From a virus: a stretch of 64,000 bases of DNA. The notes below the pieces were generated by a model that ran no database searches, was not told the origin of the DNA, and saw nothing but the letters and a program-made list of their open reading frames with translations. Shown piece after piece: positions 1 through 64,000 of this stretch (its first letter is position 1; every line of letters begins with the position of its first letter). The position numbers were made by a program, and so were the translations under genes. The stretch spans positions 41,627-105,626 of IMG/VR virus record IMGVR_UViG_3300025941_000015. The stretch is one strand, 5' to 3'.

Positions 1-163
1 CGGGCGTGAGCTGCTCGACGAGATCGCCAACTCCAATGCGGAGACCGGCTTCTGTGTCATCAAGAAGCCCCGCTGTGCTGACGTCGGTCAGTGGATGGTG
101 TGCATCCCGATGAAGGAGTACGTCGACCAGCAGCTCTCGGTCATGTACCCGCCAGGCCGTTGA
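1..163 (+). CDS. C-terminal fragment of probable Holliday junction resolvase (partial)
   Basis: Frame from nt 2 reads ELLDEIANSNAETGFCVIKKPRCADVGQWMVCIP to TGA at 161-163; resembles the C-terminus of actinophage Hjc-type resolvases. Confidence 0.5.
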   Translation, partial: GRELLDEIANSNAETGFCVIKKPRCADVGQWMVCIPMKEYVDQQLSVMYPPGR

Positions 164-176
164 GTAGTCTTGCCAC

Positions 177-446
177 ATGCTCATTGCAGCCATCCGGTTC
201 ATCCCCGAGCGCGAGGGTGCGACCGCCGACGGGTGGCAGGCCAGCATCGGTGACGAGCAGGCTCAGCCAACGATCACCTACTACGCCACGCTCACCCTGG
301 CACAGGCAGCGGTGAAGGCGGCGTTCCAGGCTGACACCGCCGTCGACGGCTACTTCCTGACGGCTGCGCAGGCCAGCGTGCTCACCACCAACAACGCTGC
401 CGTCACCTCAGCGAAGAACGCCCTGCGCGCCGCCGACGGGTTGTAG
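177..446 (+). CDS. hypothetical protein
   Basis: 89-aa ORF, GC3-rich codon usage, packed between neighbours. Confidence 0.65.
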   Translation: MLIAAIRFIPEREGATADGWQASIGDEQAQPTITYYATLTLAQAAVKAAFQADTAVDGYFLTAAQASVLTTNNAAVTSAKNALRAADGL

Positions 447-448
447 CC

Positions 449-889
449 ATGGTGAAGCTGGGGTCTCAGTTCGACTACTACACAGCGGCAGAGGACAACC
501 CGTACCTGGAGGAGCACCTCGACGCCGTCACCACCCTGGCCCACGGCACTCACGAGGATCCATGGGCGGAGAACGCCTACGGCGAAGAGCTTCCGGCGAC
601 GCGCACACACGTCGACCCGTGGCACGTCAACGCCATGGGTGGGCACACCATGCAGCGGATCGACCGTGCCAGGGAGGGCTACCGAAGCAACCCTGAGAAG
701 ATCCCGCCAGTCGTGTTGGTGCAGCGAGGTACGTGGGATCAGGATGACCCGAGGGCAGGCCACCCCAAGTACGAGGTGGCTGACGGACACCACCGGACGA
801 AGGCCGCCCGAGCCAACGGGATGTCCGCTCTCCACGCCATCGTGGTGAAGAGCCCCCACGACTACGAGCTGGAGCTGCCGTCGTACTGA
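449..889 (+). CDS. ParB/Srx-like domain protein with N-terminal LGSQF tag
   Basis: PPVVLV...YEVADGHHRTKAARANGMSALHAIV matches the ParB-N GxxR motif. Confidence 0.75.
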   Translation: MVKLGSQFDYYTAAEDNPYLEEHLDAVTTLAHGTHEDPWAENAYGEELPATRTHVDPWHVNAMGGHTMQRIDRAREGYRSNPEKIPPVVLVQRGTWDQDDPRAGHPKYEVADGHHRTKAARANGMSALHAIVVKSPHDYELELPSY

Positions 890-955
890 GGCGTAGGCCC
901 GGCCCGACAGGGGGTGGGCACTACCCTCGTGATAGGAGCCAACCAGGGAGCACAC

Positions 956-1279
956 ATGTCCGCACTAGCCGAGGTCGTCACGGTGACCACCAATCAGGAG
1001 GCGGCCATCAAGGTTGCAGCCCGGAGCGACGCCAAGGCTCTCGCCAAGACGATCGCCGGGGCGCTCGCCGACTCCTCGAAGGTGCAGGTGCGTGCGATCG
1101 GGGCAGGCTCTGTGAACCAGGCCATGAAGGCCATCGCCATCGCCCGAGGGTACGTTGCACAGCGTGGTCACGACCTCGTCTGTCGGCCTGGCTTCGAGAC
1201 CACATCGGACATCAATCGCCCCGGCACCTCAGGATCCAACGAGCTGTCGGTGCTGGTGCTGTTTCTGACAGTCGAGTAG
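956..1279 (+). CDS. spoVS: stage V sporulation protein S (SpoVS, Alba-like fold) homologue
   Basis: IKVAARS...LAKTIAG...VQVRAIGAGSVNQAMKAIAIARGYV...DLVCRPGF is the SpoVS signature; GGAG RBS before ATG 956. Confidence 0.9.
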   Translation: MSALAEVVTVTTNQEAAIKVAARSDAKALAKTIAGALADSSKVQVRAIGAGSVNQAMKAIAIARGYVAQRGHDLVCRPGFETTSDINRPGTSGSNELSVLVLFLTVE

Positions 1280-1288
1280 GAGGACGAC

Positions 1289-1684
1289 GTGGGAAGGGAC
1301 GACGAACAAGACCTGGGGCTTCAGCAGATCCGAGAGGATCTGGACGCTCGCATCCAAGCGGAGCGCTATGGCGGTGGTGGGATGCCAGCGCCCTACCATC
1401 CGGTCGCTCCGCCTCCGGCAGCTCAGGCAGAGGGCCCGCGTGTCCGAGCATCCATGGGCTACGCCGGAGCACTCGGCGGGGCCAACTCCTACATGGAGAT
1501 GCTCGTGCAACGCCGTGACTCTCAGGCAGCGCAGCGCATCCCCCGGTCGGCCAACTCGTGGTCGGCTGAGAACAAGCGACCCGGCTCATGGATGTCCGGT
1601 GTCGGCAGCATCTCCCCGGTCGGCACCGGCCGCCAGTACGCCAGCGGCATAGGCCGCCCGCTCATCCAACAGAGGGACAGTTGA
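1289..1684 (+). CDS. hypothetical protein
   Basis: GTG start after AGGAGG RBS; 131 aa. Confidence 0.65.
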   Translation: MGRDDEQDLGLQQIREDLDARIQAERYGGGGMPAPYHPVAPPPAAQAEGPRVRASMGYAGALGGANSYMEMLVQRRDSQAAQRIPRSANSWSAENKRPGSWMSGVGSISPVGTGRQYASGIGRPLIQQRDS

Positions 1685-1685
1685 C

Positions 1686-2108
1686 ATGACGATCAAGATG
1701 AACAAGCGCTATGCGCAGACCTCTCACTACGTCCCGACGCAGGCGACACCGTGGGCGATCGAGAGCCTGAACCGCGACGCCAACGCCGAGCACACCGAGG
1801 GCATGCTGTCGGCCCACGCCGTGCGTACCCAGGAGGCAGTGGAGAACCAGCACCACGCTCCCGGTGGAGCATCGGGCATGGAGCATGCTGCGGGCCGCCT
1901 GAAGACAGCGGGCTACATCAGCGCCATCAATGACTCCACTGGCCGCGACGCCTTCGGCTTCGACACCCACCCTCTGCCCGAGGTCACCAACCATGGTGGC
2001 GGCATCGTCGCCCGCTCGCCCGAGCGCGACGCCGAGCTGCACCTGAAGAACCCCGGCCTGATGGATCGCTGGCTCCAGCAGGGCAGCCGATCAGATGGAG
2101 GGCACTGA
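1686..2108 (+). CDS. hypothetical protein
   Basis: 140-aa ORF coupled to next gene (TGATG). Confidence 0.65.
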   Translation: MTIKMNKRYAQTSHYVPTQATPWAIESLNRDANAEHTEGMLSAHAVRTQEAVENQHHAPGGASGMEHAAGRLKTAGYISAINDSTGRDAFGFDTHPLPEVTNHGGGIVARSPERDAELHLKNPGLMDRWLQQGSRSDGGH

Positions 2109-2290
2109 TGAGCACCGGTATCACCAACCCCAACCAGTTCAGTGCGCACTGGCGCAACGCCGAGACGGGTGAGATGGAGCCCGTGTCCGACGAGGTGTAC
2201 GCGACCAACCGAGCGGCGTTGAAGCAGAAGAACCAGCAGGCCGAGGCGTGGTCGCAGCTCCGAGGCGACCGGTACTTCAAGCAGGGCTGA
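2108..2290 (+). CDS. small hypothetical protein (N-terminal NPNQF)
   Basis: Translationally coupled 60-aa ORF. Confidence 0.6.
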   Translation: MSTGITNPNQFSAHWRNAETGEMEPVSDEVYATNRAALKQKNQQAEAWSQLRGDRYFKQG

Positions 2291-2291
2291 C

Positions 2292-2786
2292 ATGCAGCAG
2301 AGCTTCAATCACACGCAGGATCTGCAGGGCATGGCGACGGGGCTCAGCCCGCGCTCTGGTCCTGAACCCCTGATTCGTGATGCGATGGAAGCGGCGCGCC
2401 TCGCCTGGCGACACACGCCCGAGGCCGACTACCCCGACGGGTACCTGGGCACGACGACGGCTCGACGTGAGGACAAGCTCGCCAACGCCGTCTGGCGCAA
2501 CAAGAAGTCGTACGACCGTGGCGCACACAAGGGCGAGCGCCTCGACATGTCGGACTACCTCTGGCCGGACGTGTTCAACCTGGAGACAGGTCTCAGGATG
2601 GAAGCGGCTGGCTCAAAGTTCACCTCCGTTGCCTACGCCCAGGAACCTGTCGTACTCACGAACGACGGGCGCCCCGGTCCTCGCGACGTGGCGGGCATGA
2701 TGGGTCAGCCCAACACGGGTGTGCCGGTGATGCCCGACCCGCAGCGCATCGGTCAGCTCCAGAGGATGAGGCCGACCTGGCGGTGA
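2292..2786 (+). CDS. conserved phage hypothetical protein
   Basis: 164 aa, YPDGYLGT...RREDKL motif recalled from large actinophage hypotheticals. Confidence 0.65.
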   Translation: MQQSFNHTQDLQGMATGLSPRSGPEPLIRDAMEAARLAWRHTPEADYPDGYLGTTTARREDKLANAVWRNKKSYDRGAHKGERLDMSDYLWPDVFNLETGLRMEAAGSKFTSVAYAQEPVVLTNDGRPGPRDVAGMMGQPNTGVPVMPDPQRIGQLQRMRPTWR

Positions 2787-2807
2787 CGCCACGTCTAGCA
2801 TTGACCC

Positions 2808-3167
2808 ATGCCAGCACCAGTCAACGCCGATCGTGCGAACGACCTGCTGCCGCAGTACTACTCGAAGCCGGGACAGCTCCGGCAGGAGTACGCAGTGGAC
2901 TCTGTGCTCCGGCTCGCCACGGTGCCGGGTGAGATCATCGCCCAGCAGCGCCCCCCGGTCCCGCAGTTCCTCTTCCCTGAGAAGTACGGGTACCGGCAAG
3001 ACCCGCTGACGATCATCGACGTGCTCTCCACCGATCGCTGGGCACCACAGCAGCGCTCGTGGGTGTCGGGGGCACCGAGCCTTGGCAACCCTCGTGTCGA
3101 AGAGGTCGACGGTGCCGAGGGATCGTTCGGTCCCAACACCCTCACGGGCATGACCTACCAGCAGTGA
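2808..3167 (+). CDS. hypothetical protein, probably leaderless
   Basis: TAGCAT -10 at 2796-2801, 6 nt before ATG. Confidence 0.65.
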   Translation: MPAPVNADRANDLLPQYYSKPGQLRQEYAVDSVLRLATVPGEIIAQQRPPVPQFLFPEKYGYRQDPLTIIDVLSTDRWAPQQRSWVSGAPSLGNPRVEEVDGAEGSFGPNTLTGMTYQQ

Positions 3168-3195
3168 CGACTACCATGGACGCAGGAGGTTCACA

Positions 3196-3432
3196 ATGAC
3201 GATGCGCACCAACCGCAGCATGAACGAAGACCTGAGGCGAGGTGCCGTCGACGGCAAGCTCCGCTTCCTGCGGCCGAATGCTGGTGGCCCGGCCGACGAG
3301 ACGCACGCTCTGCAGCGCTCCGGCGAGCTGCATACCGAGAACTACGGCTCGATGGGCATCAGCCAGTTCCAGACCGACCTCATCCAGCAGAACGTGGCGA
3401 CCTCTCCGGCGCCCTTCATCGGGGGTCAGTGA
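3196..3432 (+). CDS. hypothetical protein
   Basis: AGGAGG RBS; 78 aa. Confidence 0.65.
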   Translation: MTMRTNRSMNEDLRRGAVDGKLRFLRPNAGGPADETHALQRSGELHTENYGSMGISQFQTDLIQQNVATSPAPFIGGQ

Positions 3433-3701
3433 TGGGTTGCGAGAACTACGACTACCTGCCACCGGGCGAGCACATGCGGGTCGCTCCTGAACCCACAGAT
3501 GACCCGACGACCTGGCCGGGCTCGTACGTGACTCGTGAGCCGTACCCCGATGACATCCCGCAGCGCATCAAGGAGCTGCACGAGTACTGGGAGCCGACCG
3601 TCGGCGTCCAGTGGTACCAGCTCCCTCGCGGCACAGCACGATGAGCGCAGCCCCGTTGAGGGGCTAGCGTCGAACACCCGGAGAACCCAAGGAGCACAAC
3701 G

Positions 3702-4217
3702 ATGTCGATCCCACTGCACGAGCTGTCGAACCGCAAGGCGCTGCGCATCGCCTACTGCTACCAGTGCAAGACCATGACGAAGGTCGAGCCCTACGAGGGT
3801 CCACCCGAGTACGACCAGCACCTGCAGTATTGGATCGACCAGCACCTCCACGGCAAGACGCCTGACGACGCTCGCGGCATGGTGTTCGTCAAGGACGCCT
3901 CGCAGTTCGATCATTCCGGTGTGGCCGGAGACGCCATCGAGGAGCAGATGATCGAGGAGGTCCGAGCCGAGCTGGCCGAGGCCAACCTGGAGGTCTACGC
4001 CATGCGCGACGGCCTCAAGTACGACGCCGTCGTCTGCCACCGCAAGCACGGTCAGCCGTCGTGGCCCGGCAAGCTCTGTGGCGACTACCAGGCCGACCAG
4101 AAGCGCGTGGGCCGCAACGACGTGCCCGAGCAGTACCAGCAGTACCTGTGCACCTATTGCCCGTACGAGGAGACCGTGCGAGTGCAGAAGCGTTGGCAGG
4201 CCGGACAGTACAAGTAG
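3702..4217 (+). CDS. Cys-rich (Zn-binding) hypothetical protein
   Basis: CYQC, CHRKH, LCTYCP motifs; AAGGAG RBS. Confidence 0.7.
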   Translation: MSIPLHELSNRKALRIAYCYQCKTMTKVEPYEGPPEYDQHLQYWIDQHLHGKTPDDARGMVFVKDASQFDHSGVAGDAIEEQMIEEVRAELAEANLEVYAMRDGLKYDAVVCHRKHGQPSWPGKLCGDYQADQKRVGRNDVPEQYQQYLCTYCPYEETVRVQKRWQAGQYK

Positions 4218-4220
4218 CTC

Positions 4221-4679
4221 ATGCGCCTCCTCATCGTCGAGGCTCCGGGCGTCCTGTACCCCTACGATCAGCAGCCACCCAACGCTGACCCGATCTACAG
4301 CGGCCTGCGCTTCGTGCGGGCGCTCACCGAGGGCTACGGCGTGTCGGTGCTCATCGTGGGGCAGCTCTCCGCCGTCGACCCCGACATGCAGCTCAAGGAG
4401 TGGCTCAGGATCTACGACGTCCAGCACGCTTGGATCCTGACCGGTGACGGCTCGAAGCCCGACAGGGAGTTCTGGGAGACAGACGTGCTGACGTACATAG
4501 GCAAACTGCGCGGAACACCGACCATGGCTGTCGTCCCTCATACTCCAACCGCAACGATGCTCGCCCGGCGCAGTGTCCCGGTCCTGCGCTTCCTCCCGCC
4601 CGTCGGCAAGGTTCCTGACTGGGGCCCGACCAACTCGTCGTGGGCCTCGAAGCAGCCCGTGGAAGAGGCGGTCTCGTGA
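4221..4679 (+). CDS. degenerate HAD-fold-like protein
   Basis: N-terminal MRLLIVEAPGVL resembles HAD motif I but lacks DxD. Confidence 0.45.
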   Translation: MRLLIVEAPGVLYPYDQQPPNADPIYSGLRFVRALTEGYGVSVLIVGQLSAVDPDMQLKEWLRIYDVQHAWILTGDGSKPDREFWETDVLTYIGKLRGTPTMAVVPHTPTATMLARRSVPVLRFLPPVGKVPDWGPTNSSWASKQPVEEAVS

Positions 4680-5980
4680 GGGTCTGGTTGAGCGGTGGTG
4701 AGGTGCCGAAGCACCGTGACCTGTTCGGCCGTGCCGGTGCCGAGAAGATCGCCATCAACCTCTCCAGCGTCGTCAAGGACCGCGCTGGCGGTCTGGGTGA
4801 TCTCGACACCCTGCTCCCGTACGCCAAGCTGTTCTACACGTCCCAGAGCGACCTCGAACCGAGCGCCTACGACGACGTCCTGAACCGCTACATGACCGAT
4901 GACAGCCTTGTGCTGGGTATCGAGTCACCGTTGGCCATGGGAGCGGGCCTGTACGTCCCTGAGTGGCACGGCGGCGACGTTGACGAGCTACTCGACCTCG
5001 CCGTCGAGTACGGCCGTGTGGCGGTGTCTGAGGGGGTGCTGGCGACAGAATCGTTGATGAAGCCGATCGCCGTCTTCCACGCCCGGAACCCTCATGTGGC
5101 CATCTTCGCCACCACCTCGAAGACGAAGCTGATCGCCCCGAAGATCGCCACCGACATCCTCGTGTCCGGCTGGCTGTCGGCGCAGAAGCACCGTGAGCTG
5201 CAGGTGTGGGACGGCGCCAAGGTGGCCCGGTTCCCCCGCTCGACGCGCAACAACCAGATCGAGGCGCACCGTGCCCAGATCATCAACCTGGGGTGCGACC
5301 CCGAGCTGATCGCCGAGGGCGACGTTCCAGAGTCGATGAAGCTGGCCGTGGTCTCGTGGCTGCAGTACGAGAAGGTAGTTGCTACCGGGCAGGTCATCGA
5401 CCTGTCGTTACACCGTCCGGGGGGTGCCATAGATGTTGCTACTGACACCCGGCAAGCTCGCAAGCGCGACGACCTCGTGATGCTGCCCGTACTGCGCCCT
5501 CCCACCGAGGACGTTCCTGAACCCCGACCTGAGTCCAGCTCGATGCGCCAGTGCAACGTCTGCTCGCTCTCGGCCGTCTGTCCGAAGTACGAGCGCGACG
5601 CCCTGTGCGGCTTCGCCATCCCCGTGACCCTCCGCACGAAGACCGAGCTGTCATCGATGTTGGCCACCCTGCTGGAGATCCAGAGCCAGCGCGCACTCAT
5701 GGCCAAGTTCGAGGAAGACCTGATGTCGCAAGGCGCATCGTCCGAGGCGAGTGCCGAGCTGGAGCGCTTCTTCCGCCTCGCCGAGTCGGCCAAGAGGATC
5801 TCCGAGGACCGCCAGACGTTGACCGTCGTTGCCACCGCCACCGGCTCCGGCGAGGGCCCGCTGTCGTCCCTGTTCGGCTCCCGAGTGGGTGAGCTGAGCC
5901 AGGGTCTCCGCAACCCGATTCAGTCCGAGGACATCATCGATGCTGCAGAGATCATCGACGCTCCGTTGGGCGATTCGTAG
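4676..5980 (+). CDS. conserved large-phage protein with C-terminal Cys cluster
   Basis: GTG overlaps upstream TGA; CNVCSLSAVCP...C metal-binding motif; function unknown. Confidence 0.7.
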   Translation: MRVWLSGGEVPKHRDLFGRAGAEKIAINLSSVVKDRAGGLGDLDTLLPYAKLFYTSQSDLEPSAYDDVLNRYMTDDSLVLGIESPLAMGAGLYVPEWHGGDVDELLDLAVEYGRVAVSEGVLATESLMKPIAVFHARNPHVAIFATTSKTKLIAPKIATDILVSGWLSAQKHRELQVWDGAKVARFPRSTRNNQIEAHRAQIINLGCDPELIAEGDVPESMKLAVVSWLQYEKVVATGQVIDLSLHRPGGAIDVATDTRQARKRDDLVMLPVLRPPTEDVPEPRPESSSMRQCNVCSLSAVCPKYERDALCGFAIPVTLRTKTELSSMLATLLEIQSQRALMAKFEEDLMSQGASSEASAELERFFRLAESAKRISEDRQTLTVVATATGSGEGPLSSLFGSRVGELSQGLRNPIQSEDIIDAAEIIDAPLGDS

Positions 5981-6039
5981 CAACTACGGTTGGGTACTCC
6001 GGCACCAATCCAGTGACATGTTCCGAGGAGGGACCAGCA

Positions 6040-6402
6040 ATGAGCGATACCGACATCGAAGATCCGCACGTCGAGGCGTGGGAGAACCGTCAGGAAGACC
6101 CGGCGTTCTCCGACGGCACCGTTGCCACTCCCGGCACCGAGTACCCGGTCGAGCCCGGCCCCGGCCCGGTAGACGAGGAGGGCAATCCCGTCGACCCCAA
6201 CGCTCCCGCCCGTGAGCCCGAGGCTCTCGGCCGCGGCAAGGCCGCCGACGACGACGATGATGACGACGGCTTCGACCCCGCCGACTACTCCGTCGAAGAG
6301 GTGAACGCCTACGTCGACGCCAACCCGGAGTACGCATCCGAGATCGCCTCTCTGGAGGCCGGAGGGAAGAACCGCAAGGGCGTCCTCGACCACATCGGTT
6401 GA
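6040..6402 (+). CDS. acidic protein
   Basis: GAGGAGG RBS; D/E-rich with poly-D tract. Confidence 0.7.
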   Translation: MSDTDIEDPHVEAWENRQEDPAFSDGTVATPGTEYPVEPGPGPVDEEGNPVDPNAPAREPEALGRGKAADDDDDDDGFDPADYSVEEVNAYVDANPEYASEIASLEAGGKNRKGVLDHIG

Positions 6403-6476
6403 CCAACAACGCTGTGAGGCGATACCCTCACGGCGGCAACAGCGACGGGTGCCTTGACAGTCCACCCGGTCCACGC

Positions 6477-6511
6477 AGCGCCCTCTCCCTTCTCGGGGAT
6501 AGAGGGCGCTG
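6477..6511 (+). terminator. GC-rich hairpin
   Basis: cagcgccctct...agagggcgctg inverted repeat. Confidence 0.45.
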
Positions 6512-6546
6512 TGTCGCGAAGAACCCACTACCAGGAGAACGAAGAC

Positions 6547-7239
6547 ATGGCGAACAAGACCAAGGGCTCATGGCCCGCCGACACCCCGCGGGACATATGT
6601 TCGATGACGTGGTGGCCGAGCAACGCCGAGATGATGTACGACCTCGTGCGCATCGGCTACGTCGATCCCAACCGCAAGATCGTCGACCTCACCTACGGGC
6701 GCGGCACGTGGTGGACGATGCTCCGAGCCGAGGGCCACAAGCTGCGTCACCTCGTCGAGCACGACGTGTCGATCGACGGCGTCGACTTCCGCGACCCGCT
6801 GCCCGAGCGCGCAGGGTCGGCGCACACCGTCACCTTCGATCCTCCCTACGTCTCGACCGGCGGCCGGACCACCTCGACCATCCCCGAGTTCAACGGCCGC
6901 TACGGCGTGATGTACGCAGAGCGCACACCCGAGCTGAACCAGGAGCTGCTGATCAACCCCGGCATCCTGAACGCGAAACGGATCCTGAACCCCGACGGCA
7001 AGCTCATCGTCAAGGCCACGAACTACATCAGCTCGAACACCTACAAGCAGGCCGCCCGGTGGTCGATCGAGTACGCCGAGTCGATCGGCCTGGAGCTGCG
7101 CGACCAGTGGTTCACCGCCGGTCACGTCCGAGCCCAGCCCGGCGGTCGCAAGGTCAACCACGCCCGCAACAACTGGAGCGTGGCGCTCGTCTTTCAGCCC
7201 GGCAAGACGATGCGGAAGCGGCCCGCCAAGAAGGCGTGA
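6547..7239 (+). CDS. amino-(adenine/cytosine) DNA methyltransferase
   Basis: SAM-binding DLTYGRG and catalytic FDPPY; GGAG RBS before ATG 6547. Confidence 0.8.
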   Translation: MANKTKGSWPADTPRDICSMTWWPSNAEMMYDLVRIGYVDPNRKIVDLTYGRGTWWTMLRAEGHKLRHLVEHDVSIDGVDFRDPLPERAGSAHTVTFDPPYVSTGGRTTSTIPEFNGRYGVMYAERTPELNQELLINPGILNAKRILNPDGKLIVKATNYISSNTYKQAARWSIEYAESIGLELRDQWFTAGHVRAQPGGRKVNHARNNWSVALVFQPGKTMRKRPAKKA

Positions 7240-7402
7240 CCGTGGACCGAGGTGGCGCCGTGCATCGGGCACTCGCTGTTGCTCCCAGGAGCGGCCCACT
7301 GCCCCGGCACCCGGCAGAGGCAAGCCGAGCAGACGGGGCACCAGTGCCCGTCGTACATGTCCTCACAGCGCTTCACGGGAGCACACTACCGTTGTGTACA
7401 GC

Positions 7403-7444
7403 AGGTTGCTTTCCACAACGTTGTTGTGTACAGTGGTGTCCATG
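7403..7444 (+). promoter_or_regulatory. variant cassette promoter/operator, leaderless
   Basis: aggTTGCtttcca-CAACGTTGTTG-tgTACAGT-ggtgtcc-ATG. Confidence 0.65.
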
Positions 7445-7732
7445 AGCAAATACGACACCATCGAGATCGACGTCTGCAGCGACTGCCTGAACTGGATCGC
7501 CAACGGCACCCTCCCCGACGACGGGGAGCGCGACGAAGTCAACGCCAACAGCTTCGACGCCATCACCACGGCCCCCGGCATCGACGAGGGCTACGACGTC
7601 GTGCCCGGTTCCGGCGACGACGAGGGGCACTTCTCCCACCAGCCGTGCGACGCCTGCCGCCGCCCGTTCGGTGGCCAGCGCTACAAGGCCACCATGATCT
7701 CCCCGATCCCCAACGACAGAGAGGAAGCCTGA
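7442..7732 (+). CDS. Zn-finger-like small protein
   Basis: CSDC...CDAC. Confidence 0.7.
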   Translation: MSKYDTIEIDVCSDCLNWIANGTLPDDGERDEVNANSFDAITTAPGIDEGYDVVPGSGDDEGHFSHQPCDACRRPFGGQRYKATMISPIPNDREEA

Positions 7733-7733
7733 C

Positions 7734-8012
7734 ATGGGCCAGATGAGTGCAGAAGAGATGGCCGCCGCCGTCGGCGAGCACGAGACCACGATGCGCATGG
7801 CGCTGACCTGGCACCTCACGAGCAACCACTTCCCCCCGGTCCACACGATGTTCGTGGACGCAGCGATGGAAGCGATTCAGCTCGCTGCGGACGAGGACTT
7901 CGACTACGTCATCCATCTCCCCAACGACAAGGATCTGACGGTCACCGAGATCGTCGACGAGCTGCACCTGTGGCCGTTTGTCGACAACGCTCTTGGGGCA
8001 GACTTCGACTGA
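7734..8012 (+). CDS. hypothetical protein
   Basis: 92-aa ORF with RBS. Confidence 0.7.
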   Translation: MGQMSAEEMAAAVGEHETTMRMALTWHLTSNHFPPVHTMFVDAAMEAIQLAADEDFDYVIHLPNDKDLTVTEIVDELHLWPFVDNALGADFD

Positions 8013-8295
8013 TGTCAACGGTTGACCGAGTCCTCAGCGTCTTCGCCACGCCCGACTGCCCTGACTGTCAAGGCAAGGGAGTGGTGATGGGGCGGGTCTG
8101 GCAGAACGGTCGGGCTTGGGTCAAGGACAACGACCGGATCTGCAACTGTGTTCCGAGGATCACGGTGAGCCAGCGAAACTAGACCTTGGCGCTCCACCCT
8201 GGTAGGGGTCATTCAGTACGAGAGTGGCATCTCGGAAATGGGAGCGCTACATGCCACCGGAGGAGCGTCGGGTTTCGGCCCGGCGCTCTTTCGCG

Positions 8296-8339
8296 TCCTG
8301 AACCCCTATGTTCAGAAACCGATCCTGAACCCCTGTGTT
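8296..8339 (+). repeat. two 17-bp direct repeats in an intergenic gap
   Basis: tcctgaacccct(a/g)tgtt at 8296-8312 and 8323-8339. Confidence 0.8.
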
Positions 8340-8464
8340 TCGATTCCCGTTTCACACGGGTACAACGTGTGCTGCGGCGGGCCCCTCGCAGCATCCCGAG
8401 CGGCCCGCCGACCAAGCCCCCTCCCCCTCCGCAACGATGTTGCGATCGTGTGACGATGGGCACC

Positions 8465-8506
8465 GAGGTTGGAACAGCGTTGTGGACCGTGTACTCTGGC
8501 CACATG
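8465..8506 (+). promoter_or_regulatory. cassette promoter/operator
   Basis: gaggTTGGAAcagcgttgtggaccgtgTACTCTggccacATG; 17-bp spacer. Confidence 0.85.
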
Positions 8507-8854
8507 ACACGAACCAAGCCAACCCACACACCGTCCTCGATCTACTCCGAGCCCAACCCCATGGAGCGCCTGCTCCGCCGTGCGACGTACGACCTGCGCA
8601 ACGCTCAGCTCACGCTCGACGGCATCGACAAGGACATCCTCCGGCTGCGCAAGCTGGCCCGGCACTACGCCGAGGAGGGCAACCACAGCGCCAAGCGGAG
8701 CGCCAACGACCATGCCGATCGGCGGGTGCTCGAACAGCGCAAGAAGACCGTTGAGCGCGACGCCCTCCAGCAGGAGCTGGAAGTGCTCAAGGTGCTCGTG
8801 GCGAACCACGAGTACTGGGTACCGCAGCCCCGCTTCTGGGAGCAGCAGTCATGA
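8504..8854 (+). CDS. coiled-coil hypothetical protein (leaderless start)
   Basis: Start reassigned to the motif ATG (MTRTKPT...). Confidence 0.75.
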   Translation: MTRTKPTHTPSSIYSEPNPMERLLRRATYDLRNAQLTLDGIDKDILRLRKLARHYAEEGNHSAKRSANDHADRRVLEQRKKTVERDALQQELEVLKVLVANHEYWVPQPRFWEQQS

Positions 8855-10044
8855 CCACCTACACCGCCGTGAGGGTGTCCCTCACCGCCTTCGCCGTCAT
8901 GGACGGCAACGACATCGTCGCTGTGTGCGAGAACATGGCGACCGCCCGCAAGGTCTACGACGAGACGACCGAGATCTACGCCTCGATCCCCCGTCGGTTC
9001 AAGATCATCAAGGTTCCCTACATCAAGGACGAAGCATGACCACCACCTCCGACACCCTCCTCCTGCTCGACAAGGCCACGGCGTACTGGTACGCCTGCGG
9101 CTACAACGACCACCGCGATGGGGACATCGCCCCGTACTGCGATCCGCACGCGTTCGCTGAGCACTGGATCGCTCTGTGCGCCCGGCCCTCTCGCCCCAGC
9201 ATGCAGGACGCTTTCCAGCAGTTCGCATTCGGGGTGAAGTGCACCCGGTGCCACGGCAACGAGGTCATCACCGTCGGTGCCGACCGCCCGGACTACTGGG
9301 GCAACTACGACACCGAGGAGATCCCCTGCCCGGAGTGCCAGGGAGAGGTGGAGTGATGGACACGATCGACTACAACGCCATGCAGGAAGCTGCCATGCAC
9401 ATCATCAGCGCCCAGCGCTCGCTGCCCATCATCCACACCGTCACCATCACCCTCGACGGGGCGACCGGCGGCGCCCTGGTCACCATCGAGGGATTCACCT
9501 CCGATGAGCTGGACGAAACACTCACCCTCGAAAGGACCGTCCGATGACCACCCTCCCCGACCTCGACAACGACACGTTGAAGTACACGTTCAGGAAGCAA
9601 GACCCCACGTCGTACAAGATCGTGTACAACATCTGGCGCTCGATCAACGGCCGCCCCGAGCAGAAGATCGGCACCGTCGTCAAGACCCGCGATGGCGACT
9701 GGAGCCAGTCGGCGCACTGGGTGGCTGAGAGCAGCGACGGCGAACACCGGGGCAGTGGCGACACTCGACAGAGTGCCGTGCGCTCGCTGGAGAACCGGCT
9801 GCAAGGGCCGGAGTACACCGAGCGGAAGCTCCAGGCGTACCGCGACCAGCTTGCCGCCGAGGGCGCCAAGGCGGCCGCAGCCAAGGCGGCGGACGAGGAT
9901 CTGATCGACGCCCTCATGGCCCGCTGGCCAGCGATCGCCGAGCGGTTGCTCCCGCTCCGCGAGAACGCCGGTCGCTTCACCAGCTACGCCGTCACCACTC
10001 AGCAGGTCATCGACATGCTCAACGCTCTGGAGACTTCACGATGA
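8851..10044 (+). CDS. four coupled small genes: 8851-9039, 9036-9356 (DnaJ-type CxxC pairs), 9356-9547, 9544-10044
   Basis: ATGA/TGATG overlaps; CTRCHG...CPECQG in the second gene. Confidence 0.65.
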
Positions 10045-10055
10045 ATCTGACATCC

Positions 10056-10097
10056 GAGGTTGGCAACAGCGTTGCGGACGTGTACTCTGTTCACATG
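10056..10097 (+). promoter_or_regulatory. cassette promoter/operator
   Basis: gaggTTGGCAacagcgttgcggacgtgTACTCTgttcacATG. Confidence 0.85.
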
Positions 10098-10911
10098 ACC
10101 CCAACCACCATCTTCCAGTCCCTCTGGGACGCCCCGCTCTCCGCTCGTGGCTTCATGAGCATCTCGACCCACGACGAGGTCACCTTCAACGGCCTGCAGC
10201 ACGGCGAGCTGTCGATCATCGGCCTGCGCAACGTGGCGGGCCTGGGCACCACGCTCACGATCCACGAGAAGGGCAGCACGCACTGGACGGGCCGGGGCAT
10301 GAAGCCCTCCTACAACGGCGCCTCGATCATCACGATCCTCATCTCGGACGACCTCTGGGCGGGCGGCACCTCGCGTCGCTACATCGAGCTGTCCCGTGCG
10401 ATCTCCGCCTCGACCAGCGTCACCGAGCGCGACTCGCTCAACGCCCTCCACGTCGGGATGCTGCGATGAGCCCCGAGCTGACCAACGCCCTGGTCGCTGC
10501 ACACCGCTCTGCGCAGCTCGCTGCCAGCAACGCTCGTGAAGCCCTGAGCTACGCACAGACGGCCCTCAGGAAGGCCCAGGAGGCCGCTGACGAGGCGGAC
10601 CTCGCCGCTGCGCACATCGCCGGTGCCTTCAAGATCGTTGAGCAGGACGCACGATGAGCGCCCGCCCGAAGCTCGTGCCCGGCCACACGTACCGGTTCAC
10701 GTTCACGCCGACCGAGGCGCTCATCGCTGCGAGGCCGTACAACGTGACCCCCTACACCACCACCGTGACCATCAGCACGACGCCCGGTGGCGTGCACACG
10801 CCCAAGTCGGTCACGATGTGGGCGAACCGCTGGTGCACCCGTGGCCGGTACACGGTCGAGATCGTCGAATTGGTCGAGGAATCTGCCTCCGAGGTTGTAA
10901 CGGCGTTGTGA
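10095..10911 (+). CDS. three coupled hypothetical genes: 10095-10469, 10466-10657, 10654-10911
   Basis: First starts at the motif ATG; ATGA overlaps. Confidence 0.65.
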
Positions 10912-10932
10912 GCCGTGTATCTTGATCACATG
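10891..10932 (+). promoter_or_regulatory. cassette promoter/operator
   Basis: gaggTTGTAAcggcgttgtgagccgtgTATCTTgatcacATG. Confidence 0.85.
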
Positions 10933-11271
10933 ACCGCAACCACCACCACCGCACCCGCCACCTACGCCAAGGCCGCCGCCGTCGCCGAGCAGATCACGCT
11001 CGCCGAACTGGCCGAACTGCTCGCCGCCGACGACAACCCGGACGTCTACCCCGGCAAGGGCAAGCGCAAGCAGATCGCCATGAACGCCCGCCTGCGGGTG
11101 AACACGCTCGACACGGGCGCCACCCGCGGCTGGGTCGGCTACGACCGCTGCACCTTCGGCACCGGCTACACGACCTTCGACGGCGTCACGGTCGGCTACC
11201 GCTACGACCGGCCCGTGTTCCGCTTCGAGCGCCACGGCGTCCGCATCGTGCAGGTCGTGGTCCCGTCATGA
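10930..11271 (+). CDS. hypothetical protein (leaderless)
   Basis: MTATTTT start at motif; followed by coupled 11268-11450. Confidence 0.7.
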   Translation: MTATTTTAPATYAKAAAVAEQITLAELAELLAADDNPDVYPGKGKRKQIAMNARLRVNTLDTGATRGWVGYDRCTFGTGYTTFDGVTVGYRYDRPVFRFERHGVRIVQVVVPS

Positions 11272-11464
11272 GCAGCAAGAGCACGGCCGCCCGTCGGGCA
11301 TCGCAGGCCCGGTCGAACTACGCCGCCATGAAGCGGGCGTCCGACCAGGGCAAGAAGCAACTGGCGTGCCCCCACGAGGTCGTCAACCCCGTTGAGGGGT
11401 TCGAGGGCATGATCCAGTGCGCCGCCTGTGGCGCCTACGGACCTTTCTGAGGAATCACCTCATC

Positions 11465-11505
11465 GACGTTGCAACGACGTTGAAACGGTGTACACTGGCC
11501 ACATG
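11465..11505 (+). promoter_or_regulatory. cassette promoter/operator
   Basis: gacgTTGCAAcgacgttgaaacggtgTACACTggccacATG. Confidence 0.85.
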
Positions 11506-11832
11506 ACAAACACCACCATCACCTCCGCCTGGAACTGCAACGACACGACCAGGACCGCCTCCGTCCTCACGGCCGAGCAGGCCGCTGCTGCGGGCATCCT
11601 GCTCGCCGACGACGACGAGTTCGTCATGAACCTCCGCTCCTGGGACGTCGACGCCCCGTTCTTCATCATCGGCCGCTTCACCGGCCGCACGCGTCGCATG
11701 TGGCAGGAGACGTGCCGCACGATCGAGACCTTCGATGTCGAGACCGTCGCCATCGAGGACGACCGCGACGGGACGTTCGCCATCTGGGGCGTCAGCGGCG
11801 CACGGCGCAAGGGCACCTGGGCCTGCCGCTGA
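11503..11832 (+). CDS. hypothetical protein (leaderless)
   Basis: MTNTTIT start at motif. Confidence 0.7.
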   Translation: MTNTTITSAWNCNDTTRTASVLTAEQAAAAGILLADDDEFVMNLRSWDVDAPFFIIGRFTGRTRRMWQETCRTIETFDVETVAIEDDRDGTFAIWGVSGARRKGTWACR

Positions 11833-11835
11833 TCT

Positions 11836-11906
11836 GCGCAGGTCGCTCCGGGCGGGGCGACCGTGCGCGTGCCGGGGAGACGGGTAGACGGGACCGTCTC
11901 CCCGGC
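11836..11906 (+). terminator. tandem GC-rich hairpins
   Basis: gccggggagacgg (11871-11883) / ccgtctccccggc (11894-11906) plus an upstream ggtcgc...gcgacc stem. Confidence 0.55.
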
Positions 11907-11935
11907 GACAACATCGTACGAAGAATCCTCCCTCT

Positions 11936-11976
11936 GACGTTGGAACAGCGTTGAAGACGTGTACACTGATCACATG
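11936..11976 (+). promoter_or_regulatory. cassette promoter/operator
   Basis: gacgTTGGAAcagcgttgaagacgtgTACACTgatcacATG. Confidence 0.85.
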
Positions 11977-12467
11977 ACCGCAACCACACTCTCCACCACA
12001 TTCGGCCCCGTCAAGACGGGCTCGACCGCCGCCTTCATCGCTGTTGTCAAGGCCGAGCGCCTGTGCCGCATCGGCACGACGTCCGTCGAGGGCACCAAGG
12101 TGCTCTGGCGTGCCGAGACCAGCCAAGCGCTGGAGACGCGCCTGCGCCGGGCTGGCCTGGGCCGCTCGTCCGAGTCCGGCCTGTGGTTCATGCGTGGCCG
12201 CTCCTCGTTCGCCGAGGGCGCCATCGTCCCCGGCGAGCTGATCGCCACGGTCGAGATCGTCGAGGTGGCCAAGTGAGCCGCCGCATCTTCCCCACGTTCG
12301 AGGCGTTCGTCCAGTACCACCCGATGTACCTCCAGAACCGGTACGGCGGCAAGTGCTTCGAGTGCGGGCAGTTCGTCCCACAGTTCAAGGGCAGCGTGGT
12401 CAAGGTGCACGGGAAGCACCGCATCGCCCACCTCCCGGTCGAGGGCCATTGCGAGGGTGCGAAGTGA
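11974..12467 (+). CDS. two hypothetical genes: 11974-12276 and 12273-12467 (CFEC)
   Basis: Motif start; GTGA overlap. Confidence 0.65.
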
Positions 12468-12479
12468 TTCTTCCACACC

Positions 12480-12520
12480 GAGGTTGCAATGCCGTTGAAG
12501 ACGTGTACACTGACCACATG
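12480..12520 (+). promoter_or_regulatory. cassette promoter/operator
   Basis: gaggTTGCAAtgccgttgaagacgtgTACACTgaccacATG. Confidence 0.85.
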
Positions 12521-13282
12521 ACAAACACCACCACCAACACCGCCCCGAACGCCCACCAAGCCGAAGTCGACGGCCGCATCGCCGAGGCGAGCGTCGCCTA
12601 CGCCAAGGCCGCCCAGAACGCCGCCTGGTGGGAGAAGCACACCACGTCCGCCTACGACGGCGAAGCCAAGCTCGCCGAGGCCGTCGCCAAGCGCGACGAC
12701 ACCCTGGCCGCCCTCTCCGCGGTCGAGGCCGAGTTCGAGGGCTGGAGCCGCTTCTTCCTCGTGCAGGCCAGCAACGGCCACATCCACAAGAGCCTGTGGT
12801 GCTCGACGTGCTTCCCCACGACGCAGTACGCCTGGCTCCCGGCCCTGTCCGGCCTGACCGAGGCCGAGGCCGTCGCCGAGTACGGCGGCATCCTCTGCTC
12901 GATCTGCTTCCCCTCCGCCCCGGTCGAGTGGACGACGGGCACGAACAAGAAGGACGCCGAGCGCAAGGCCGCTGAGGCCGCCTTGAAGGCGATCGCCAAG
13001 ACGCCCGAGGGCAAGGCCGTCATCCGCAAGCGCGACCTCGTGCGCAGCCACCAGTACGCGATCGACTCGTTCGACCGCACGATCGCACGGCCCGCCGAGA
13101 CGATCGCATTCGCCGCCAGCCGGGGCATCACGGTCACGCTCGACGACGAGCGCGTCGCCAAGGAAGTGCAGTGGGCCAACGAGGCCCAGGCCAAGCGCGA
13201 GCCCGTCGTCAAGAAGCTGGCCAAGGCCCAGGCGCAGCTCGACGTCGCCGAGGCGGCGCTGAACGCCGCTCTGGGGATCTGA
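12518..13282 (+). CDS. Zn-binding phage protein with coiled-coil C-terminus
   Basis: GHIH...CSTC...LCSICFPSAPVEW. Confidence 0.75.
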   Translation: MTNTTTNTAPNAHQAEVDGRIAEASVAYAKAAQNAAWWEKHTTSAYDGEAKLAEAVAKRDDTLAALSAVEAEFEGWSRFFLVQASNGHIHKSLWCSTCFPTTQYAWLPALSGLTEAEAVAEYGGILCSICFPSAPVEWTTGTNKKDAERKAAEAALKAIAKTPEGKAVIRKRDLVRSHQYAIDSFDRTIARPAETIAFAASRGITVTLDDERVAKEVQWANEAQAKREPVVKKLAKAQAQLDVAEAALNAALGI

Positions 13283-13290
13283 TCAGGAAT

Positions 13291-13340
13291 CACCTCCACG
13301 ACGTTGCAACGGCGTTGTGGAGGTGTACACTGATCACATG
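13291..13340 (+). promoter_or_regulatory. cassette promoter within a 13-bp inverted repeat
   Basis: cacctccacgacg-TTGCAAcgg-cgttgtggaggtg-TACACTgatcacATG. Confidence 0.85.
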
Positions 13341-13562
13341 ACTGCAACCACCACCTCCGTTTCCACCCTCGCCGCAGGCGCCGTCATGGGCGCCGCGGCC
13401 CGCTGCTTCGCCGTTGGCGACACGGGCCCCAAGAAGGGCCACCGCATCATCGCTGAGATGCGCGGCGAGCGCGTCGGAGCCGAGGCCGAATGGTTCGCCC
13501 TGTGCGGCGTGCTCGCGCTCGTCCGCTTCGTCAAGGTCTCGGGCATCACTGAGATCTTCTGA
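13338..13562 (+). CDS. small hypothetical protein (leaderless)
   Basis: MTATTTS start at motif. Confidence 0.65.
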   Translation: MTATTTSVSTLAAGAVMGAAARCFAVGDTGPKKGHRIIAEMRGERVGAEAEWFALCGVLALVRFVKVSGITEIF

Positions 13563-13567
13563 GGAAT

Positions 13568-13617
13568 CACCGTCGCAACGTTGCAACAGCGTTGCGACGG
13601 TGTACACTGTTCACATG
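13568..13617 (+). promoter_or_regulatory. cassette promoter within a perfect 13-bp inverted repeat
   Basis: caccgtcgcaacg-TTGCAAcag-cgttgcgacggtg-TACACTgttcacATG. Confidence 0.85.
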
Positions 13618-14698
13618 ACACAAACCACCACCATCGCATCCGCCTCCGCCTACGACACCCCGCACTGGCTGCGCAACGCCGGGCTCGACGTCGAGGGCAC
13701 GCACGAGGCATTCGTCGTGCTGTTCGACGACCTCGACCAGGCGCTCGCCTGCGTCAAGCTGGCCAGCGCCCAGGCGTTCGCCGCCTACGTGCGCCAGGGC
13801 GGCAACGCCCGCAACAAGCGTGCGTTCAGCGCCCAGTTCGCAGCCGTGACCAAGGCCCTCCGGGCCGCAGCCTGACCAACCACCACCAAGGAGAGAACCC
13901 CCACCACCATGAGCGCAGCTCGATACACCGTCATCGGAGCGTGGCACGACCACGACTCCACGTACTTCCCCTTCATCGTCCAGGCCGCCGACCTCTTCGA
14001 CAACCGCTCGAAGCAGCTCTACAGCAACGGCGCCATGCGCGTCGTCTTCGACGGCAAGCCCGCCGTGCGCGGCAAGGGCGGCACAACGCCCTTCAAGGGC
14101 GAGACCGCCTGGGCGCACGCTGAGAGCCTCGCACGCTCCCTGCAGGTCTCTGAGCGCTACGTGAGGACCGTCTGATGGCGCGCCTCCCGCTCGCCGAGCG
14201 CCTCGCCATGGTGCTCAACAGCCTGCCGAGCTACGCCGAGGTCGACGTCGTGTGCGTGCCCTACGAGGGTGCGCGCACCAACGAGTTCCGGCTGATGGCC
14301 CGAGACTTCCCCACGTACGACATCGAGCTGTCCCGCCGGTTCACGAACCTCACGACCGGCACCGAGTGGTTCGTCAAAGCTGAATCGCTCGCAGCGTTCG
14401 GCGTAGTCTCGGTGGAGATCCACCTCGACGACGTCAAGAACTGGAGCATCCAATGAGCAAAGGTCACGGCTTCCCCAGCGAGATGATCCACACGCACGCC
14501 TTCGAGCTGCAGGCACACCGCAAGAGCACCGCAGGACGGGCCCTGGTGCCGCTCACGCTGTTGAAGAGCAACGACCGGGCGGAAGTCGAGGCGGAGCACG
14601 CACGGCGCTCTGAGGTCAATTCACAGCTCCGCAACCCCAGCCGCCTCATCATCGTTGAGAACAAGCGGTGGCGAGATGATGGAGTTTCTGGCCCCTGA
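13615..14698 (+). CDS. four hypothetical genes: 13615-13875, 13909-14175, 14175-14456, 14453-14698
   Basis: Motif start, AAGGAG RBS, coupled stops and starts. Confidence 0.65.
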
Positions 14699-14738
14699 GG
14701 TTGGAACAGCGTTGTGCGTCGTGTATCTTGATCACATG
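14697..14738 (+). promoter_or_regulatory. cassette promoter/operator
   Basis: gaggTTGGAAcagcgttgtgcgtcgtgTATCTTgatcacATG. Confidence 0.85.
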
Positions 14739-15181
14739 ACCGCAACCACCACCTTCAAGATCACCGTCCCCGTCGCCCACGTCTGGGCCTCCGGCGCCAT
14801 GCGCGGCACGGGCGTCCGCATCGTCGAGATCGTCGAGGAGGCCACCATCCTGGGCGGCTGCCGGGCGATCGACGCCGCCGTCGCCCAGTGCAAGCACCCC
14901 CTCGCCGACGCCTCGCCCGAGATCGAGCCCAACCCCGCCCTCATGGGCTGGGCGCTGGGAGCGTGAGCGCCGTGACGACCCGTCGCCTCTGCCCCGGCCT
15001 CTACGAGGTCTCCACGCCCCAGGGCGTGTTCACGATCGACCGCATCACGAACGAGTACGGCGGCTCGACGTACACCGAGTGGTTCATCACGTGGCCAGGC
15101 GAGCGGAGCCCCGACGCCATCGGCATCACGCTGCGAGACGCCAAGATGATTGTGGCGGCAGAGGTTGGAACAGCGTTGTGA
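14736..15181 (+). CDS. two hypothetical genes: 14736-14966 and 14963-15181
   Basis: Motif start; GTGA overlap. Confidence 0.6.
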
Positions 15182-15201
15182 GCGTGTACACTGACCACAT
15201 G
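15161..15201 (+). promoter_or_regulatory. cassette promoter/operator
   Basis: gaggTTGGAAcagcgttgtgagcgtgTACACTgaccacATG. Confidence 0.85.
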
Positions 15202-15677
15202 ACAACGACCATGAGCTGCGACACCTGCTACGACACGAAGACCATCGACCAGGGCGGGCGCGAGATCCCCTGCCCGGACTGTGTCTTCCGGTATCACCCG
15301 TCGAGCGTGACGATCGAGACCAACCCGGACTACGACCCCAAGTCGACCTCGATGTTCAACGTCCGGTACATCATCCGCGACCGCTCGATGGGCAACTTCA
15401 TCTACGGGAAGGCCCGCAACATGGACGACGCCATCCGCATCCAGCGCAAGCGCCAGGGCGTGATCAAGGCGGCGCTCACCCGCCGGGCGAACAAGGCTGC
15501 GAGGGCCGCCAAGTGAGCACGCTCATCCACTACGGCAAGCCGCGCACGCGGTCGTTCCCGACCGACGTCGACATCTGGCTCCCCGAGGGCGCCATCGTCC
15601 TCCACACCGAGCGCCATCGCGCTGCCACGGTCATCACGTACCTCGTGCCGAGCGGGCGCACGTCGAGGCCCATCTGA
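15199..15677 (+). CDS. two genes: 15199-15516 (CDTC...CPDC) and 15513-15677
   Basis: Motif start; GTGA overlap. Confidence 0.6.
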
Positions 15678-15690
15678 GGAATCTCACAAC

Positions 15691-15732
15691 GGCGTTGCAA
15701 GAGCGTTGTGACCGTGTACACTGGTCACCATG
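15691..15732 (+). promoter_or_regulatory. cassette promoter/operator
   Basis: ggcgTTGCAAgagcgttgtgaccgtgTACACTggtcaccATG, with an extra CAACGGCGTTG overlapping upstream. Confidence 0.8.
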
Positions 15733-15852
15733 ACAGGCAACCAAGACCACGACCAAGACCGCCGCTTCCCGGCCATGACCGCCACCCGCTACGGCAGCAA
15801 CCACGACTGGTGCTACCGGGGCGACAACACCAAGTACAAGAACAAGAAGTGA
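15730..15852 (+). CDS. 40-aa leaderless peptide
   Basis: MTGNQDHDQDRRF...KYKNKK*, starts at the motif ATG; not in the ORF track. Confidence 0.5.
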   Translation: MTGNQDHDQDRRFPAMTATRYGSNHDWCYRGDNTKYKNKK

Positions 15853-15919
15853 GCCCCAGCGGCCACTGTCACACCCCCCAGTCACACTGAATCCCCTACC
15901 CAACGAAACCAGGAGAACC

Positions 15920-16303
15920 ATGACCACCACCATCAGCAACCCCGAGGTCCGCTCGACCGACCTCCTCGTGCACGAGCTGCTCGTGCAGCTCCGGGCCGCC
16001 GAGCGCGCCGAGGAGCGCGCCGACGCCATCAAGGCCGAGCTGGTCGAGCGCCTGGGCGACGGCGGCAAGGTTGAGACCCACGAGGCGAAGATCGCCATCG
16101 TGGCCAACAAGACCCAGGTCGTCGACATCGACGCCCTGCAGACCGTCGCCTCGAAGGGCTTCTTCTACAAGGTCACCAAGCGGGTCGTCGACAACACCGC
16201 CTTCAAGGCGTTCCTCGCCCTGGAGCAGGTGCCCCAGGACGTGCTCGACATCGTGACCACGAAGGTCAGCAAGCCCGCCGTCCGAGTCACGATCAAGAAG
16301 TGA
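15920..16303 (+). CDS. hypothetical protein (possibly Gam/Gp157-like)
   Basis: AGGAG RBS; helical N-terminus then beta-rich basic C-terminus. Confidence 0.65.
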   Translation: MTTTISNPEVRSTDLLVHELLVQLRAAERAEERADAIKAELVERLGDGGKVETHEAKIAIVANKTQVVDIDALQTVASKGFFYKVTKRVVDNTAFKAFLALEQVPQDVLDIVTTKVSKPAVRVTIKK

Positions 16304-16549
16304 TCCTCGACGACGGCCACCAGCACCACGTCGAGATCGAGCGTGAGAACCTCCCGCCCCGCTCGTGGTACCCACGCTGCGACTGCGGCTGGGAGGGGTT
16401 CGGCCAGGCGTCTCGACGTGACGCTGAGGACGACGGCGACGGCCACGTCCTCAGCTTCACCCGCTGATCGCCCGTCGACGTGAGGCCGGTCAGGTAGGTG
16501 GCGCCACTGACGACCGGCCACAGCGCCCGGTAAAGCCGGATCGGGTTGG

Positions 16550-16580
16550 GAGCGCCCTCTGCACACCGCAGGGGGCGCTC
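16550..16580 (+). terminator. hairpin
   Basis: gagcgccctctgc...gcagggggcgctc. Confidence 0.5.
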
Positions 16581-16597
16581 TCGCGTACGCTGGAGCC

Positions 16598-17365
16598 ATG
16601 GAGTCTCGATCGAGGAGCCGGGCGCCGTCGGGCGCCGACCCGCACCTCGCTGCGCGCCTGGGGCGCCAGCAGGAGAACCGTGATCGCATCATCGGTGCGG
16701 GCGCCGGTCGCGAGCGCGTGCTGGGCAATCGAGCTGCGCTCTTCGAGGCCGGTGAGATCGACTTCGACCCGCACACGCTGTCGATGGAGTCGCTGGGCAT
16801 CCGCAACGTCGAGCGCGACGTGCTGCACAACCGTGTCGAGAACAAGGTGCCGTACGGGCCGCACGATGCGTCGGTGTTCCGCAAGGCTGGTGAGGTGCGA
16901 GAGGTGCCCCTGACGGGCCCTGACGCCGTCACAACGATGCAGAGCCACGTGAGCCCCGCACGTGTCGCTGAGATCGTCAGAGACCCGCACAGCGGCTCTG
17001 ATCCACGCTTCCGAGGCACGCCTGCAGCCGAGATGCCACTGGTCGTCGAGCACATGACGCGCCACCCGGAGACGGGCGCCTGGGGCCGCACGAACGTGGT
17101 CTACAACGGCAACCACCGCATCGTCGCGGCCCTGCAGCAGGGGCAGACCTCGATCCCCGCTCGTGTCATCACGAGGGAGCAGCGCGAGTCTGCGTCCGAC
17201 GTGTTCCGGCGAGACAGGACGCGCTTCAAGGACTCACGAGAGCAGCGCCTCGATGTCGGCAGCACCCGCCTGGTGATGGGCGATCCCACGATCAAGAGGG
17301 GCATGGGCGCTGGCATCTGGGACGAGGTCGCCAAGCAGGACATCGAGAACTACGGGAATACCTAG
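16598..17365 (+). CDS. ParB/Srx-like domain protein
   Basis: PLVVEH...VVYNGNHRIVAALQQGQTSIPARVI; TACGCT -10 six nt upstream. Confidence 0.7.
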   Translation: MESRSRSRAPSGADPHLAARLGRQQENRDRIIGAGAGRERVLGNRAALFEAGEIDFDPHTLSMESLGIRNVERDVLHNRVENKVPYGPHDASVFRKAGEVREVPLTGPDAVTTMQSHVSPARVAEIVRDPHSGSDPRFRGTPAAEMPLVVEHMTRHPETGAWGRTNVVYNGNHRIVAALQQGQTSIPARVITREQRESASDVFRRDRTRFKDSREQRLDVGSTRLVMGDPTIKRGMGAGIWDEVAKQDIENYGNT

Positions 17366-17370
17366 CCCGG

Positions 17371-17411
17371 CAGGTTGCAACTGCGTTGTGGTCGTGTACA
17401 CTGGCCACATG
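17371..17411 (+). promoter_or_regulatory. cassette promoter/operator
   Basis: caggTTGCAActgcgttgtggtcgtgTACACTggccacATG. Confidence 0.85.
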
Positions 17412-18570
17412 ACCTACCACACCACCACCCCCGCCAACTACACCCCCGTCCTTGGCTCCGTTGTCCCCGGACCCTGGAACTCGAAGTACGCCGTCTCGGA
17501 GCACACGCTCGCCGTGAACCTCGCCAGCACCGCTGCGATCGAGGACGACGACCACACGGTCGTCCGGGCGATCGACGACGCCGTCGCCGTGTTCGAGGAC
17601 GACGACCTCATCAACGACGGCTCGATCCGAGGCTTCTGGGCCTGGGTCTGGAGCGGGCTCGACCGCGGCACGCAGCGTGACGTCGCCAAGCGCGCCGAGG
17701 CGCTCCTCGAAGCGCACCGCGCTGGCGGGTACGGCAGCAAGGCCGACCTCTTCGAGATGTTCGACGGCCAGCGGTGAGCGCGCTCACTGGCAAGGCGCTC
17801 GTCGAGCACCGCCGGGACCGCCTCGCCGACCTCGTCGAGATGCGGGCCCGGCAGGCCGCCGAGCTGGCCGAGACCGATGAGGCGATCGCCGAGTGCATCG
17901 CCTCGATCCTCGACGCAGCCTCCGAGGAGCTGTCATGAACCAGAGTCACGAGGATTGGCTCAACGCCGCCGGAGACCCGGCCGCCACGCACGCCCTGATC
18001 AACCAGGCGGGCTCGTACGAGAACGGCCCGCACCAGCTCCCCCACACCACGCTGATCGCCGGGCTGATGTACGGGGCAGGCGCCCTCTACGTGCCGAAGG
18101 GCCGTGCGCAGTTGTGGTACGCCCTCGTCGTCCCGCTGTTCATCGCCGGGTGCCACTTCCTCCGCGACGGGGGCCGCACCCCGGCCTCTGAGTCATCGTG
18201 GTGGTGGTACGGCGAGTTCCACCAGACCCCGCTCTCGCTGTTCTTCTTCGCCCTGTCGATCGCCAGCGTGTTCCTGCTGAACGCCGAGGTGAACCGGCAC
18301 AAGCGTGCCCGGTACTACGCCGCGGCCGCTGCCGCTCAGCTCGACGCAGACACCGCCTGGATCGCTCAGGGCGGGCGCACGGTCGTCGAGGCGACGGTTC
18401 GCTCTCACAACGACGTTGAGCCCTCACAGGGCCACACAGCGCCTCTCCCGACGTTGTGGCTGCCGAGCAGCCCCGAGCGCCGGGTGCGCCGTGGCGGCAC
18501 GACGCTCAACGGCACACCGATCAAGGATCGCCGATCGGTCAACCCCGAGACACTCTTCGACGAGTACTGA
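17409..18570 (+). CDS. three genes: 17409-17777, 17774-17938, 17935-18570 (membrane protein, about 3 TM)
   Basis: Motif start, coupled overlaps, hydrophobic segments. Confidence 0.65.
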
Positions 18571-18577
18571 CAACCCA

Positions 18578-18608
18578 TGGTTGCAACAGCGTTGTGACCG
18601 TGTACACT
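18578..18608 (+). promoter_or_regulatory. cassette promoter, leadered variant
   Basis: ggTTGCAAcagcgttgtgaccgtgTACACT, then GGAG RBS and ATG 18643. Confidence 0.8.
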
Positions 18609-18642
18609 GCACACCGACCCCTACCCACTGGAGAACGCCACC

Positions 18643-19374
18643 ATGGCACGAATCAACACCGTCAAGAGCGCGCAGCAGCGCTACCGCACCGTCCCCGTCC
18701 TCGACGAGGCGGGCCAGCCCAAGAGCACCCCGGTGCTCCGCAAGGACGGCACGCCCAAGACCACCAAGACCGGCCGGGCCATCACCCGCCGGGTGACGGT
18801 CGCCGACAAGACCCAGCCGCTGCCCAACCACACGTGCGGCAAGTGCGGTGTGGAGATCGAGGTCGGCCACCCGTACCGCTGGGTGCAGATCAAGAGCGGC
18901 CCGTACGGCGGACGCACGATGTACCGCTGCATGAGCTGCCCCTCGTGGCGCCAGTCCGAGCTGACCAGCTCGAAGATGGCGGGCATCTACGCCGCCCAGG
19001 AGCACCTGAGCGACATCATCGACAGCCTGGAGACGGTCGACGATCTCACCGACGCAGCGCAGACGTTCGCCGATGCCGTCCGCGAGGTCGGCGAGGAGTA
19101 CCGCGAGTCGCAGTCCAACATGGTCGACGGCTTCGGCCACGACACCTCGATGAGCGACGAGCTGGGCGAGAAGGCCGACATGCTCGACGACTGGGCGAAC
19201 GACATCGAGTACCTCGACTTCGAGGACTTCGACGAGGAGCCGCCCGAGGAGGACGACTTCGAGGATGAGGACGCCTTCGAGACCGCCAAGGAGGACTGGA
19301 ACGCGAACGCTGACGCCCACTGGGAAGACCAGCGCGCCGTCCTCATCGACGCATCGGACGAGTGCCCGCTCTGA
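18643..19374 (+). CDS. Zn-finger plus highly acidic coiled-coil protein
   Basis: CGKC...CMSC; D/E-rich C-terminal half. Confidence 0.75.
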   Translation: MARINTVKSAQQRYRTVPVLDEAGQPKSTPVLRKDGTPKTTKTGRAITRRVTVADKTQPLPNHTCGKCGVEIEVGHPYRWVQIKSGPYGGRTMYRCMSCPSWRQSELTSSKMAGIYAAQEHLSDIIDSLETVDDLTDAAQTFADAVREVGEEYRESQSNMVDGFGHDTSMSDELGEKADMLDDWANDIEYLDFEDFDEEPPEEDDFEDEDAFETAKEDWNANADAHWEDQRAVLIDASDECPL

Positions 19375-19993
19375 TGCGCAAGCGGGCCGTGCTCGAACAC
19401 ATCGGCAAGTACGTCGAGATCGAGCACGGCCCGTTCCGGCCCCGCAGCCTGGCCATCGTGCTGGGCTACGGGTACCGGCAGCGCCACGGTCGCGGCTCGC
19501 CGCTCGAAGAAGACTGGACGTCGCGCTCAGGCGGCAGCCAGGTCGCCGTGGCCATGCGCCACGAGGACGGCTCGTGGACCCCCGAGGCCGTCCATCTGAT
19601 TTCAATCCACCGATGCTCCGAGGAGGAGTCATGAACCGAGATGCCCCCATTCTGCGACTGGTCACACCGGCCGTCGATCACGCTGTTGACGTCGTCATGC
19701 ACAACGCTGACCCCGAGCGCTTCCACCGCCAGCACGGCGTGCCGTGCGAGCTGTGCCCCGAGCCCGAGACCGAGCTGCAGAAGGAGATCGCTCGCAAGAT
19801 CGATGAGCTGATGGGTGACACCGAGATGGCCCCGTGGCAACGCAAGCTGGCCAGCGAGGTGCTCGCCGCACAGATGGCGCCTGACAGCATCGAGATGTCC
19901 GACGCACTGCAGACCTACCTCGACGACCGCAGCCTGATGGCTGACCCCGGCGAGATCGAGGACGACGAAGATGACGAAGAGATTGACGAGTGA
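19374..19993 (+). CDS. two hypothetical genes: 19374-19634 and 19631-19993
   Basis: Coupled starts; GAGGAGG RBS. Confidence 0.6.
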
Positions 19994-20032
19994 GGTTGCA
20001 ACGGCGTTGCGACCGTGTACACTGATCACATG
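19992..20032 (+). promoter_or_regulatory. cassette promoter/operator
   Basis: gaggTTGCAAcggcgttgcgaccgtgTACACTgatcacATG. Confidence 0.85.
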
Positions 20033-20743
20033 ACCAACGCCACCGCAACCCCCCGCCAGTTCGACTTCATCGCCAAGCTCGTTGACGAGCGCAAGGCCAC
20101 CTGCGGCGTCACCGACGTCGCCGCCTTCATGCAGGTGCTCGCCGACCAGCGCCTCACCAAGACCGGCGCCAGCGCCCTCATCGACAACCTGCTCTCGCAG
20201 AAGCCGGACGCCAAGGTCGCCCCGGCCCCGGTCGCAGGCGCCACCCCGGCCCAGCCCGCGGTGCGCCCCAACCGCTTCGACGCCAAGTGCGACCGCTGCG
20301 GCAAGAACGTGCCCGCGGGCACCGGCACGCTCAACGGTGGCCCTGGCCGCTGGATCGTCGCCCACGTCGAGGGTGGCTGCCCGGTCGACCTGCAGGTCGA
20401 GCTGAACCAGCTCCTCGCCGAGATCCCCAAGGGCTACTACGCCATCCCGTTCATCGGCCTCGACGCCGCCCGCAACGACCTCACCTTCCTCGCCGTCGGC
20501 ACGAAGGACAACGGCGACCGCACGCTGCGCCACGTGGTCGGTGGCCACGGCGAGCTGGACGGCATGAGCATCGAGTGGTGCCGCCGGGCCGTCGCCGGGC
20601 TCAACGCCACGAGCCTCGAAGTGGCAGCCGCCACCTACGGCCAGGAGTACTCCCACTGCGGACGCTGCGGCCGGTCGCTGACCGACGACGCCAGCCGTGC
20701 CCGCGGCATCGGCCCGGAGTGCGCCACCAAGCTCTGGAGCTGA
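20030..20743 (+). CDS. DUF6011-domain protein
   Basis: C-terminal CGRCGRSLTDDASRARGIGPECA; N-terminal ATPRQ..FI. Confidence 0.8.
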   Translation: MTNATATPRQFDFIAKLVDERKATCGVTDVAAFMQVLADQRLTKTGASALIDNLLSQKPDAKVAPAPVAGATPAQPAVRPNRFDAKCDRCGKNVPAGTGTLNGGPGRWIVAHVEGGCPVDLQVELNQLLAEIPKGYYAIPFIGLDAARNDLTFLAVGTKDNGDRTLRHVVGGHGELDGMSIEWCRRAVAGLNATSLEVAAATYGQEYSHCGRCGRSLTDDASRARGIGPECATKLWS

Positions 20744-20751
20744 CCACGGCA

Positions 20752-20786
20752 ACGGGGTTGCGATTGGCGCAACCCCGTGTACACTG
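20752..20786 (+). promoter_or_regulatory. leadered promoter variant inside a hairpin
   Basis: acggggttgcg-attgg-cgcaaccccgt followed by gTACACT. Confidence 0.65.
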
Positions 20787-20833
20787 ACCACACCCTTCCC
20801 CTACCAATGACAACCACCAAGGAGACCACCAAC

Positions 20834-21544
20834 ATGAACACCGACACCACGATCCTCGTCTCGAAGATCGAGAAGCTCTGGCGCAAGGCCAACAGCGCGG
20901 GCTCGACCCCGGCCGAGCGTGACACGTTCGAGGCCAAGGCCCTGAGCCTCATGGAAGAGAACCGCATCACGATGGCGATGCTGGAGATCGACGACCAGGA
21001 CATCCTGGGCGACTACGAGTACGGCGACATCTCGGGCCGCTACGCCCGGCCCGTGCTGGCCATCTTGACCGCCGTGGCCCACGCCTACGACTGCAAGGTC
21101 TGGTGGCGCGACTTCGGCTCGACGAAGCAGGTCTGGCTGTTCGGCTTCAAGAGCGACTGCGAGCGCACCAAGCTGCTCGCCCGCATGCTCATCGCCGATG
21201 CGCAGGCGCAAGCCACGTCCGAGTCGGGCTACTCGCCCGGCGAGACGTTCTCGTTGCGCCACAGCTTCCTCCACGGCTTCTCGTCGGCGATCGCCATGCG
21301 TCTCCGCGAGGCCGCCGTCATGGCCAACAAGGCGTTCGACCAGGAGGCCGCCAAGGGCTCCGCCCTGGTGCTCGTGGCCCGCCGTGAGCAGATGCACGTG
21401 GAGTACTCGAAGAAGCGCCTGCGCAGCGCCAGCCCGAGCTACGCCCGTCGGGGCGGCGCCCGTGGCCGCGGCGTCGAGGCGGGCAACAACGCCCGTCTCT
21501 CGACGCAGGGGCAGGTCGTCAACCGCAAGGCGCTCGCATCATGA
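20834..21544 (+). CDS. DUF2786-domain protein
   Basis: KIEKLWRKANS...PAERDTFEAKALSLM; AAGGAG RBS. Confidence 0.8.
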   Translation: MNTDTTILVSKIEKLWRKANSAGSTPAERDTFEAKALSLMEENRITMAMLEIDDQDILGDYEYGDISGRYARPVLAILTAVAHAYDCKVWWRDFGSTKQVWLFGFKSDCERTKLLARMLIADAQAQATSESGYSPGETFSLRHSFLHGFSSAIAMRLREAAVMANKAFDQEAAKGSALVLVARREQMHVEYSKKRLRSASPSYARRGGARGRGVEAGNNARLSTQGQVVNRKALAS

Positions 21545-22047
21545 GCAGCGACCCCGACAAGGACACGGTGTACGCCGCTGAGGCGCTCGCCTTCCTGGGC
21601 ACGCCCCTCGCAGACCGCCAGCAGGAGTCGAGCATCGTGGAGGGCTACCACACGATGCTCGACGCCCCCTGGTGGAAGTGGGGCACCATCGAGATCCGCC
21701 AGGCACGCGCCGACATGGTGCGCGCAGGCGGGTACGCCAGCCTGTTCGGCATCAGCACGAGCGCTGGCCGCGTGGAGCGCTACACGATCAGCCACGAGCT
21801 GGCTCACATGGTGGTCAAGCGCCAGGGCATCTGTGATCGACACGGGCCCCAGTTCCGCACGGCGCACCTGTACACCGTCGGTGCCGGGTTCGGCCGCCAG
21901 TACGCAGACCTCCTCGCTCAGGCGTACGAGGACTACAACCTCCCGGTGTTCCTCACGCCGGGTGGGCTGGGCATCCCCCCGGTGCCCACGATCAACATCG
22001 ATGCTCTCAGCATCGCAGCAGCCCCTCGGGGCGGATGGAGAAGGTAA
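21541..22047 (+). CDS. HExxH metallopeptidase (TIGR04338/Rv0185-like)
   Basis: VYAAE...ISHELAH...HGPQF; adjacent to DUF2786 as in actinobacterial genomes. Confidence 0.75.
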   Translation: MSSDPDKDTVYAAEALAFLGTPLADRQQESSIVEGYHTMLDAPWWKWGTIEIRQARADMVRAGGYASLFGISTSAGRVERYTISHELAHMVVKRQGICDRHGPQFRTAHLYTVGAGFGRQYADLLAQAYEDYNLPVFLTPGGLGIPPVPTINIDALSIAAAPRGGWRR

Positions 22048-22238
22048 TGATGGTTCACACAACGGACATCGCAGGCATCCGCGACATCGCTCAGCACTTC
22101 GGTGTGAAGCCCAACGTCGTCAGCAACTGGTCAGCTCGCTACAGCGACTTCCCCGCGCCGATCGCAGAGGTGGCTGCTGGCCGCCTGTGGGATCTGCAGG
22201 AGGTCGTCGAGTGGTACAACGATCGCTGGGCATCGTGA
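22047..22238 (+). CDS. small HTH (AlpA/excisionase-like) DNA-binding protein
   Basis: GIRDIAQHFGVKPNVVSNW...DFPAP...GRLWDLQEV. Confidence 0.8.
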   Translation: MMVHTTDIAGIRDIAQHFGVKPNVVSNWSARYSDFPAPIAEVAAGRLWDLQEVVEWYNDRWAS

Positions 22239-22940
22239 TCCAGAGTCTGGAGCGCGTCGCACACGACGAGGCGTACCACGTCGCGAGGCGCTCGAAGCAC
22301 GGCGACTTGAAGCAGATCACGCGCAGCACGGGTGACCTCGACGAGGCACGAGCGTGGTGCCACGACGCTGACACCGTCGTGGTGCTCGTGCGCTCCGAGA
22401 CGTACGTGGTGCGCTGATGGGGCTCCAGTCACACTCCAGGCGTGCACGGCTGACCAAGGTCATCATCGCCCCGCCGGTCGCACCCGGCAAGCGTCGGTGC
22501 CAGGGTGAGATCTACGAGCGCGCTCGTCACCATCACGTGGCGATCGGCTACGACGCCGGGGGCCACCGCGTCTGGCAGAAGCAGTGGATCGACGAGCACC
22601 TTCGCCCGTGTCTCAACCCGTGCTCGACGTTCGTCACTGAGGTCAACTACTGCGCGCATCACATGCCCACCGACTGGGTGGTGCTCGCCAACGCTCGTGT
22701 CGAGCTGTGGAACCAGCTCTCGATCGAGGCATGGGAGCACGTGCTCGACACGTACCCTGGCATCGACCCGTGACGCGCAAGCTCGTCACGTCACACGTCG
22801 GTGATGCGCAGCGCGCCATCATCGGCGAGTGGTGGACCGATGAGATCATCACCAACCAGTACGTCCCCGACGACAAGGTCTACATCATCGACACCGACGC
22901 ACTCGATGTGATCCTCGCACCGGAGTGGATATGGGAGTGA
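22235..22940 (+). CDS. three small hypothetical genes: 22235-22417, 22417-22773, 22770-22940
   Basis: Coupled overlaps. Confidence 0.55.
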
Positions 22941-22980
22941 GGGTGGAACAGCGTTGTGCGTCGTGTACACTGACCACATG
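22939..22980 (+). promoter_or_regulatory. cassette promoter/operator
   Basis: gaggGTGGAAcagcgttgtgcgtcgtgTACACTgaccacATG. Confidence 0.8.
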
Positions 22981-23202
22981 CCTACCACCATCACCTACAC
23001 CACCCCCTTCGGAGAAGCCGCCTCGTTCACGATCGAGGTCGACCCGGACACCGGCCACGCCACGATCACGGCCGACCTCCGCGACGGCAATGCAGGCGTC
23101 GCTCACTTCGTCGACCTCATCGCGGCGACCGACGTCGCGCTGCGCATCGTGCGCCAGGGCATCGAGGCCAACGCCTCGATCGCACCGTGGATCGAGGTGT
23201 GA
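22978..23202 (+). CDS. small hypothetical protein (leaderless)
   Basis: MPTTITYTT at motif; followed by hairpin gcccgccgcc...ggcggcgggc. Confidence 0.65.
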   Translation: MPTTITYTTPFGEAASFTIEVDPDTGHATITADLRDGNAGVAHFVDLIAATDVALRIVRQGIEANASIAPWIEV

Positions 23203-23344
23203 CTCGAACGCCCGCCGCCTCCGGGCGGCGGGCTCCACGGGGCGGGCCAGCGGCCACGCCGCTACCGCACCCGGTGGGGACGGGATCCGCCATGCACTTC
23301 GTGCGATCGAGCCTCGCGCAACGGCGCTGAGGAATCTCGCATGC

Positions 23345-23385
23345 AGGTTGGAACGGCGTTGTGCACCGTGTACGCTGTTCACATG
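23345..23385 (+). promoter_or_regulatory. cassette promoter/operator
   Basis: caggTTGGAAcggcgttgtgcaccgtgTACGCTgttcacATG. Confidence 0.85.
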
Positions 23386-24912
23386 ACCTTCACCACCACC
23401 GAAACCCGCTCCGCCCTCGGCGCCCTCGCCGACATCATCATGCCGCACCTCGCCGGTCAGGCCGTCAGCATCCCCACGGGCCTCGCCCACATGTCCTCGG
23501 CGCACGACGCTGAGCTGGTCGGCCACCCGCTCGCATCGGTGCTCTTCCCCTACCAGCGCGCAGGCGTGGCCTACGCCCTCAAGGCACGCCGTGCCATGAT
23601 CGGTCACGGCATGGGCCTCGGCAAGACCATCCAGGCCATCGCCACGCTCATGGCCAGCGACAGCTACCCGGCCGTCGTCGTCGTGCCGCCGAACCTCGCG
23701 CTCAACTGGGTCCGCGAGTTCGCGAAGTGGGCGCCCTCGATCACGACGGCCCGCCTCACCGGCCAGACCCCTGGCTCGATCCCCGACGTCGACGTGCTCA
23801 TCATCGGTGACTCGGTCGTCGCCCACTGGGCCGACACGATCATCGCCCACGGTCCCCGCGCCCTCGTGATCGACGAGTCGCAGCGGATGAAGAACCGCAG
23901 CGCCAAGCGGACGAAGGCGGTGCTGGAGATCAGCCGCAAGCTCCCGGCCGATGCCATCGTGCTCGCCCTGACCGGCACGGCCGTCAAGGCCAACCACGGC
24001 GAGCTGCTCCCGCAGATCGAGATCCTCGGCGTCACCGACCTCTTCGGCGGCACGTTCGAGTACCTCAACCGCTACTACCCCAAGGTCGGCCGCTTCGACC
24101 GCGAGAACCGCAACGGCCTGGAGCTGTTCAATCGCATGAGCGATTCGTTCTACGCACGCCTGCAGTTCGAGGACGTGGCCTACCAGATGGGCGACAGCGC
24201 GCCGCAGGGTGTCATCCGGGTGCCGCTCGCCGTCGAGCTGGAAGGCAAGGCCGGTCGTGACTACACGAAGGCTCGTGACAACCTCCGCTCGTACCTCATC
24301 GAGACCCGCGGCGAGCGCGCCGCCAACAGCGCCATGCGCGCTGAGGCCCTCGCCCAGCTCGGTGTGCTGCGTCAGCTCATCGGCCTGGCCAAGGTCATCC
24401 CGACCGCCGCTCACGTGCGCAACCTCGTCGAGGACGGCGAGCAGGTCATCGTGTTCGCATGGCACCGCGCCGTGGTCGACGAGCTGGTCGAGGCCATCAG
24501 CGCCTTCACCACGGTCGGCAAGGTCTACGGCTCGATGAAGGTTGAGAACGTCGAGGCTGCCAAGGAGCGCTTCCAGGCCGGGACCGACCGGGTCATCGTC
24601 CTCAACATCGAGGCGGGCTCGGTTGGCCACACGCTGACCGCCGCAGCGAACGTGGTCTTCTGCGAGTACGCCTGGAGCCCCTCGGACATGCAGCAGGCTG
24701 AGGCCCGCTCGAACCGCATCGGCCAGACCCGCAAGGTCGTCAGCCACTGGCTGATGGGAGCCAACGGTGTGCAGACGATCGACGAGCGCCTCGTCGAGAT
24801 CCTCAACGACAAGGCCCTCATCACTGGCACACTGCTCGACGGCAAGGGTGAGACCATGGTCGACAGCGACTCGATCACCGACGCCCTGCTCGATTGGGCA
24901 GAGAACGGCTGA
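23383..24912 (+). CDS. SNF2-family (SMARCAL1/HARP-like) helicase
   Basis: LFPYQ, MGLGKT, IDESQ, LTGT, QAEARSNRIGQ. Confidence 0.9.
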   Translation: MTFTTTETRSALGALADIIMPHLAGQAVSIPTGLAHMSSAHDAELVGHPLASVLFPYQRAGVAYALKARRAMIGHGMGLGKTIQAIATLMASDSYPAVVVVPPNLALNWVREFAKWAPSITTARLTGQTPGSIPDVDVLIIGDSVVAHWADTIIAHGPRALVIDESQRMKNRSAKRTKAVLEISRKLPADAIVLALTGTAVKANHGELLPQIEILGVTDLFGGTFEYLNRYYPKVGRFDRENRNGLELFNRMSDSFYARLQFEDVAYQMGDSAPQGVIRVPLAVELEGKAGRDYTKARDNLRSYLIETRGERAANSAMRAEALAQLGVLRQLIGLAKVIPTAAHVRNLVEDGEQVIVFAWHRAVVDELVEAISAFTTVGKVYGSMKVENVEAAKERFQAGTDRVIVLNIEAGSVGHTLTAAANVVFCEYAWSPSDMQQAEARSNRIGQTRKVVSHWLMGANGVQTIDERLVEILNDKALITGTLLDGKGETMVDSDSITDALLDWAENG

Positions 24913-24929
24913 GGCATCATGGTCACCAC

Positions 24930-24953
24930 GAGGGGCGCCACTCGGCGCCCCTC
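24930..24953 (+). terminator. hairpin after helicase
   Basis: gaggggcgcc-actc-ggcgcccctc. Confidence 0.55.
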
Positions 24954-24975
24954 TCCCATCGCGAGAGGAACGAAC

Positions 24976-25224
24976 ATGAGAGAACGACGAAACCAAGTCA
25001 TCGACAGGTACAACGCAGCTCGACTGCTGCGACGGTTCGAGATCACGGGCATGACCCTCGGGGCGCTCGCATTCATCGTGGGCACGGCGCTCACCGCGCT
25101 GGCCGGACCGGGCGAGGACGACAGGTGGAACAGCAACACCGCGCTGGTGGCTGGGATCCTCATCATCAGCGGGCCGCTGTTCGCGCTGTGGCTCCTGTGG
25201 ACGATGGAGGACGGGGAGCGATGA
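24976..25224 (+). CDS. two-TM membrane protein
   Basis: Two hydrophobic helices; GAGGA RBS. Confidence 0.65.
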   Translation: MRERRNQVIDRYNAARLLRRFEITGMTLGALAFIVGTALTALAGPGEDDRWNSNTALVAGILIISGPLFALWLLWTMEDGER

Positions 25225-25688
25225 GGCTCTACCTCGACATCGACGGTGTGATCACCGCCGACCCCAGCTCGTTCGAGGGCATCGAGTCGTTCGGTGTGGG
25301 GGACCACCCCGCGGCAGCCATGATCGACTGGCACCCCGCGCTGTTCGGCGAGATCGCCGACCGCTTCGAGATCGTGTGGGCCACGTCGTGGATCTGTGCA
25401 CCGGCTGAGCTGACGCGCCTGGAGCATGCGCTCAATGTGCAGTGCCCGCGAGTCGACCTCACGTACGAGGAGTACATCAGCACTCACAACGCACGCTCGT
25501 GCGGCAAGCTGCGCGCCGTGCGTCGTCACTTCGAGGCCGACCCCGCGCCGTTCATCTGGGCGGACGATCACATGGGGCTGCTCGATCGCATCTGGGCCAG
25601 CGAGGTGGGCGGGTACGCCATCGCGCCGTCGTACGACGAGGGCGGCCTGTACGCGCTGCTCGACGTGTTGGAGGTCATGTGCTCATGA
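25221..25688 (+). CDS. HAD-superfamily phosphatase (HAD_SAK-like)
   Basis: MRLYLDIDGVI, IVWATSW, K, FIWADD. Confidence 0.8.
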   Translation: MRLYLDIDGVITADPSSFEGIESFGVGDHPAAAMIDWHPALFGEIADRFEIVWATSWICAPAELTRLEHALNVQCPRVDLTYEEYISTHNARSCGKLRAVRRHFEADPAPFIWADDHMGLLDRIWASEVGGYAIAPSYDEGGLYALLDVLEVMCS

Positions 25689-26904
25689 CCAAGGCGGAGC
25701 GGCAGACAGGGCGCACCACGCGCATGTTGAAGCTGGCTCTCGTCCGCAGGCAGACCGCGCCCGTGCGCATCGTGGTGCTCAACGCGGCGATGATCAAGGT
25801 GTGCCTACGCATGGAGCCGGAGCTGAGGCACAACGACTTCGTTGTGATCTCACGAGACCTCGATCACCGGCTGCGCGGCATGCGCAGTCAGTCACAGGTG
25901 TTCGTCGACCATGCAGTGTGGGAGCAAGCCTCGACCAGGGATCTCAAACGGCTGCGCGCCGTGCTCCGGCTGATGGACGTGCGCCCATGACCGCGCTGCA
26001 CGATGCGATCGACAAGCTCGACGGGCTGCGCCGGATCCCAGGCACGTGGTCACAGCTCATCACGAACGCCTCGAACGACGGCACGCCGTTGTGGTCCCTC
26101 TCATGCAAGTACGGGCCGGAGCATCGGAGCGTGCACTACTCATCAACAGATCTGCTCGAAGTGGTCACCAACCTGGAGACGCACCTCGGGCACCAAGGGC
26201 TCACACCAGAGCAACCAACCCCAACCAAGTACAAACTGAAACGGAGCACAACATGATCAAGATCAAAGTCACCGGGTACCTCTACGTCGAGGACGACGAG
26301 GCTGACCTCGAACACGACAGCGGTCTCACACAGGAAGCGTTCGACGACTACAGCGAGCAGTTCCCGCTCGACGACCTCACCTTCGAGGTCGCCCCGGCAT
26401 GACCTACACGACGTGGAAGCGAGGGCTACGGGCGGGCACGCGCCTGTTCGTCGAGAACCATCGACGGCCGTGGCTCTCGCGCCACGTCGTTGTCGTGTCA
26501 GTGAGCAAGCGCCACATCGAGGTTGACACTGTGGACGGCAGCTATCCCCGCGCCCGCATCGCTCTGCCCGCTGCGAGCTTCACCTCGATGAAGGACAACG
26601 TGTGCACGATCCTCGCCGATCACGACGGGCCCCGCTTCAACATTGAGCGTGGCAAGATCAGCTCATCGTTGTTGCTCGCCGGTCAGCCACTGCTGAGCAT
26701 CGAGCTGCTGCAGTGAGAGACGCACGATTCCACCTCGCATGGCTGATGTGGTGCTACCAGCAGGGCTACACCGCGCCGGAGGACCGCGAGGGCGGCATGG
26801 GCAACTGGCTGCTGCGTGACCCCACGCTGCTCGTCGAGGAGGACGCCATCGAGCGTGAGCATCTGCTCGCCATGGCCGACGAGATCCTCGCACTGCTGCA
26901 GTGA
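25685..26904 (+). CDS. five coupled small genes: 25685-25990, 25987-26256, 26253-26402, 26399-26716, 26713-26904
   Basis: ATGA/GTGA overlaps; the first has RQTGRTT, resembling a degenerate P-loop. Confidence 0.55.
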
Positions 26905-26997
26905 AGCTCCCCAGTGACGGCACGCTCCACGCCATCACACATCTCATCATCGCTGTGTGGCTGCTCGTCCTCACGTACGTCGTGACTCGAAGCTGAG

Positions 26998-27354
26998 TCA
27001 CAGGCCCATGCGATGGGCCACGTGCACGTACGGGTAGACATCGACGTTGTGCCACGCCTGTCGACGCCCCGCCACCAGCTCGGCATCGAGGCCGAACCGA
27101 TCGACCGCATCGAGCACGAGCACTGGAGCATCGGTGCGATGCACGTGAGCGAGGCGCTCCATGCTGCCCGACGCCCACTTGAGGCCCCGGTGCGTGATCC
27201 ACCGATTCATGCGCCCCGCCGCATCGATGATGTCGTCGTACTTGCCCAGCTCGAAGTCGCCCTCGATGGTGGTGACATTCACGTGGTATCGGCCGTCGCC
27301 GTTCGGGCCGCAGTCATGCAGCAGGGTGAGCGTTGCGTTGTGGTTTGTCATCAC
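26998..27354 (-). CDS. hypothetical protein on the opposite strand
   Basis: 118-aa ORF with phage-like codon usage on minus. Confidence 0.6.
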   Translation of the reverse strand: MMTNHNATLTLLHDCGPNGDGRYHVNVTTIEGDFELGKYDDIIDAAGRMNRWITHRGLKWASGSMERLAHVHRTDAPVLVLDAVDRFGLDAELVAGRRQAWHNVDVYPYVHVAHRMGL

Positions 27355-27429
27355 CTACTACAAGGAGCGCTCGACCTCGAAGTGTCAAAGCTCTTGGGAG
27401 AAACTTCAGATTGCTGCTACCCTCCCGCA

Positions 27430-27830
27430 ACAGCGATGCCCCGTAAGGTGCGCACCGTTCCAAGGGTCGGCAAACGTGGGTTCAACTCCCATGACCTCGG
27501 TACGGGTCATCGTGAGTGGAGGCATCCACCGGGTCACCAGGCTCGTCGAGGTGGGTAGGCAGAAGGCTTAGCGGCCCGACACCTGGCACCTCGACGACCT
27601 GTCCGGTTGGTATGCCGAATCGGCGGCCCGCTCCAAGCTCGAATCCATGGAGTCAAGAGAGAGCACAGCATGGCCACTCCCACTGCAGTGCCGTTGTGCA
27701 ACACCAGTGCAGTCGAGGAGCTGTGCGTGTACGTGCTACCGGCTGTGAGCCATGTGCCGTATGCCTGGGCTCAGTCCGGCTCGCCCCCACGTCAGAGGCC
27801 CTTTCCGTCGTACGCAGCGCCCCGACGGCC
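27430..27830 (+). ncRNA. candidate large structured non-coding RNA
   Basis: Many nested stems, a T-loop-like GTGGG-TTCAACT-CCCAT, and a TGcTACCCT promoter just upstream; no convincing ORF. Confidence 0.45.
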
Positions 27831-27845
27831 CGCTACAGTGCCCCC

Positions 27846-28052
27846 ATGCCCATCACCATCATCACCAGCCACCACCAGCTCGAACGAGACCATCTGAGCG
27901 ATGAGGAGATCGCCGTGCACGCCCCACACCGGGTGCGCTGTTTGAGCTGCCCCAGCACACCGCTGATGACCATCGCTGTTGCACAAGAGCACTGTGCCAA
28001 GCCGCCCCGCAACCCCACTCCCACGCTCCACCGGCTGTTCACCATCGCCTGA
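27846..28052 (+). CDS. small Zn-binding protein (leaderless)
   Basis: TACAGT six nt before ATG; CLSC...HC. Confidence 0.5.
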   Translation: MPITIITSHHQLERDHLSDEEIAVHAPHRVRCLSCPSTPLMTIAVAQEHCAKPPRNPTPTLHRLFTIA

Positions 28053-28091
28053 GTACGGGCCTCCCCGTGCATAGGTGTTGCAGCTACCATG

Positions 28092-28213
28092 GCAACGCTG
28101 TTGCACAAGACCTGTGTGATCCCCGTATCACCACAGGGTGCGGGAGGATACCAGCAGGGCGTGCCGAACACAACGTCGTTGCAGTGTGACGTCTGACCTA
28201 CGCAACGACGTTG
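28092..28213. repeat. cluster of CAAC-N3-GTTG palindromes
   Basis: GCAACGCTGTTGC 28092, CAACGTCGTTG 28171, GCAACGACGTTG 28202. Confidence 0.75.
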
Positions 28214-28314
28214 TGATCCAGCCGCCTGCACGGTAGCCTACCCCCCCACCGCTTAACCGATCTGACGCCAGCCGGGCGGGCCAGGTCACCCTCAGTCGTA
28301 AAGGCCCTTCAACC

Positions 28315-28752
28315 CTATTCCTCGTACTCAAGAGCAACGGAGTTGTCGTACTCAAGCCCCAACAAGGCCATACGCTCCTGGTGCTTCTCCCAATACCACT
28401 CCACTGCATCGTCGTAGTCGTTGAAGTGCTTCTCGATACGCCGCCCGTCTGGCCACCGCAGGCGACAGCGCCAACGGCCCTTGTGCCACCCAACATTCGG
28501 TGTTTCCACTGAAACGCTGTTGAGCTGGTTGTGGCGATCGCCCCCTATACGCAGGTTGCGCCTCCGGTTGTCCAGCGTGTTCTTGTTGATGTGGTCGACC
28601 ACGTCACCCGGCTGGGCGCCCATGATGTGCCGGTGGAGGTACACCATCTTGCCGTTCAAGCGCCTTACGGCATAGCGGTAGCTCTTCCCATGGCGCCCAA
28701 ACTCGCAGATGTACCAGCCTGTGAGGTCAATATCCGGGTCGGCAACGATCAT
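28315..28752 (-). CDS. HNH homing endonuclease (HNH_3 plus AP2-like tail)
   Basis: YLHRHIM...VDHINKNTLDNRRRNLR; opposite strand, visibly more A/T-rich. Confidence 0.85.
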   Translation of the reverse strand: MIVADPDIDLTGWYICEFGRHGKSYRYAVRRLNGKMVYLHRHIMGAQPGDVVDHINKNTLDNRRRNLRIGGDRHNQLNSVSVETPNVGWHKGRWRCRLRWPDGRRIEKHFNDYDDAVEWYWEKHQERMALLGLEYDNSVALEYEE

Positions 28753-28842
28753 GTCGAAAGGGTAGCAGCGCAGGGGCTGTAACAGCGTTGTGGCTGGCCG
28801 CCCATCGTGCTACCCTCCTCCCTCTACCAAGGAGGATCAGCA

Positions 28843-31800
28843 GTGGAAGCGCACATCAGTACCTACGGCACCGAGGCGGGGAGCACTCAGCACTGGCAGT
28901 TGTTCGTCGACGGCCTGTTCATTGCCGAAACGTCGGTACCGGAGCATCTGGTGGTGTTCCAGCGCATTGCTGATGTGGTCAATGTTGGAGCCTGTACCTG
29001 TCAGCCGTACTGGCCTGTCGGCCATCCGAACCACATCTGCACCTGTGGGGCGTTTGTGAGCAACAGCGTTGAATCTGGCGGCACGGCGAACCATGGGGCA
29101 TGAATGGGTCGATTTCACCGTGCGGGCGAAGCTCTCACGACACAACTCCGCTCAGGACGACTTCGACGACGAGCGGTGGGCCGAATTGCGCCGTTTGATC
29201 GAGGAGCTGTGCAAGCAGTTCACTGATATTGACGCAGAGGCGTACTCATGAGCGTGCAGTGCCACGGAACCACCAGTCAGGGGCGCTGTCGTCGTCAGGC
29301 CGAAGAGGGTTCAATTACCTGCCATCTGCACGAGCACCACGACGTCCGTGGTGCGTACGAGTTGAAGACGAATACGGAGATCCGGCGGCCCGGTGAAGTG
29401 GCTATCGGCGTATTCGGCGGCAAGCCGGACGGATTCGCCTGGGTGTCGGCCGACAAGGCTCGGGCCTTCGCTATGGAGCTGTTGCGGGCGGCTCGCGACG
29501 CCGATGACTACGCTCAGGGGCTCCCATGACCGAACGGCATTGCAAGTGGTGCGGTATCCGGCTGCCGTGGTGGCGCTGGAGGAACTGTCGAGACTGCCAC
29601 TTCGATCTTGTGTTCGACCGCTCGTCCCCCACTCACCGCAAGAACGCCCGCTACCCGTCAGTAACGGACGAACCATGATCACGGCGACCATCCACGACGA
29701 CTACAACGGATCAGGCCGAGTAACCCAAGTGCGCGTCGGCAACGTCATCGTCTGGACTTGGGCCTGGCACGTCGATGGCCCACCATCAGCCGACCTCGCC
29801 GACCTGCTCAACACACTTGCCCGTTACCCGTCAGTAACGGACCAAGCCACACACAACACCGAGGAGTACTACGGCTTCGAGCCGGGTCAGAAGGTAGGAG
29901 AAGTCATGACCGGACCAGAAGGCTTCGTGGACGACGATCCACGAGGCGTGCCCACCGAGCTGCTGCAAGCATGGTGGCACGAGACGATCGACAACATGTT
30001 CAACGACGGGCTGCTGCCGTTGCGCATGATCTGTGACAACAAGGCGGGCAACCGCATGAGCATCAGCTACATGGCACCAGAGGAAGAGGAAGAATGAGCA
30101 AGGACGTGAACATCACCAGCGAGAGCGGTAAGCGGGTGACGATCGAGCGCAACGTCGTTTCCAACACGGAGCACGCCGTCTACCGGTCGGAGATCGGTGT
30201 GTGGCCCGACGACAAGCCCTCCCAGCGCGCCTGGGCGCTCTCGGTCGTGACACAGAAGCTGATCCCGCTGTTCAAGACCGATGACGACCTGAGTGAGCTG
30301 TTCGAGGCCGCTGAGCGGATCGTGGAGTGGGTAGAGAACGGGAAGGAAGAGGAATCGTGATCCCCCAAGGACGAGTTACACCGGCCACGCTGCAGAAGCG
30401 GGCCGAGGAGATGGCGAAGCTGTTCGCCGAGTTCGCCGACATGGTGAAACGGGTGCAACTGCCTGAGTCGGCGCTCGGGCAGCAGTACATCGACCCGAAG
30501 GGCTCCTACATCGAGCGGAGCCGGGCGAAGCAGGACTGGTACCGGGACACGCCGACCATGCCCCTGCACGTGGTCACCACGCCCCCGAGCGAGCACGTCG
30601 AGCAACTGCAGGCCATCTCCAGGGGCATGGCCAACGCTGTTCGGCGGATCCGAAAGCTGGAGGAGGACGTGCGTCTCCTGCACGAGGCGCAGTTGGCTAC
30701 TGTTCAGGACGTGCTCAGACTGCAGGAGAGCGTGAGACGTCTGGAACACCACGATGGCTCGCAGCAGGAGCACGGCTGATGCCCCGCCCCGCTGCCGCCC
30801 AGGAGCCCCATCTCGGGTGGGCCACCTCCGAAGACATGATGCGTGAACTGATCTGCCGGTTCAAGATGACTCAGTACACCGACGGCATCGAATCGTTCGC
30901 CGCCGTGGAACGTGCCCTGGTCTTGGCGGAGATGCTCGGCAGCATGAGTGCCCCCGAGCGCGAGTACCGAACGGTGGACGGCTGATGCCCGGACCCGCCA
31001 CCGTCGACTCGCTCGTCTTCCAGGGCTGCTCCATCCATCGGGGCCACAACGTGAAGCTCTGCATCGGGTGTGTGGACGATTCGCTCCGCAGGCTCGTCAT
31101 GGTCGTCCAGACGCTGGTCGACGTCAGCGAGGAGCGTCACGCCGCCACCCTGGAGCGCCAGGATGCCACCATCGAATCCTTCAAGGCCATCAAGACCGCT
31201 CTAGAGCTGTTGCACCCAGAGGAGATCACCGAGTGAACCGCGTCGGCTGGCGCAAGACCGAAGTGGTCGAGGGCCACTTCCACTGGTACCAGCCGAGCGA
31301 TGATCTGACCGTCACGGGCATCAACATGCCAATGACGGGCGGGATGCCGGAGATCTTCCACACACACATGATCAGGGGTGCGATCGGCACGACCACGAGC
31401 GGTCAGGTCGAGAAGGACGCCCCGTTCCACTTCCACCAGTTCCCAGCCCCATGAGCGACGACATCTCTGTGCGCGAGGAGCGCTTCATCGCGCCTGACCT
31501 TCACGGCGACGAGATCCGCATGGGCATCCGCATGATGTCGGTCGGGCCCGCTGGCGAAGAGTGGCTGAACGAGCATGCGCCCGGCTGGCGCGACCACGTG
31601 ACCACCATGGACATGAACGTCGCCCTCACAGTCTCCGACTCCGAGGTGCTGCGTACGGCAGCACCGATCCAACTGATCAAGAGCTGCCGAGCCATGCTCG
31701 CCAGAGCGCTGGCGGAGAAGATCATCGATCGCCTCGAACCCATCACCTCGCGCTACACCACCGACCGCCACGAGCACATCCGAGTGTCGAAGTGACGGGC

Positions 31801-32156
31801 TGCCCGATCTGCGGTGCGGCTGCGCCCCCGGCGAGGGACGCCGTGACCCGCTGCGACAACGGCCACGTGTTCTCACTGAACGACAGCGTGCCGAGCAGCC
31901 CCGAGGTGAACGACGAGCACTGGGATGAGCTGTGGCTCAGATTCAACGACGTCAAGGGGGAGTTCGAGCTGTCATGAAGCACGATCTGAACTTCGGGATC
32001 ACTCGCGAGGAGTACATGCGCGACATCGAGCCCTCGCTGACAAGGCCGCTGTCGCTAGGTGCTCAGCAGACACGGGGCCCGGCGGTCGGGGCCGCAGGGG
32101 CCAATCAGCTCAAGGACATTGAGGTGCGCCGCAAGAAGCCGCCCAAGGACGGCTGA
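28843..32156 (+). CDS. run of about 13 small coupled hypothetical genes (e.g. 29248-29529, 29526-29678, 29675-30097, 30094-30360, 30357-30779, 30779-30985, 30985-31236, 31233-31454, 31451-31795)
   Basis: Continuous ATGA/TGATG coupling; no recognisable families. Confidence 0.55.
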
Positions 32157-32329
32157 CTCAGCGTCTATGGTGAGGTAGTCCCCCCGCCCGACAACAATCA
32201 ACTCTTGTGCAGGGTGAGGCCCGGCGCGTCGCTAACTTCATTACTCACAGGCGGACGGGGGGACACCTCAGGGCCGATTGTCCACATCCCACCGTCTACT
32301 CTGGGGACAACGCCTACACAGGAGGAATC

Positions 32330-32521
32330 ATGTTTGCAGTCGTGCTCGCAGCGGATGACGGGATCTGGACAGGCAAGTTCACGCTTGCCGATGTCTGCTT
32401 CCTCGTTGCCTTCATTCTGTTCATCATCGCCTTCGTGATCCGGGTCCAGGCCAAGGCGATCGACGCAGCGATCGTTGCCGCAGCGTTCGCTGCCGTGGCG
32501 CTCGGCTGGCTCGTCCTATGA
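32330..32521 (+). CDS. small two-TM membrane protein
   Basis: GGAGG RBS; hydrophobic. Confidence 0.65.
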   Translation: MFAVVLAADDGIWTGKFTLADVCFLVAFILFIIAFVIRVQAKAIDAAIVAAAFAAVALGWLVL

Positions 32522-32578
32522 CCCCCTGATCTCGACCTCATTCCCTGACATACGAAAGGGGGTGCTGTATCTGCCAGG

Positions 32579-32597
32579 AGGGGCCTTCGGGCCCCTT
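32579..32597 (+). terminator. UUCG-capped hairpin
   Basis: aggggcc-ttcg-ggcccct. Confidence 0.6.
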
Positions 32598-32680
32598 CTG
32601 CGCGTGTTAGGTTGCGCACAACAACAATGACGTTGTAGAGTGGTACCCGTAACACCCAACCACAACAAGGAGAACAGAAC

Positions 32681-33100
32681 ATGGCAACCATCGAGATCGT
32701 CGGAGCCGCAGAGGTGGCCGAGATCCTCGGCATTGGGAACACGAACTTCTCCCACCTGCGCAAGCAGCGGGCCGGTACTGACGATGCGTTCCCTGATCCC
32801 ATCGTCGTGCTCAAGTGTGGCCCGATCTGGAAGAAGAGCGACGCCGTCAAGTACGCCAAGACGTATGCGGCTCGCCGTCGGCACATCCCCGCTCCGGCGG
32901 CGCCGAATGGCACGGCAGTCGAGGCGAAGAACGGCACGGCCGTTGCCAAGAAGGTCGCCTCGACCCCCAAGGCCAAGGCCACTCCAGTGGAGAAGGCCGC
33001 TGCGACCCCGAGCAAGAAGGTCGCTCCCCGCGAGAAGGTCGCTCCCCGCAAGCTGCCCGCCAAGAAGGCTCCGGTCAAGAAGCTGGCCCTGGCGCGATGA
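32681..33100 (+). CDS. HTH DNA-binding protein with histone-H1-like K/A/P tail
   Basis: VGAAEVAEILG...FPDP...GPIW, then KKVAP/PAKKA repeats; upstream TTGC...CAATGACGTTG-TAGAGT promoter variant. Confidence 0.8.
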   Translation: MATIEIVGAAEVAEILGIGNTNFSHLRKQRAGTDDAFPDPIVVLKCGPIWKKSDAVKYAKTYAARRRHIPAPAAPNGTAVEAKNGTAVAKKVASTPKAKATPVEKAAATPSKKVAPREKVAPRKLPAKKAPVKKLALAR

Positions 33101-33162
33101 TGTCTCTGACCTTGGAGCGGTGGACCGTCCTCCACCGCTCCTCGGTCTGAGTCGAGGCTCTG

Positions 33163-33495
33163 ATGGCATTCCCAGGAAGCAAGTTCGCCCCCGGCACGGT
33201 CAACACCGAGGTGCTCCAGCCGGAGCAGTTCTCCAAGCCCGGCCCGTGGTACCCCATGGTCTCCTCACGTGTGACCGAGGCGCGCTACGACAAGGGCCTC
33301 ATGCAGATCCACGTCATCTTCCGAGACGGCACCCCGTGGGTGTACGACGGCGTGCCCACCAACATCTGGCGCAACTTCCGTCGATCCGCATCACCCGGCA
33401 AGTTCATCAACCGTGTGCTCAACGGGTACAGCAATTACCACGGTGGCTTCAACTACGCTGATGACAGTGGGGAAGACGAAGACGACGGTGAGTGA
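33163..33495 (+). CDS. KTSC-domain protein
   Basis: SSRV...YD...VIFRDG..WVYDGVP..IW..F..SASPGKFIN. Confidence 0.8.
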   Translation: MAFPGSKFAPGTVNTEVLQPEQFSKPGPWYPMVSSRVTEARYDKGLMQIHVIFRDGTPWVYDGVPTNIWRNFRRSASPGKFINRVLNGYSNYHGGFNYADDSGEDEDDGE

Positions 33496-33734
33496 TCACC
33501 ATCCGGCATGGTTGAAGTTCCACAGGATCTTGTAACCAGCGATCGCTGCTGCCACCGCTAGCAGGATCGGCACAACGGTGTGATACCAGGCCAGCTCGCC
33601 CTGGCGAGGGGGTCTCTTTCGCACCGGACTACTCCTACCAAGGATCACTCGACGCTCACATGACCTTTGTGGCTTCTCGGAGCTGAAGGCATTAGCGTCG
33701 CGGGTTCGTAACCCGACCGAAGGGAAACCGAAAC

Positions 33735-34241
33735 ATGACAAGCAAACGTTTGATGGCGATCGCCCTGGGTGCACTTGCCCTGGCGACCACCGCCTGTACA
33801 CCGTCCCAGATCAACACCTGGGTCAGTTGGCACAACAGCGATCCTGCTGCTGCCGATGCGTTCTTGGAGACACCCGAGTTCCAAGAACTCAGCGACGATG
33901 GTCTGCAAGAAGCAGTCCGACTCAACCCACCTGCCGCCCCGGCTGGAGGGTCAACCGACTCATCCAATGGACAGTGCGTCGGATTCAAGGGTCTGCTCGC
34001 TCAGTACAACCCCGGCTGGTCCGTAGACCGCATGGCCGGGATCATGTACCGCGAGAGTCGCTGTGATCCCTCGGCTTCCAACTCGTGCTGTTCGGGACTG
34101 CTCCAGATGCACCGGATGCACGTTCCTGTCCCCGAGTGCGGCGTGTGGTCTCGTAACGACCTCTACAACGCCGAAGCCAACGTCTGTGCCGCCGCTCAAC
34201 TGTTCAGGGCATCGGGCTACGGCGCCTGGTCAACGTCATGA
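33735..34241 (+). CDS. lipoprotein with lytic transglycosylase (SLT) domain
   Basis: Signal ending in lipobox TTAC; IMYRES, GLLQM, N...A, GAWS. Confidence 0.8.
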   Translation: MTSKRLMAIALGALALATTACTPSQINTWVSWHNSDPAAADAFLETPEFQELSDDGLQEAVRLNPPAAPAGGSTDSSNGQCVGFKGLLAQYNPGWSVDRMAGIMYRESRCDPSASNSCCSGLLQMHRMHVPVPECGVWSRNDLYNAEANVCAAAQLFRASGYGAWSTS

Positions 34242-35080
34242 ACATCACCAGCGTTGTGGCAAGCCTGGTGGAGCTGTAGCATGTCGCCCGTCGGGTTCCC
34301 CCGCATTCAACGCCCCTGCCGCTTCAACCCGGTATGCGGGGAACGCACAAGCGAACGGCACCGTCCATCGGGTCTCTGGATTCACGTCCTATTCCCAGGG
34401 CACCGCCCGCCGCACGTCCCTTCCCAGGGGGAGCCCGACGCGCCATGACCGACGACGGACTGATTGCTTTCGTGGCCTGGTGCCGCATGAACAAGCCGAC
34501 CATCGTGTTCGACCCCGAGGTAGCACGACGCGTCTACGATGCCTATGACAACGACCGTGACCCGAGGGTGCGGTACCCGTCAGTAACGAACGACCCTGAC
34601 CCTCTCAACCCACCGGGACCGCAAGGAAGATGAAGCGCAGCACAGCAGCCAACGTCGTCATCGTGGCGGCGCTCTTCGTCTTGATGGTCGTGCTGTTCGT
34701 CATTGCTGGCTGGATCCTGAATGGCGCTCTGTGATCGTCCAGATCGTCGCTGGTGCTGGTCTCATCTTCTTGGGGGCCTTGACGATCGGTCTGATCATCG
34801 AGGACTGGATCGAGAACGGTAGATGAGCCGCGGTATCCCCCCGATCGAGCGCTTGCCGCTCTGTGGCAAGGAGTACCGGTACGCCAAGAAGACCCTGACC
34901 TGTAGACGGGCCGAGGGACACAGAGGGAAGCACCGCGTGTCACGCGAGGCCATCACCGACGAGATCAGGATCCGAGCACGCAATGCAAACACCTGACTAT
35001 GTAGTCATCGCCGTCATCATCGGCATTCTCACCGCCTGCCTCCTCCTCGATGTGTGGGTCAGGAAGAAGTGGGGTGGGTG

Positions 35081-35601
35081 ATGAACAAGGTGTGGCTTCA
35101 CAGCTACTGGGTGATGCTCGGCGTCGAGTCGGGTGAGCGCTCGAAGCTCATCCAACGGGCCTGGCTCACCTCTGTATTACCGCCCTTCTATCGGGGTACA
35201 GGTATCTCGATCCGCCTCGGCAGGCGTTCTCTCAAGGTCGGCGTGTGCTATCCCCGCATGCCCGTGACCGTGGACGAGTACACCTACGTTGACGACATGG
35301 AGCAGAACCTCGATGCCCTCCTTGGGTACGAGCTGAAACAGGAGCAAGAGGAGATCAGGAAGTGGCGCGTAGACGAACAGAGCCCGACAAGCACGACACC
35401 GACTTCAGACGCAAGCTGAGCCGCATCCCCAAGAGGGATGTGATGACGATGGTCGACGGCCACGTCGGGGAGGTCAGCAGAGCTGTGCTGGCAATGCAGA
35501 CGGGCCCCGAGCCGCAGTTCGCCCACGCTCTGTGGGAAGCGACCCGTTTGTCAAGAGAGTTGACGATCATGCTCGAAGAGCTGAGCCCCTTTGAGACCTA
35601 A
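35081..35601 (+). CDS. two hypothetical genes upstream of terminase (35081-35419, ~35362-35601)
   Basis: ORF track and codon usage. Confidence 0.5.
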
Positions 35602-35922
35602 ACGTCATTGTTTGAATCCTGTTGATCCGGTAACTTGTTACACATGAGCAATGGGCATTACGAAGCACAGGAAGCGGCTTCCGACGTTCGTGCCTTCATG
35701 GCGAGCTACGGGGCCGATTGCGAGGTGTTGCCTGCGGGCGATCGCGTCGTCATCCATATCCCCCTCCAGTCCGTTACCGATCTGCTCTCTGCGTCTCTCA
35801 TTCGAGGACACGTCGTGTCGCGGCCACGACCGAGCCTCGAATCCGTCTGACCCCCAAGTCAGTAGCCAACAGCCGGGCCGCCCAGGGCCCGGCTGCTGCG
35901 CGCCCGTAGTAGCGTTGTGCGC

Positions 35923-37524
35923 GTGACGACGGTCGTGGAGATCCCAGAGGACGAGATCGCCCCTCCTCAATACGACGCAGTCGACGACTCCGCCTACGGG
36001 GAGGACGAGGATGACGCCATCTACCTCGACCCGTCGAGCGAGGAGTTCATCCACGAGCTGACGGTGCGGACCCTCATCTTCGCTGAGGAGTTCTGTGCGG
36101 TGAACCTGTTCCCGTACCAGAAGGAAGTGGCCTACCGGGTCATCCAGTCGGTGCTGCTCGGCGACGGTGAGGAGATCACCGTGCTCCAGGCCCGCCAGTC
36201 GGGCAAGAGTGAGACCCTCGCCTGCTGCATCGTGGCCATCATGGTGCTCCTGCCGCTCCTGGCGAAGAGCTACCCGGAGCTGCTCGGCAAGTTCTCCAAG
36301 GGATGCTGGGTCGGCGTGTTCGCCCCGACCGAGCTGCAGGCCGAGACGGTGTGGTCCCGTGTGCACGACCGCCTGACGAGTGAGAAGGCCATCCAGACGC
36401 TCGGGCACCCCGAGATCGACGACAAGGCTGTGAAGTCGGGTGGCAAGGCCAAGACGGTCACACTGCGCGGCAGCGGCTCGCTGTGCCGCATGCAGACGGC
36501 CAACCCGAAGGCCAAGATCGAGTCGAAGAGCTACCACTTCGTGCTGGTGGACGAGGCCCAGGAGTGCGACGACTACATCGTCCAGAAGTCGATCTCACCG
36601 ACCCTGGCCTTCTACAACGGCACAAAGGTGTTCACCGGCACCCCCAACCGCACCAAGAACTTCTTCTACAACAGCATCCGCTACAACAAGACCCGCCAGA
36701 CCCGAGCACGGCAGCGGCAGAACCACTTCGAGTACAACTACAAGACCGTCATCAAGCACAACCCCGACTACCACAAGTTCGTGCTCAAGGAGCGGGCCCG
36801 CCTCGGCGAGGACTCTGACGAGTTCCAGATGTCGTACAACTGCAAGTGGATGCTCGAACAGGGCATGTACGTGACGGAGGATCGCCTCGACGAGCTGTGC
36901 GATCCCGGCATGGGCCTCGTGCGCTCGTGGTACCGCGACCCGATCGTGATCGGCATCGACCCGGCCCGTACGACCGACTCCACGGTGCTCACCGCCATGT
37001 GGGTGGACTGGAACGCCCCGGACCGCTTCGGCTACTTCGAGCACCGCATCCTCAACTGGCTGGAGATCCACAACAAGACGTGGGAGGAGCAGTACGCCCT
37101 GATGTACGACTTCATCTCCTCCTACAACGTGCTGCGCATCGGCGTTGACGGTCAGGGCATGGGGTCGGCCGTCGCCGAGCGCGTGCAGGCCATGTTCCCC
37201 GACATCGACGTGCACTCCTGCACCTCGGACTCGAAGAACCAGTCAGAGCGCTGGAAGCACCTCTTGGCGCTGATCGAGCGGGGCATGTTCATCTACCCAG
37301 GGAGCGCTCAGGCGCGCCGCACCCGACCGTGGAAGAGGTTCAAGCAGCAGATGGTGGACTTGGAGAAGAAGTTCCAGGGGCCCTACCTGCTCGCCGAGGC
37401 GCCCGACGTGCGTGGCGCCCACGACGACTACCCCGACTCGGCAGCGCTCGCCGCCATCATGACGATCGAGGACATCGTGGAAGAGGTCGAGTCCATCGAC
37501 ACCCCGTTCTCACGGGCCCGCTGA
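35923..37524 (+). CDS. terL: terminase large subunit
   Basis: Walker A ARQSGKS, Walker B VLVDEAQ, TGT, nuclease IGIDPA and HDDYPDS. Confidence 0.93.
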   Translation: MTTVVEIPEDEIAPPQYDAVDDSAYGEDEDDAIYLDPSSEEFIHELTVRTLIFAEEFCAVNLFPYQKEVAYRVIQSVLLGDGEEITVLQARQSGKSETLACCIVAIMVLLPLLAKSYPELLGKFSKGCWVGVFAPTELQAETVWSRVHDRLTSEKAIQTLGHPEIDDKAVKSGGKAKTVTLRGSGSLCRMQTANPKAKIESKSYHFVLVDEAQECDDYIVQKSISPTLAFYNGTKVFTGTPNRTKNFFYNSIRYNKTRQTRARQRQNHFEYNYKTVIKHNPDYHKFVLKERARLGEDSDEFQMSYNCKWMLEQGMYVTEDRLDELCDPGMGLVRSWYRDPIVIGIDPARTTDSTVLTAMWVDWNAPDRFGYFEHRILNWLEIHNKTWEEQYALMYDFISSYNVLRIGVDGQGMGSAVAERVQAMFPDIDVHSCTSDSKNQSERWKHLLALIERGMFIYPGSAQARRTRPWKRFKQQMVDLEKKFQGPYLLAEAPDVRGAHDDYPDSAALAAIMTIEDIVEEVESIDTPFSRAR

Positions 37525-37964
37525 TGGGCGACTTCCACACGGGTGTTTGCATCGTGGGACTGCCTCGCGACGCCGTCGAGGACGAGCACATCACCATCGT
37601 GTACGCCGGGGAGACCGATCAGCTCGTGAGCGCCCCGTTCTCGACCATGTGTGAGGTCGTGAACCGCATGGCGTCGCTGTTCAACCCCTTCCCAGCGTCG
37701 GTCATCGGCCACGACTGGTTCGGCCCGCCGGACGAGCGGGTGCAGGTGGCCAAGCTCGACAGCCCCTTCCTGTACACGATGCGGAGCTGTGTGGAGCACT
37801 TCCACAACAGCCAGTTCGGCTTCCGGCCGCACATCACGGCCGTCAACGGCGTCCTGCGCCCCGTCGGCTCAACGGTCTGGTTCAACCGCATTGCCGTCTG
37901 GTACGGGGAGGACCGCATGGAGCGCGTGCTCGGTGTGGGCATGCCGATGTTCAGCATGCGCTGA
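37524..37964 (+). CDS. 2H phosphoesterase (2'-5' RNA ligase/Acb1-like)
   Basis: Two HxT motifs, HITIVY and PHITA; coupled to terL. Confidence 0.8.
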   Translation: MGDFHTGVCIVGLPRDAVEDEHITIVYAGETDQLVSAPFSTMCEVVNRMASLFNPFPASVIGHDWFGPPDERVQVAKLDSPFLYTMRSCVEHFHNSQFGFRPHITAVNGVLRPVGSTVWFNRIAVWYGEDRMERVLGVGMPMFSMR

Positions 37965-38036
37965 GCCACGGTCGATCCGGCTGAGGCGGCGCATGTACCA
38001 TGAGGTTGTAGCAGGTCCGACACTCAAGGAGAGCAC

Positions 38037-38438
38037 ATGTCACTCGCACCAAACCCGCTGTACCCCGAGCGTGGTGCTCAGGGTTTCGACCAGGGCCTCG
38101 CCCCGTCGATCCCCGGCGGCCGCGGTCCACTCCGGTTCGAGGAGGGCATCGCCACCGACACCGACGTGCCGTCCGACTTCGCTCGTGGTGCGTACTTCGA
38201 CCCGACGTTCTCGCCGACCCGGTTGAACCACAACAACCCCGAGATGCTGTACAAGCGTGCGGAGGAGACCCTCCGGGCTCGTGCGCACGTCGGCTCCAGC
38301 ACGTGGATCGAGGCTCCGGCCATGCTGAGCGACTTCGTCATCGGCGCACAGAGCGGCCAGACGCTGCCGCAGTACGAGACGGCCATGAACCCTGACTACC
38401 GTCAGGCCCGCATGGCGCCGTCCGTCGTCCTCGACTGA
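38037..38438 (+). CDS. conserved virion-associated hypothetical protein
   Basis: GPLRFEEGIATDTDVP...RAHVGSSTWIEAP; AAGGAG RBS. Confidence 0.7.
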   Translation: MSLAPNPLYPERGAQGFDQGLAPSIPGGRGPLRFEEGIATDTDVPSDFARGAYFDPTFSPTRLNHNNPEMLYKRAEETLRARAHVGSSTWIEAPAMLSDFVIGAQSGQTLPQYETAMNPDYRQARMAPSVVLD

Positions 38439-38446
38439 GGAGCCTC

Positions 38447-39223
38447 ATGCCCTACAACCCGAACTCGGCCTACCCAAGGAAGACGACGTACATCCCACCG
38501 ACGTACGGCGACCATTCCTTCAGGCGCTCTGTGAACTCGCCGGACTTCTCCAGCCAGAACACGTTCGGTGGCGGCCCGGTCCGGCCGCGGGGTGGAGAGA
38601 TCTACAACTCGATGATCGCTGCGGCAGCGGTCTCGGCGATTCACCCCGGAGCTGCATCAGGGATGGCGGCCGCCAGTCGTCATCCCATCCTGAACAAGCT
38701 CTCACCCATCGGTGAGCGGGGTATCGCCACGGGTGTGCAGGCGGTAGCGAACGTCGCTGTGCCAGCAGCCCAGGCAGCGATCACCGGGAACGTCACGCCT
38801 CTGCTCAAGAAGGCTGGAACGGCCGTGACCAACCGTGTGGCCACCCGAGTGCTGGGTGGCCCCATCCACGGTCCCACGCGGCCTCCGATGGCACACGGCA
38901 ACCCGGCAGCCATCAAGACACGGGCCGCCAACACGGCGATGGCCGATCAGCTCGGCGGCATGGTGCTCGACGGCTCCATGCCTGGCGAGACCGGCGCAGC
39001 CAACATCCCGAAGCTCATCATCCCAACCAGATACTAGGAAGTGACCATCATGGCCCAGCAAGAGCGCCCCCAGGACGTCCCCAACGCGAACCAGATCGCC
39101 CCCGGTGCCGAAGCAGGCGCCATGGGCCAGGACGTGCCGTACGCCGGATGGCGCCGGAGTGAGCACATCGGCTACAGCCTGAACGAGTCATTCGGTCTCG
39201 GTATCGAGTGGGGCCGCGAGTAA
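38447..39223 (+). CDS. two hypothetical genes: 38447-39037 and ~39041-39223
   Basis: ORF track, RBS. Confidence 0.6.
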
Positions 39224-39251
39224 CCCACCTCTTCGTACAACAGGAGTGATC

Positions 39252-41165
39252 ATGGCGACCCAGAAGGCGGCTGCGGCTGCGATCAACAAGAAGAAGCCTG
39301 TGAAGAAGCCGACGACGGTGAAGGAAGGGTTCAAGAAGCCCAAGCCCCAGCCTGACATGAGCACTCAGACGCAAGCTGAGCGCGACTACGCCTCTGGTGC
39401 GCGTCTCGACCCGCCCCAACTCCACGAGATGTCGCAGACGAGCGCCGACGTGGTCCGTGCGGGCTTCACCGAGTCGATGTCGAACTGGAAGACCCGTGAG
39501 CAGACCATGCGGGACGAGCTGACCCCGAAGGGGAAGGTGAAGTCGTCAGCTCTCAAGCAGACCACGATCGACCGGCTCGACGATCGCACGGTGGACGTCC
39601 CTGCCGCTGGCCACAACATGGCTCAGGCGTGGGACCGCATGATGGACGCCCCGGACAAGCCCGCTCCGGCGTGGTACTTCGGGCACCACCGTCGCCTCAA
39701 GAGGGTCGCAGACCAGTACGGGCTCGACGCTGACACCGTCATGAGCGCCTCGGCTGGCATGTCGCCGCAGAACGGCCCGGACAACGAGTTCGACGCCGTC
39801 TCCTCTATGGCCGACGCCCACGTCAACAAGCGCCGTATCAAGGCCATCAACGACGTCTGGACGACCCCTTCCGAAGATGAGAAGAAGAAGGGCATCCAGC
39901 CCCGCCTGGTGATGAAGAAGGGTGAGGTTCGTCAGCTCAACAAGATGTCCGGTGAGGACATGCAGGCCGCCACGAGCACAGCCATGGCGAAGAACGTCAA
40001 GGTTGCCAGGGGCTTCAGGCTGGAGGGCTTCCGCAACGCCGGTACCAACCGTCAGGGTGGGTTCAGGACGATCACCGACCCGGACTACAACGCCGTTGCC
40101 GAGATGGGGACCGCCAAGGTTCCCCTCTACGACAAGGCCATCCGCATGTCGACGCCGGACTCGCCGCTGCATCACGAGTACGAGGCGCGCTTCACCGACC
40201 AGACAGCGGCCCGCAAGGTCCGCCTCGACAAAGAGGCAGACGCCAGCGCCAACCGGCAGGGGTCCGAGACGATCCGGGGCACGGGCGACCGCGTCGACCT
40301 GTACGGCCTCATGGGCAAGGGTGCGGAGGCGCACGACGCCGACCCGATCCACGACCACCCCATCCTCGGCAAGCGTGGCATCGCTGTACCCGACACGTGG
40401 GTCGCTGGCATCCTCTCCGGCCAGGACATGACCGACGCTGCAGAGCCCGAAGGGATGTCGGCCTCTCCGGCCAAGATCGCTGGCTCGCAGACGCGCACCA
40501 CGTCCTCCAATGTGCCCGGCACGACCTTCCCCGGTCCGGCCGCAGCGAAGGCCGCTGGGGGCAAGAAGCTCACCGGCAACGCTGCGTGGGGCATGGCGGC
40601 CGTCGAGGCCATCCAGGGAGCGGCCACAGAGGCTCGCGAGGCCGGTTCGCAGACCAGCATCCCGCCCGTGATGATGCAGGAGATGACGTGGACCCACGAG
40701 CGCTCGGAGGTGGCCAAGTCCACACTGCGAGCTGCTGCATCAGGCTTGCTGAAGAAGCACTTGGTCGGCGCCCGTGTGGCGAAGCTGACGAGCGGTGGCC
40801 TGCAGGGTGAGAAGGAGTTCCGCCCCGAGCAGGGGCCTCCTGCGCCCAGTAGGAAGGTCGAGACGCCCGGACTGTTCAGCCGTGGGTACGAGGGCAACTC
40901 GCTCGACACAGACCAGATGAGGGTCGTCCCCGGCGCTGGAGGCCCTGGCTCCACCAGGGGCCGCAACGCCGCCATGGACTCCTTCCACGAGCGCGCTTCA
41001 GGTCCGGCTCCCTCCGAACTCGCCAAGCGGGCAGCGATCCACGCTGCGCTCGGCGTGCACGGTGAAGAGCGTGCCGCCCGTGGCATCACCGCTCCGAACG
41101 ACGGAGGCGCTGCCTACGGCGGACCAGGGCCCCGCCCCTTGCGCAACCTCCGGGGTCCGAGCTGA
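39252..41165 (+). CDS. large protein with putative DUF7178/HhH-glycosylase-like core
   Basis: WY..HH...YG...SAGMSPQN, K..Y, VPDTW, PVMMQEMTW spaced as recalled for that family. Confidence 0.55.
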   Translation: MATQKAAAAAINKKKPVKKPTTVKEGFKKPKPQPDMSTQTQAERDYASGARLDPPQLHEMSQTSADVVRAGFTESMSNWKTREQTMRDELTPKGKVKSSALKQTTIDRLDDRTVDVPAAGHNMAQAWDRMMDAPDKPAPAWYFGHHRRLKRVADQYGLDADTVMSASAGMSPQNGPDNEFDAVSSMADAHVNKRRIKAINDVWTTPSEDEKKKGIQPRLVMKKGEVRQLNKMSGEDMQAATSTAMAKNVKVARGFRLEGFRNAGTNRQGGFRTITDPDYNAVAEMGTAKVPLYDKAIRMSTPDSPLHHEYEARFTDQTAARKVRLDKEADASANRQGSETIRGTGDRVDLYGLMGKGAEAHDADPIHDHPILGKRGIAVPDTWVAGILSGQDMTDAAEPEGMSASPAKIAGSQTRTTSSNVPGTTFPGPAAAKAAGGKKLTGNAAWGMAAVEAIQGAATEAREAGSQTSIPPVMMQEMTWTHERSEVAKSTLRAAASGLLKKHLVGARVAKLTSGGLQGEKEFRPEQGPPAPSRKVETPGLFSRGYEGNSLDTDQMRVVPGAGGPGSTRGRNAAMDSFHERASGPAPSELAKRAAIHAALGVHGEERAARGITAPNDGGAAYGGPGPRPLRNLRGPS

Positions 41166-41629
41166 ACCACAAGCCTCCGGCGATAGCGCTCATCAGGACC
41201 GTCTTCGCCCCTCTCCTGGCTGGAGGGTTCCTCTCCACGCTGTTGCTGTCGTTCACCGACCCTTCGGTCGAGCTGTTCGCAGCGCTGGCCACGATCCTCG
41301 CTGTGCTGTGGTACGCCCTCGCTCGGTACCTGGAGACCAAGAACCGCTACTGGGGCTTCCTGCTCGGCGTGGCGGTGCCGCCCCACTACGAGGGCGAGGA
41401 CACCAAAGGTGCACTCCTGACGTCTCTCAAGCGCACTGTGGTGCCGCTCGTGATCGGGTGGGCTGTCGCTGTGCTCGCCCGAGCCGGGTACGACACACAC
41501 GATGAGTCGTTATCCCTGACGTTGCAGGCCATCGTCACCTCGGTGTACTACGGGGCGGTCTGCCTCATCGAGGAGCGTCAGCCGAGCGCCGGTCTCCTCA
41601 TCGGCGGCACGCAGCAACCGACCTACTAG
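41162..41629 (+). CDS. holin with tandem duplicated actinophage holin unit; probable non-AUG start
   Basis: Two RTV..P..G...Y....LE...GxLxG...PxY units; the first extends upstream of TTG 41243 to CTG 41162. Confidence 0.65.
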   Translation: MNHKPPAIALIRTVFAPLLAGGFLSTLLLSFTDPSVELFAALATILAVLWYALARYLETKNRYWGFLLGVAVPPHYEGEDTKGALLTSLKRTVVPLVIGWAVAVLARAGYDTHDESLSLTLQAIVTSVYYGAVCLIEERQPSAGLLIGGTQQPTY

Positions 41630-41646
41630 ATCCTCCGACAAGGACG

Positions 41647-41679
41647 GCAGAGGGGTCGGGGCTCACCCGGCCCCTCTGC
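41647..41679 (+). terminator. hairpin after holin
   Basis: gcagagggg...cccctctgc. Confidence 0.55.
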
Positions 41680-41698
41680 TGCGTCTACGATGGGCATC

Positions 41699-41950
41699 AT
41701 GTCAAGCATCGCCTCGGCGTCACCAGGCCGCTGGTACACCAAGACCGTCGATGATCCCATCACAGGGATACCGGATGCGTCCCCCGCCGTGGCTGGAGCT
41801 GTCGACACGTCGTGGTCGCGGGAGCAGTACGACTGGAACACGCCCGCCGGAACAGGGCTCACTTCGACGCCGATCGTGGCCTTGCCCTACAACTCGTGGC
41901 CGCCCGTCAACCCTCAACCAGACACTCTCTACTTGAGGATGGCTCCCTGA
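41699..41950 (+). CDS. small structural protein
   Basis: C-terminal P.PDTLYL typical of fibre-associated proteins; TACGAT -10 upstream. Confidence 0.55.
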   Translation: MSSIASASPGRWYTKTVDDPITGIPDASPAVAGAVDTSWSREQYDWNTPAGTGLTSTPIVALPYNSWPPVNPQPDTLYLRMAP

Positions 41951-41995
41951 TCTCAGGGGCCACGCACCAGATTCAACCCAGTACAAGGAGACACA

Positions 41996-42349
41996 ATGGC
42001 CCTGCTCGACAACATCCTCGTCATCGGGGCCACCCCCATGAGGACGGCGATCACGCACATCGCTCTGTCCACGGCGGACCCCGGTACGACCACCGGCATC
42101 AACCAGTCGTCAGCAGCGCGCCAGGCGGCGAACTGGGCAACGGTCACGACCGGTGGCGACTTCTCCCTGACGTCGGCGCTCAACTTCACTGGCGGTGCGC
42201 TCGGCGGCCCGGTCCACTCGGCCTGCTTCTGGTCGGCGCTCACGGCGGGCACGTTCTACGGCTCGCAGCCGCTGACAGGCGACCTCTTCTTCAACGGTGC
42301 TGGCGAGTACACGATCACTGCTCTGACCGTCAACGGCTCCTCGACGTAA
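41996..42349 (+). CDS. small virion fibre/decoration protein (paralogue 1)
   Basis: HIALSTADPG...ARQ..W...FWSALTAGTF. Confidence 0.7.
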   Translation: MALLDNILVIGATPMRTAITHIALSTADPGTTTGINQSSAARQAANWATVTTGGDFSLTSALNFTGGALGGPVHSACFWSALTAGTFYGSQPLTGDLFFNGAGEYTITALTVNGSST

Positions 42350-42359
42350 GGCGTAGGCC

Positions 42360-42749
42360 GTGGCCCTCGGACTCTCAGTAGCAACAGCGAATGGGTTGCT
42401 CAACGCCCTGTGCCGCGGCACGAGCTACGTCAACTCGGGAGGCATCTGGATCCAACTGCATATCGCCGACCCTGGAGCTGCAGGAACGGCGAGCATCGCG
42501 ACAGAGACACGCCGGATGCAGGCAACGATGGGGACGAACGCTGCGAGCGGTCTGATCTCCAACACGGCTGCTGTGACGTGGTCGACGATCGTCGGTTCGC
42601 AGGATGCAAGCCACTACTCGATGTGGGATGCCTCGACGGCCGGTACCTTCCTCGGCTCGGGCCTCATCAACGCCAACTCGTACATCGCTGGTGACACCTA
42701 CAACATGGCGATCGGGGCAGTCGTTCTCGGTTTCGGGCTCGCTGCGTAA
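42360..42749 (+). CDS. small virion fibre/decoration protein (paralogue 2)
   Basis: IQLHIADPG...TRR...MWDASTAGTFLG. Confidence 0.7.
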   Translation: MALGLSVATANGLLNALCRGTSYVNSGGIWIQLHIADPGAAGTASIATETRRMQATMGTNAASGLISNTAAVTWSTIVGSQDASHYSMWDASTAGTFLGSGLINANSYIAGDTYNMAIGAVVLGFGLAA

Positions 42750-42761
42750 CGGGAGCCTCTC

Positions 42762-45700
42762 ATGGCTACCTACGTCGGGGCAGGAACACCAGGCACCACT
42801 ACGGCAGGAACACCTGCCGGTGTTGCCGTTGGCGACTACGTAGGCGTCTTCGCCTACCGCAACGCTGGTACCGCCCCGACCCTCCCGGCAGGGTGGACGC
42901 TCTGCATCAGCAACAACACCAACCCCGCCAGCGTCGCAGCGTTCCGCGAGTGGGACGGCGTCTGGACGATGGCGTCGGCGGTGTTCACCAACGCCAACAG
43001 GTGTGTCTCCTTCGCCGTGCGCGCTGCATCGGGCAAAGAGATAGCGATCGGCTACGCCGACGACACGGCGCGCAACAACTCCAATGTCGTGTGGCCGACA
43101 ATGGCGCTGCACGTCACGGATGGCTCGTCGGTCATCATCCGCGGTGTAGCGCACACCCGGCCCGACTCCACGATCCCGACGCCGACCAACCACACGCTGA
43201 TCGACTCGAACGGCACGCAGCCCGGCTACGGCACGTACCGCAAGAACTCCTCGACCGACGGCAACACCGTCACGGTGACGATCAGCCGCTCGACCACAAT
43301 GACCTTGCCGCAGGTCGAGTACAAGGACGTGATCCCGGTTGCTGTCACGCAGGCGGCGTACCAGTGGTTCAGCGAGGGAACCGAGAGCGGGGCGGCGGCG
43401 CTGGCATCACAGGACACCAAGTACGTCGGCAACATCGCCACTGACGACGTCGAGGTCGGGCTGCGGATACGGCTCCAGAACGCTGGTGGTGGCGCACCCA
43501 CACTGGCGACCGACGACTGGCAGCTTCAGGTCGCGAAGAACGGTGGAGCGTGGTCGAACGTTACGGTCGGGGCTTCGATCGTTTACGCCGAGACGAATGT
43601 CAGTGTTGACTCGATCATGCTCCCAAGTTCTGGCGCCAATGCTCTGGGTCAGTCGTTCCAGGGCAACGGTGGTCTGCTGTGGCGATTCGGTGCCTGGATG
43701 CACAAAGGTAGTCAGATCTCTGACACCGTCGTTGCCACCCTGTACTCCCACACGGGAACGTTCGGCTCGACGGGGGTTCCTGGGACGGTGCTGGCCACTT
43801 CAGCACCGTTGTCTGTCAGTGACATACCTAGCTCCTATGGCTGGGTGTACTTCACCTTCGATCAGACGTTCACACTGACGAACGGCACCCCGTACTTCAT
43901 CGGTGTGTCATGCACCGACGGTCCCGTTTACTGGGGGTTTGATAACACCGCTTCTACAGCTCCAGGCAACGCTGCATCTCGTTCTGGAACAACTTGGTCC
44001 CTGGATTCCACTGGGGACTACGTTTACCAAGTCTTCACTGGCTCGTCCGCTCCCGTTATCGGGTATGCCTGCCCCAACACCGTTGATGGTGGAGCGACGA
44101 CCAACCGGCTGACCGGCGGCTCCGGCACGTTCGTTGCGGGCAAGGTGTCCGAGGACGGCTTGGTCGACGACCTCGGCTGGTCGGGTAACAACTACACCGA
44201 AGTGCTCTACGAATTGGTGGCCTTGAAGGCCAATCTCGCCAGCCAGGACATCTTGACCTTCCGCGTCCTCCGCAACGGTGGTACGTCGGACATGACGTAC
44301 GAGGCGTTGATATCCGGCTACGACGAGACCAACGCTGCTGCGGGGGGAACGTCGGTTAGCCCCGGCCAGAGGGGGGCGCAGTCTTTCCTTGGTGACGGTA
44401 GGAACCTGACGAAAGCCGGGTTCTACCTCAAGAAGTTCGGTGCTCCTACCGGCAATATGGTGGCGGAGTTGTTCGCCCACACTGGCACGTTCGGGTCGAA
44501 TGGTGTGCCGACCGGAACGGCGTTGGCGACATCTGCACCAATCGACATGTCCACGCTTTCAACTGCGTATGGCTGGTTTGACTTCACGTTTACTCCACCC
44601 GTTCCGTTGACGAATGGAACTCCTTACTTCATTGCCTTCAGTAACATCGGCACTGGCGACGGTGGCAACGCCCCGATCTTCGGCCAAGACTCGACTTCCC
44701 CGACTGCCCCTGGAAACGCTGCGTCGTACTTCTCAGGTAGTTGGAGCGGTACTCCACCAGCATACGAAGTGGTCTACCGGGTCAAGACGGAGGCCACCCC
44801 GACCTTGGAGATCACGGTCGGATCTGTCCAGCGTGAAGCGACGATCTCAACGCTGTTCACGTTCACCGCTACCGCCGTTGTCCACATGGACGTACAGGCG
44901 GCGATCTCATCGACGTTCACGTTCACCGCCACGGCGATAGCCGGTCCTCCGATCGCTCAGTTGTTCTTCGGTGGACCGTTCGCCAACCCTCCCATCTCTG
45001 CTGGTCTCCACAGGGCGACCAACAGCGCCAAGCTGAACGGGCAGGCGTTGGGATGGATACCGATTGGCGCTTCTCCGTACCGAACAACAACAGGTTCGCA
45101 GGCAACGCTTCAACCAAGCTCTGTCGCCGGTCCGACCAATGGCATTGAGGTGATCCAATCAGGTAACCCGGTGGAATGGATCTCCCCTCCCCTCGACAGG
45201 AACGTGACGATCTCGGGAACGATCTCAGCGCAACTGTGGGACAGCTCCTCCGCAGGAACCAACGCTGCCATCAACGTGATCGTCGAACGTCTCGACAGCA
45301 AGATGCTCGTCGTCTCAACGGTAGGTCGATCCAACAACACAGTTGCGGCTGATGTCAGCACTAAGCGGAACATGTCCTTCACGCCGACCAGCACGAACAT
45401 GCTCAAGGGTGATCGGTTCCGTATTCGTGCCTTCTTCGATGATGCACCGACGATGGCTGTCGGAGGCGGCACGATGTCGTTCCTCGTGGGAGCGTTGGTC
45501 GAGGACGCCGTTGGCGACTGTTGGATCAAGTTCACAGAGTTGTTCTCGTTCCAATCGACTACGCCAGCCGGAACCGTTCTCTACCTCACCGATACCCAGA
45601 GCGACATGGACGCCGGGGTCAAGGCCGAGAAGGTGATGTGGACCGACCGGGGAACGGTGTCTACCTCTGGCACCTACACCATCCCCGCCACAGCCTGGGC

Positions 45701-48700
45701 CGTACCAGCTCAGTTCGTCAACGTGGGTGCTCTTGAGTGGTACTCCAAGCCTCTCGCCGGGTTCACGCTGGACGGGCTCGTCGAGCTGAACATGCGTATC
45801 TCCGGTACGGGGTCGCTGGACTTTGGTGTGAGGGCCGAACTCGACATTGTCGACCAACAGAACTTCCTGATGACCAACTGGGCCGCAGGAAGCATGATCA
45901 ACAGCACTGCGCCAATAGGTGTCGTGGTTGCGGGGTCGGACAACCTGGGTGGCAACCCGATCACACAGACGCAATGGAAGTCGTGGCTGTCCGGTCCTAC
46001 CTTCGTGGTCGATCCGCAATGGCGGATTCGCCTCAGGATGTACGTCTCCAACCAGGCCCAACAGCAGCAGTTCACCGGCACGACCGCCTCCCTTCACTAC
46101 AACGGGCCCACTCCGGGTGCGAGCGGTGATGCGTGGATTCAACTCCCTCAGGCCATCAGTGAGTTCTCCACGGGCCCGGCGACTCGTGAGGCGACGATCG
46201 CCACAACGTTCTTGTTCACAGGGACCGCAGCGGCTGTCAGGACGCTCCCGGCCACCATCGCCGCCTCCTACACCTTCACGGCGACGGCTACAGCGGGGCC
46301 CTTGCCGACGCTGGGCAATGCGACCGCCGCCCACGTGTGGAACATCTCCCCGATCCAGGGCAGGCGGCCGATGGGCGGTCTGGCCACGTCCGCACACCTG
46401 TGGACGATCAGCCCCCTGACCAGCAAGAAGATCATGAAGGGGCAGGCGACCTCTGCCCACCTGTGGACGCTCGCGGTCACCAGCAAGCGCATCATGAAGA
46501 GCCAGGTGACCGCAGCCCATCTGTGGAATGTCGCCCCGGCAACAGGCACCGCACCAGTCCTCCCGGTCAAGCAGGGGTCCGCCACCGCCTCGTGGACAGC
46601 GACGCTGACGGCAACTGGCAAGAAGATCCAGAAGGGCACAGCCACTACCTCCTGGCGGGCGGTAGTTGGCTACTTCGTCGAAGACGAGTTCAACGGTGCT
46701 GTAGACACCACGCTCTCCTCGCTGGGGTACTTGACCATGTACGGCGGCACGCTCTACCTCGACGGCAGCGGCAGCGCCTACACGAAGGGAGGCTTGGGAG
46801 GCAACACCAACCCCAACGCTGTTCCTAACAACTCGTGGATGGAGACCACCTTCCGGCTCGACGACACATCCAGCTACAGCATCAGCCTGCTGTTCAGGCT
46901 GCCGACGGCATCGGCAGCCAACGGTGTTGACACCGGGTACGCCGTCACGATCACCGAGCTGGGCATCGGTGTCAACCGCCTCGGTGCGAGCAAGTCGAGC
47001 GTTGCACAGACGCTGGTGAACACCAAGGACTACGTCATACGGGCCGACTGGGTGGGGGCCAACATCACGGTCACCCTGGACGGCACTGGGATCATCAACT
47101 GGACCGACCCCGCCCCGCTCGTCGGCACCTACATCGGGCTCTACCTCGACAACAACTATGGCGGAACGTCCGACCGTCTTCGGTACCTTCGTGCAGGCAC
47201 TGCTGCCGTCGGCAAGACCCCGATCACAGCGCCGGGCGCAGGGTCGGCCACAGCGACACACACGTGGAACGTCACCCCGGCTCAGGGCAAGAGGATCACC
47301 AAGACCGCTCAGGTCACCGCTGCTCATCTGTGGACGATCGCTCCTGCCACGGGCAAGAAGATCCCCGTAACGCTCCAGGTCACTGCGACGCACCTCTGGA
47401 CGATCGCACCTGCAACGGGTGTGATGCCGGTCCTGGGGGTGAAGCAGGGCACCTCTGTTGCATCGTGGACAGCGACCGTTGCGCCCGCCACCGGCAAGCG
47501 CATCACCAAGACGACGTCCATGGCGGCCGCTCACGTCTGGACGGTGGCTCCGTCGACCGGCAAGAAGATCATGAAGGCGCTGGCGGCAGCCGCCGCCCAC
47601 ACCTGGACGATCGGCCCGGTCACAGGTAAGCGCATCATGAAGAGCGCCATCACGGCGGCTCACCTTTGGACGATCGCTCCGACCACCGGCAGGCGCGTCA
47701 CCTACGGCCAGGCAACAGCGACCCATCTCTGGAACACCTTCCCAGCCTCCGGCATCTTCCCCATCGTCGGAGTGAAGCAGGGCACTGCCCTTGCCCGACA
47801 CGACTGGACGACCTCCCCGGCCACCGGTAAGAAGTTCCCGCAGTCCCAGGTCACCGCCGCACACACGTGGACGATCGCACCGTCCACCGGTCAGAAGATC
47901 ATGCGGGGCCAGGCCACCGCTGCGCACACCTGGACGGTCTCCCCGTCCACCGGCAAGCGCATCATGAAGAGCGCCATCACGGCGGCCCACCTCTGGAACC
48001 CTGTTGCCACCGGCAAGCGCATCATGCGCGCCGCCGCAACGGCTGCACATCTGTGGAACACCTTCCCGTCGACCGGCGTCATGCCCATCCTCGGGCTGAA
48101 GCAAGGCACAGCGGCCGCCCGACACGACTGGTCGACGACAGCCACCGGCAAGAAGGTGATGAGCGGCAGTGCCACTGCGGCCCACGTCTGGACGTTGGTC
48201 GTCACCAGCAAGCGGTTCATGAAGGGGGCCGCCACCGCTGCCCACGTCTGGAACGTCTCGCCGAGCACCGGCTCGAAGCCGCTGCGTGGCCAGACCACGG
48301 CGGCCCACCTCTGGACCCTCACCGCTCAGGGCATCAGGCCCGTCATCGGTGCCAAGCAGGGATCGGCGATCGCCTCCCACACATGGACCGTCGCTCCCAT
48401 CACGGGCAAGCGCATCATGCGTGGTCCGGCGACGGCCGCTGCACACGTCTGGACGGCGAGCCCTGTCACTGGCAAGAAGATCATGCGGGGAGTGGCGGCG
48501 ACGTCCACACACCTGTGGGTTGTCGGCCCGGCCACCGGCAAGAAGATCATGGGCGGCAGCGCTGCTGTCACTCATCTGTGGTCGGTCAGTCCCTCGACGG
48601 GCCGCAGGCAGACGGTCGGTCTGGCGACAGCCGTCCACGTCTGGCGTCCGACGGCGGAAGGCTTCCGGTTCACCAGAGGCACCGCAGTTGTCTTCTTCAA

Positions 48701-48833
48701 GTTCAAGCCCGACATCGCCAGAGGCTCACCAGGCGTCGTCGGCGTCGTCCAGGGGATCTGGGACGGCTACCCCGTTGTGGCGATGCAGTACGGCGACAAG
48801 CCGATCTTCGAGATCCTGATGGTCGAGGCATAG
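42762..48833 (+). CDS. 2023-aa fibre/adhesin-like virion protein with HxW repeats
   Basis: T/A/G-rich beta modules, an internal duplicated domain, about two dozen ATAAHxWT..P.TGKxIM repeats. Confidence 0.8.
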   Translation: MATYVGAGTPGTTTAGTPAGVAVGDYVGVFAYRNAGTAPTLPAGWTLCISNNTNPASVAAFREWDGVWTMASAVFTNANRCVSFAVRAASGKEIAIGYADDTARNNSNVVWPTMALHVTDGSSVIIRGVAHTRPDSTIPTPTNHTLIDSNGTQPGYGTYRKNSSTDGNTVTVTISRSTTMTLPQVEYKDVIPVAVTQAAYQWFSEGTESGAAALASQDTKYVGNIATDDVEVGLRIRLQNAGGGAPTLATDDWQLQVAKNGGAWSNVTVGASIVYAETNVSVDSIMLPSSGANALGQSFQGNGGLLWRFGAWMHKGSQISDTVVATLYSHTGTFGSTGVPGTVLATSAPLSVSDIPSSYGWVYFTFDQTFTLTNGTPYFIGVSCTDGPVYWGFDNTASTAPGNAASRSGTTWSLDSTGDYVYQVFTGSSAPVIGYACPNTVDGGATTNRLTGGSGTFVAGKVSEDGLVDDLGWSGNNYTEVLYELVALKANLASQDILTFRVLRNGGTSDMTYEALISGYDETNAAAGGTSVSPGQRGAQSFLGDGRNLTKAGFYLKKFGAPTGNMVAELFAHTGTFGSNGVPTGTALATSAPIDMSTLSTAYGWFDFTFTPPVPLTNGTPYFIAFSNIGTGDGGNAPIFGQDSTSPTAPGNAASYFSGSWSGTPPAYEVVYRVKTEATPTLEITVGSVQREATISTLFTFTATAVVHMDVQAAISSTFTFTATAIAGPPIAQLFFGGPFANPPISAGLHRATNSAKLNGQALGWIPIGASPYRTTTGSQATLQPSSVAGPTNGIEVIQSGNPVEWISPPLDRNVTISGTISAQLWDSSSAGTNAAINVIVERLDSKMLVVSTVGRSNNTVAADVSTKRNMSFTPTSTNMLKGDRFRIRAFFDDAPTMAVGGGTMSFLVGALVEDAVGDCWIKFTELFSFQSTTPAGTVLYLTDTQSDMDAGVKAEKVMWTDRGTVSTSGTYTIPATAWAVPAQFVNVGALEWYSKPLAGFTLDGLVELNMRISGTGSLDFGVRAELDIVDQQNFLMTNWAAGSMINSTAPIGVVVAGSDNLGGNPITQTQWKSWLSGPTFVVDPQWRIRLRMYVSNQAQQQQFTGTTASLHYNGPTPGASGDAWIQLPQAISEFSTGPATREATIATTFLFTGTAAAVRTLPATIAASYTFTATATAGPLPTLGNATAAHVWNISPIQGRRPMGGLATSAHLWTISPLTSKKIMKGQATSAHLWTLAVTSKRIMKSQVTAAHLWNVAPATGTAPVLPVKQGSATASWTATLTATGKKIQKGTATTSWRAVVGYFVEDEFNGAVDTTLSSLGYLTMYGGTLYLDGSGSAYTKGGLGGNTNPNAVPNNSWMETTFRLDDTSSYSISLLFRLPTASAANGVDTGYAVTITELGIGVNRLGASKSSVAQTLVNTKDYVIRADWVGANITVTLDGTGIINWTDPAPLVGTYIGLYLDNNYGGTSDRLRYLRAGTAAVGKTPITAPGAGSATATHTWNVTPAQGKRITKTAQVTAAHLWTIAPATGKKIPVTLQVTATHLWTIAPATGVMPVLGVKQGTSVASWTATVAPATGKRITKTTSMAAAHVWTVAPSTGKKIMKALAAAAAHTWTIGPVTGKRIMKSAITAAHLWTIAPTTGRRVTYGQATATHLWNTFPASGIFPIVGVKQGTALARHDWTTSPATGKKFPQSQVTAAHTWTIAPSTGQKIMRGQATAAHTWTVSPSTGKRIMKSAITAAHLWNPVATGKRIMRAAATAAHLWNTFPSTGVMPILGLKQGTAAARHDWSTTATGKKVMSGSATAAHVWTLVVTSKRFMKGAATAAHVWNVSPSTGSKPLRGQTTAAHLWTLTAQGIRPVIGAKQGSAIASHTWTVAPITGKRIMRGPATAAAHVWTASPVTGKKIMRGVAATSTHLWVVGPATGKKIMGGSAAVTHLWSVSPSTGRRQTVGLATAVHVWRPTAEGFRFTRGTAVVFFKFKPDIARGSPGVVGVVQGIWDGYPVVAMQYGDKPIFEILMVEA

Positions 48834-48876
48834 GGCGGGGCCAGAGCGCGGCCCAGGTGGCAGCTACTCTGTGGAA

Positions 48877-49719
48877 GTGGCAACCATCGAGAGCGTCATG
48901 GCGGGAGCCCGCAAGTACATGCGGGACTTCCCCCGGTACTTCACCGCCTCGGTGGGTGTCGTTGGCACCCCCAGGCTCCTCAAGCTCCCGCACCCCAACG
49001 TGGTGCCGCAGGAGCTGTCCGTGGAGGCCATCGGCCCGACGTCGTACTGCACGGGGCTGCTGGCGTTGACGGGCGTCTCGTCGGCTGAAGGTGTGTTCGT
49101 CTACACGCTCGACGTGCGCGAGGGCCTCATCAAGATCCTGAACCCGCCCACCAACGGGTGGGGCGACGCCACGAACTTCAACATGGACGGCTACTACTTC
49201 CCGTGGGTCAGCCCTGGCGACATGCAGTTCTACGCCGAGGTGCTCATCACCGAGCACGGCACTCAGCGGCCCGAGTTCGATCTCGACGAGGTGTCAGACG
49301 CCGAGGAAGACCTCATGCAGCTCGGTACGGCCATCGAGGCGTGCTGGGCCCTGCTGTTCCAGTACTCGCGGGACATCGACGTCAGCACCCCTGAGGCGAT
49401 CGGTCTGCCCCTTACACAGCGCTTCCGGCAGCTCGAAGACCTCCTCATGCACCTGAGCGAGAAGTACAAGACCAAGGCCAACATGCTCGGCGTCGGTCTG
49501 GAGCGCGTCACGGTCGGCATGCTGCGGCGCACGAGCTACACCACCAACCGTCTCGTGCCGGTGTACCAGCCTCGCGAGTGGGACGACGGCTCGCCGCCGA
49601 AGCGGCTCTTCCCGCCCATCGATCAGAACGCACCGTCGACACCTCCACCCGGCTTCCAACCTGCGGCCGTGGTCACGGGCTACTACGAGGAGATCCACGC
49701 CTACACCGGAGAAGGCTGA
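48877..49719 (+). CDS. head-to-tail adaptor/neck-like protein
   Basis: DIDVSTPE...QRFRQL...LRR.S.TTNRLVPVY.P.EWDD; position in the structural module. Confidence 0.6.
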   Translation: MATIESVMAGARKYMRDFPRYFTASVGVVGTPRLLKLPHPNVVPQELSVEAIGPTSYCTGLLALTGVSSAEGVFVYTLDVREGLIKILNPPTNGWGDATNFNMDGYYFPWVSPGDMQFYAEVLITEHGTQRPEFDLDEVSDAEEDLMQLGTAIEACWALLFQYSRDIDVSTPEAIGLPLTQRFRQLEDLLMHLSEKYKTKANMLGVGLERVTVGMLRRTSYTTNRLVPVYQPREWDDGSPPKRLFPPIDQNAPSTPPPGFQPAAVVTGYYEEIHAYTGEG

Positions 49720-50228
49720 TGGTGAGCTTCAACGATGTCGAGTTCGGGTCGTTCGGCGATCACCGGGACCAGTACCGCGGCACGGACCAGCCGTACGTGC
49801 GCCAGGAGATGTACCAGCCGAAGGGCAGCAAGAACCGCTTCGCTCTGACCGAGAGCAACGGCAACGTCACGGCGCATCGGATCGGCAAGCCCGACTCCGT
49901 CCTACCCGGTGGTCGACCGGCCAAGCAGCTCGCTGGTGCCATCTCGGTGTGGGGTGGTGGCACCGGCTCGCCGGAGGGTCACAAGGAGATCCTGCGGGCC
50001 GATGTGCGGGAGGGCTTCCGCGGCACGGGTCTGAGCAGGGCGATGCTGCAGATGGTGGCCGACCGTCACCCCGATGTCTCTCATAGCCCGGCGCTCACGC
50101 CGCAGGGCGCCCGCTTCGCCGCCCGCAACCCGCTCCCCGGCGACACCGAGGCCACGAAGGCGACGCAGAAGCGCAGCATCACCGCTGACGTCGCCACCAC
50201 ACTGCTCGGCGGGCCGAGGAGGGTCTGA
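49719..50228 (+). CDS. GNAT acetyltransferase-like protein
   Basis: DVREGFRGTGLSRAML (acetyl-CoA motif A), HS..LTPQG..FA; coupled ATG. Confidence 0.75.
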   Translation: MVSFNDVEFGSFGDHRDQYRGTDQPYVRQEMYQPKGSKNRFALTESNGNVTAHRIGKPDSVLPGGRPAKQLAGAISVWGGGTGSPEGHKEILRADVREGFRGTGLSRAMLQMVADRHPDVSHSPALTPQGARFAARNPLPGDTEATKATQKRSITADVATTLLGGPRRV

Positions 50229-50668
50229 TGCCTGCCAGCGACCACGTGAACCGGACGGAGTTCACCACCATCTTCCACCCGGCGAACCCGAAGGAGATGG
50301 GGGGCCTCTCCTCACACACACTGGAGGCGTGGTCTCCCGAGCACGCTGACACGCCGTGGGCGAGGGAGCACCCCAGCTCTCGCGTGACCTGGGTCGGGAC
50401 CGACGTCGACCCTGGCATCAAGCCGATCGCCTCGATGGGATGGCACCACAAGACCGGTGAGATCAGGGGCGTCTTCACACAGGAAGAGCACCAGCGTCAG
50501 GGCATCGCCTCGGCACTGTTCCATGAGGGCAGCTCGATCCCCGGCACCCCGACCCCCAAGCACTCCCCAGACCGGACACGAGCCGGTGACGCATGGGCGA
50601 GGGCCGTCGGAGGGCGGGTTCCGCGTCATACCCGAGGTGACAACCCGTACCCACCGAGGGAGACGTAG
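50228..50668 (+). CDS. GNAT acetyltransferase-like protein
   Basis: EIRGVFTQEEHQRQGIASAL, HSPDRT.AGDAWA. Confidence 0.8.
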   Translation: MPASDHVNRTEFTTIFHPANPKEMGGLSSHTLEAWSPEHADTPWAREHPSSRVTWVGTDVDPGIKPIASMGWHHKTGEIRGVFTQEEHQRQGIASALFHEGSSIPGTPTPKHSPDRTRAGDAWARAVGGRVPRHTRGDNPYPPRET

Positions 50669-50670
50669 TC

Positions 50671-51621
50671 ATGGTTCGTGTATCTGATCTCGGCCCACAG
50701 TGGAGTGACTCCTTCGGGCCCGAGCCGGTCGTGGCGAAGGCCACAATGGATGTGAACAGCGGTCGCACCCCGAAGCAGGCCAACGTGTGGCGTGGTGAGA
50801 CGAGGAAGATCTACCCGACCCCCGAGTACCCCGACCCGGCCAAGGCGTCGCGGGAAGACCCTGCTGGTCTGATCGAGCACTGGACTTCGGGGAGCCACCC
50901 CTACCCAGCCGACTCGGGCTACGGGACGTACAGAACCAACGACAAGGGAGAGAGCGTCTTCGGACCGGTCAACGAGGTGACCAGTGGTGTTCACTGGACG
51001 GAGTCGCCGCAGTCCATCCCCGAACGGTTCACCGAGAGCACCTTCAAGGCTCTTCAGCACGGCACGAAGATGAGTGCCAACGAGGCGCGGATGATCAAGG
51101 AGGACGAGCGGATAGACGCTCTCACCTTCGGGCCCGACCGCAAGCCCTGGAGGGACGAATGGACACCGGAGGAAACGGCTCTGGAGACGAAGGTGGAGCG
51201 GCGCAAGAACCAAGGGAAGCAGCCCTTTCGAGATCTCGGCCACCGTGCGGAGATGGGTGGAGGTTCAACGGAGCCGTACAACATGGGTGTGATCTGGCAC
51301 GGCAAGATCGACGCCCGTCACATCGATCACAACAACCCGACGACGGACTTCGAGGACGAGGTGAACCTTCGGATGGACTCGAACGCTCCGCCCGTTCCGG
51401 TCCACGCCATGCAGATCAACGTCCCTGAATCAGGATCCCAGGGGTTCCCTGAGGCGGGAGTGACGCACGACATCGTCCGCCGGGCAGGGAAGAGTGGCGC
51501 GGATGCCGATCCCTACCAGGCGGTGCTACCTCACTCCCTGGTCCCTTGGAGCACGGTGCAGTTCCCCCCTGGCCAGGAGAAGCAGATCCCCATTCGGGAT
51601 GGCAGGCGGTCGAACCTCTGA
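50671..51621 (+). CDS. hypothetical protein with N-terminal LGPQW-SDSFG tag; possibly ART-like
   Basis: VWRG...GVHWT...EDEV could be an R-S-E ADP-ribosyltransferase pattern (weak). Confidence 0.6.
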   Translation: MVRVSDLGPQWSDSFGPEPVVAKATMDVNSGRTPKQANVWRGETRKIYPTPEYPDPAKASREDPAGLIEHWTSGSHPYPADSGYGTYRTNDKGESVFGPVNEVTSGVHWTESPQSIPERFTESTFKALQHGTKMSANEARMIKEDERIDALTFGPDRKPWRDEWTPEETALETKVERRKNQGKQPFRDLGHRAEMGGGSTEPYNMGVIWHGKIDARHIDHNNPTTDFEDEVNLRMDSNAPPVPVHAMQINVPESGSQGFPEAGVTHDIVRRAGKSGADADPYQAVLPHSLVPWSTVQFPPGQEKQIPIRDGRRSNL

Positions 51622-52124
51622 TGGTCGCGCTCGGTGCTCAGTTCAACGACTCCTTCGGAGCGGAGCCGGTCCGCTCCAACGCGATCGCCGCCATCAACAC
51701 CGGGCGTGATCCTCGACGGCCCGGTGGCGTTCTCACCAGGGATGCGGTCAAGACGATCTATCGAGCCACCAACATCCGATCGTGGCCCCTGAAGGATCAC
51801 CCCGAGTACGAGGGGAACGACTACAAGGGCACCCCGTCGCCAGGGTTCCCCGACACCAACACGATGGACTCCGTCCGCCACGACGAGCCTCTGCACACCA
51901 GCCAGGCTCACCTCCACGGGCCGACGTTGGAGCGGTACATGCACGAGGGTGCACCGGAGACGGAGTTCGTCAACGGTGAGGAGGACTGGGAGGTGCCGTA
52001 CTCTCCCGACGTGACAGAGGATCGCCACGGCAACACCTGGATCAACGAGGGCCACCACCGGATGGTCGCTTCCCGTCTTCGCGGTGACTACAGCACCGAT
52101 GTGTACAAGGGATACCGAGACTGA
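51621..52124 (+). CDS. ParB/Srx-like protein with N-terminal LGAQF-NDSFG tag
   Basis: LHTSQ...P.V...WINEGHHRMVASRLRG. Confidence 0.7.
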   Translation: MVALGAQFNDSFGAEPVRSNAIAAINTGRDPRRPGGVLTRDAVKTIYRATNIRSWPLKDHPEYEGNDYKGTPSPGFPDTNTMDSVRHDEPLHTSQAHLHGPTLERYMHEGAPETEFVNGEEDWEVPYSPDVTEDRHGNTWINEGHHRMVASRLRGDYSTDVYKGYRD

Positions 52125-53056
52125 TGGATCTGCGTCAGGAGGCCGAGCACATCTTCGGCAACGGGTTTGACTGGTACCAGAGCGAGCTGGGCGAGGTCGT
52201 GTTCTGGCACGAGTTCCTCTCGATGCAGTCGGCCTACAACGACACCTACGATGAAGGCGGCCGCCGCTACTCCGCCGGTCTCCTCGTGCCTGCGCTCTGG
52301 GTGATCGTCAACGAGGACCGGCATCGCCCCACCCCCGAGGGGCGCAAGCCGACGGAGAAGCTCACCTGCGCCATATCGGTGCGAGCGCTGCAGGACTCGG
52401 GCATCTCCGACCCGGAGGACTACACCCGGCGCCTCAACGATCTTGTGCGATACGACGATCGCCTCTGGAGGGTCACCGACTTCAACATCCGAGGTCGTGT
52501 GCCCGACTCCATCATCATCGGTGTGACCGCCACGCAGATCTTCCCCGACGAGGAGATGGCGTTCGACACGATGCCCGGTGGTGTGACTGCCCTTGGGGCC
52601 ACCCGCAGGTACGCCTACCCCAACGAGCGCAACGTACACACCTACGCCGACCACGAGCTGCCCGCCCCCAACGGGTCGGACATGCTCTCGTACCAGCTCT
52701 ACAAGGACTTTGACACCAACCCAGAGGATGACGGCGCTACAGCACCGGGCCCGTCACCGGGCCTCTTCTCCATCAACGTCATACCGGACACGGGGAACCC
52801 GTTCAGGTACTCCTTCACCGTGAACGACGACCCGACTCACAACGTTGATTGGGACTACGGAGACGGCTCCACCACCAACGATGTGCTCTGCTCCGAGACC
52901 ATGGTGCACACCTACGAGCAGGCCGGTGACTTCACCGTCACGGCGTACTGCCACAAGGAGACCGTCACCGCTGATGTCATCGTGGCACCGGGGACGGGAT
53001 ACGGCCTGGGCCAATACGGCATTGTTCAACCCTATGGAGGTTACGCCAGTGAGTGA
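52124..53056 (+). CDS. head-closure/neck-like protein with C-terminal PKD domain
   Basis: YDEG...LNDLVRYDDRLWRV; WDYGDG...HTYEQAGDFTVT. Confidence 0.65.
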   Translation: MDLRQEAEHIFGNGFDWYQSELGEVVFWHEFLSMQSAYNDTYDEGGRRYSAGLLVPALWVIVNEDRHRPTPEGRKPTEKLTCAISVRALQDSGISDPEDYTRRLNDLVRYDDRLWRVTDFNIRGRVPDSIIIGVTATQIFPDEEMAFDTMPGGVTALGATRRYAYPNERNVHTYADHELPAPNGSDMLSYQLYKDFDTNPEDDGATAPGPSPGLFSINVIPDTGNPFRYSFTVNDDPTHNVDWDYGDGSTTNDVLCSETMVHTYEQAGDFTVTAYCHKETVTADVIVAPGTGYGLGQYGIVQPYGGYASE

Positions 53057-53744
53057 TGTGACAATGCCGGTCATCGGCCAGGAGCCGTGGGGAGAGACCC
53101 TCAACACCTGCTTGGAGTACCTGTACGAGGAGATCGAGAGACTGTCCTCTCAGATCGCTACCCACACAACGCAGATCGCTGCCAACTCATCGCAGACGAC
53201 AACGAACACCTCTGAGATCGTCGCCCTCAAGAGTGAAGTCGCCGCCAACCAGACGGCCATCATCAACATGGGCAACGACGTGGGCGCCATGTTCGCCCGC
53301 CTCAATCAGCTTGAGGCTCAGGTCTCCAGCAACACCAATGGCCTCAACAGCCTTGGTACACGAGTCTCGGTGGTGGAGGACAGGCCCGACTTCGTCTTCG
53401 TCCAGACCTCCTACATGTTCTCTACTGCCTCTCCACCTGCTACCGGCAACCAGATCCGACTCGACAACGCCGACCCCAAGCTCGCCACGATCTTGGACGT
53501 CCGGCGGGTGGATGCGGACGGTGCCGACCGCAGTTACGGCCTCAGCCTGATAGACACCAAGTCACAGATCAGGCTCAACGTCTACAACGACGCATCCAAC
53601 TGGCACCGCTTCACAGTCATTGGCACGCCGACCAAGGCCGGTCCTGACAACTGGTATGTCCCGGTCGCTTGGCACTCTGGTGTAGGAACGCTGCCCGGCT
53701 CCAAGATCAACGTCGGTCTGTTCATCGATGTCCCGTACCTGTGA
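53049..53744 (+). CDS. coiled-coil fibre protein
   Basis: P.IGQ.PWG..LN N-terminus and heptad repeats. Confidence 0.65.
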   Translation: MSDVTMPVIGQEPWGETLNTCLEYLYEEIERLSSQIATHTTQIAANSSQTTTNTSEIVALKSEVAANQTAIINMGNDVGAMFARLNQLEAQVSSNTNGLNSLGTRVSVVEDRPDFVFVQTSYMFSTASPPATGNQIRLDNADPKLATILDVRRVDADGADRSYGLSLIDTKSQIRLNVYNDASNWHRFTVIGTPTKAGPDNWYVPVAWHSGVGTLPGSKINVGLFIDVPYL

Positions 53745-54064
53745 TGCCTGCCACCGACCACCTCAACCCGTCGCTCTTCCACGGTACGACGCACCCGTTC
53801 AACGCTGGTGACACCATCGAACCGACCGACTCGGACTGGTCGTTCGAGGGCACGCCGATGGCGTTCGCCACTCCTGATCTCGGCAAGGCGCAGCAGATCA
53901 GTCGCACCAAGGCCAAGATGCACAACCGCAAGAACCCCGACGATCCGAGAGAGGCTCATGTCTTCGAGGTCGAGCACATGAGTGGTCCGGCCGACGTGTG
54001 GGGCCTGAAGCCTGAAGTCGCGGACACCGTCGGGTTCCGTGTGAAGCGTAGAGTCGAGGGCTAA
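53744..54064 (+). CDS. Arr-like ADP-ribosyltransferase fold protein
   Basis: LFHGT..F.AGD.IEP...AFATPD...A...VFEVE. Confidence 0.7.
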   Translation: MPATDHLNPSLFHGTTHPFNAGDTIEPTDSDWSFEGTPMAFATPDLGKAQQISRTKAKMHNRKNPDDPREAHVFEVEHMSGPADVWGLKPEVADTVGFRVKRRVEG

Positions 54065-55749
54065 TGGCATTGTCGTTCTACCCTCCCTCGTACCGAGCGT
54101 CGCAATCCGACCTCACCATCTCGATCAGCCCGCTCGGTCTGGTCGAGTTGGCCGACGAGGAGTTCGAGGTTCACGGCGTCCGGCTCTCGCGCTACTCGCT
54201 GTACTGGGCCCACTACCTCGGCCACATGTACGCCTATCGGCGCGAGGTCGGCGAGCCGCAGTTCGCCGCCAACTACGTGCGGGCGCTGAGCGACTACATC
54301 ACCAACTTCACCTTCGGCAAGGGCATCACCTTCCGCACGCCACCGGCCACAGCGGCCATCATCCCATCACTCCTCAAGAGGGTGTGGGAGCAGGACAACC
54401 GCAAGGAAGCTGTGCTGTGGGAGATGGGCCAGACCGCTGGCGTCACGGGCGACTGCTTCGTGAAGGTGGCGTACGAGGATCCCTACGTCGACACGACGGG
54501 GCGCGTCCACCCCGGCCGTGTGCGCATCCTGCCGATGAACCCGGCCCACTGCTTCCCGCAGTGGCACGAGCACGACCGCCAGCGCATGCTGTCGTTCAAG
54601 CTCAAGTACCGCTTCTGGACGACGGCGGCCGACGGCACCCGCCAGGTCATGACCTACGTCGAGCGGATCTCCGAGACCGGCATCGAGGAGTTCGTGAACG
54701 ATGAGCTGATTGACTCGCGGCCCAACCCGCTCGGCGTCATCCCCATCGTGTACATCCCCAACAACCCCGTCTCAGGGTCACCCTGGGGCACGCCGGACAT
54801 CGCCGACGTTGTGGCCCTGAACCGCGAGTACAACGAGAAGGCGCTGGAGATCAGCGACATCATCAACTACCACTCGGCACCCATCACCGTCGTGACCGGC
54901 GCCAAGACCTCGCAGTTGGAGAAGGGCCCCCGCAAGACGTGGACCCTGCCCAAGGATGCTCGGGTGGAGAACCTCCAGTCGCTCGTCGACCTCTCCGGTC
55001 CGCTCGGCTACATGGACGTCATCAAGCGCGTCATGCACGAGATGACCGGCGTGCCTGAGCAGGCCCTCGGCCAGATGCAGCCGATCTCCAACACCAGCGG
55101 CGTGGCGCTCCACATCCAGTACCAGCCCCTGATGAACCGCTACAACATGAAGAAGCTCCAGTTCACCTCGGGCTTCCAGCGCATCAACGAGATCGTCCTG
55201 CTCACCCTCTTCCAGAAGGAGCCGTGGACGCTCCAGTTCGATGCCCGTGAGAGCGCCGCCCCGCCCGACGGGTCACTGCTCGTGCTCGACCCGGCTGACC
55301 CCAACACGTACGAGACGTCGGTCCACTGGCCACCCCCGTTGCCGGTCGACATCCTCGTCAAGCTGAACGAGATCATGGCCAAGATGAACCTCGGTCTGGA
55401 GTCCAAGCGGGGCGCTCTGCGCGAGCTGGGCGAGGAGTTCCCCGAGGAGAAGATGGCCGAGATCTTCGCTGAGCTGATCGAGGATCAGAAGGAAGCAGCA
55501 GCGTTGCAGCTCCGTCAGGCGGCCACATCGATGGCTGTCTTCCTGCTCACGGGCATGCCGCCAGATGGCCAAGGCCCGCCCGGCGAGGACAACGGCGCTA
55601 CTGTTACATCTGCTGGATCACCCAGCGATCAAGGAAGCACAGGGGCACCCGCTGCGGTGTCGCCAGAAGTGGCGAACATTGCACAACAACTGGTCGAAGA
55701 AGCCTACGGAACGAAGTTGGCTCAGTACCGGAATCCGTCGAACCAATAG
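54064..55749 (+). CDS. portal protein
   Basis: 561 aa; GDCFVKV, IPIVYIPN, MHEMTGVP, SNTSGVAL; precedes scaffold and capsid. Confidence 0.88.
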   Translation: MALSFYPPSYRASQSDLTISISPLGLVELADEEFEVHGVRLSRYSLYWAHYLGHMYAYRREVGEPQFAANYVRALSDYITNFTFGKGITFRTPPATAAIIPSLLKRVWEQDNRKEAVLWEMGQTAGVTGDCFVKVAYEDPYVDTTGRVHPGRVRILPMNPAHCFPQWHEHDRQRMLSFKLKYRFWTTAADGTRQVMTYVERISETGIEEFVNDELIDSRPNPLGVIPIVYIPNNPVSGSPWGTPDIADVVALNREYNEKALEISDIINYHSAPITVVTGAKTSQLEKGPRKTWTLPKDARVENLQSLVDLSGPLGYMDVIKRVMHEMTGVPEQALGQMQPISNTSGVALHIQYQPLMNRYNMKKLQFTSGFQRINEIVLLTLFQKEPWTLQFDARESAAPPDGSLLVLDPADPNTYETSVHWPPPLPVDILVKLNEIMAKMNLGLESKRGALRELGEEFPEEKMAEIFAELIEDQKEAAALQLRQAATSMAVFLLTGMPPDGQGPPGEDNGATVTSAGSPSDQGSTGAPAAVSPEVANIAQQLVEEAYGTKLAQYRNPSNQ

Positions 55750-55794
55750 CTTCCGAACACACCGTAGAACTACATCCACAGGGGAAACTGAATC

Positions 55795-56604
55795 ATGAGC
55801 AACGTTGATACAACCGTGTCTACAGGAGATGGCTTCATTGTGGGCGTCGAGCCCGCCGCCACTCCGGCAAGCCGTTTCGCACAGGGAACACAGGACACGG
55901 GTCCAGTCGTACAGCCCGCACCGCAGCAAGGTCAGACCAACGGGGAACGAACCTTCACCGAAGCACAGGTCGAAGAGTTCCGCAAGCAGGAGAAGGACAA
56001 GGTCTACCCTCGCATCGAGTCGATGGCGAAGGAACTGGAGGAGTTGAAGGCCGAGCGCGACGCAGCCCGCAAGGCAGCCGCAGACGCTCAGGCCGCAGCC
56101 GAGGCGGAAGCCAAGGCCAAGGCCGAAGAGGAGATGACCGTTCGTGACCTGCTCCGGCAGACTCAGGAGCAGTTCGAGCAACAGATCACCACGGTCCGTA
56201 CCGAGGCGGAGATCGCCAAGGCGGAGCTGGAACAGGAGCGTCGGCTCCAACAGCTTCGGGACTACCGTTCAGCAGCGTTGTCCGCCAACGCCGCATTGAT
56301 CCTCCCCGACATCGCCGACTACGTCGCCGGGGAGACACCCGAGCAGATCGACGCATCCATAGCGGATGCAATCGAGCGCTCCGAGCGAATCGCTCAGGGC
56401 GCAATGGCCGTTCGCCAGCAAGCAATCCAGGGGATGCAAGGAGTGCGCTCCACGTCCCCGACTGGCAACGGTCCTCTGGAGGAGCAACAGGAGCAGAAGA
56501 CGATCACGCCCGAGCAGATCCGGGCGATGTCACCATCGGAGTACGCCGCACACCGGGGCACCTTGCACGCCGCAGGGCGAGCGCAGTTCTACGGACAGCG
56601 TTGA
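55795..56604 (+). CDS. capsid scaffolding protein
   Basis: Coiled coil RKQEKDKVYP; C-terminal I..MSPSEYAAHR. Confidence 0.8.
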   Translation: MSNVDTTVSTGDGFIVGVEPAATPASRFAQGTQDTGPVVQPAPQQGQTNGERTFTEAQVEEFRKQEKDKVYPRIESMAKELEELKAERDAARKAAADAQAAAEAEAKAKAEEEMTVRDLLRQTQEQFEQQITTVRTEAEIAKAELEQERRLQQLRDYRSAALSANAALILPDIADYVAGETPEQIDASIADAIERSERIAQGAMAVRQQAIQGMQGVRSTSPTGNGPLEEQQEQKTITPEQIRAMSPSEYAAHRGTLHAAGRAQFYGQR

Positions 56605-56660
56605 ACTAGCTGTCCACACATCGAAATCACTCAACCATTCTCCAGAGGAGGAAGTAAGTC

Positions 56661-57797
56661 ATGCCAGACATTGCTGGTGGTATCAGCGGTTCAGGGAACC
56701 TGTACTCGGGGGTCAGCGGCGGGTCCAACCCCGCAGCCGTCCCCGTGGGTGGTGCGTTCCTTGGCGTCCAGGCGGCGCCCGCGCCGTCGGGCATCGTCAC
56801 CCAGGGTTACCCGCAGGGCACTGCGATCACAGGTTCATCCGCGTTGACCCCGGCCATCCAGGCCATCTGGTCGAAGGAGATCCTCTTCCAGGCCATGCCG
56901 ATTCTGCGCTTCGAGCAGTTCGCCGTGAAGAAGACCGAGCTGGGAGTCATGCCCGGCCTGACCGTGAACTTCCTCAAGTACAACAATCTGGACGTCAACG
57001 AGACGCTCGGAGCGGAACTCACCGAAGGTGTGCGCCTGACCACGTCGGCCCTCAGCGCCTTCCAGTTCCGCATCAGCGTTGCGGAGCAGGGCAAGGCCAT
57101 CGCCGTCTCGGAGCTGCTCCTGCACGCTTCGTTCGACGACATCATGGCGTCGGGCTCCCGTCTCCTTGGCCGTCACATGGCGGCCTCGATGGACTTCCAG
57201 GCCCGGAACACGCTGCTCAACTCTGCTGGCAACGTGGCGTTCGGCTACCGCAAGGCGGCCCCGTTCCAGGGTGCCTCGACGAACATCTACGATCCGGGCC
57301 TCGTGGCGGTCAACCAGGCAGCGGTCGACGCCGCCGACGGCACCGCAGCCAAGGAGGCGTACTTCCTCACCCCGCACTCGGTCAAGGATGCTGTCGAGCA
57401 GCTCGCCACGCTCAACATCCCCCGACTCGGTGAGACCTACGTCCACTTCATCCACCCGCACCAGTCGCGCCGCCTGCGTGACACGCCGGAGTGGATCGAA
57501 GTGACGAAGTACGCGGCCCCCGGCAACTTCATGCTTGGCGAGATCGGCCGCATCAACGATGTTGTGTTCATCGAGACCACGCAGGTCCGCAAGACCAACG
57601 TCGGTGCCGTCGGCTACGACACCTACGACTCGATCATGATCGGCGACAACGCCTTCGGTCATGCCGTGTCGCTCCCCGTGGAGCTGCGTGACGGCGGCGT
57701 TCTCGACTTCGGTCGTGAGCACGCCCTCGCCTGGTACGCCATCTGGGGCTTCGGCGCAATCACGCCGCAGGCGGTCTCGCTCGTCTCCACGAACTGA
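56661..57797 (+). CDS. major capsid protein (N4-gp56-like family)
   Basis: WSKEILFQAMP.LRFEQFA, FIHPHQ, GEIGRI..V.FIET, DFGR...LAWY; GAGGAGG RBS. Confidence 0.9.
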   Translation: MPDIAGGISGSGNLYSGVSGGSNPAAVPVGGAFLGVQAAPAPSGIVTQGYPQGTAITGSSALTPAIQAIWSKEILFQAMPILRFEQFAVKKTELGVMPGLTVNFLKYNNLDVNETLGAELTEGVRLTTSALSAFQFRISVAEQGKAIAVSELLLHASFDDIMASGSRLLGRHMAASMDFQARNTLLNSAGNVAFGYRKAAPFQGASTNIYDPGLVAVNQAAVDAADGTAAKEAYFLTPHSVKDAVEQLATLNIPRLGETYVHFIHPHQSRRLRDTPEWIEVTKYAAPGNFMLGEIGRINDVVFIETTQVRKTNVGAVGYDTYDSIMIGDNAFGHAVSLPVELRDGGVLDFGREHALAWYAIWGFGAITPQAVSLVSTN

Positions 57798-57823
57798 GCT
57801 GCTCCCGTCAGAGCAGAACACAG

Positions 57824-57864
57824 GAGCCCTCACGTCAACGGCTAGCGTCGGGGCGTGAGGGCTT
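57824..57864 (+). terminator. hairpin after major capsid gene
   Basis: gagccctcacg...cgtgagggctt. Confidence 0.55.
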
Positions 57865-57911
57865 CGCTCTTCACGTACTCAATCCGTACAACTATGAACA
57901 GGGGAACTCGT

Positions 57912-58247
57912 ATGACAGTCAAGGAAGTTGAAGAGATCGAAGACGACTTCACGGTGGATGAGGATGACTACTCAGACGATGTGGTCGTTGAGGACACTCT
58001 CAACGAGACGACCTCCACTGCGAACTTCATGAATGAGGACGCCGTCGTCGTCGACGAGATCCAAGACCTCGGCGTGGTCGTCGTCGACCCCGAGCAGGAC
58101 GACTACATCGTGCGTGTCATCGTCGATGTCGGCCCGATCTTCTACGGCCCGGAGCGCATCGAGATGAAGCGTGGTCACCGGTACCGAGTGCCGCCGCACA
58201 TCTACCAGTATCTGCAGAAGCGTGACCTTCTCTGGGAGCAGCAGTGA
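57912..58247 (+). CDS. acidic virion-associated protein
   Basis: D/E-rich N-terminus; G..YRVP C-terminus. Confidence 0.65.
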   Translation: MTVKEVEEIEDDFTVDEDDYSDDVVVEDTLNETTSTANFMNEDAVVVDEIQDLGVVVVDPEQDDYIVRVIVDVGPIFYGPERIEMKRGHRYRVPPHIYQYLQKRDLLWEQQ

Positions 58248-58594
58248 CTGCGCGCAAGAAGGCTGCAGAACCGGCGGTCGAGGAAGAGGCCGCCACTCCT
58301 GAGCCGGAGCAGGCTCCTGAGCCGGAGCAGGCTCCTGAGCCCGCACCCCAGCCCGAGCCAGCACCAGAGCAGGCGCCCCCACCCGAGCAGGAGTTTGAAA
58401 CGCCCACCTCACCGGAGGGTGTGGTCCCGAAGCTCTTCGGGATGGTGTACTTCCTGCCAACATCGAACACCATGGGAACCACGACTGAGTCGGGGGCGTC
58501 GTTCGCCCTCGCCGCAGGCGTGCCCGTGAAGATGACCGCCGCCGATGCCGCGGCGCTCGTCGCCGAGGGCCTCGGCTCCATCAAAGGAGACTGA
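58244..58594 (+). CDS. PEPEQA-repeat protein
   Basis: 18-bp tandem ctcctgagccggagcagg at about 58296-58340. Confidence 0.65.
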   Translation: MTARKKAAEPAVEEEAATPEPEQAPEPEQAPEPAPQPEPAPEQAPPPEQEFETPTSPEGVVPKLFGMVYFLPTSNTMGTTTESGASFALAAGVPVKMTAADAAALVAEGLGSIKGD

Positions 58595-58597
58595 CTC

Positions 58598-60292
58598 ATG
58601 GGGTTCACCGTCCCCAACGGCCCAGACGCTGCTGCCGTCGACCAATCCGAACCCGACTCAGGGGACTACAAGGCGCTCGGTTACGGGCCCACTGGAGTCG
58701 TCTCTGGCTGCGCCGTCGCATCGCAGGGTTCGCCCAACATGTCTGTGGTCGTGGCAAGCGGCAATGCCGTTGTGGACGGTGCTCCTGTGGCGGTCGCTGG
58801 TGGGTCGGTCACCATCCAGACCAGCGACGCCAACCCTCGTTTCGACCTGATCGTCACCAACAACGCCGGGCTGCTCACCGCCGTACGAGGCGTGGCCTCG
58901 GCGACCAACCCGGTCTTCCCCAACTTCGACCCTGCTACGCAATGCCTGCTCGCCTCCGTGCTCGTGGGAGCGAGCGCCGCGTCGATCTCCACGTCGGCCA
59001 TCGTCGACAAGCGCGTCATGATGGAGCAGACACTGCGTCGGACGTTCGCCTCCAACTCGACGTCCTTCGTCGAGTCCGATGCACCAGCAGGACGCTTCAC
59101 CCTGCGAGCTGACGGCAGGTTTACCTGGGTCGAGAGCACGCTCACGCGGCTCGCTGCCTCGGCCATGGAGCTGGCGGCCGGTCTCACCATCAGGGCCACC
59201 GACAGCACCACATCGCTGCTGACGCTCAAGGCGCGCACCGCTACGCCTGCCAACCAGAAGACCCTCGACGTGCAGACGTCGGGTGGCTCGACTGTGGCGT
59301 CGGTGTCGGGCACTGGTGTGCTGCAGGCAGCCAACTTCCTGCGGGGCTCGGGCAAGCCGGAGGGCGTCGTCATCGCCGACAAGGGCTCGCTCTACGTCGA
59401 CGTCGAGGCGCCGCTCAACGCTGCACTCTGGATGAAGGCGGACTCCTCCGGTGCGGCCACGGGCTGGGTCTCGTTCCGCTCGTACGACCCGTCCGACGAC
59501 GCCATCCCGGTCGGCACCATCGCCCCGTTCATCGGCGCGGGCGCCTTCATCCCCGCAGGGTGGATCGGGCTCATCGGACAGATGATCTCGACCACCGCTG
59601 CTGCGACGGCTGAGCTGGCGGCGATCGTCGGCAGCCGCTACGGGTCCGACGTCGGCACGGTCGCACTGCCCAACTTCCAGGGACGCATCCCGATCGGCAC
59701 GGGCGGAGGGGTGGCTCTCACCCTTGGTGACGTAGCCGGGTCGGTGGAGGTCTCCCTCACTGAGGCCAATCTGCCGTCGCACGGCCACCCGCTCACCGAC
59801 CCTGGCCACCGTCACCCGAAGGCGGGGCGCGGCGTCTACTCGACGCCCAACGGCAACCTGCACCCCACTGGAGACCAGAACGGCACCTTCGCCCTCTTAC
59901 TCGACCCGGACACTCTCGACACGACGGCCAAGACCGGCGTCACGGTCGGGAACACCGGCTCGAACGAGCCGTTCGATGTGCTCCCGCCCGTCATCGCCGT
60001 CACGTGGATGGTCAAGGCGCGCTCGACGGGGACGCAGGCCAACGCTGGTGGCACGGGTGGACTCTGGAGCATCACCGAGCTGGATGCCCGCTACCGCCCC
60101 GTCGTGAGCACGCTGCCGCCCACCACCCCGTTCGTGGGTCAGATCTGGATCCTCTCGCCCGACTACCACTCGGCGATCCTGCACCCCAATGGCTGGGCAC
60201 CCATCTCACCGCAGACCGGCAACAACGCTGTGACTACCGGCAACGCCATGCTCGACCTCACTGGATTCTGGGTCGCCACGGACGGTTCCTGA
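58598..60292 (+). CDS. fibre protein with tail-collar domain
   Basis: IPVGTIAPF...IPAGW...LPNFQGRIPIG...LPSHGH. Confidence 0.8.
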   Translation: MGFTVPNGPDAAAVDQSEPDSGDYKALGYGPTGVVSGCAVASQGSPNMSVVVASGNAVVDGAPVAVAGGSVTIQTSDANPRFDLIVTNNAGLLTAVRGVASATNPVFPNFDPATQCLLASVLVGASAASISTSAIVDKRVMMEQTLRRTFASNSTSFVESDAPAGRFTLRADGRFTWVESTLTRLAASAMELAAGLTIRATDSTTSLLTLKARTATPANQKTLDVQTSGGSTVASVSGTGVLQAANFLRGSGKPEGVVIADKGSLYVDVEAPLNAALWMKADSSGAATGWVSFRSYDPSDDAIPVGTIAPFIGAGAFIPAGWIGLIGQMISTTAAATAELAAIVGSRYGSDVGTVALPNFQGRIPIGTGGGVALTLGDVAGSVEVSLTEANLPSHGHPLTDPGHRHPKAGRGVYSTPNGNLHPTGDQNGTFALLLDPDTLDTTAKTGVTVGNTGSNEPFDVLPPVIAVTWMVKARSTGTQANAGGTGGLWSITELDARYRPVVSTLPPTTPFVGQIWILSPDYHSAILHPNGWAPISPQTGNNAVTTGNAMLDLTGFWVATDGS

Positions 60293-62334
60293 TGGTGGGC
60301 ATCCCCAACCGGGGCGCTGGGTTCTACCTCTCGGCTGACATTGACGGTGTCGACGGCTCGGGCCTCTCTGTCCCGACGTCGGCAGCCCTGTCCATCACGG
60401 GGTCGATCGGTCTCGTAGCGCGCATCGCCCCCGACGCCTGGTCTTCAGGTTTGCAACAGGGAATCATCAGCAAGACCTCAACAGACGACAACCAGCGCTC
60501 GTACCGGTGGGGGCTCCTCACGGATGGCACCCCTGTGCTTCGGTGGTCTACCACCGGCTCGAACACCGGGACAGCGACCGCAACGGCGGCCTATGCGTTC
60601 ACCCCCGGTCAGGCAGCCTGGGTCGGGGTCACGGCTGACACTGTGGTCGGCGACGTCAGGTTCTGGACCGGCGGCACGGGTGCGACTCCTACGTGGGTTC
60701 AGCACGGCACCTCCATCGCCGCTGCGTTCCCAGGGAGCTTCGCTTCGACCTCATCGCTTCTCCTGGGCGCCGGGTATGTCCTGTCGGGTGTGGCGATGCG
60801 AGAGGTGCTCAACGGCATCCTGTACTCGGCAGCGGTCTACAACGGTGTGGGAGCCAATACCTCTCCCGTGCTGGGCACCAAGGTGTTCGAGGTCAACGGC
60901 GTGTTCGGCCCTGGCAACACGTTCACGTCGGCCACGGCCCATACGGTGACGAAGCTCGGCGGCACCACGTACGTCGGCCAGGACAAGACGCTCCTCGAAG
61001 CCACGAACACCGGTCTGATCCGTCTGGTCGGGCCGTGCATCTGGACGCCGATCACCTCGGCCAACACCATCACCGCACCTGTGACGATCGAGGCAGCCAG
61101 CAACCGCATGATGCGGGCTGAGGTGTGGCGCAATACCACCGACACTCAGTCGCGCATCGGTGTAGGCGGCTCGATCGCTGCCAACGTGACCAACACCGGA
61201 GCGGTGCAGGCCCTGTGCACGATGAGCGACGCCTCGGTACTGCTCACCACGGTGTCCGCTGCTGGAGCCACGACTCCCTATCAGGTGGACGGCTGGTTCC
61301 AGATCAGCGCAGAGTGGGTGCAGGCGACGAAGACGTTGGCGGTGAAGCTGCGCAAGCCCGGCACGGCACTGGATGACGACACGGGGTGGACCCAGATCGC
61401 CTCCATCACCTCGGCCCTCGACTCGGGCGCTGCGTTGACCACGTACATCTGGAACCAGAACATCAACCCACACCTTGCCCTCCGACGGCTGTACGCCTCG
61501 GGAGCTGTCCGGGCCAACGCCGTGCGTATCACCCCGCACGACATCGGACGCATCACCCCCGGCGCCACCACGTTCCCCGCCACGAGCGGACAGACCGTAA
61601 CCCTGGCGTACACGGCTGCAGCGACCCAGGCGCTGAGCATCATCCCCGACGGGGTCGTTGCCTACATCAACCCCGTCCCGGCCACAGCGACCAACCTGTT
61701 CTCAGTGGCGAACACAGGGGCCGGGGTCTTCAACCTGGCTGCCAACGAGGACGCCGTCCTCGGCTGGGTCGGCGTGCTCGGCAACATCCCCAACCCGGCT
61801 TCGCTCATCGCTGGCCTGGTCGCTGCTACCGACACCTCGCAGTTCAACCTCACCAACGGCACCACCATGCCGGTGAAGGGTCTGTTCAACGGTACGGGCG
61901 GGACGCTGAACACCGTGCTGTCAGCTCAGCCTGCCGCAGCAACGCGCTCTCCTGTGGCCCTGATCATGACCCTCGACCGCACGGCCGCCACGATCAGGGT
62001 GGGCGTGTACAGCACGATGGGAACGCAGCTCGCCTCGGTCACCGGCTCGACGACGGGTCAGGTCGGAGCGGTTAACACGACGCCGTTCCAAGTCCTCAAG
62101 AACCTTCCGGGGTGGACGTCGGGCTTCCTGTGGCGCAAGGGCGTGGGCATCGCTCCGCCCGTGGCCTCGCAGGCTGTGCTGGCGCGCCAGCTCCTCACGC
62201 TGACCTACCGGCCCGCTCGCGCTACCACGAGCCCGGCGCTCCCCATCGCCCCGTACGTGTACGGAGACAGGTGGAAGTCGAGCACCACGGGTGCGATCCA
62301 GTTCTACAACGGGACTGCATGGGTGGCGGCCTGA
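60292..62334 (+). CDS. LamG/concanavalin-like fibre or receptor-binding protein
   Basis: ALSITG...IISK...WVGVT...LLGA...GILY; coupled ATG. Confidence 0.65.
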   Translation: MVGIPNRGAGFYLSADIDGVDGSGLSVPTSAALSITGSIGLVARIAPDAWSSGLQQGIISKTSTDDNQRSYRWGLLTDGTPVLRWSTTGSNTGTATATAAYAFTPGQAAWVGVTADTVVGDVRFWTGGTGATPTWVQHGTSIAAAFPGSFASTSSLLLGAGYVLSGVAMREVLNGILYSAAVYNGVGANTSPVLGTKVFEVNGVFGPGNTFTSATAHTVTKLGGTTYVGQDKTLLEATNTGLIRLVGPCIWTPITSANTITAPVTIEAASNRMMRAEVWRNTTDTQSRIGVGGSIAANVTNTGAVQALCTMSDASVLLTTVSAAGATTPYQVDGWFQISAEWVQATKTLAVKLRKPGTALDDDTGWTQIASITSALDSGAALTTYIWNQNINPHLALRRLYASGAVRANAVRITPHDIGRITPGATTFPATSGQTVTLAYTAAATQALSIIPDGVVAYINPVPATATNLFSVANTGAGVFNLAANEDAVLGWVGVLGNIPNPASLIAGLVAATDTSQFNLTNGTTMPVKGLFNGTGGTLNTVLSAQPAAATRSPVALIMTLDRTAATIRVGVYSTMGTQLASVTGSTTGQVGAVNTTPFQVLKNLPGWTSGFLWRKGVGIAPPVASQAVLARQLLTLTYRPARATTSPALPIAPYVYGDRWKSSTTGAIQFYNGTAWVAA

Positions 62335-62436
62335 CCTCAGGGCTCACCCTCCTCCTGCTGTGGCACTACTCTGGGATTCGAGTCAGGACAAGCGACCTGC
62401 TCCCCAGAAGCTCAACCCAACGGAAGGCCCAGACGA

Positions 62437-62757
62437 ATGGCCCTGGTCTCGTTCAACGACGAGTTCATTGCCGCGATGTGCGGCGGATTGAACGACGACG
62501 ACACGCTTGACCTGTTCATGGGCGGAGTCGATGCGATGATCGACAAGGTTGCTGTAGCGCTGGAGCGCACCGTTGGTCACCCGGTGGACGTCAAGTTCGA
62601 CGGGGACACGATCTATGTCGACCTCGACGAGGAGGATGCTGCTCGCGAGTACGGCGCCCCCGGTGTTCAGATGCAGCCGGTCTTCCGGCAGGGCATCGCT
62701 CAGTCCACCACCGCTGCTCGCCTCGCGTGGGACAAAGCGGTGAACCAGCGTGGCTGA
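62437..62757 (+). CDS. neck/tail completion-like protein
   Basis: EYG.P....PVFR motif; position. Confidence 0.55.
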   Translation: MALVSFNDEFIAAMCGGLNDDDTLDLFMGGVDAMIDKVAVALERTVGHPVDVKFDGDTIYVDLDEEDAAREYGAPGVQMQPVFRQGIAQSTTAARLAWDKAVNQRG

Positions 62758-63433
62758 CGTCGGGTTCCTACTCGCCGAGGACGAGGCGCTCAAGGCCAAG
62801 CTCTCCAGCCTCACCGTGCCGGATCCCTCTGTGGAGGAGGAGCACCGACGGGTGAAGGTGTGGTTCGGGATGCCCTCCACCGAGCGCGAGGCCATCTTCC
62901 CGTTCATCACGATCGACCTCATCGACGTCGTGTTCGCTTCGGACCGCACGCACTCCCTGGAGACGGTCGACGTCGACTGGTGGCCGTCGACGGCGCCGAC
63001 CTTCGCCGAGTACGCAGAGATGCTCGGCATCGGTGGGCTCGACCCGGCAGCTCCCTATGCGAAGACGATCCTCTTCCAGCCGTACGACCTGTACTACCAA
63101 GTCGCTACGCACTGCCGGTACGCCCGCCAGGACCGCCGCCTCACGGCTCAGCTCCTCTCGTACCAGTACCTCCCGCTGAACAACCTCGGCGCGCTGCACG
63201 TGCCCGCCGACGACACCCAGCGGTGGCTCGACAACATGGGCTCGACTCGCTCCGACTACCTCGACCCCGAGGGCAAGCCGGTGTTCAGGAAGGTCTACAC
63301 ACTCAAGATCTCGGCGCACATGCCCGTCACTGATCCGGCCGAGTACATCCGTGTGCTGCAGGTCGGGTTCTCACTGAGGGGCATACATGACGGTGAAGAG
63401 TACGCATGGTGGGACACGACCGCTGATGCTTAG
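62750..63433 (+). CDS. tail terminator/completion protein
   Basis: EDEALK..L, FPFITID, YQV; immediately before sheath. Confidence 0.65.
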   Translation: MADVGFLLAEDEALKAKLSSLTVPDPSVEEEHRRVKVWFGMPSTEREAIFPFITIDLIDVVFASDRTHSLETVDVDWWPSTAPTFAEYAEMLGIGGLDPAAPYAKTILFQPYDLYYQVATHCRYARQDRRLTAQLLSYQYLPLNNLGALHVPADDTQRWLDNMGSTRSDYLDPEGKPVFRKVYTLKISAHMPVTDPAEYIRVLQVGFSLRGIHDGEEYAWWDTTADA

Positions 63434-63478
63434 GAGCACCTTCTCGGAGACTTACGTATCAGCTCGAAAGGACTCACT

Positions 63479-64000
63479 GTGAGCGACAGCTACTATCCCT
63501 CGGTCCAGGTGTCGGAGCGGCTCTTCCGCCCGGCATCGGCCACATCCCAGACCACCACCACGAGTGCCGCCTTCATCGGCCGCTCGTCCCAGGGGCCGGT
63601 CACCCCGACGTTGGTGACGTCGTGGGCCAGCTTCACGACCCTGTTCGGGACGGACTACACCGACCTGCACATGGCCGTGAACGACTTCTTCGGCAACGGG
63701 GGACGGCAGGCGTACATCACCCGCATCGCTGGTGCGAACGCTGTGCCAGCCGACATCGACGTGTTCGACGCCACGGCACCCAACACGTCGGGCACACCGC
63801 TGTTCACCGTCACGGCGACGAGCCCCGGTGTCTGGGGGAACAACCTCCGCCTGGTGACCTACCTGCGCGACCAGACCAACAAGCGCTTCGATGTCGCCCT
63901 GTTCCGAGTCCCGACCGGCACGACCTTCGACCCGGCCAAGCGCAACACCGAGTATCTCGTCGATCAATGGATCGACGTCACGCTCAACCCATCGTCGTCT
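63479..64000 (+). CDS. tail sheath protein (5' part, runs off the window)
   Basis: GTG start; YPSVQVSE...AAFIGRSSQGPVTPTLVTSW..F...FG...FFGNGG..AYITR...SPGVWGN. Confidence 0.88.
   Translation, partial: MSDSYYPSVQVSERLFRPASATSQTTTTSAAFIGRSSQGPVTPTLVTSWASFTTLFGTDYTDLHMAVNDFFGNGGRQAYITRIAGANAVPADIDVFDATAPNTSGTPLFTVTATSPGVWGNNLRLVTYLRDQTNKRFDVALFRVPTGTTFDPAKRNTEYLVDQWIDVTLNPSSS

Follow-up and report, generated by a model that had tools for sequence, protein, structure and literature searches.

About 16 kb of the genome of an uncultured soil phage is laid out as an array of compact repeats, each ending in a start codon. We consider these repeats probably to be regulatory cassettes: leaderless promoters for the host SigA polymerase, subject to a putative shared switch, which would double as sites of homologous exchange. 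The window analyzed is a stretch of 64,000 nt, positions 41,627-105,626 of IMG/VR record IMGVR_UViG_3300025941_000015, whose whole genome is 105,626 bp. Between positions 7403 and 23385 of this window we count 16 leaderless copies that are nearly identical, 2 with a leader and 1 that is degenerate, all on the + strand, and the full element is absent from the rest of the 105.6-kb genome. The genes of the array almost all lack a Pfam domain (no family above threshold in 34 of the 35 array proteins tested), and no significant pairwise similarity is seen among the cassette-headed proteins. A first-pass annotation of this DNA had described units of 1-5 unrelated genes behind each copy; the genes are indeed unrelated, while the units hold 1-6 genes in our own gene calls.

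The cassette is about 75 bp in size, and 50-75 bp of shared sequence recurs 18 times in one orientation. A GGAATC box lies about 12 nt upstream of the -35 box; the frequent upstream GAATC reported earlier is seen, exactly or as a near variant, in 11 of the 16 copies scanned, 10-13 nt before the -35 TTG. The -35 box (TTG-S-AA) is followed by an invariant AAC-R-GCGTTG, 5-6 free bases, then GTG and the -10 box, T-A-N-N-N-T. Six nucleotides further comes the ATG, followed by a Thr-rich run of 3-6 codons composed of C and A. The 16 copies share about 35 invariant positions, spacer and first codons among them; some 10 of these lie outside sigma contact positions, and the hypervariable block of 5-6 nt sits between invariant blocks. 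The cassette often contains the stop codon of the preceding gene, either as the TGA of c-TGA-GGAATC just before the -35 box or within the spacer.

All 16 ATGs listed in the first-pass annotation, from 7442 to 23383, are preceded by the element. The degenerate copy comes first (7403..7444, ATG 7442), with a -35 box TTGCTT, CAAC-N3-GTTG and a -10 box TACAGT. Leaderless cassettes follow at 8468..8506 (ATG 8504, 5 genes behind), 10059..10097 (ATG 10095, 3 genes behind), 10894..10932 (ATG 10930), 11468..11505 (ATG 11503), 11939..11976 (ATG 11974), 12483..12520 (ATG 12518), 13303..13340 (ATG 13338), 13580..13617 (ATG 13615), 14700..14738 (ATG 14736), 15164..15201 (ATG 15199), 15694..15732 (ATG 15730, with 7 nt instead of 6 between -10 box and ATG), 17374..17411 (ATG 17409), 19995..20032 (ATG 20030), 22942..22980 (ATG 22978, -35 box GTG) and 23347..23385 (ATG 23383, heading a SNF2-type helicase gene that runs to 24912). 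The two leadered copies noted earlier are also present, at about 18580 and 20756. That at 18580..18645 keeps the same -35 box, conserved block and -10 box, followed by a 31-nt leader with GGAG and an ATG at 18643. The variant at 20756..20836 has a 9-bp hairpin in place of the conserved spacer block, a -10 region at 20777-20785, an ATG-Thr-Thr-Thr start at 20807, and AAGGAG preceding an ATG at 20834. Outside the array, two left-half copies occur on the + strand without the -10/start half: one, intergenic, at 28776..28790 (a -35-like box plus AAC-A-GCGTTG), the other at 29057..29071.

The repeat is far from chance expectation. A gapped pattern matches exactly at 15 sites in the window; 100 dinucleotide shuffles yielded 0.00. 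A looser motif scan over the whole 105,626-bp genome confines copies to the array, on the + strand only (window 8469-23376), and a weight matrix for the right half (-10 box to ATGAC) scores array copies at 32-39 bits, the best other site reaching 16.7.

By its sequence, the cassette reads as a host SigA-type leaderless promoter, in line with the earlier proposal: TTG and T-A-N-N-N-T are invariant, a Shine-Dalgarno sequence (SD) is lacking, every start is ATG, and the host group is an actinobacterium. This host assignment is indicated by a phage WhiB gene and by a terminase 45-48% identical to those of Streptomyces phages BRock and Alone3. The information profile shows no variation in the TTG of the -35 box, nor in the T, A and closing T of the -10 box, whose middle exists in four versions; the boxes are 16-17 nt apart, and the A of the ATG lies 7 nt after the -10 box (8 in one copy). 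Streptomyces promoters have a TANNNT/-35 architecture, and 21% of mRNAs there are leaderless, with AUG preferred (PMC4895711). The cassettes match, in geometry, SigA leaderless promoters (TANNNT, TTG 16-18 nt upstream, start at +1). They resemble the leaderless SigA/HrdB promoters of Streptomyces and Mycobacterium (PMC4895711, PMC3898074) in the TANNNT -10 box, the TTG-type -35 box, the start codon at +1 (predicted in the cassette), the preference for AUG and the lack of an SD; however, host promoters of this kind are individually diverse, whereas the phage copies are nearly uniform. An E. coli-style promoter scan found nothing in the cassettes, as their hexamers each agree with the consensus at only 4 of 6 positions. 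No phage sigma factor was found (no Sigma70_r2 match), and a search for a T7-type RNA polymerase gave no match, although its search control failed.

The start regions fit leaderless translation. A run of at least 4 SD bases precedes 1 of 15 cassette starts, against 47% of 148 other starts, and ATG is used by 16/16 cassette starts, against 64% of all called + strand starts; absence of an SD and preference for AUG are both features of SigA leaderless promoters. The leadered copies, by comparison, each carry their own SD (GGAG or AAGGAG), with the element 31-50 nt from the start. In codons 2-8 after the cassette ATG, Thr makes up 56% of residues versus 11% elsewhere (p = 9e-24), and the A+C fraction of these codons is 0.86 versus 0.59 elsewhere; CA repeats after the start have been reported to boost leaderless translation (PMC9031893). 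The suspicion that many annotated starts here are wrong proved justified: database proteins P0001-P0003 begin with VYADHM or MYADHM, which is the translated -10 box, and automatic gene calls in such regions start 5 codons too early.

Comparison with 15 related contigs, all short metagenome assemblies, shows gene-content differences bounded by the motif. The units at 11974 and 13338 were lost in relatives with 71-98 nt of overlap inside the repeat: L022 and L057 lack the whole of the first (to 12478), and L022 lacks the second. Unit 10930 has moved to another position in L043. Replacements begin at +5 to +13; the region at 14736 is a three-way mosaic with L031 and L041, its first gene being swapped from +5 in L041. 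In L035 the sequence runs from the copy at 20756 back to 20013, the arrangement expected of a circle or tandem duplication; the junction has 13 shared bases only, lies at a contig end and could be an assembly artefact. Breakpoints fall in cassettes in 10 of 32 cases, against 9.6% expected at random positions (p = 6e-4). Compared with ordinary gene boundaries there is no excess, cassettes accounting for about 18 of about 47 boundaries in a hand count; shifts in per-gene identity are also seen at boundaries that have no cassette. The claim that the copies give homology for gene gain and loss stands in part: units are lost, moved and replaced at the copies, but these are not preferred over ordinary gene boundaries.

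The junction before gene 15199 supports the proposal that promoter and start codon form one piece. The cassette is missing there in L009, L041 and L043. L009 and L041 lack 44 nt of cassette and use instead an SD-led, ATGA-coupled start at the second ATG, 15211; in L043 the start is a GTGA overlap. The cassette is thus variably present between two genes that are otherwise translationally coupled.

Together, these features suggest the following mechanism. Soon after infection, the main host RNA polymerase (SigA/HrdB holoenzyme) would start a leaderless mRNA at each cassette, the A of the ATG being the predicted first RNA base. Ribosomes would load on the 5'-terminal AUG, aided by the unstructured CA-rich tract, and genes after the first in a unit would rely on conventional starts, either SD-led or overlapping. 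The invariant block between the boxes would be a putative site for a phage or host protein switching the whole set on or off together, and we infer that AAC-R-GCGTTG is most likely bound by such a protein. Of the operator claimed earlier, the conserved block and its two left-half copies elsewhere are what we can point to; a regulator was found neither with HTH_3, which gave no match, nor as a Pfam domain in array proteins. The cassette halves appear to be separable modules, the left occurring alone at 28776 and 29057 and the right being joined to another left half at 20756 and in L025. Finally, the copies may serve as sites of homologous exchange, given the many same-orientation repeats of 50-75 bp and the RecA-like recombinase encoded by the phage.

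A further reading, which we regard as possible but rather doubtful, is that of a portable stop-promoter-start module, insertable between coupled genes and read by a dedicated AAC-R-GCGTTG-binding regulator: on insertion, it would supply the upstream gene with a new stop and the downstream gene with Thr codons behind a new leaderless ATG. If true, this would be a mobile regulatory element of actinophages, rewiring operons without transposase or integrase. Somewhat less likely again, the cassettes are middle-class promoters at which a phage activator or sigma-appropriating protein reads AAC-R-GCGTTG and GTG, as a phage factor reads the MotA box at T4 middle promoters; in that case the host polymerase would not suffice to fire them, and the earliest promoters would lie elsewhere. 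The invariant positions left unexplained by sigma contacts mean that transcription could need a phage factor, and the solitary left halves point the same way, as does the WhiB-like protein encoded by the phage, since members of this family bind SigA region 4 (PMC13013590). Yet the -35 TTG is intact, invariant and properly spaced, unlike in MotA-type promoters, right halves joined to a different left half are still promoter-like, and the searches for a regulator above yielded no activator candidate.

Two further alternatives dispense with the promoter or with regulation altogether. That the repeat acts in RNA, recruiting a ribosome or protein or serving as a processing site in read-through mRNA, seems improbable. 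Such a role would resemble that of the SAS/ESAS elements of Cluster K mycobacteriophages, a 13-bp motif with an AGGAG core 3-7 bp before the start (Pope et al. 2011, PMC3203893), of which SAS is thought to act in translation (PMC3203893). Like the cassette, SAS/ESAS are actinophage repeats that keep a single orientation, occupy the non-structural half of the genome and adjoin start codons of unrelated genes with a strong ATG preference. But the 13-bp motif with its AGGAG core is not found in the cassette, which lacks an SD and has promoter geometry instead; its conservation follows TTG and T-A-N-N-N-T, with a 16/17-nt length variation typical of promoters, and the leadered copies place it well away from SD-led starts. 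Some copies do lie in long hairpins: those at 13303 and 13580 are each within a 16-bp hairpin, and the L043 copy matching 13303 has different arm sequences with pairing kept. Long hairpins are nevertheless restricted to 3-4 loci (these three copies, and a different 9-bp stem at 20756), and folding of 43 copies gives a mean z-score of -1.0. Least credible is a selfish repeat spreading by recombination with no regulatory role, or an N-terminal peptide tag (M-T-x-T-T). Presence or absence at a single gene junction and identity extending into the first 4-6 codons of unrelated proteins would suit it, but invariant and free positions alternate both among paralogous copies and among their positional counterparts in relatives, a pattern that points to selection on spaced recognition elements. 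Moreover, gene 15199 exists in relatives with or without the M-T-T-T extension, and the N-terminal residues vary (T, N, H, P, Q), as fits a constraint on C+A nucleotides and not on the peptide.

For the preferred reading, that of SigA cassettes doubling as exchange sites, the closest known system and the right comparison, by analogy, is that of the promoter-early stem-loops (PeSLs) of T4-type phages (Arbiol et al. 2010, PMC2839356; Comeau et al. 2014, PMC4122927). Both are repeated composites running from an upstream stop through a host-type early promoter to a downstream start codon, both cluster within a block of small ORFan genes, and both coincide with indels, replacements and reshuffling between related phages. 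The -35/-10 geometry of 16-18 copies would qualify as that of a repeated host-sigma early promoter before such genes. A homologous-recombination enzyme is encoded in each case: UvsX in T4-type phages, a RecA-like protein in the actinophage. The differences are several. The lineage and host are others, our phage being a BRock-like myovirus of a high-GC actinobacterium as we describe it. PeSLs have an SD and start codon at their 3' end, whereas the cassette has the start codon with the SD missing in 14 of 15 copies, and its ATG is the predicted first RNA base; the first 4-6 codons, C+A-rich and Thr-rich, belong to the repeat; and the stable stem-loop of each PeSL motif is found in only a few cassette copies. 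PeSL promoter and terminator activity and mini-circles have been shown experimentally; the cassette's promoter activity is predicted from sequence. The integron analogy drawn in the first-pass annotation does not hold. The likeness is limited to short unrelated genes arrayed in the same direction, with a repeat bounding each of them; every defining feature is missing, with no Phage_integrase or Resolvase match anywhere in the genome, no attC-type sites, and a promoter for each unit instead of one shared Pc.

Gene 15199 offers natural variants of one gene in three predicted modes (leaderless with its own promoter, SD-led and coupled, or stop-start overlap), so the cost and benefit of leaderless expression are directly testable. 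As an expression part that could be both strong and compact, the cassette is also a candidate for use in Streptomyces-like hosts. Earlier PeSL cases came from T4-type phages of Gram-negative hosts; the cassette would extend the PeSL idea, that of early promoters doubling as recombination joints for accessory genes, to a high-GC actinophage, in a more compact form where the repeat carries stop, promoter, first mRNA base, start codon and translation-friendly codons.

The virus record, of which the window forms the final 64 kb, is 105,626 bp long with a G+C content of 65%, and its + strand carries 163 of the 168 called genes. In genome coordinates, Pfam matches place tail sheath, baseplate and lysozyme genes at 0-25 kb and DnaB, an SNF2 helicase and PolA at 26-38 kb. 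A RecA-like gene (38.4-39.5 kb) and a WhiB-like gene (39.9-40.2 kb) follow, then a block of small genes, then the Pfam-identified second SNF2 helicase (window position 23383), terminase (35917) and portal (54064). The terminase shares 45-48% identity with its counterparts in the Streptomyces phages BRock, Alone3, LuckySocke and GiJojo (genomes of 112-116 kb), of which Alone3 has a similar gene order, and WhiB proteins are reported to be restricted to Actinobacteria and their phages (PMC13013590). On the strength of the WhiB-like gene and of this likeness in terminase and gene order, the host is an actinobacterium, probably from soil or rhizosphere. Megablast returned no close relatives among GenBank phages.

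The repeated cassettes that head the small-gene units form a real and strong feature. A gapped pattern recovers 15 exact copies against 0 in shuffles, and a whole-genome scan confines the copies to window positions 8469-23376, on the + strand only. Sixteen copies are leaderless, including a degenerate one at 7403 and one with an extra base at 15730; two are leadered (18580 and 20756), with the CCCCTACC leader in common and a GGAG or AAGGAG of their own. The first-pass annotation gave a good description of this array, and every one of its coordinates holds. A leadered sub-family of the cassette has a leader of the form ACCACC-AAGGAG-ACCACC in common, before unrelated genes, in the window (20790-20836) and in a relative (L024:1828-1890). 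Outside the record, a motif scan of IMG/VR gave a single chance match, in a low-GC phage, and a helicase-based search of IMG/VR gave no match. Among 185,579 prokaryote genomes the motif scan yielded single chance matches only, with no named actinobacterium among the matches listed, so the element is not of host or prophage origin. Scans for tRNAs and Rfam families produced no match in the window.

Within the cassette, the invariant or near-invariant blocks GTTG-x-AAC-x-GCGTTG, GTGTAC-x-CTG and CAC-ATG-AC are separated by a freely varying block of 5-6 nt and another of 2 nt. The TTG of the -35 box is fixed, the spacer to the -10 box measures 16-17 nt, and the -10 hexamer, in four versions, keeps only its T, A and last T; from the -10 box to the A of the ATG the distance is 7 nt. 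In about two thirds of the copies a GGAATC box precedes the -35 box by 10-13 nt. The preceding gene often ends inside the cassette, its stop codon being part of c-TGA-GGAATC, of the bases that directly precede the -35 box, or of the spacer. Primary-sigma promoters of S. coelicolor have TANNNT and a TTG-type -35 box, and 21% of its mRNAs are leaderless, with AUG preferred (PMC4895711). Because the fixed TTG, the T-A...T and the 16-17-nt spacer match these promoters, the pattern is the predicted footprint of the primary actinobacterial sigma factor. A palindromic operator at GTGTACAC was considered and rejected, since variant -10 boxes break the palindrome and yet keep T-A...T. A coding role of the conserved stretch was likewise rejected: it varies at second codon positions, and changes in spacer length shift the reading frame. 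Long hairpins around the -35 box are present at 13303 and 13580, and a related contig (L043) keeps the pairing at the position of 13303 with different arm sequences; such hairpins occur in only 3-4 copies, most having none. The promoter and leaderless core of the reading, which draws on sequence logic and natural variants, appears to us quite likely. A GC-rich, terminator-like hairpin lies at 11868-11905, between gene 11503-11832 and the next cassette, and a different hairpin occupies the matching position in another related contig (L057).

The start codons show a corresponding signature. Of 15 cassette starts, one has a Shine-Dalgarno (SD) run of at least 4 bases upstream; among 148 other starts the proportion is 47%. 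ATG is used at all cassette starts against 64% of all called + strand starts. Thr stands at 56% in codons 2-8 of cassette genes against 11% elsewhere (Fisher p = 9e-24), these codons having an A+C content of 0.86 and a G content of 0.06; CA repeats behind the start codon have been reported to enhance leaderless translation (PMC9031893). The proteins themselves are mutually unrelated, and almost all lack a Pfam domain. Three database proteins (P0001-P0003) begin with VYADHM or MYADHM, which is the translated -10 region, so that automatic calls start too early, as the first-pass annotation had claimed for gene starts here. Among database homologues of 12518-13282 (P0004-P0057), many distant ones carry Thr-rich N-termini of varying length (MTTTT, MSTTT, MNTTT) before a conserved core, and since so many begin in this way, Thr-rich starts may be widespread in phages with such homologues.

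A metagenome motif scan supplied 15 contigs of soil or rhizosphere origin, with 72-99% identity to the array. In two of them (L009 and L041) gene 15199 has no cassette in front of it: its SD-led start is at the window's second ATG (15211) and overlaps the end of the upstream gene as ATGA. The window has 44 nt in place of 5 nt; as a result the upstream protein has a new tail and ends at a stop codon within the spacer, and the downstream protein is longer by four residues (M-T-T-T). In L043, the ORF of gene 15199 starts by a GTGA overlap behind a different gene. The gene thus has three start contexts, and the cassette acts as a discrete unit of stop, promoter and start. Gain of the cassette in the window's lineage is the simpler reading, because two of three lineages, including the most divergent, are without it.

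Other differences fall within or beside cassettes. The 11974-headed unit is missing from L022 and L057, its flanks in L057 overlapping by 98 nt inside the repeat, and L022 also lacks the 13338-headed unit, with an overlap of 71 nt. In L043 the 10930 unit sits between homologues of 14453 and 15199, and its counterpart of cassette 13303 is joined in frame to the SD-bearing leader of the 13909 homologue, on the upstream side. At cassette 14700, L041 has the first gene replaced from +5, L009 has its right-hand break at the same point (14972), and a third contig (L031) retains the gene with the -10 region of L041; the window, L031 and L041 form a three-way mosaic inside the cassette. L035 links the 20756 copy to 20013, an arrangement expected of a circle or of a tandem duplication; we treat this junction as unconfirmed because it shares only 13 nt and lies at a contig end. 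Cassettes thus serve as joints, and the events between repeat copies resemble homologous exchange. Searches for single-strand annealing proteins and exonuclease (RecT, ERF, YqaJ) found none.

Of 32 unique breakpoints, ten lie at most 5 nt from a cassette interval, against a coverage of 9.6% of the region (p = 6e-4). Ordinary gene boundaries also show single-gene indels or replacements (10478/10652, 16297/16550, 18261/18449 and 19618), per-gene identity shifts at both kinds of boundary alike, and by a hand count from the gene list cassettes make up about 18 of about 47 gene junctions, roughly their share of breakpoints. A preference for cassettes over other gene boundaries is therefore not demonstrable. 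One of the differences at ordinary boundaries is an HNH-type endonuclease ORF of a relative (L020:587-1066), an insertion that follows gene 20030, ahead of the 20756 promoter, and is absent from the window.

The genome has 17 occurrences of the AAC-R-GCGTT block, where 0.6 would be expected; 13 lie in the array, and two more are left halves of the cassette (28776 and 29057) that lack a -10 box. As left halves stand alone and right halves, at 20756 and in one other locus (L025), are joined to a left half of another kind, the halves are separable modules. This separability fits a protein site overlapping the -35 box and spacer, for a repressor or an activator, which we keep as putative because the search for regulators (HTH_3, Sigma70_r2) gave no match. 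T7-type RNA polymerase was not matched either, a weak result since the control also found nothing anywhere, and the candidate regulators at 26998-27354 (minus strand), 28843-29103 and 32681-33100 had no match in Pfam or PHROG. Upstream of the last, and downstream of a terminator-like hairpin, lies a looser leadered promoter-like site (32600-32683: TTGCGC, CGTTG directly before TAGAGT, then AAGGAG). A non-coding stretch of about 1 kb with lower GC content (27355-28315) contains several CAAC-N3-GTTG palindromes as well as a repeated GTTGCACAAG word and adjoins an HNH endonuclease (28315-28752), among the few minus-strand genes; tRNA and Rfam searches of this region gave no match.

Repeats of other kinds were also seen. 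The 10-mer TCCTGAACCC occurs seven times, always on the + strand (2360, 3485, 5515, 6983, 8296, 8323 and 49136) and mostly within genes upstream of the array, and a 2023-aa protein (42762-48833) has internal DNA-level repeats at 46400-48600, with AAGCGCATCATG and GGCAAGAAGATC five times each. Four high-GC IMG/VR loci with a 12518 homologue (L098, L106, L107 and L108) have their own word, CCGACCGAGGAGAC, in 4-10 copies per locus, which holds an SD-like GAGGAG core and differs from the cassette; three more loci (L093, L111 and L116) have other repeated words. In the sampled parts of the cultured relatives, BRock 1-50 kb and Alone3 50-100 kb, no comparable repeated word was found, and BRock early genes are SD-led behind ordinary promoters.

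The closest known system is that of the promoter-early stem-loops (PeSLs) of T4-type phages, in which a stop codon is followed by a sigma-70 promoter, a stem-loop, and an SD with start codon; PeSLs cluster before ORFans and mediate indels, replacements and mini-circles (PMC2839356; PMC4122927). The cassette differs in phage lineage and host, in lacking an SD and mostly a stem-loop, in having an invariant spacer block, and in taking in the predicted +1 ATG and the first codons. The start-associated sequences (SAS/ESAS) of Cluster K mycobacteriophages share the start-codon link and the ATG bias, but their motif contains an SD. The first-pass annotation had likened the array to an integron without integrase; integron features are absent here, and an adaptive shuffling role of the cassettes is unproven. 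The reading that fits best is an array of leaderless early-promoter cassettes, dependent on the host sigma factor, that double as recombination joints.
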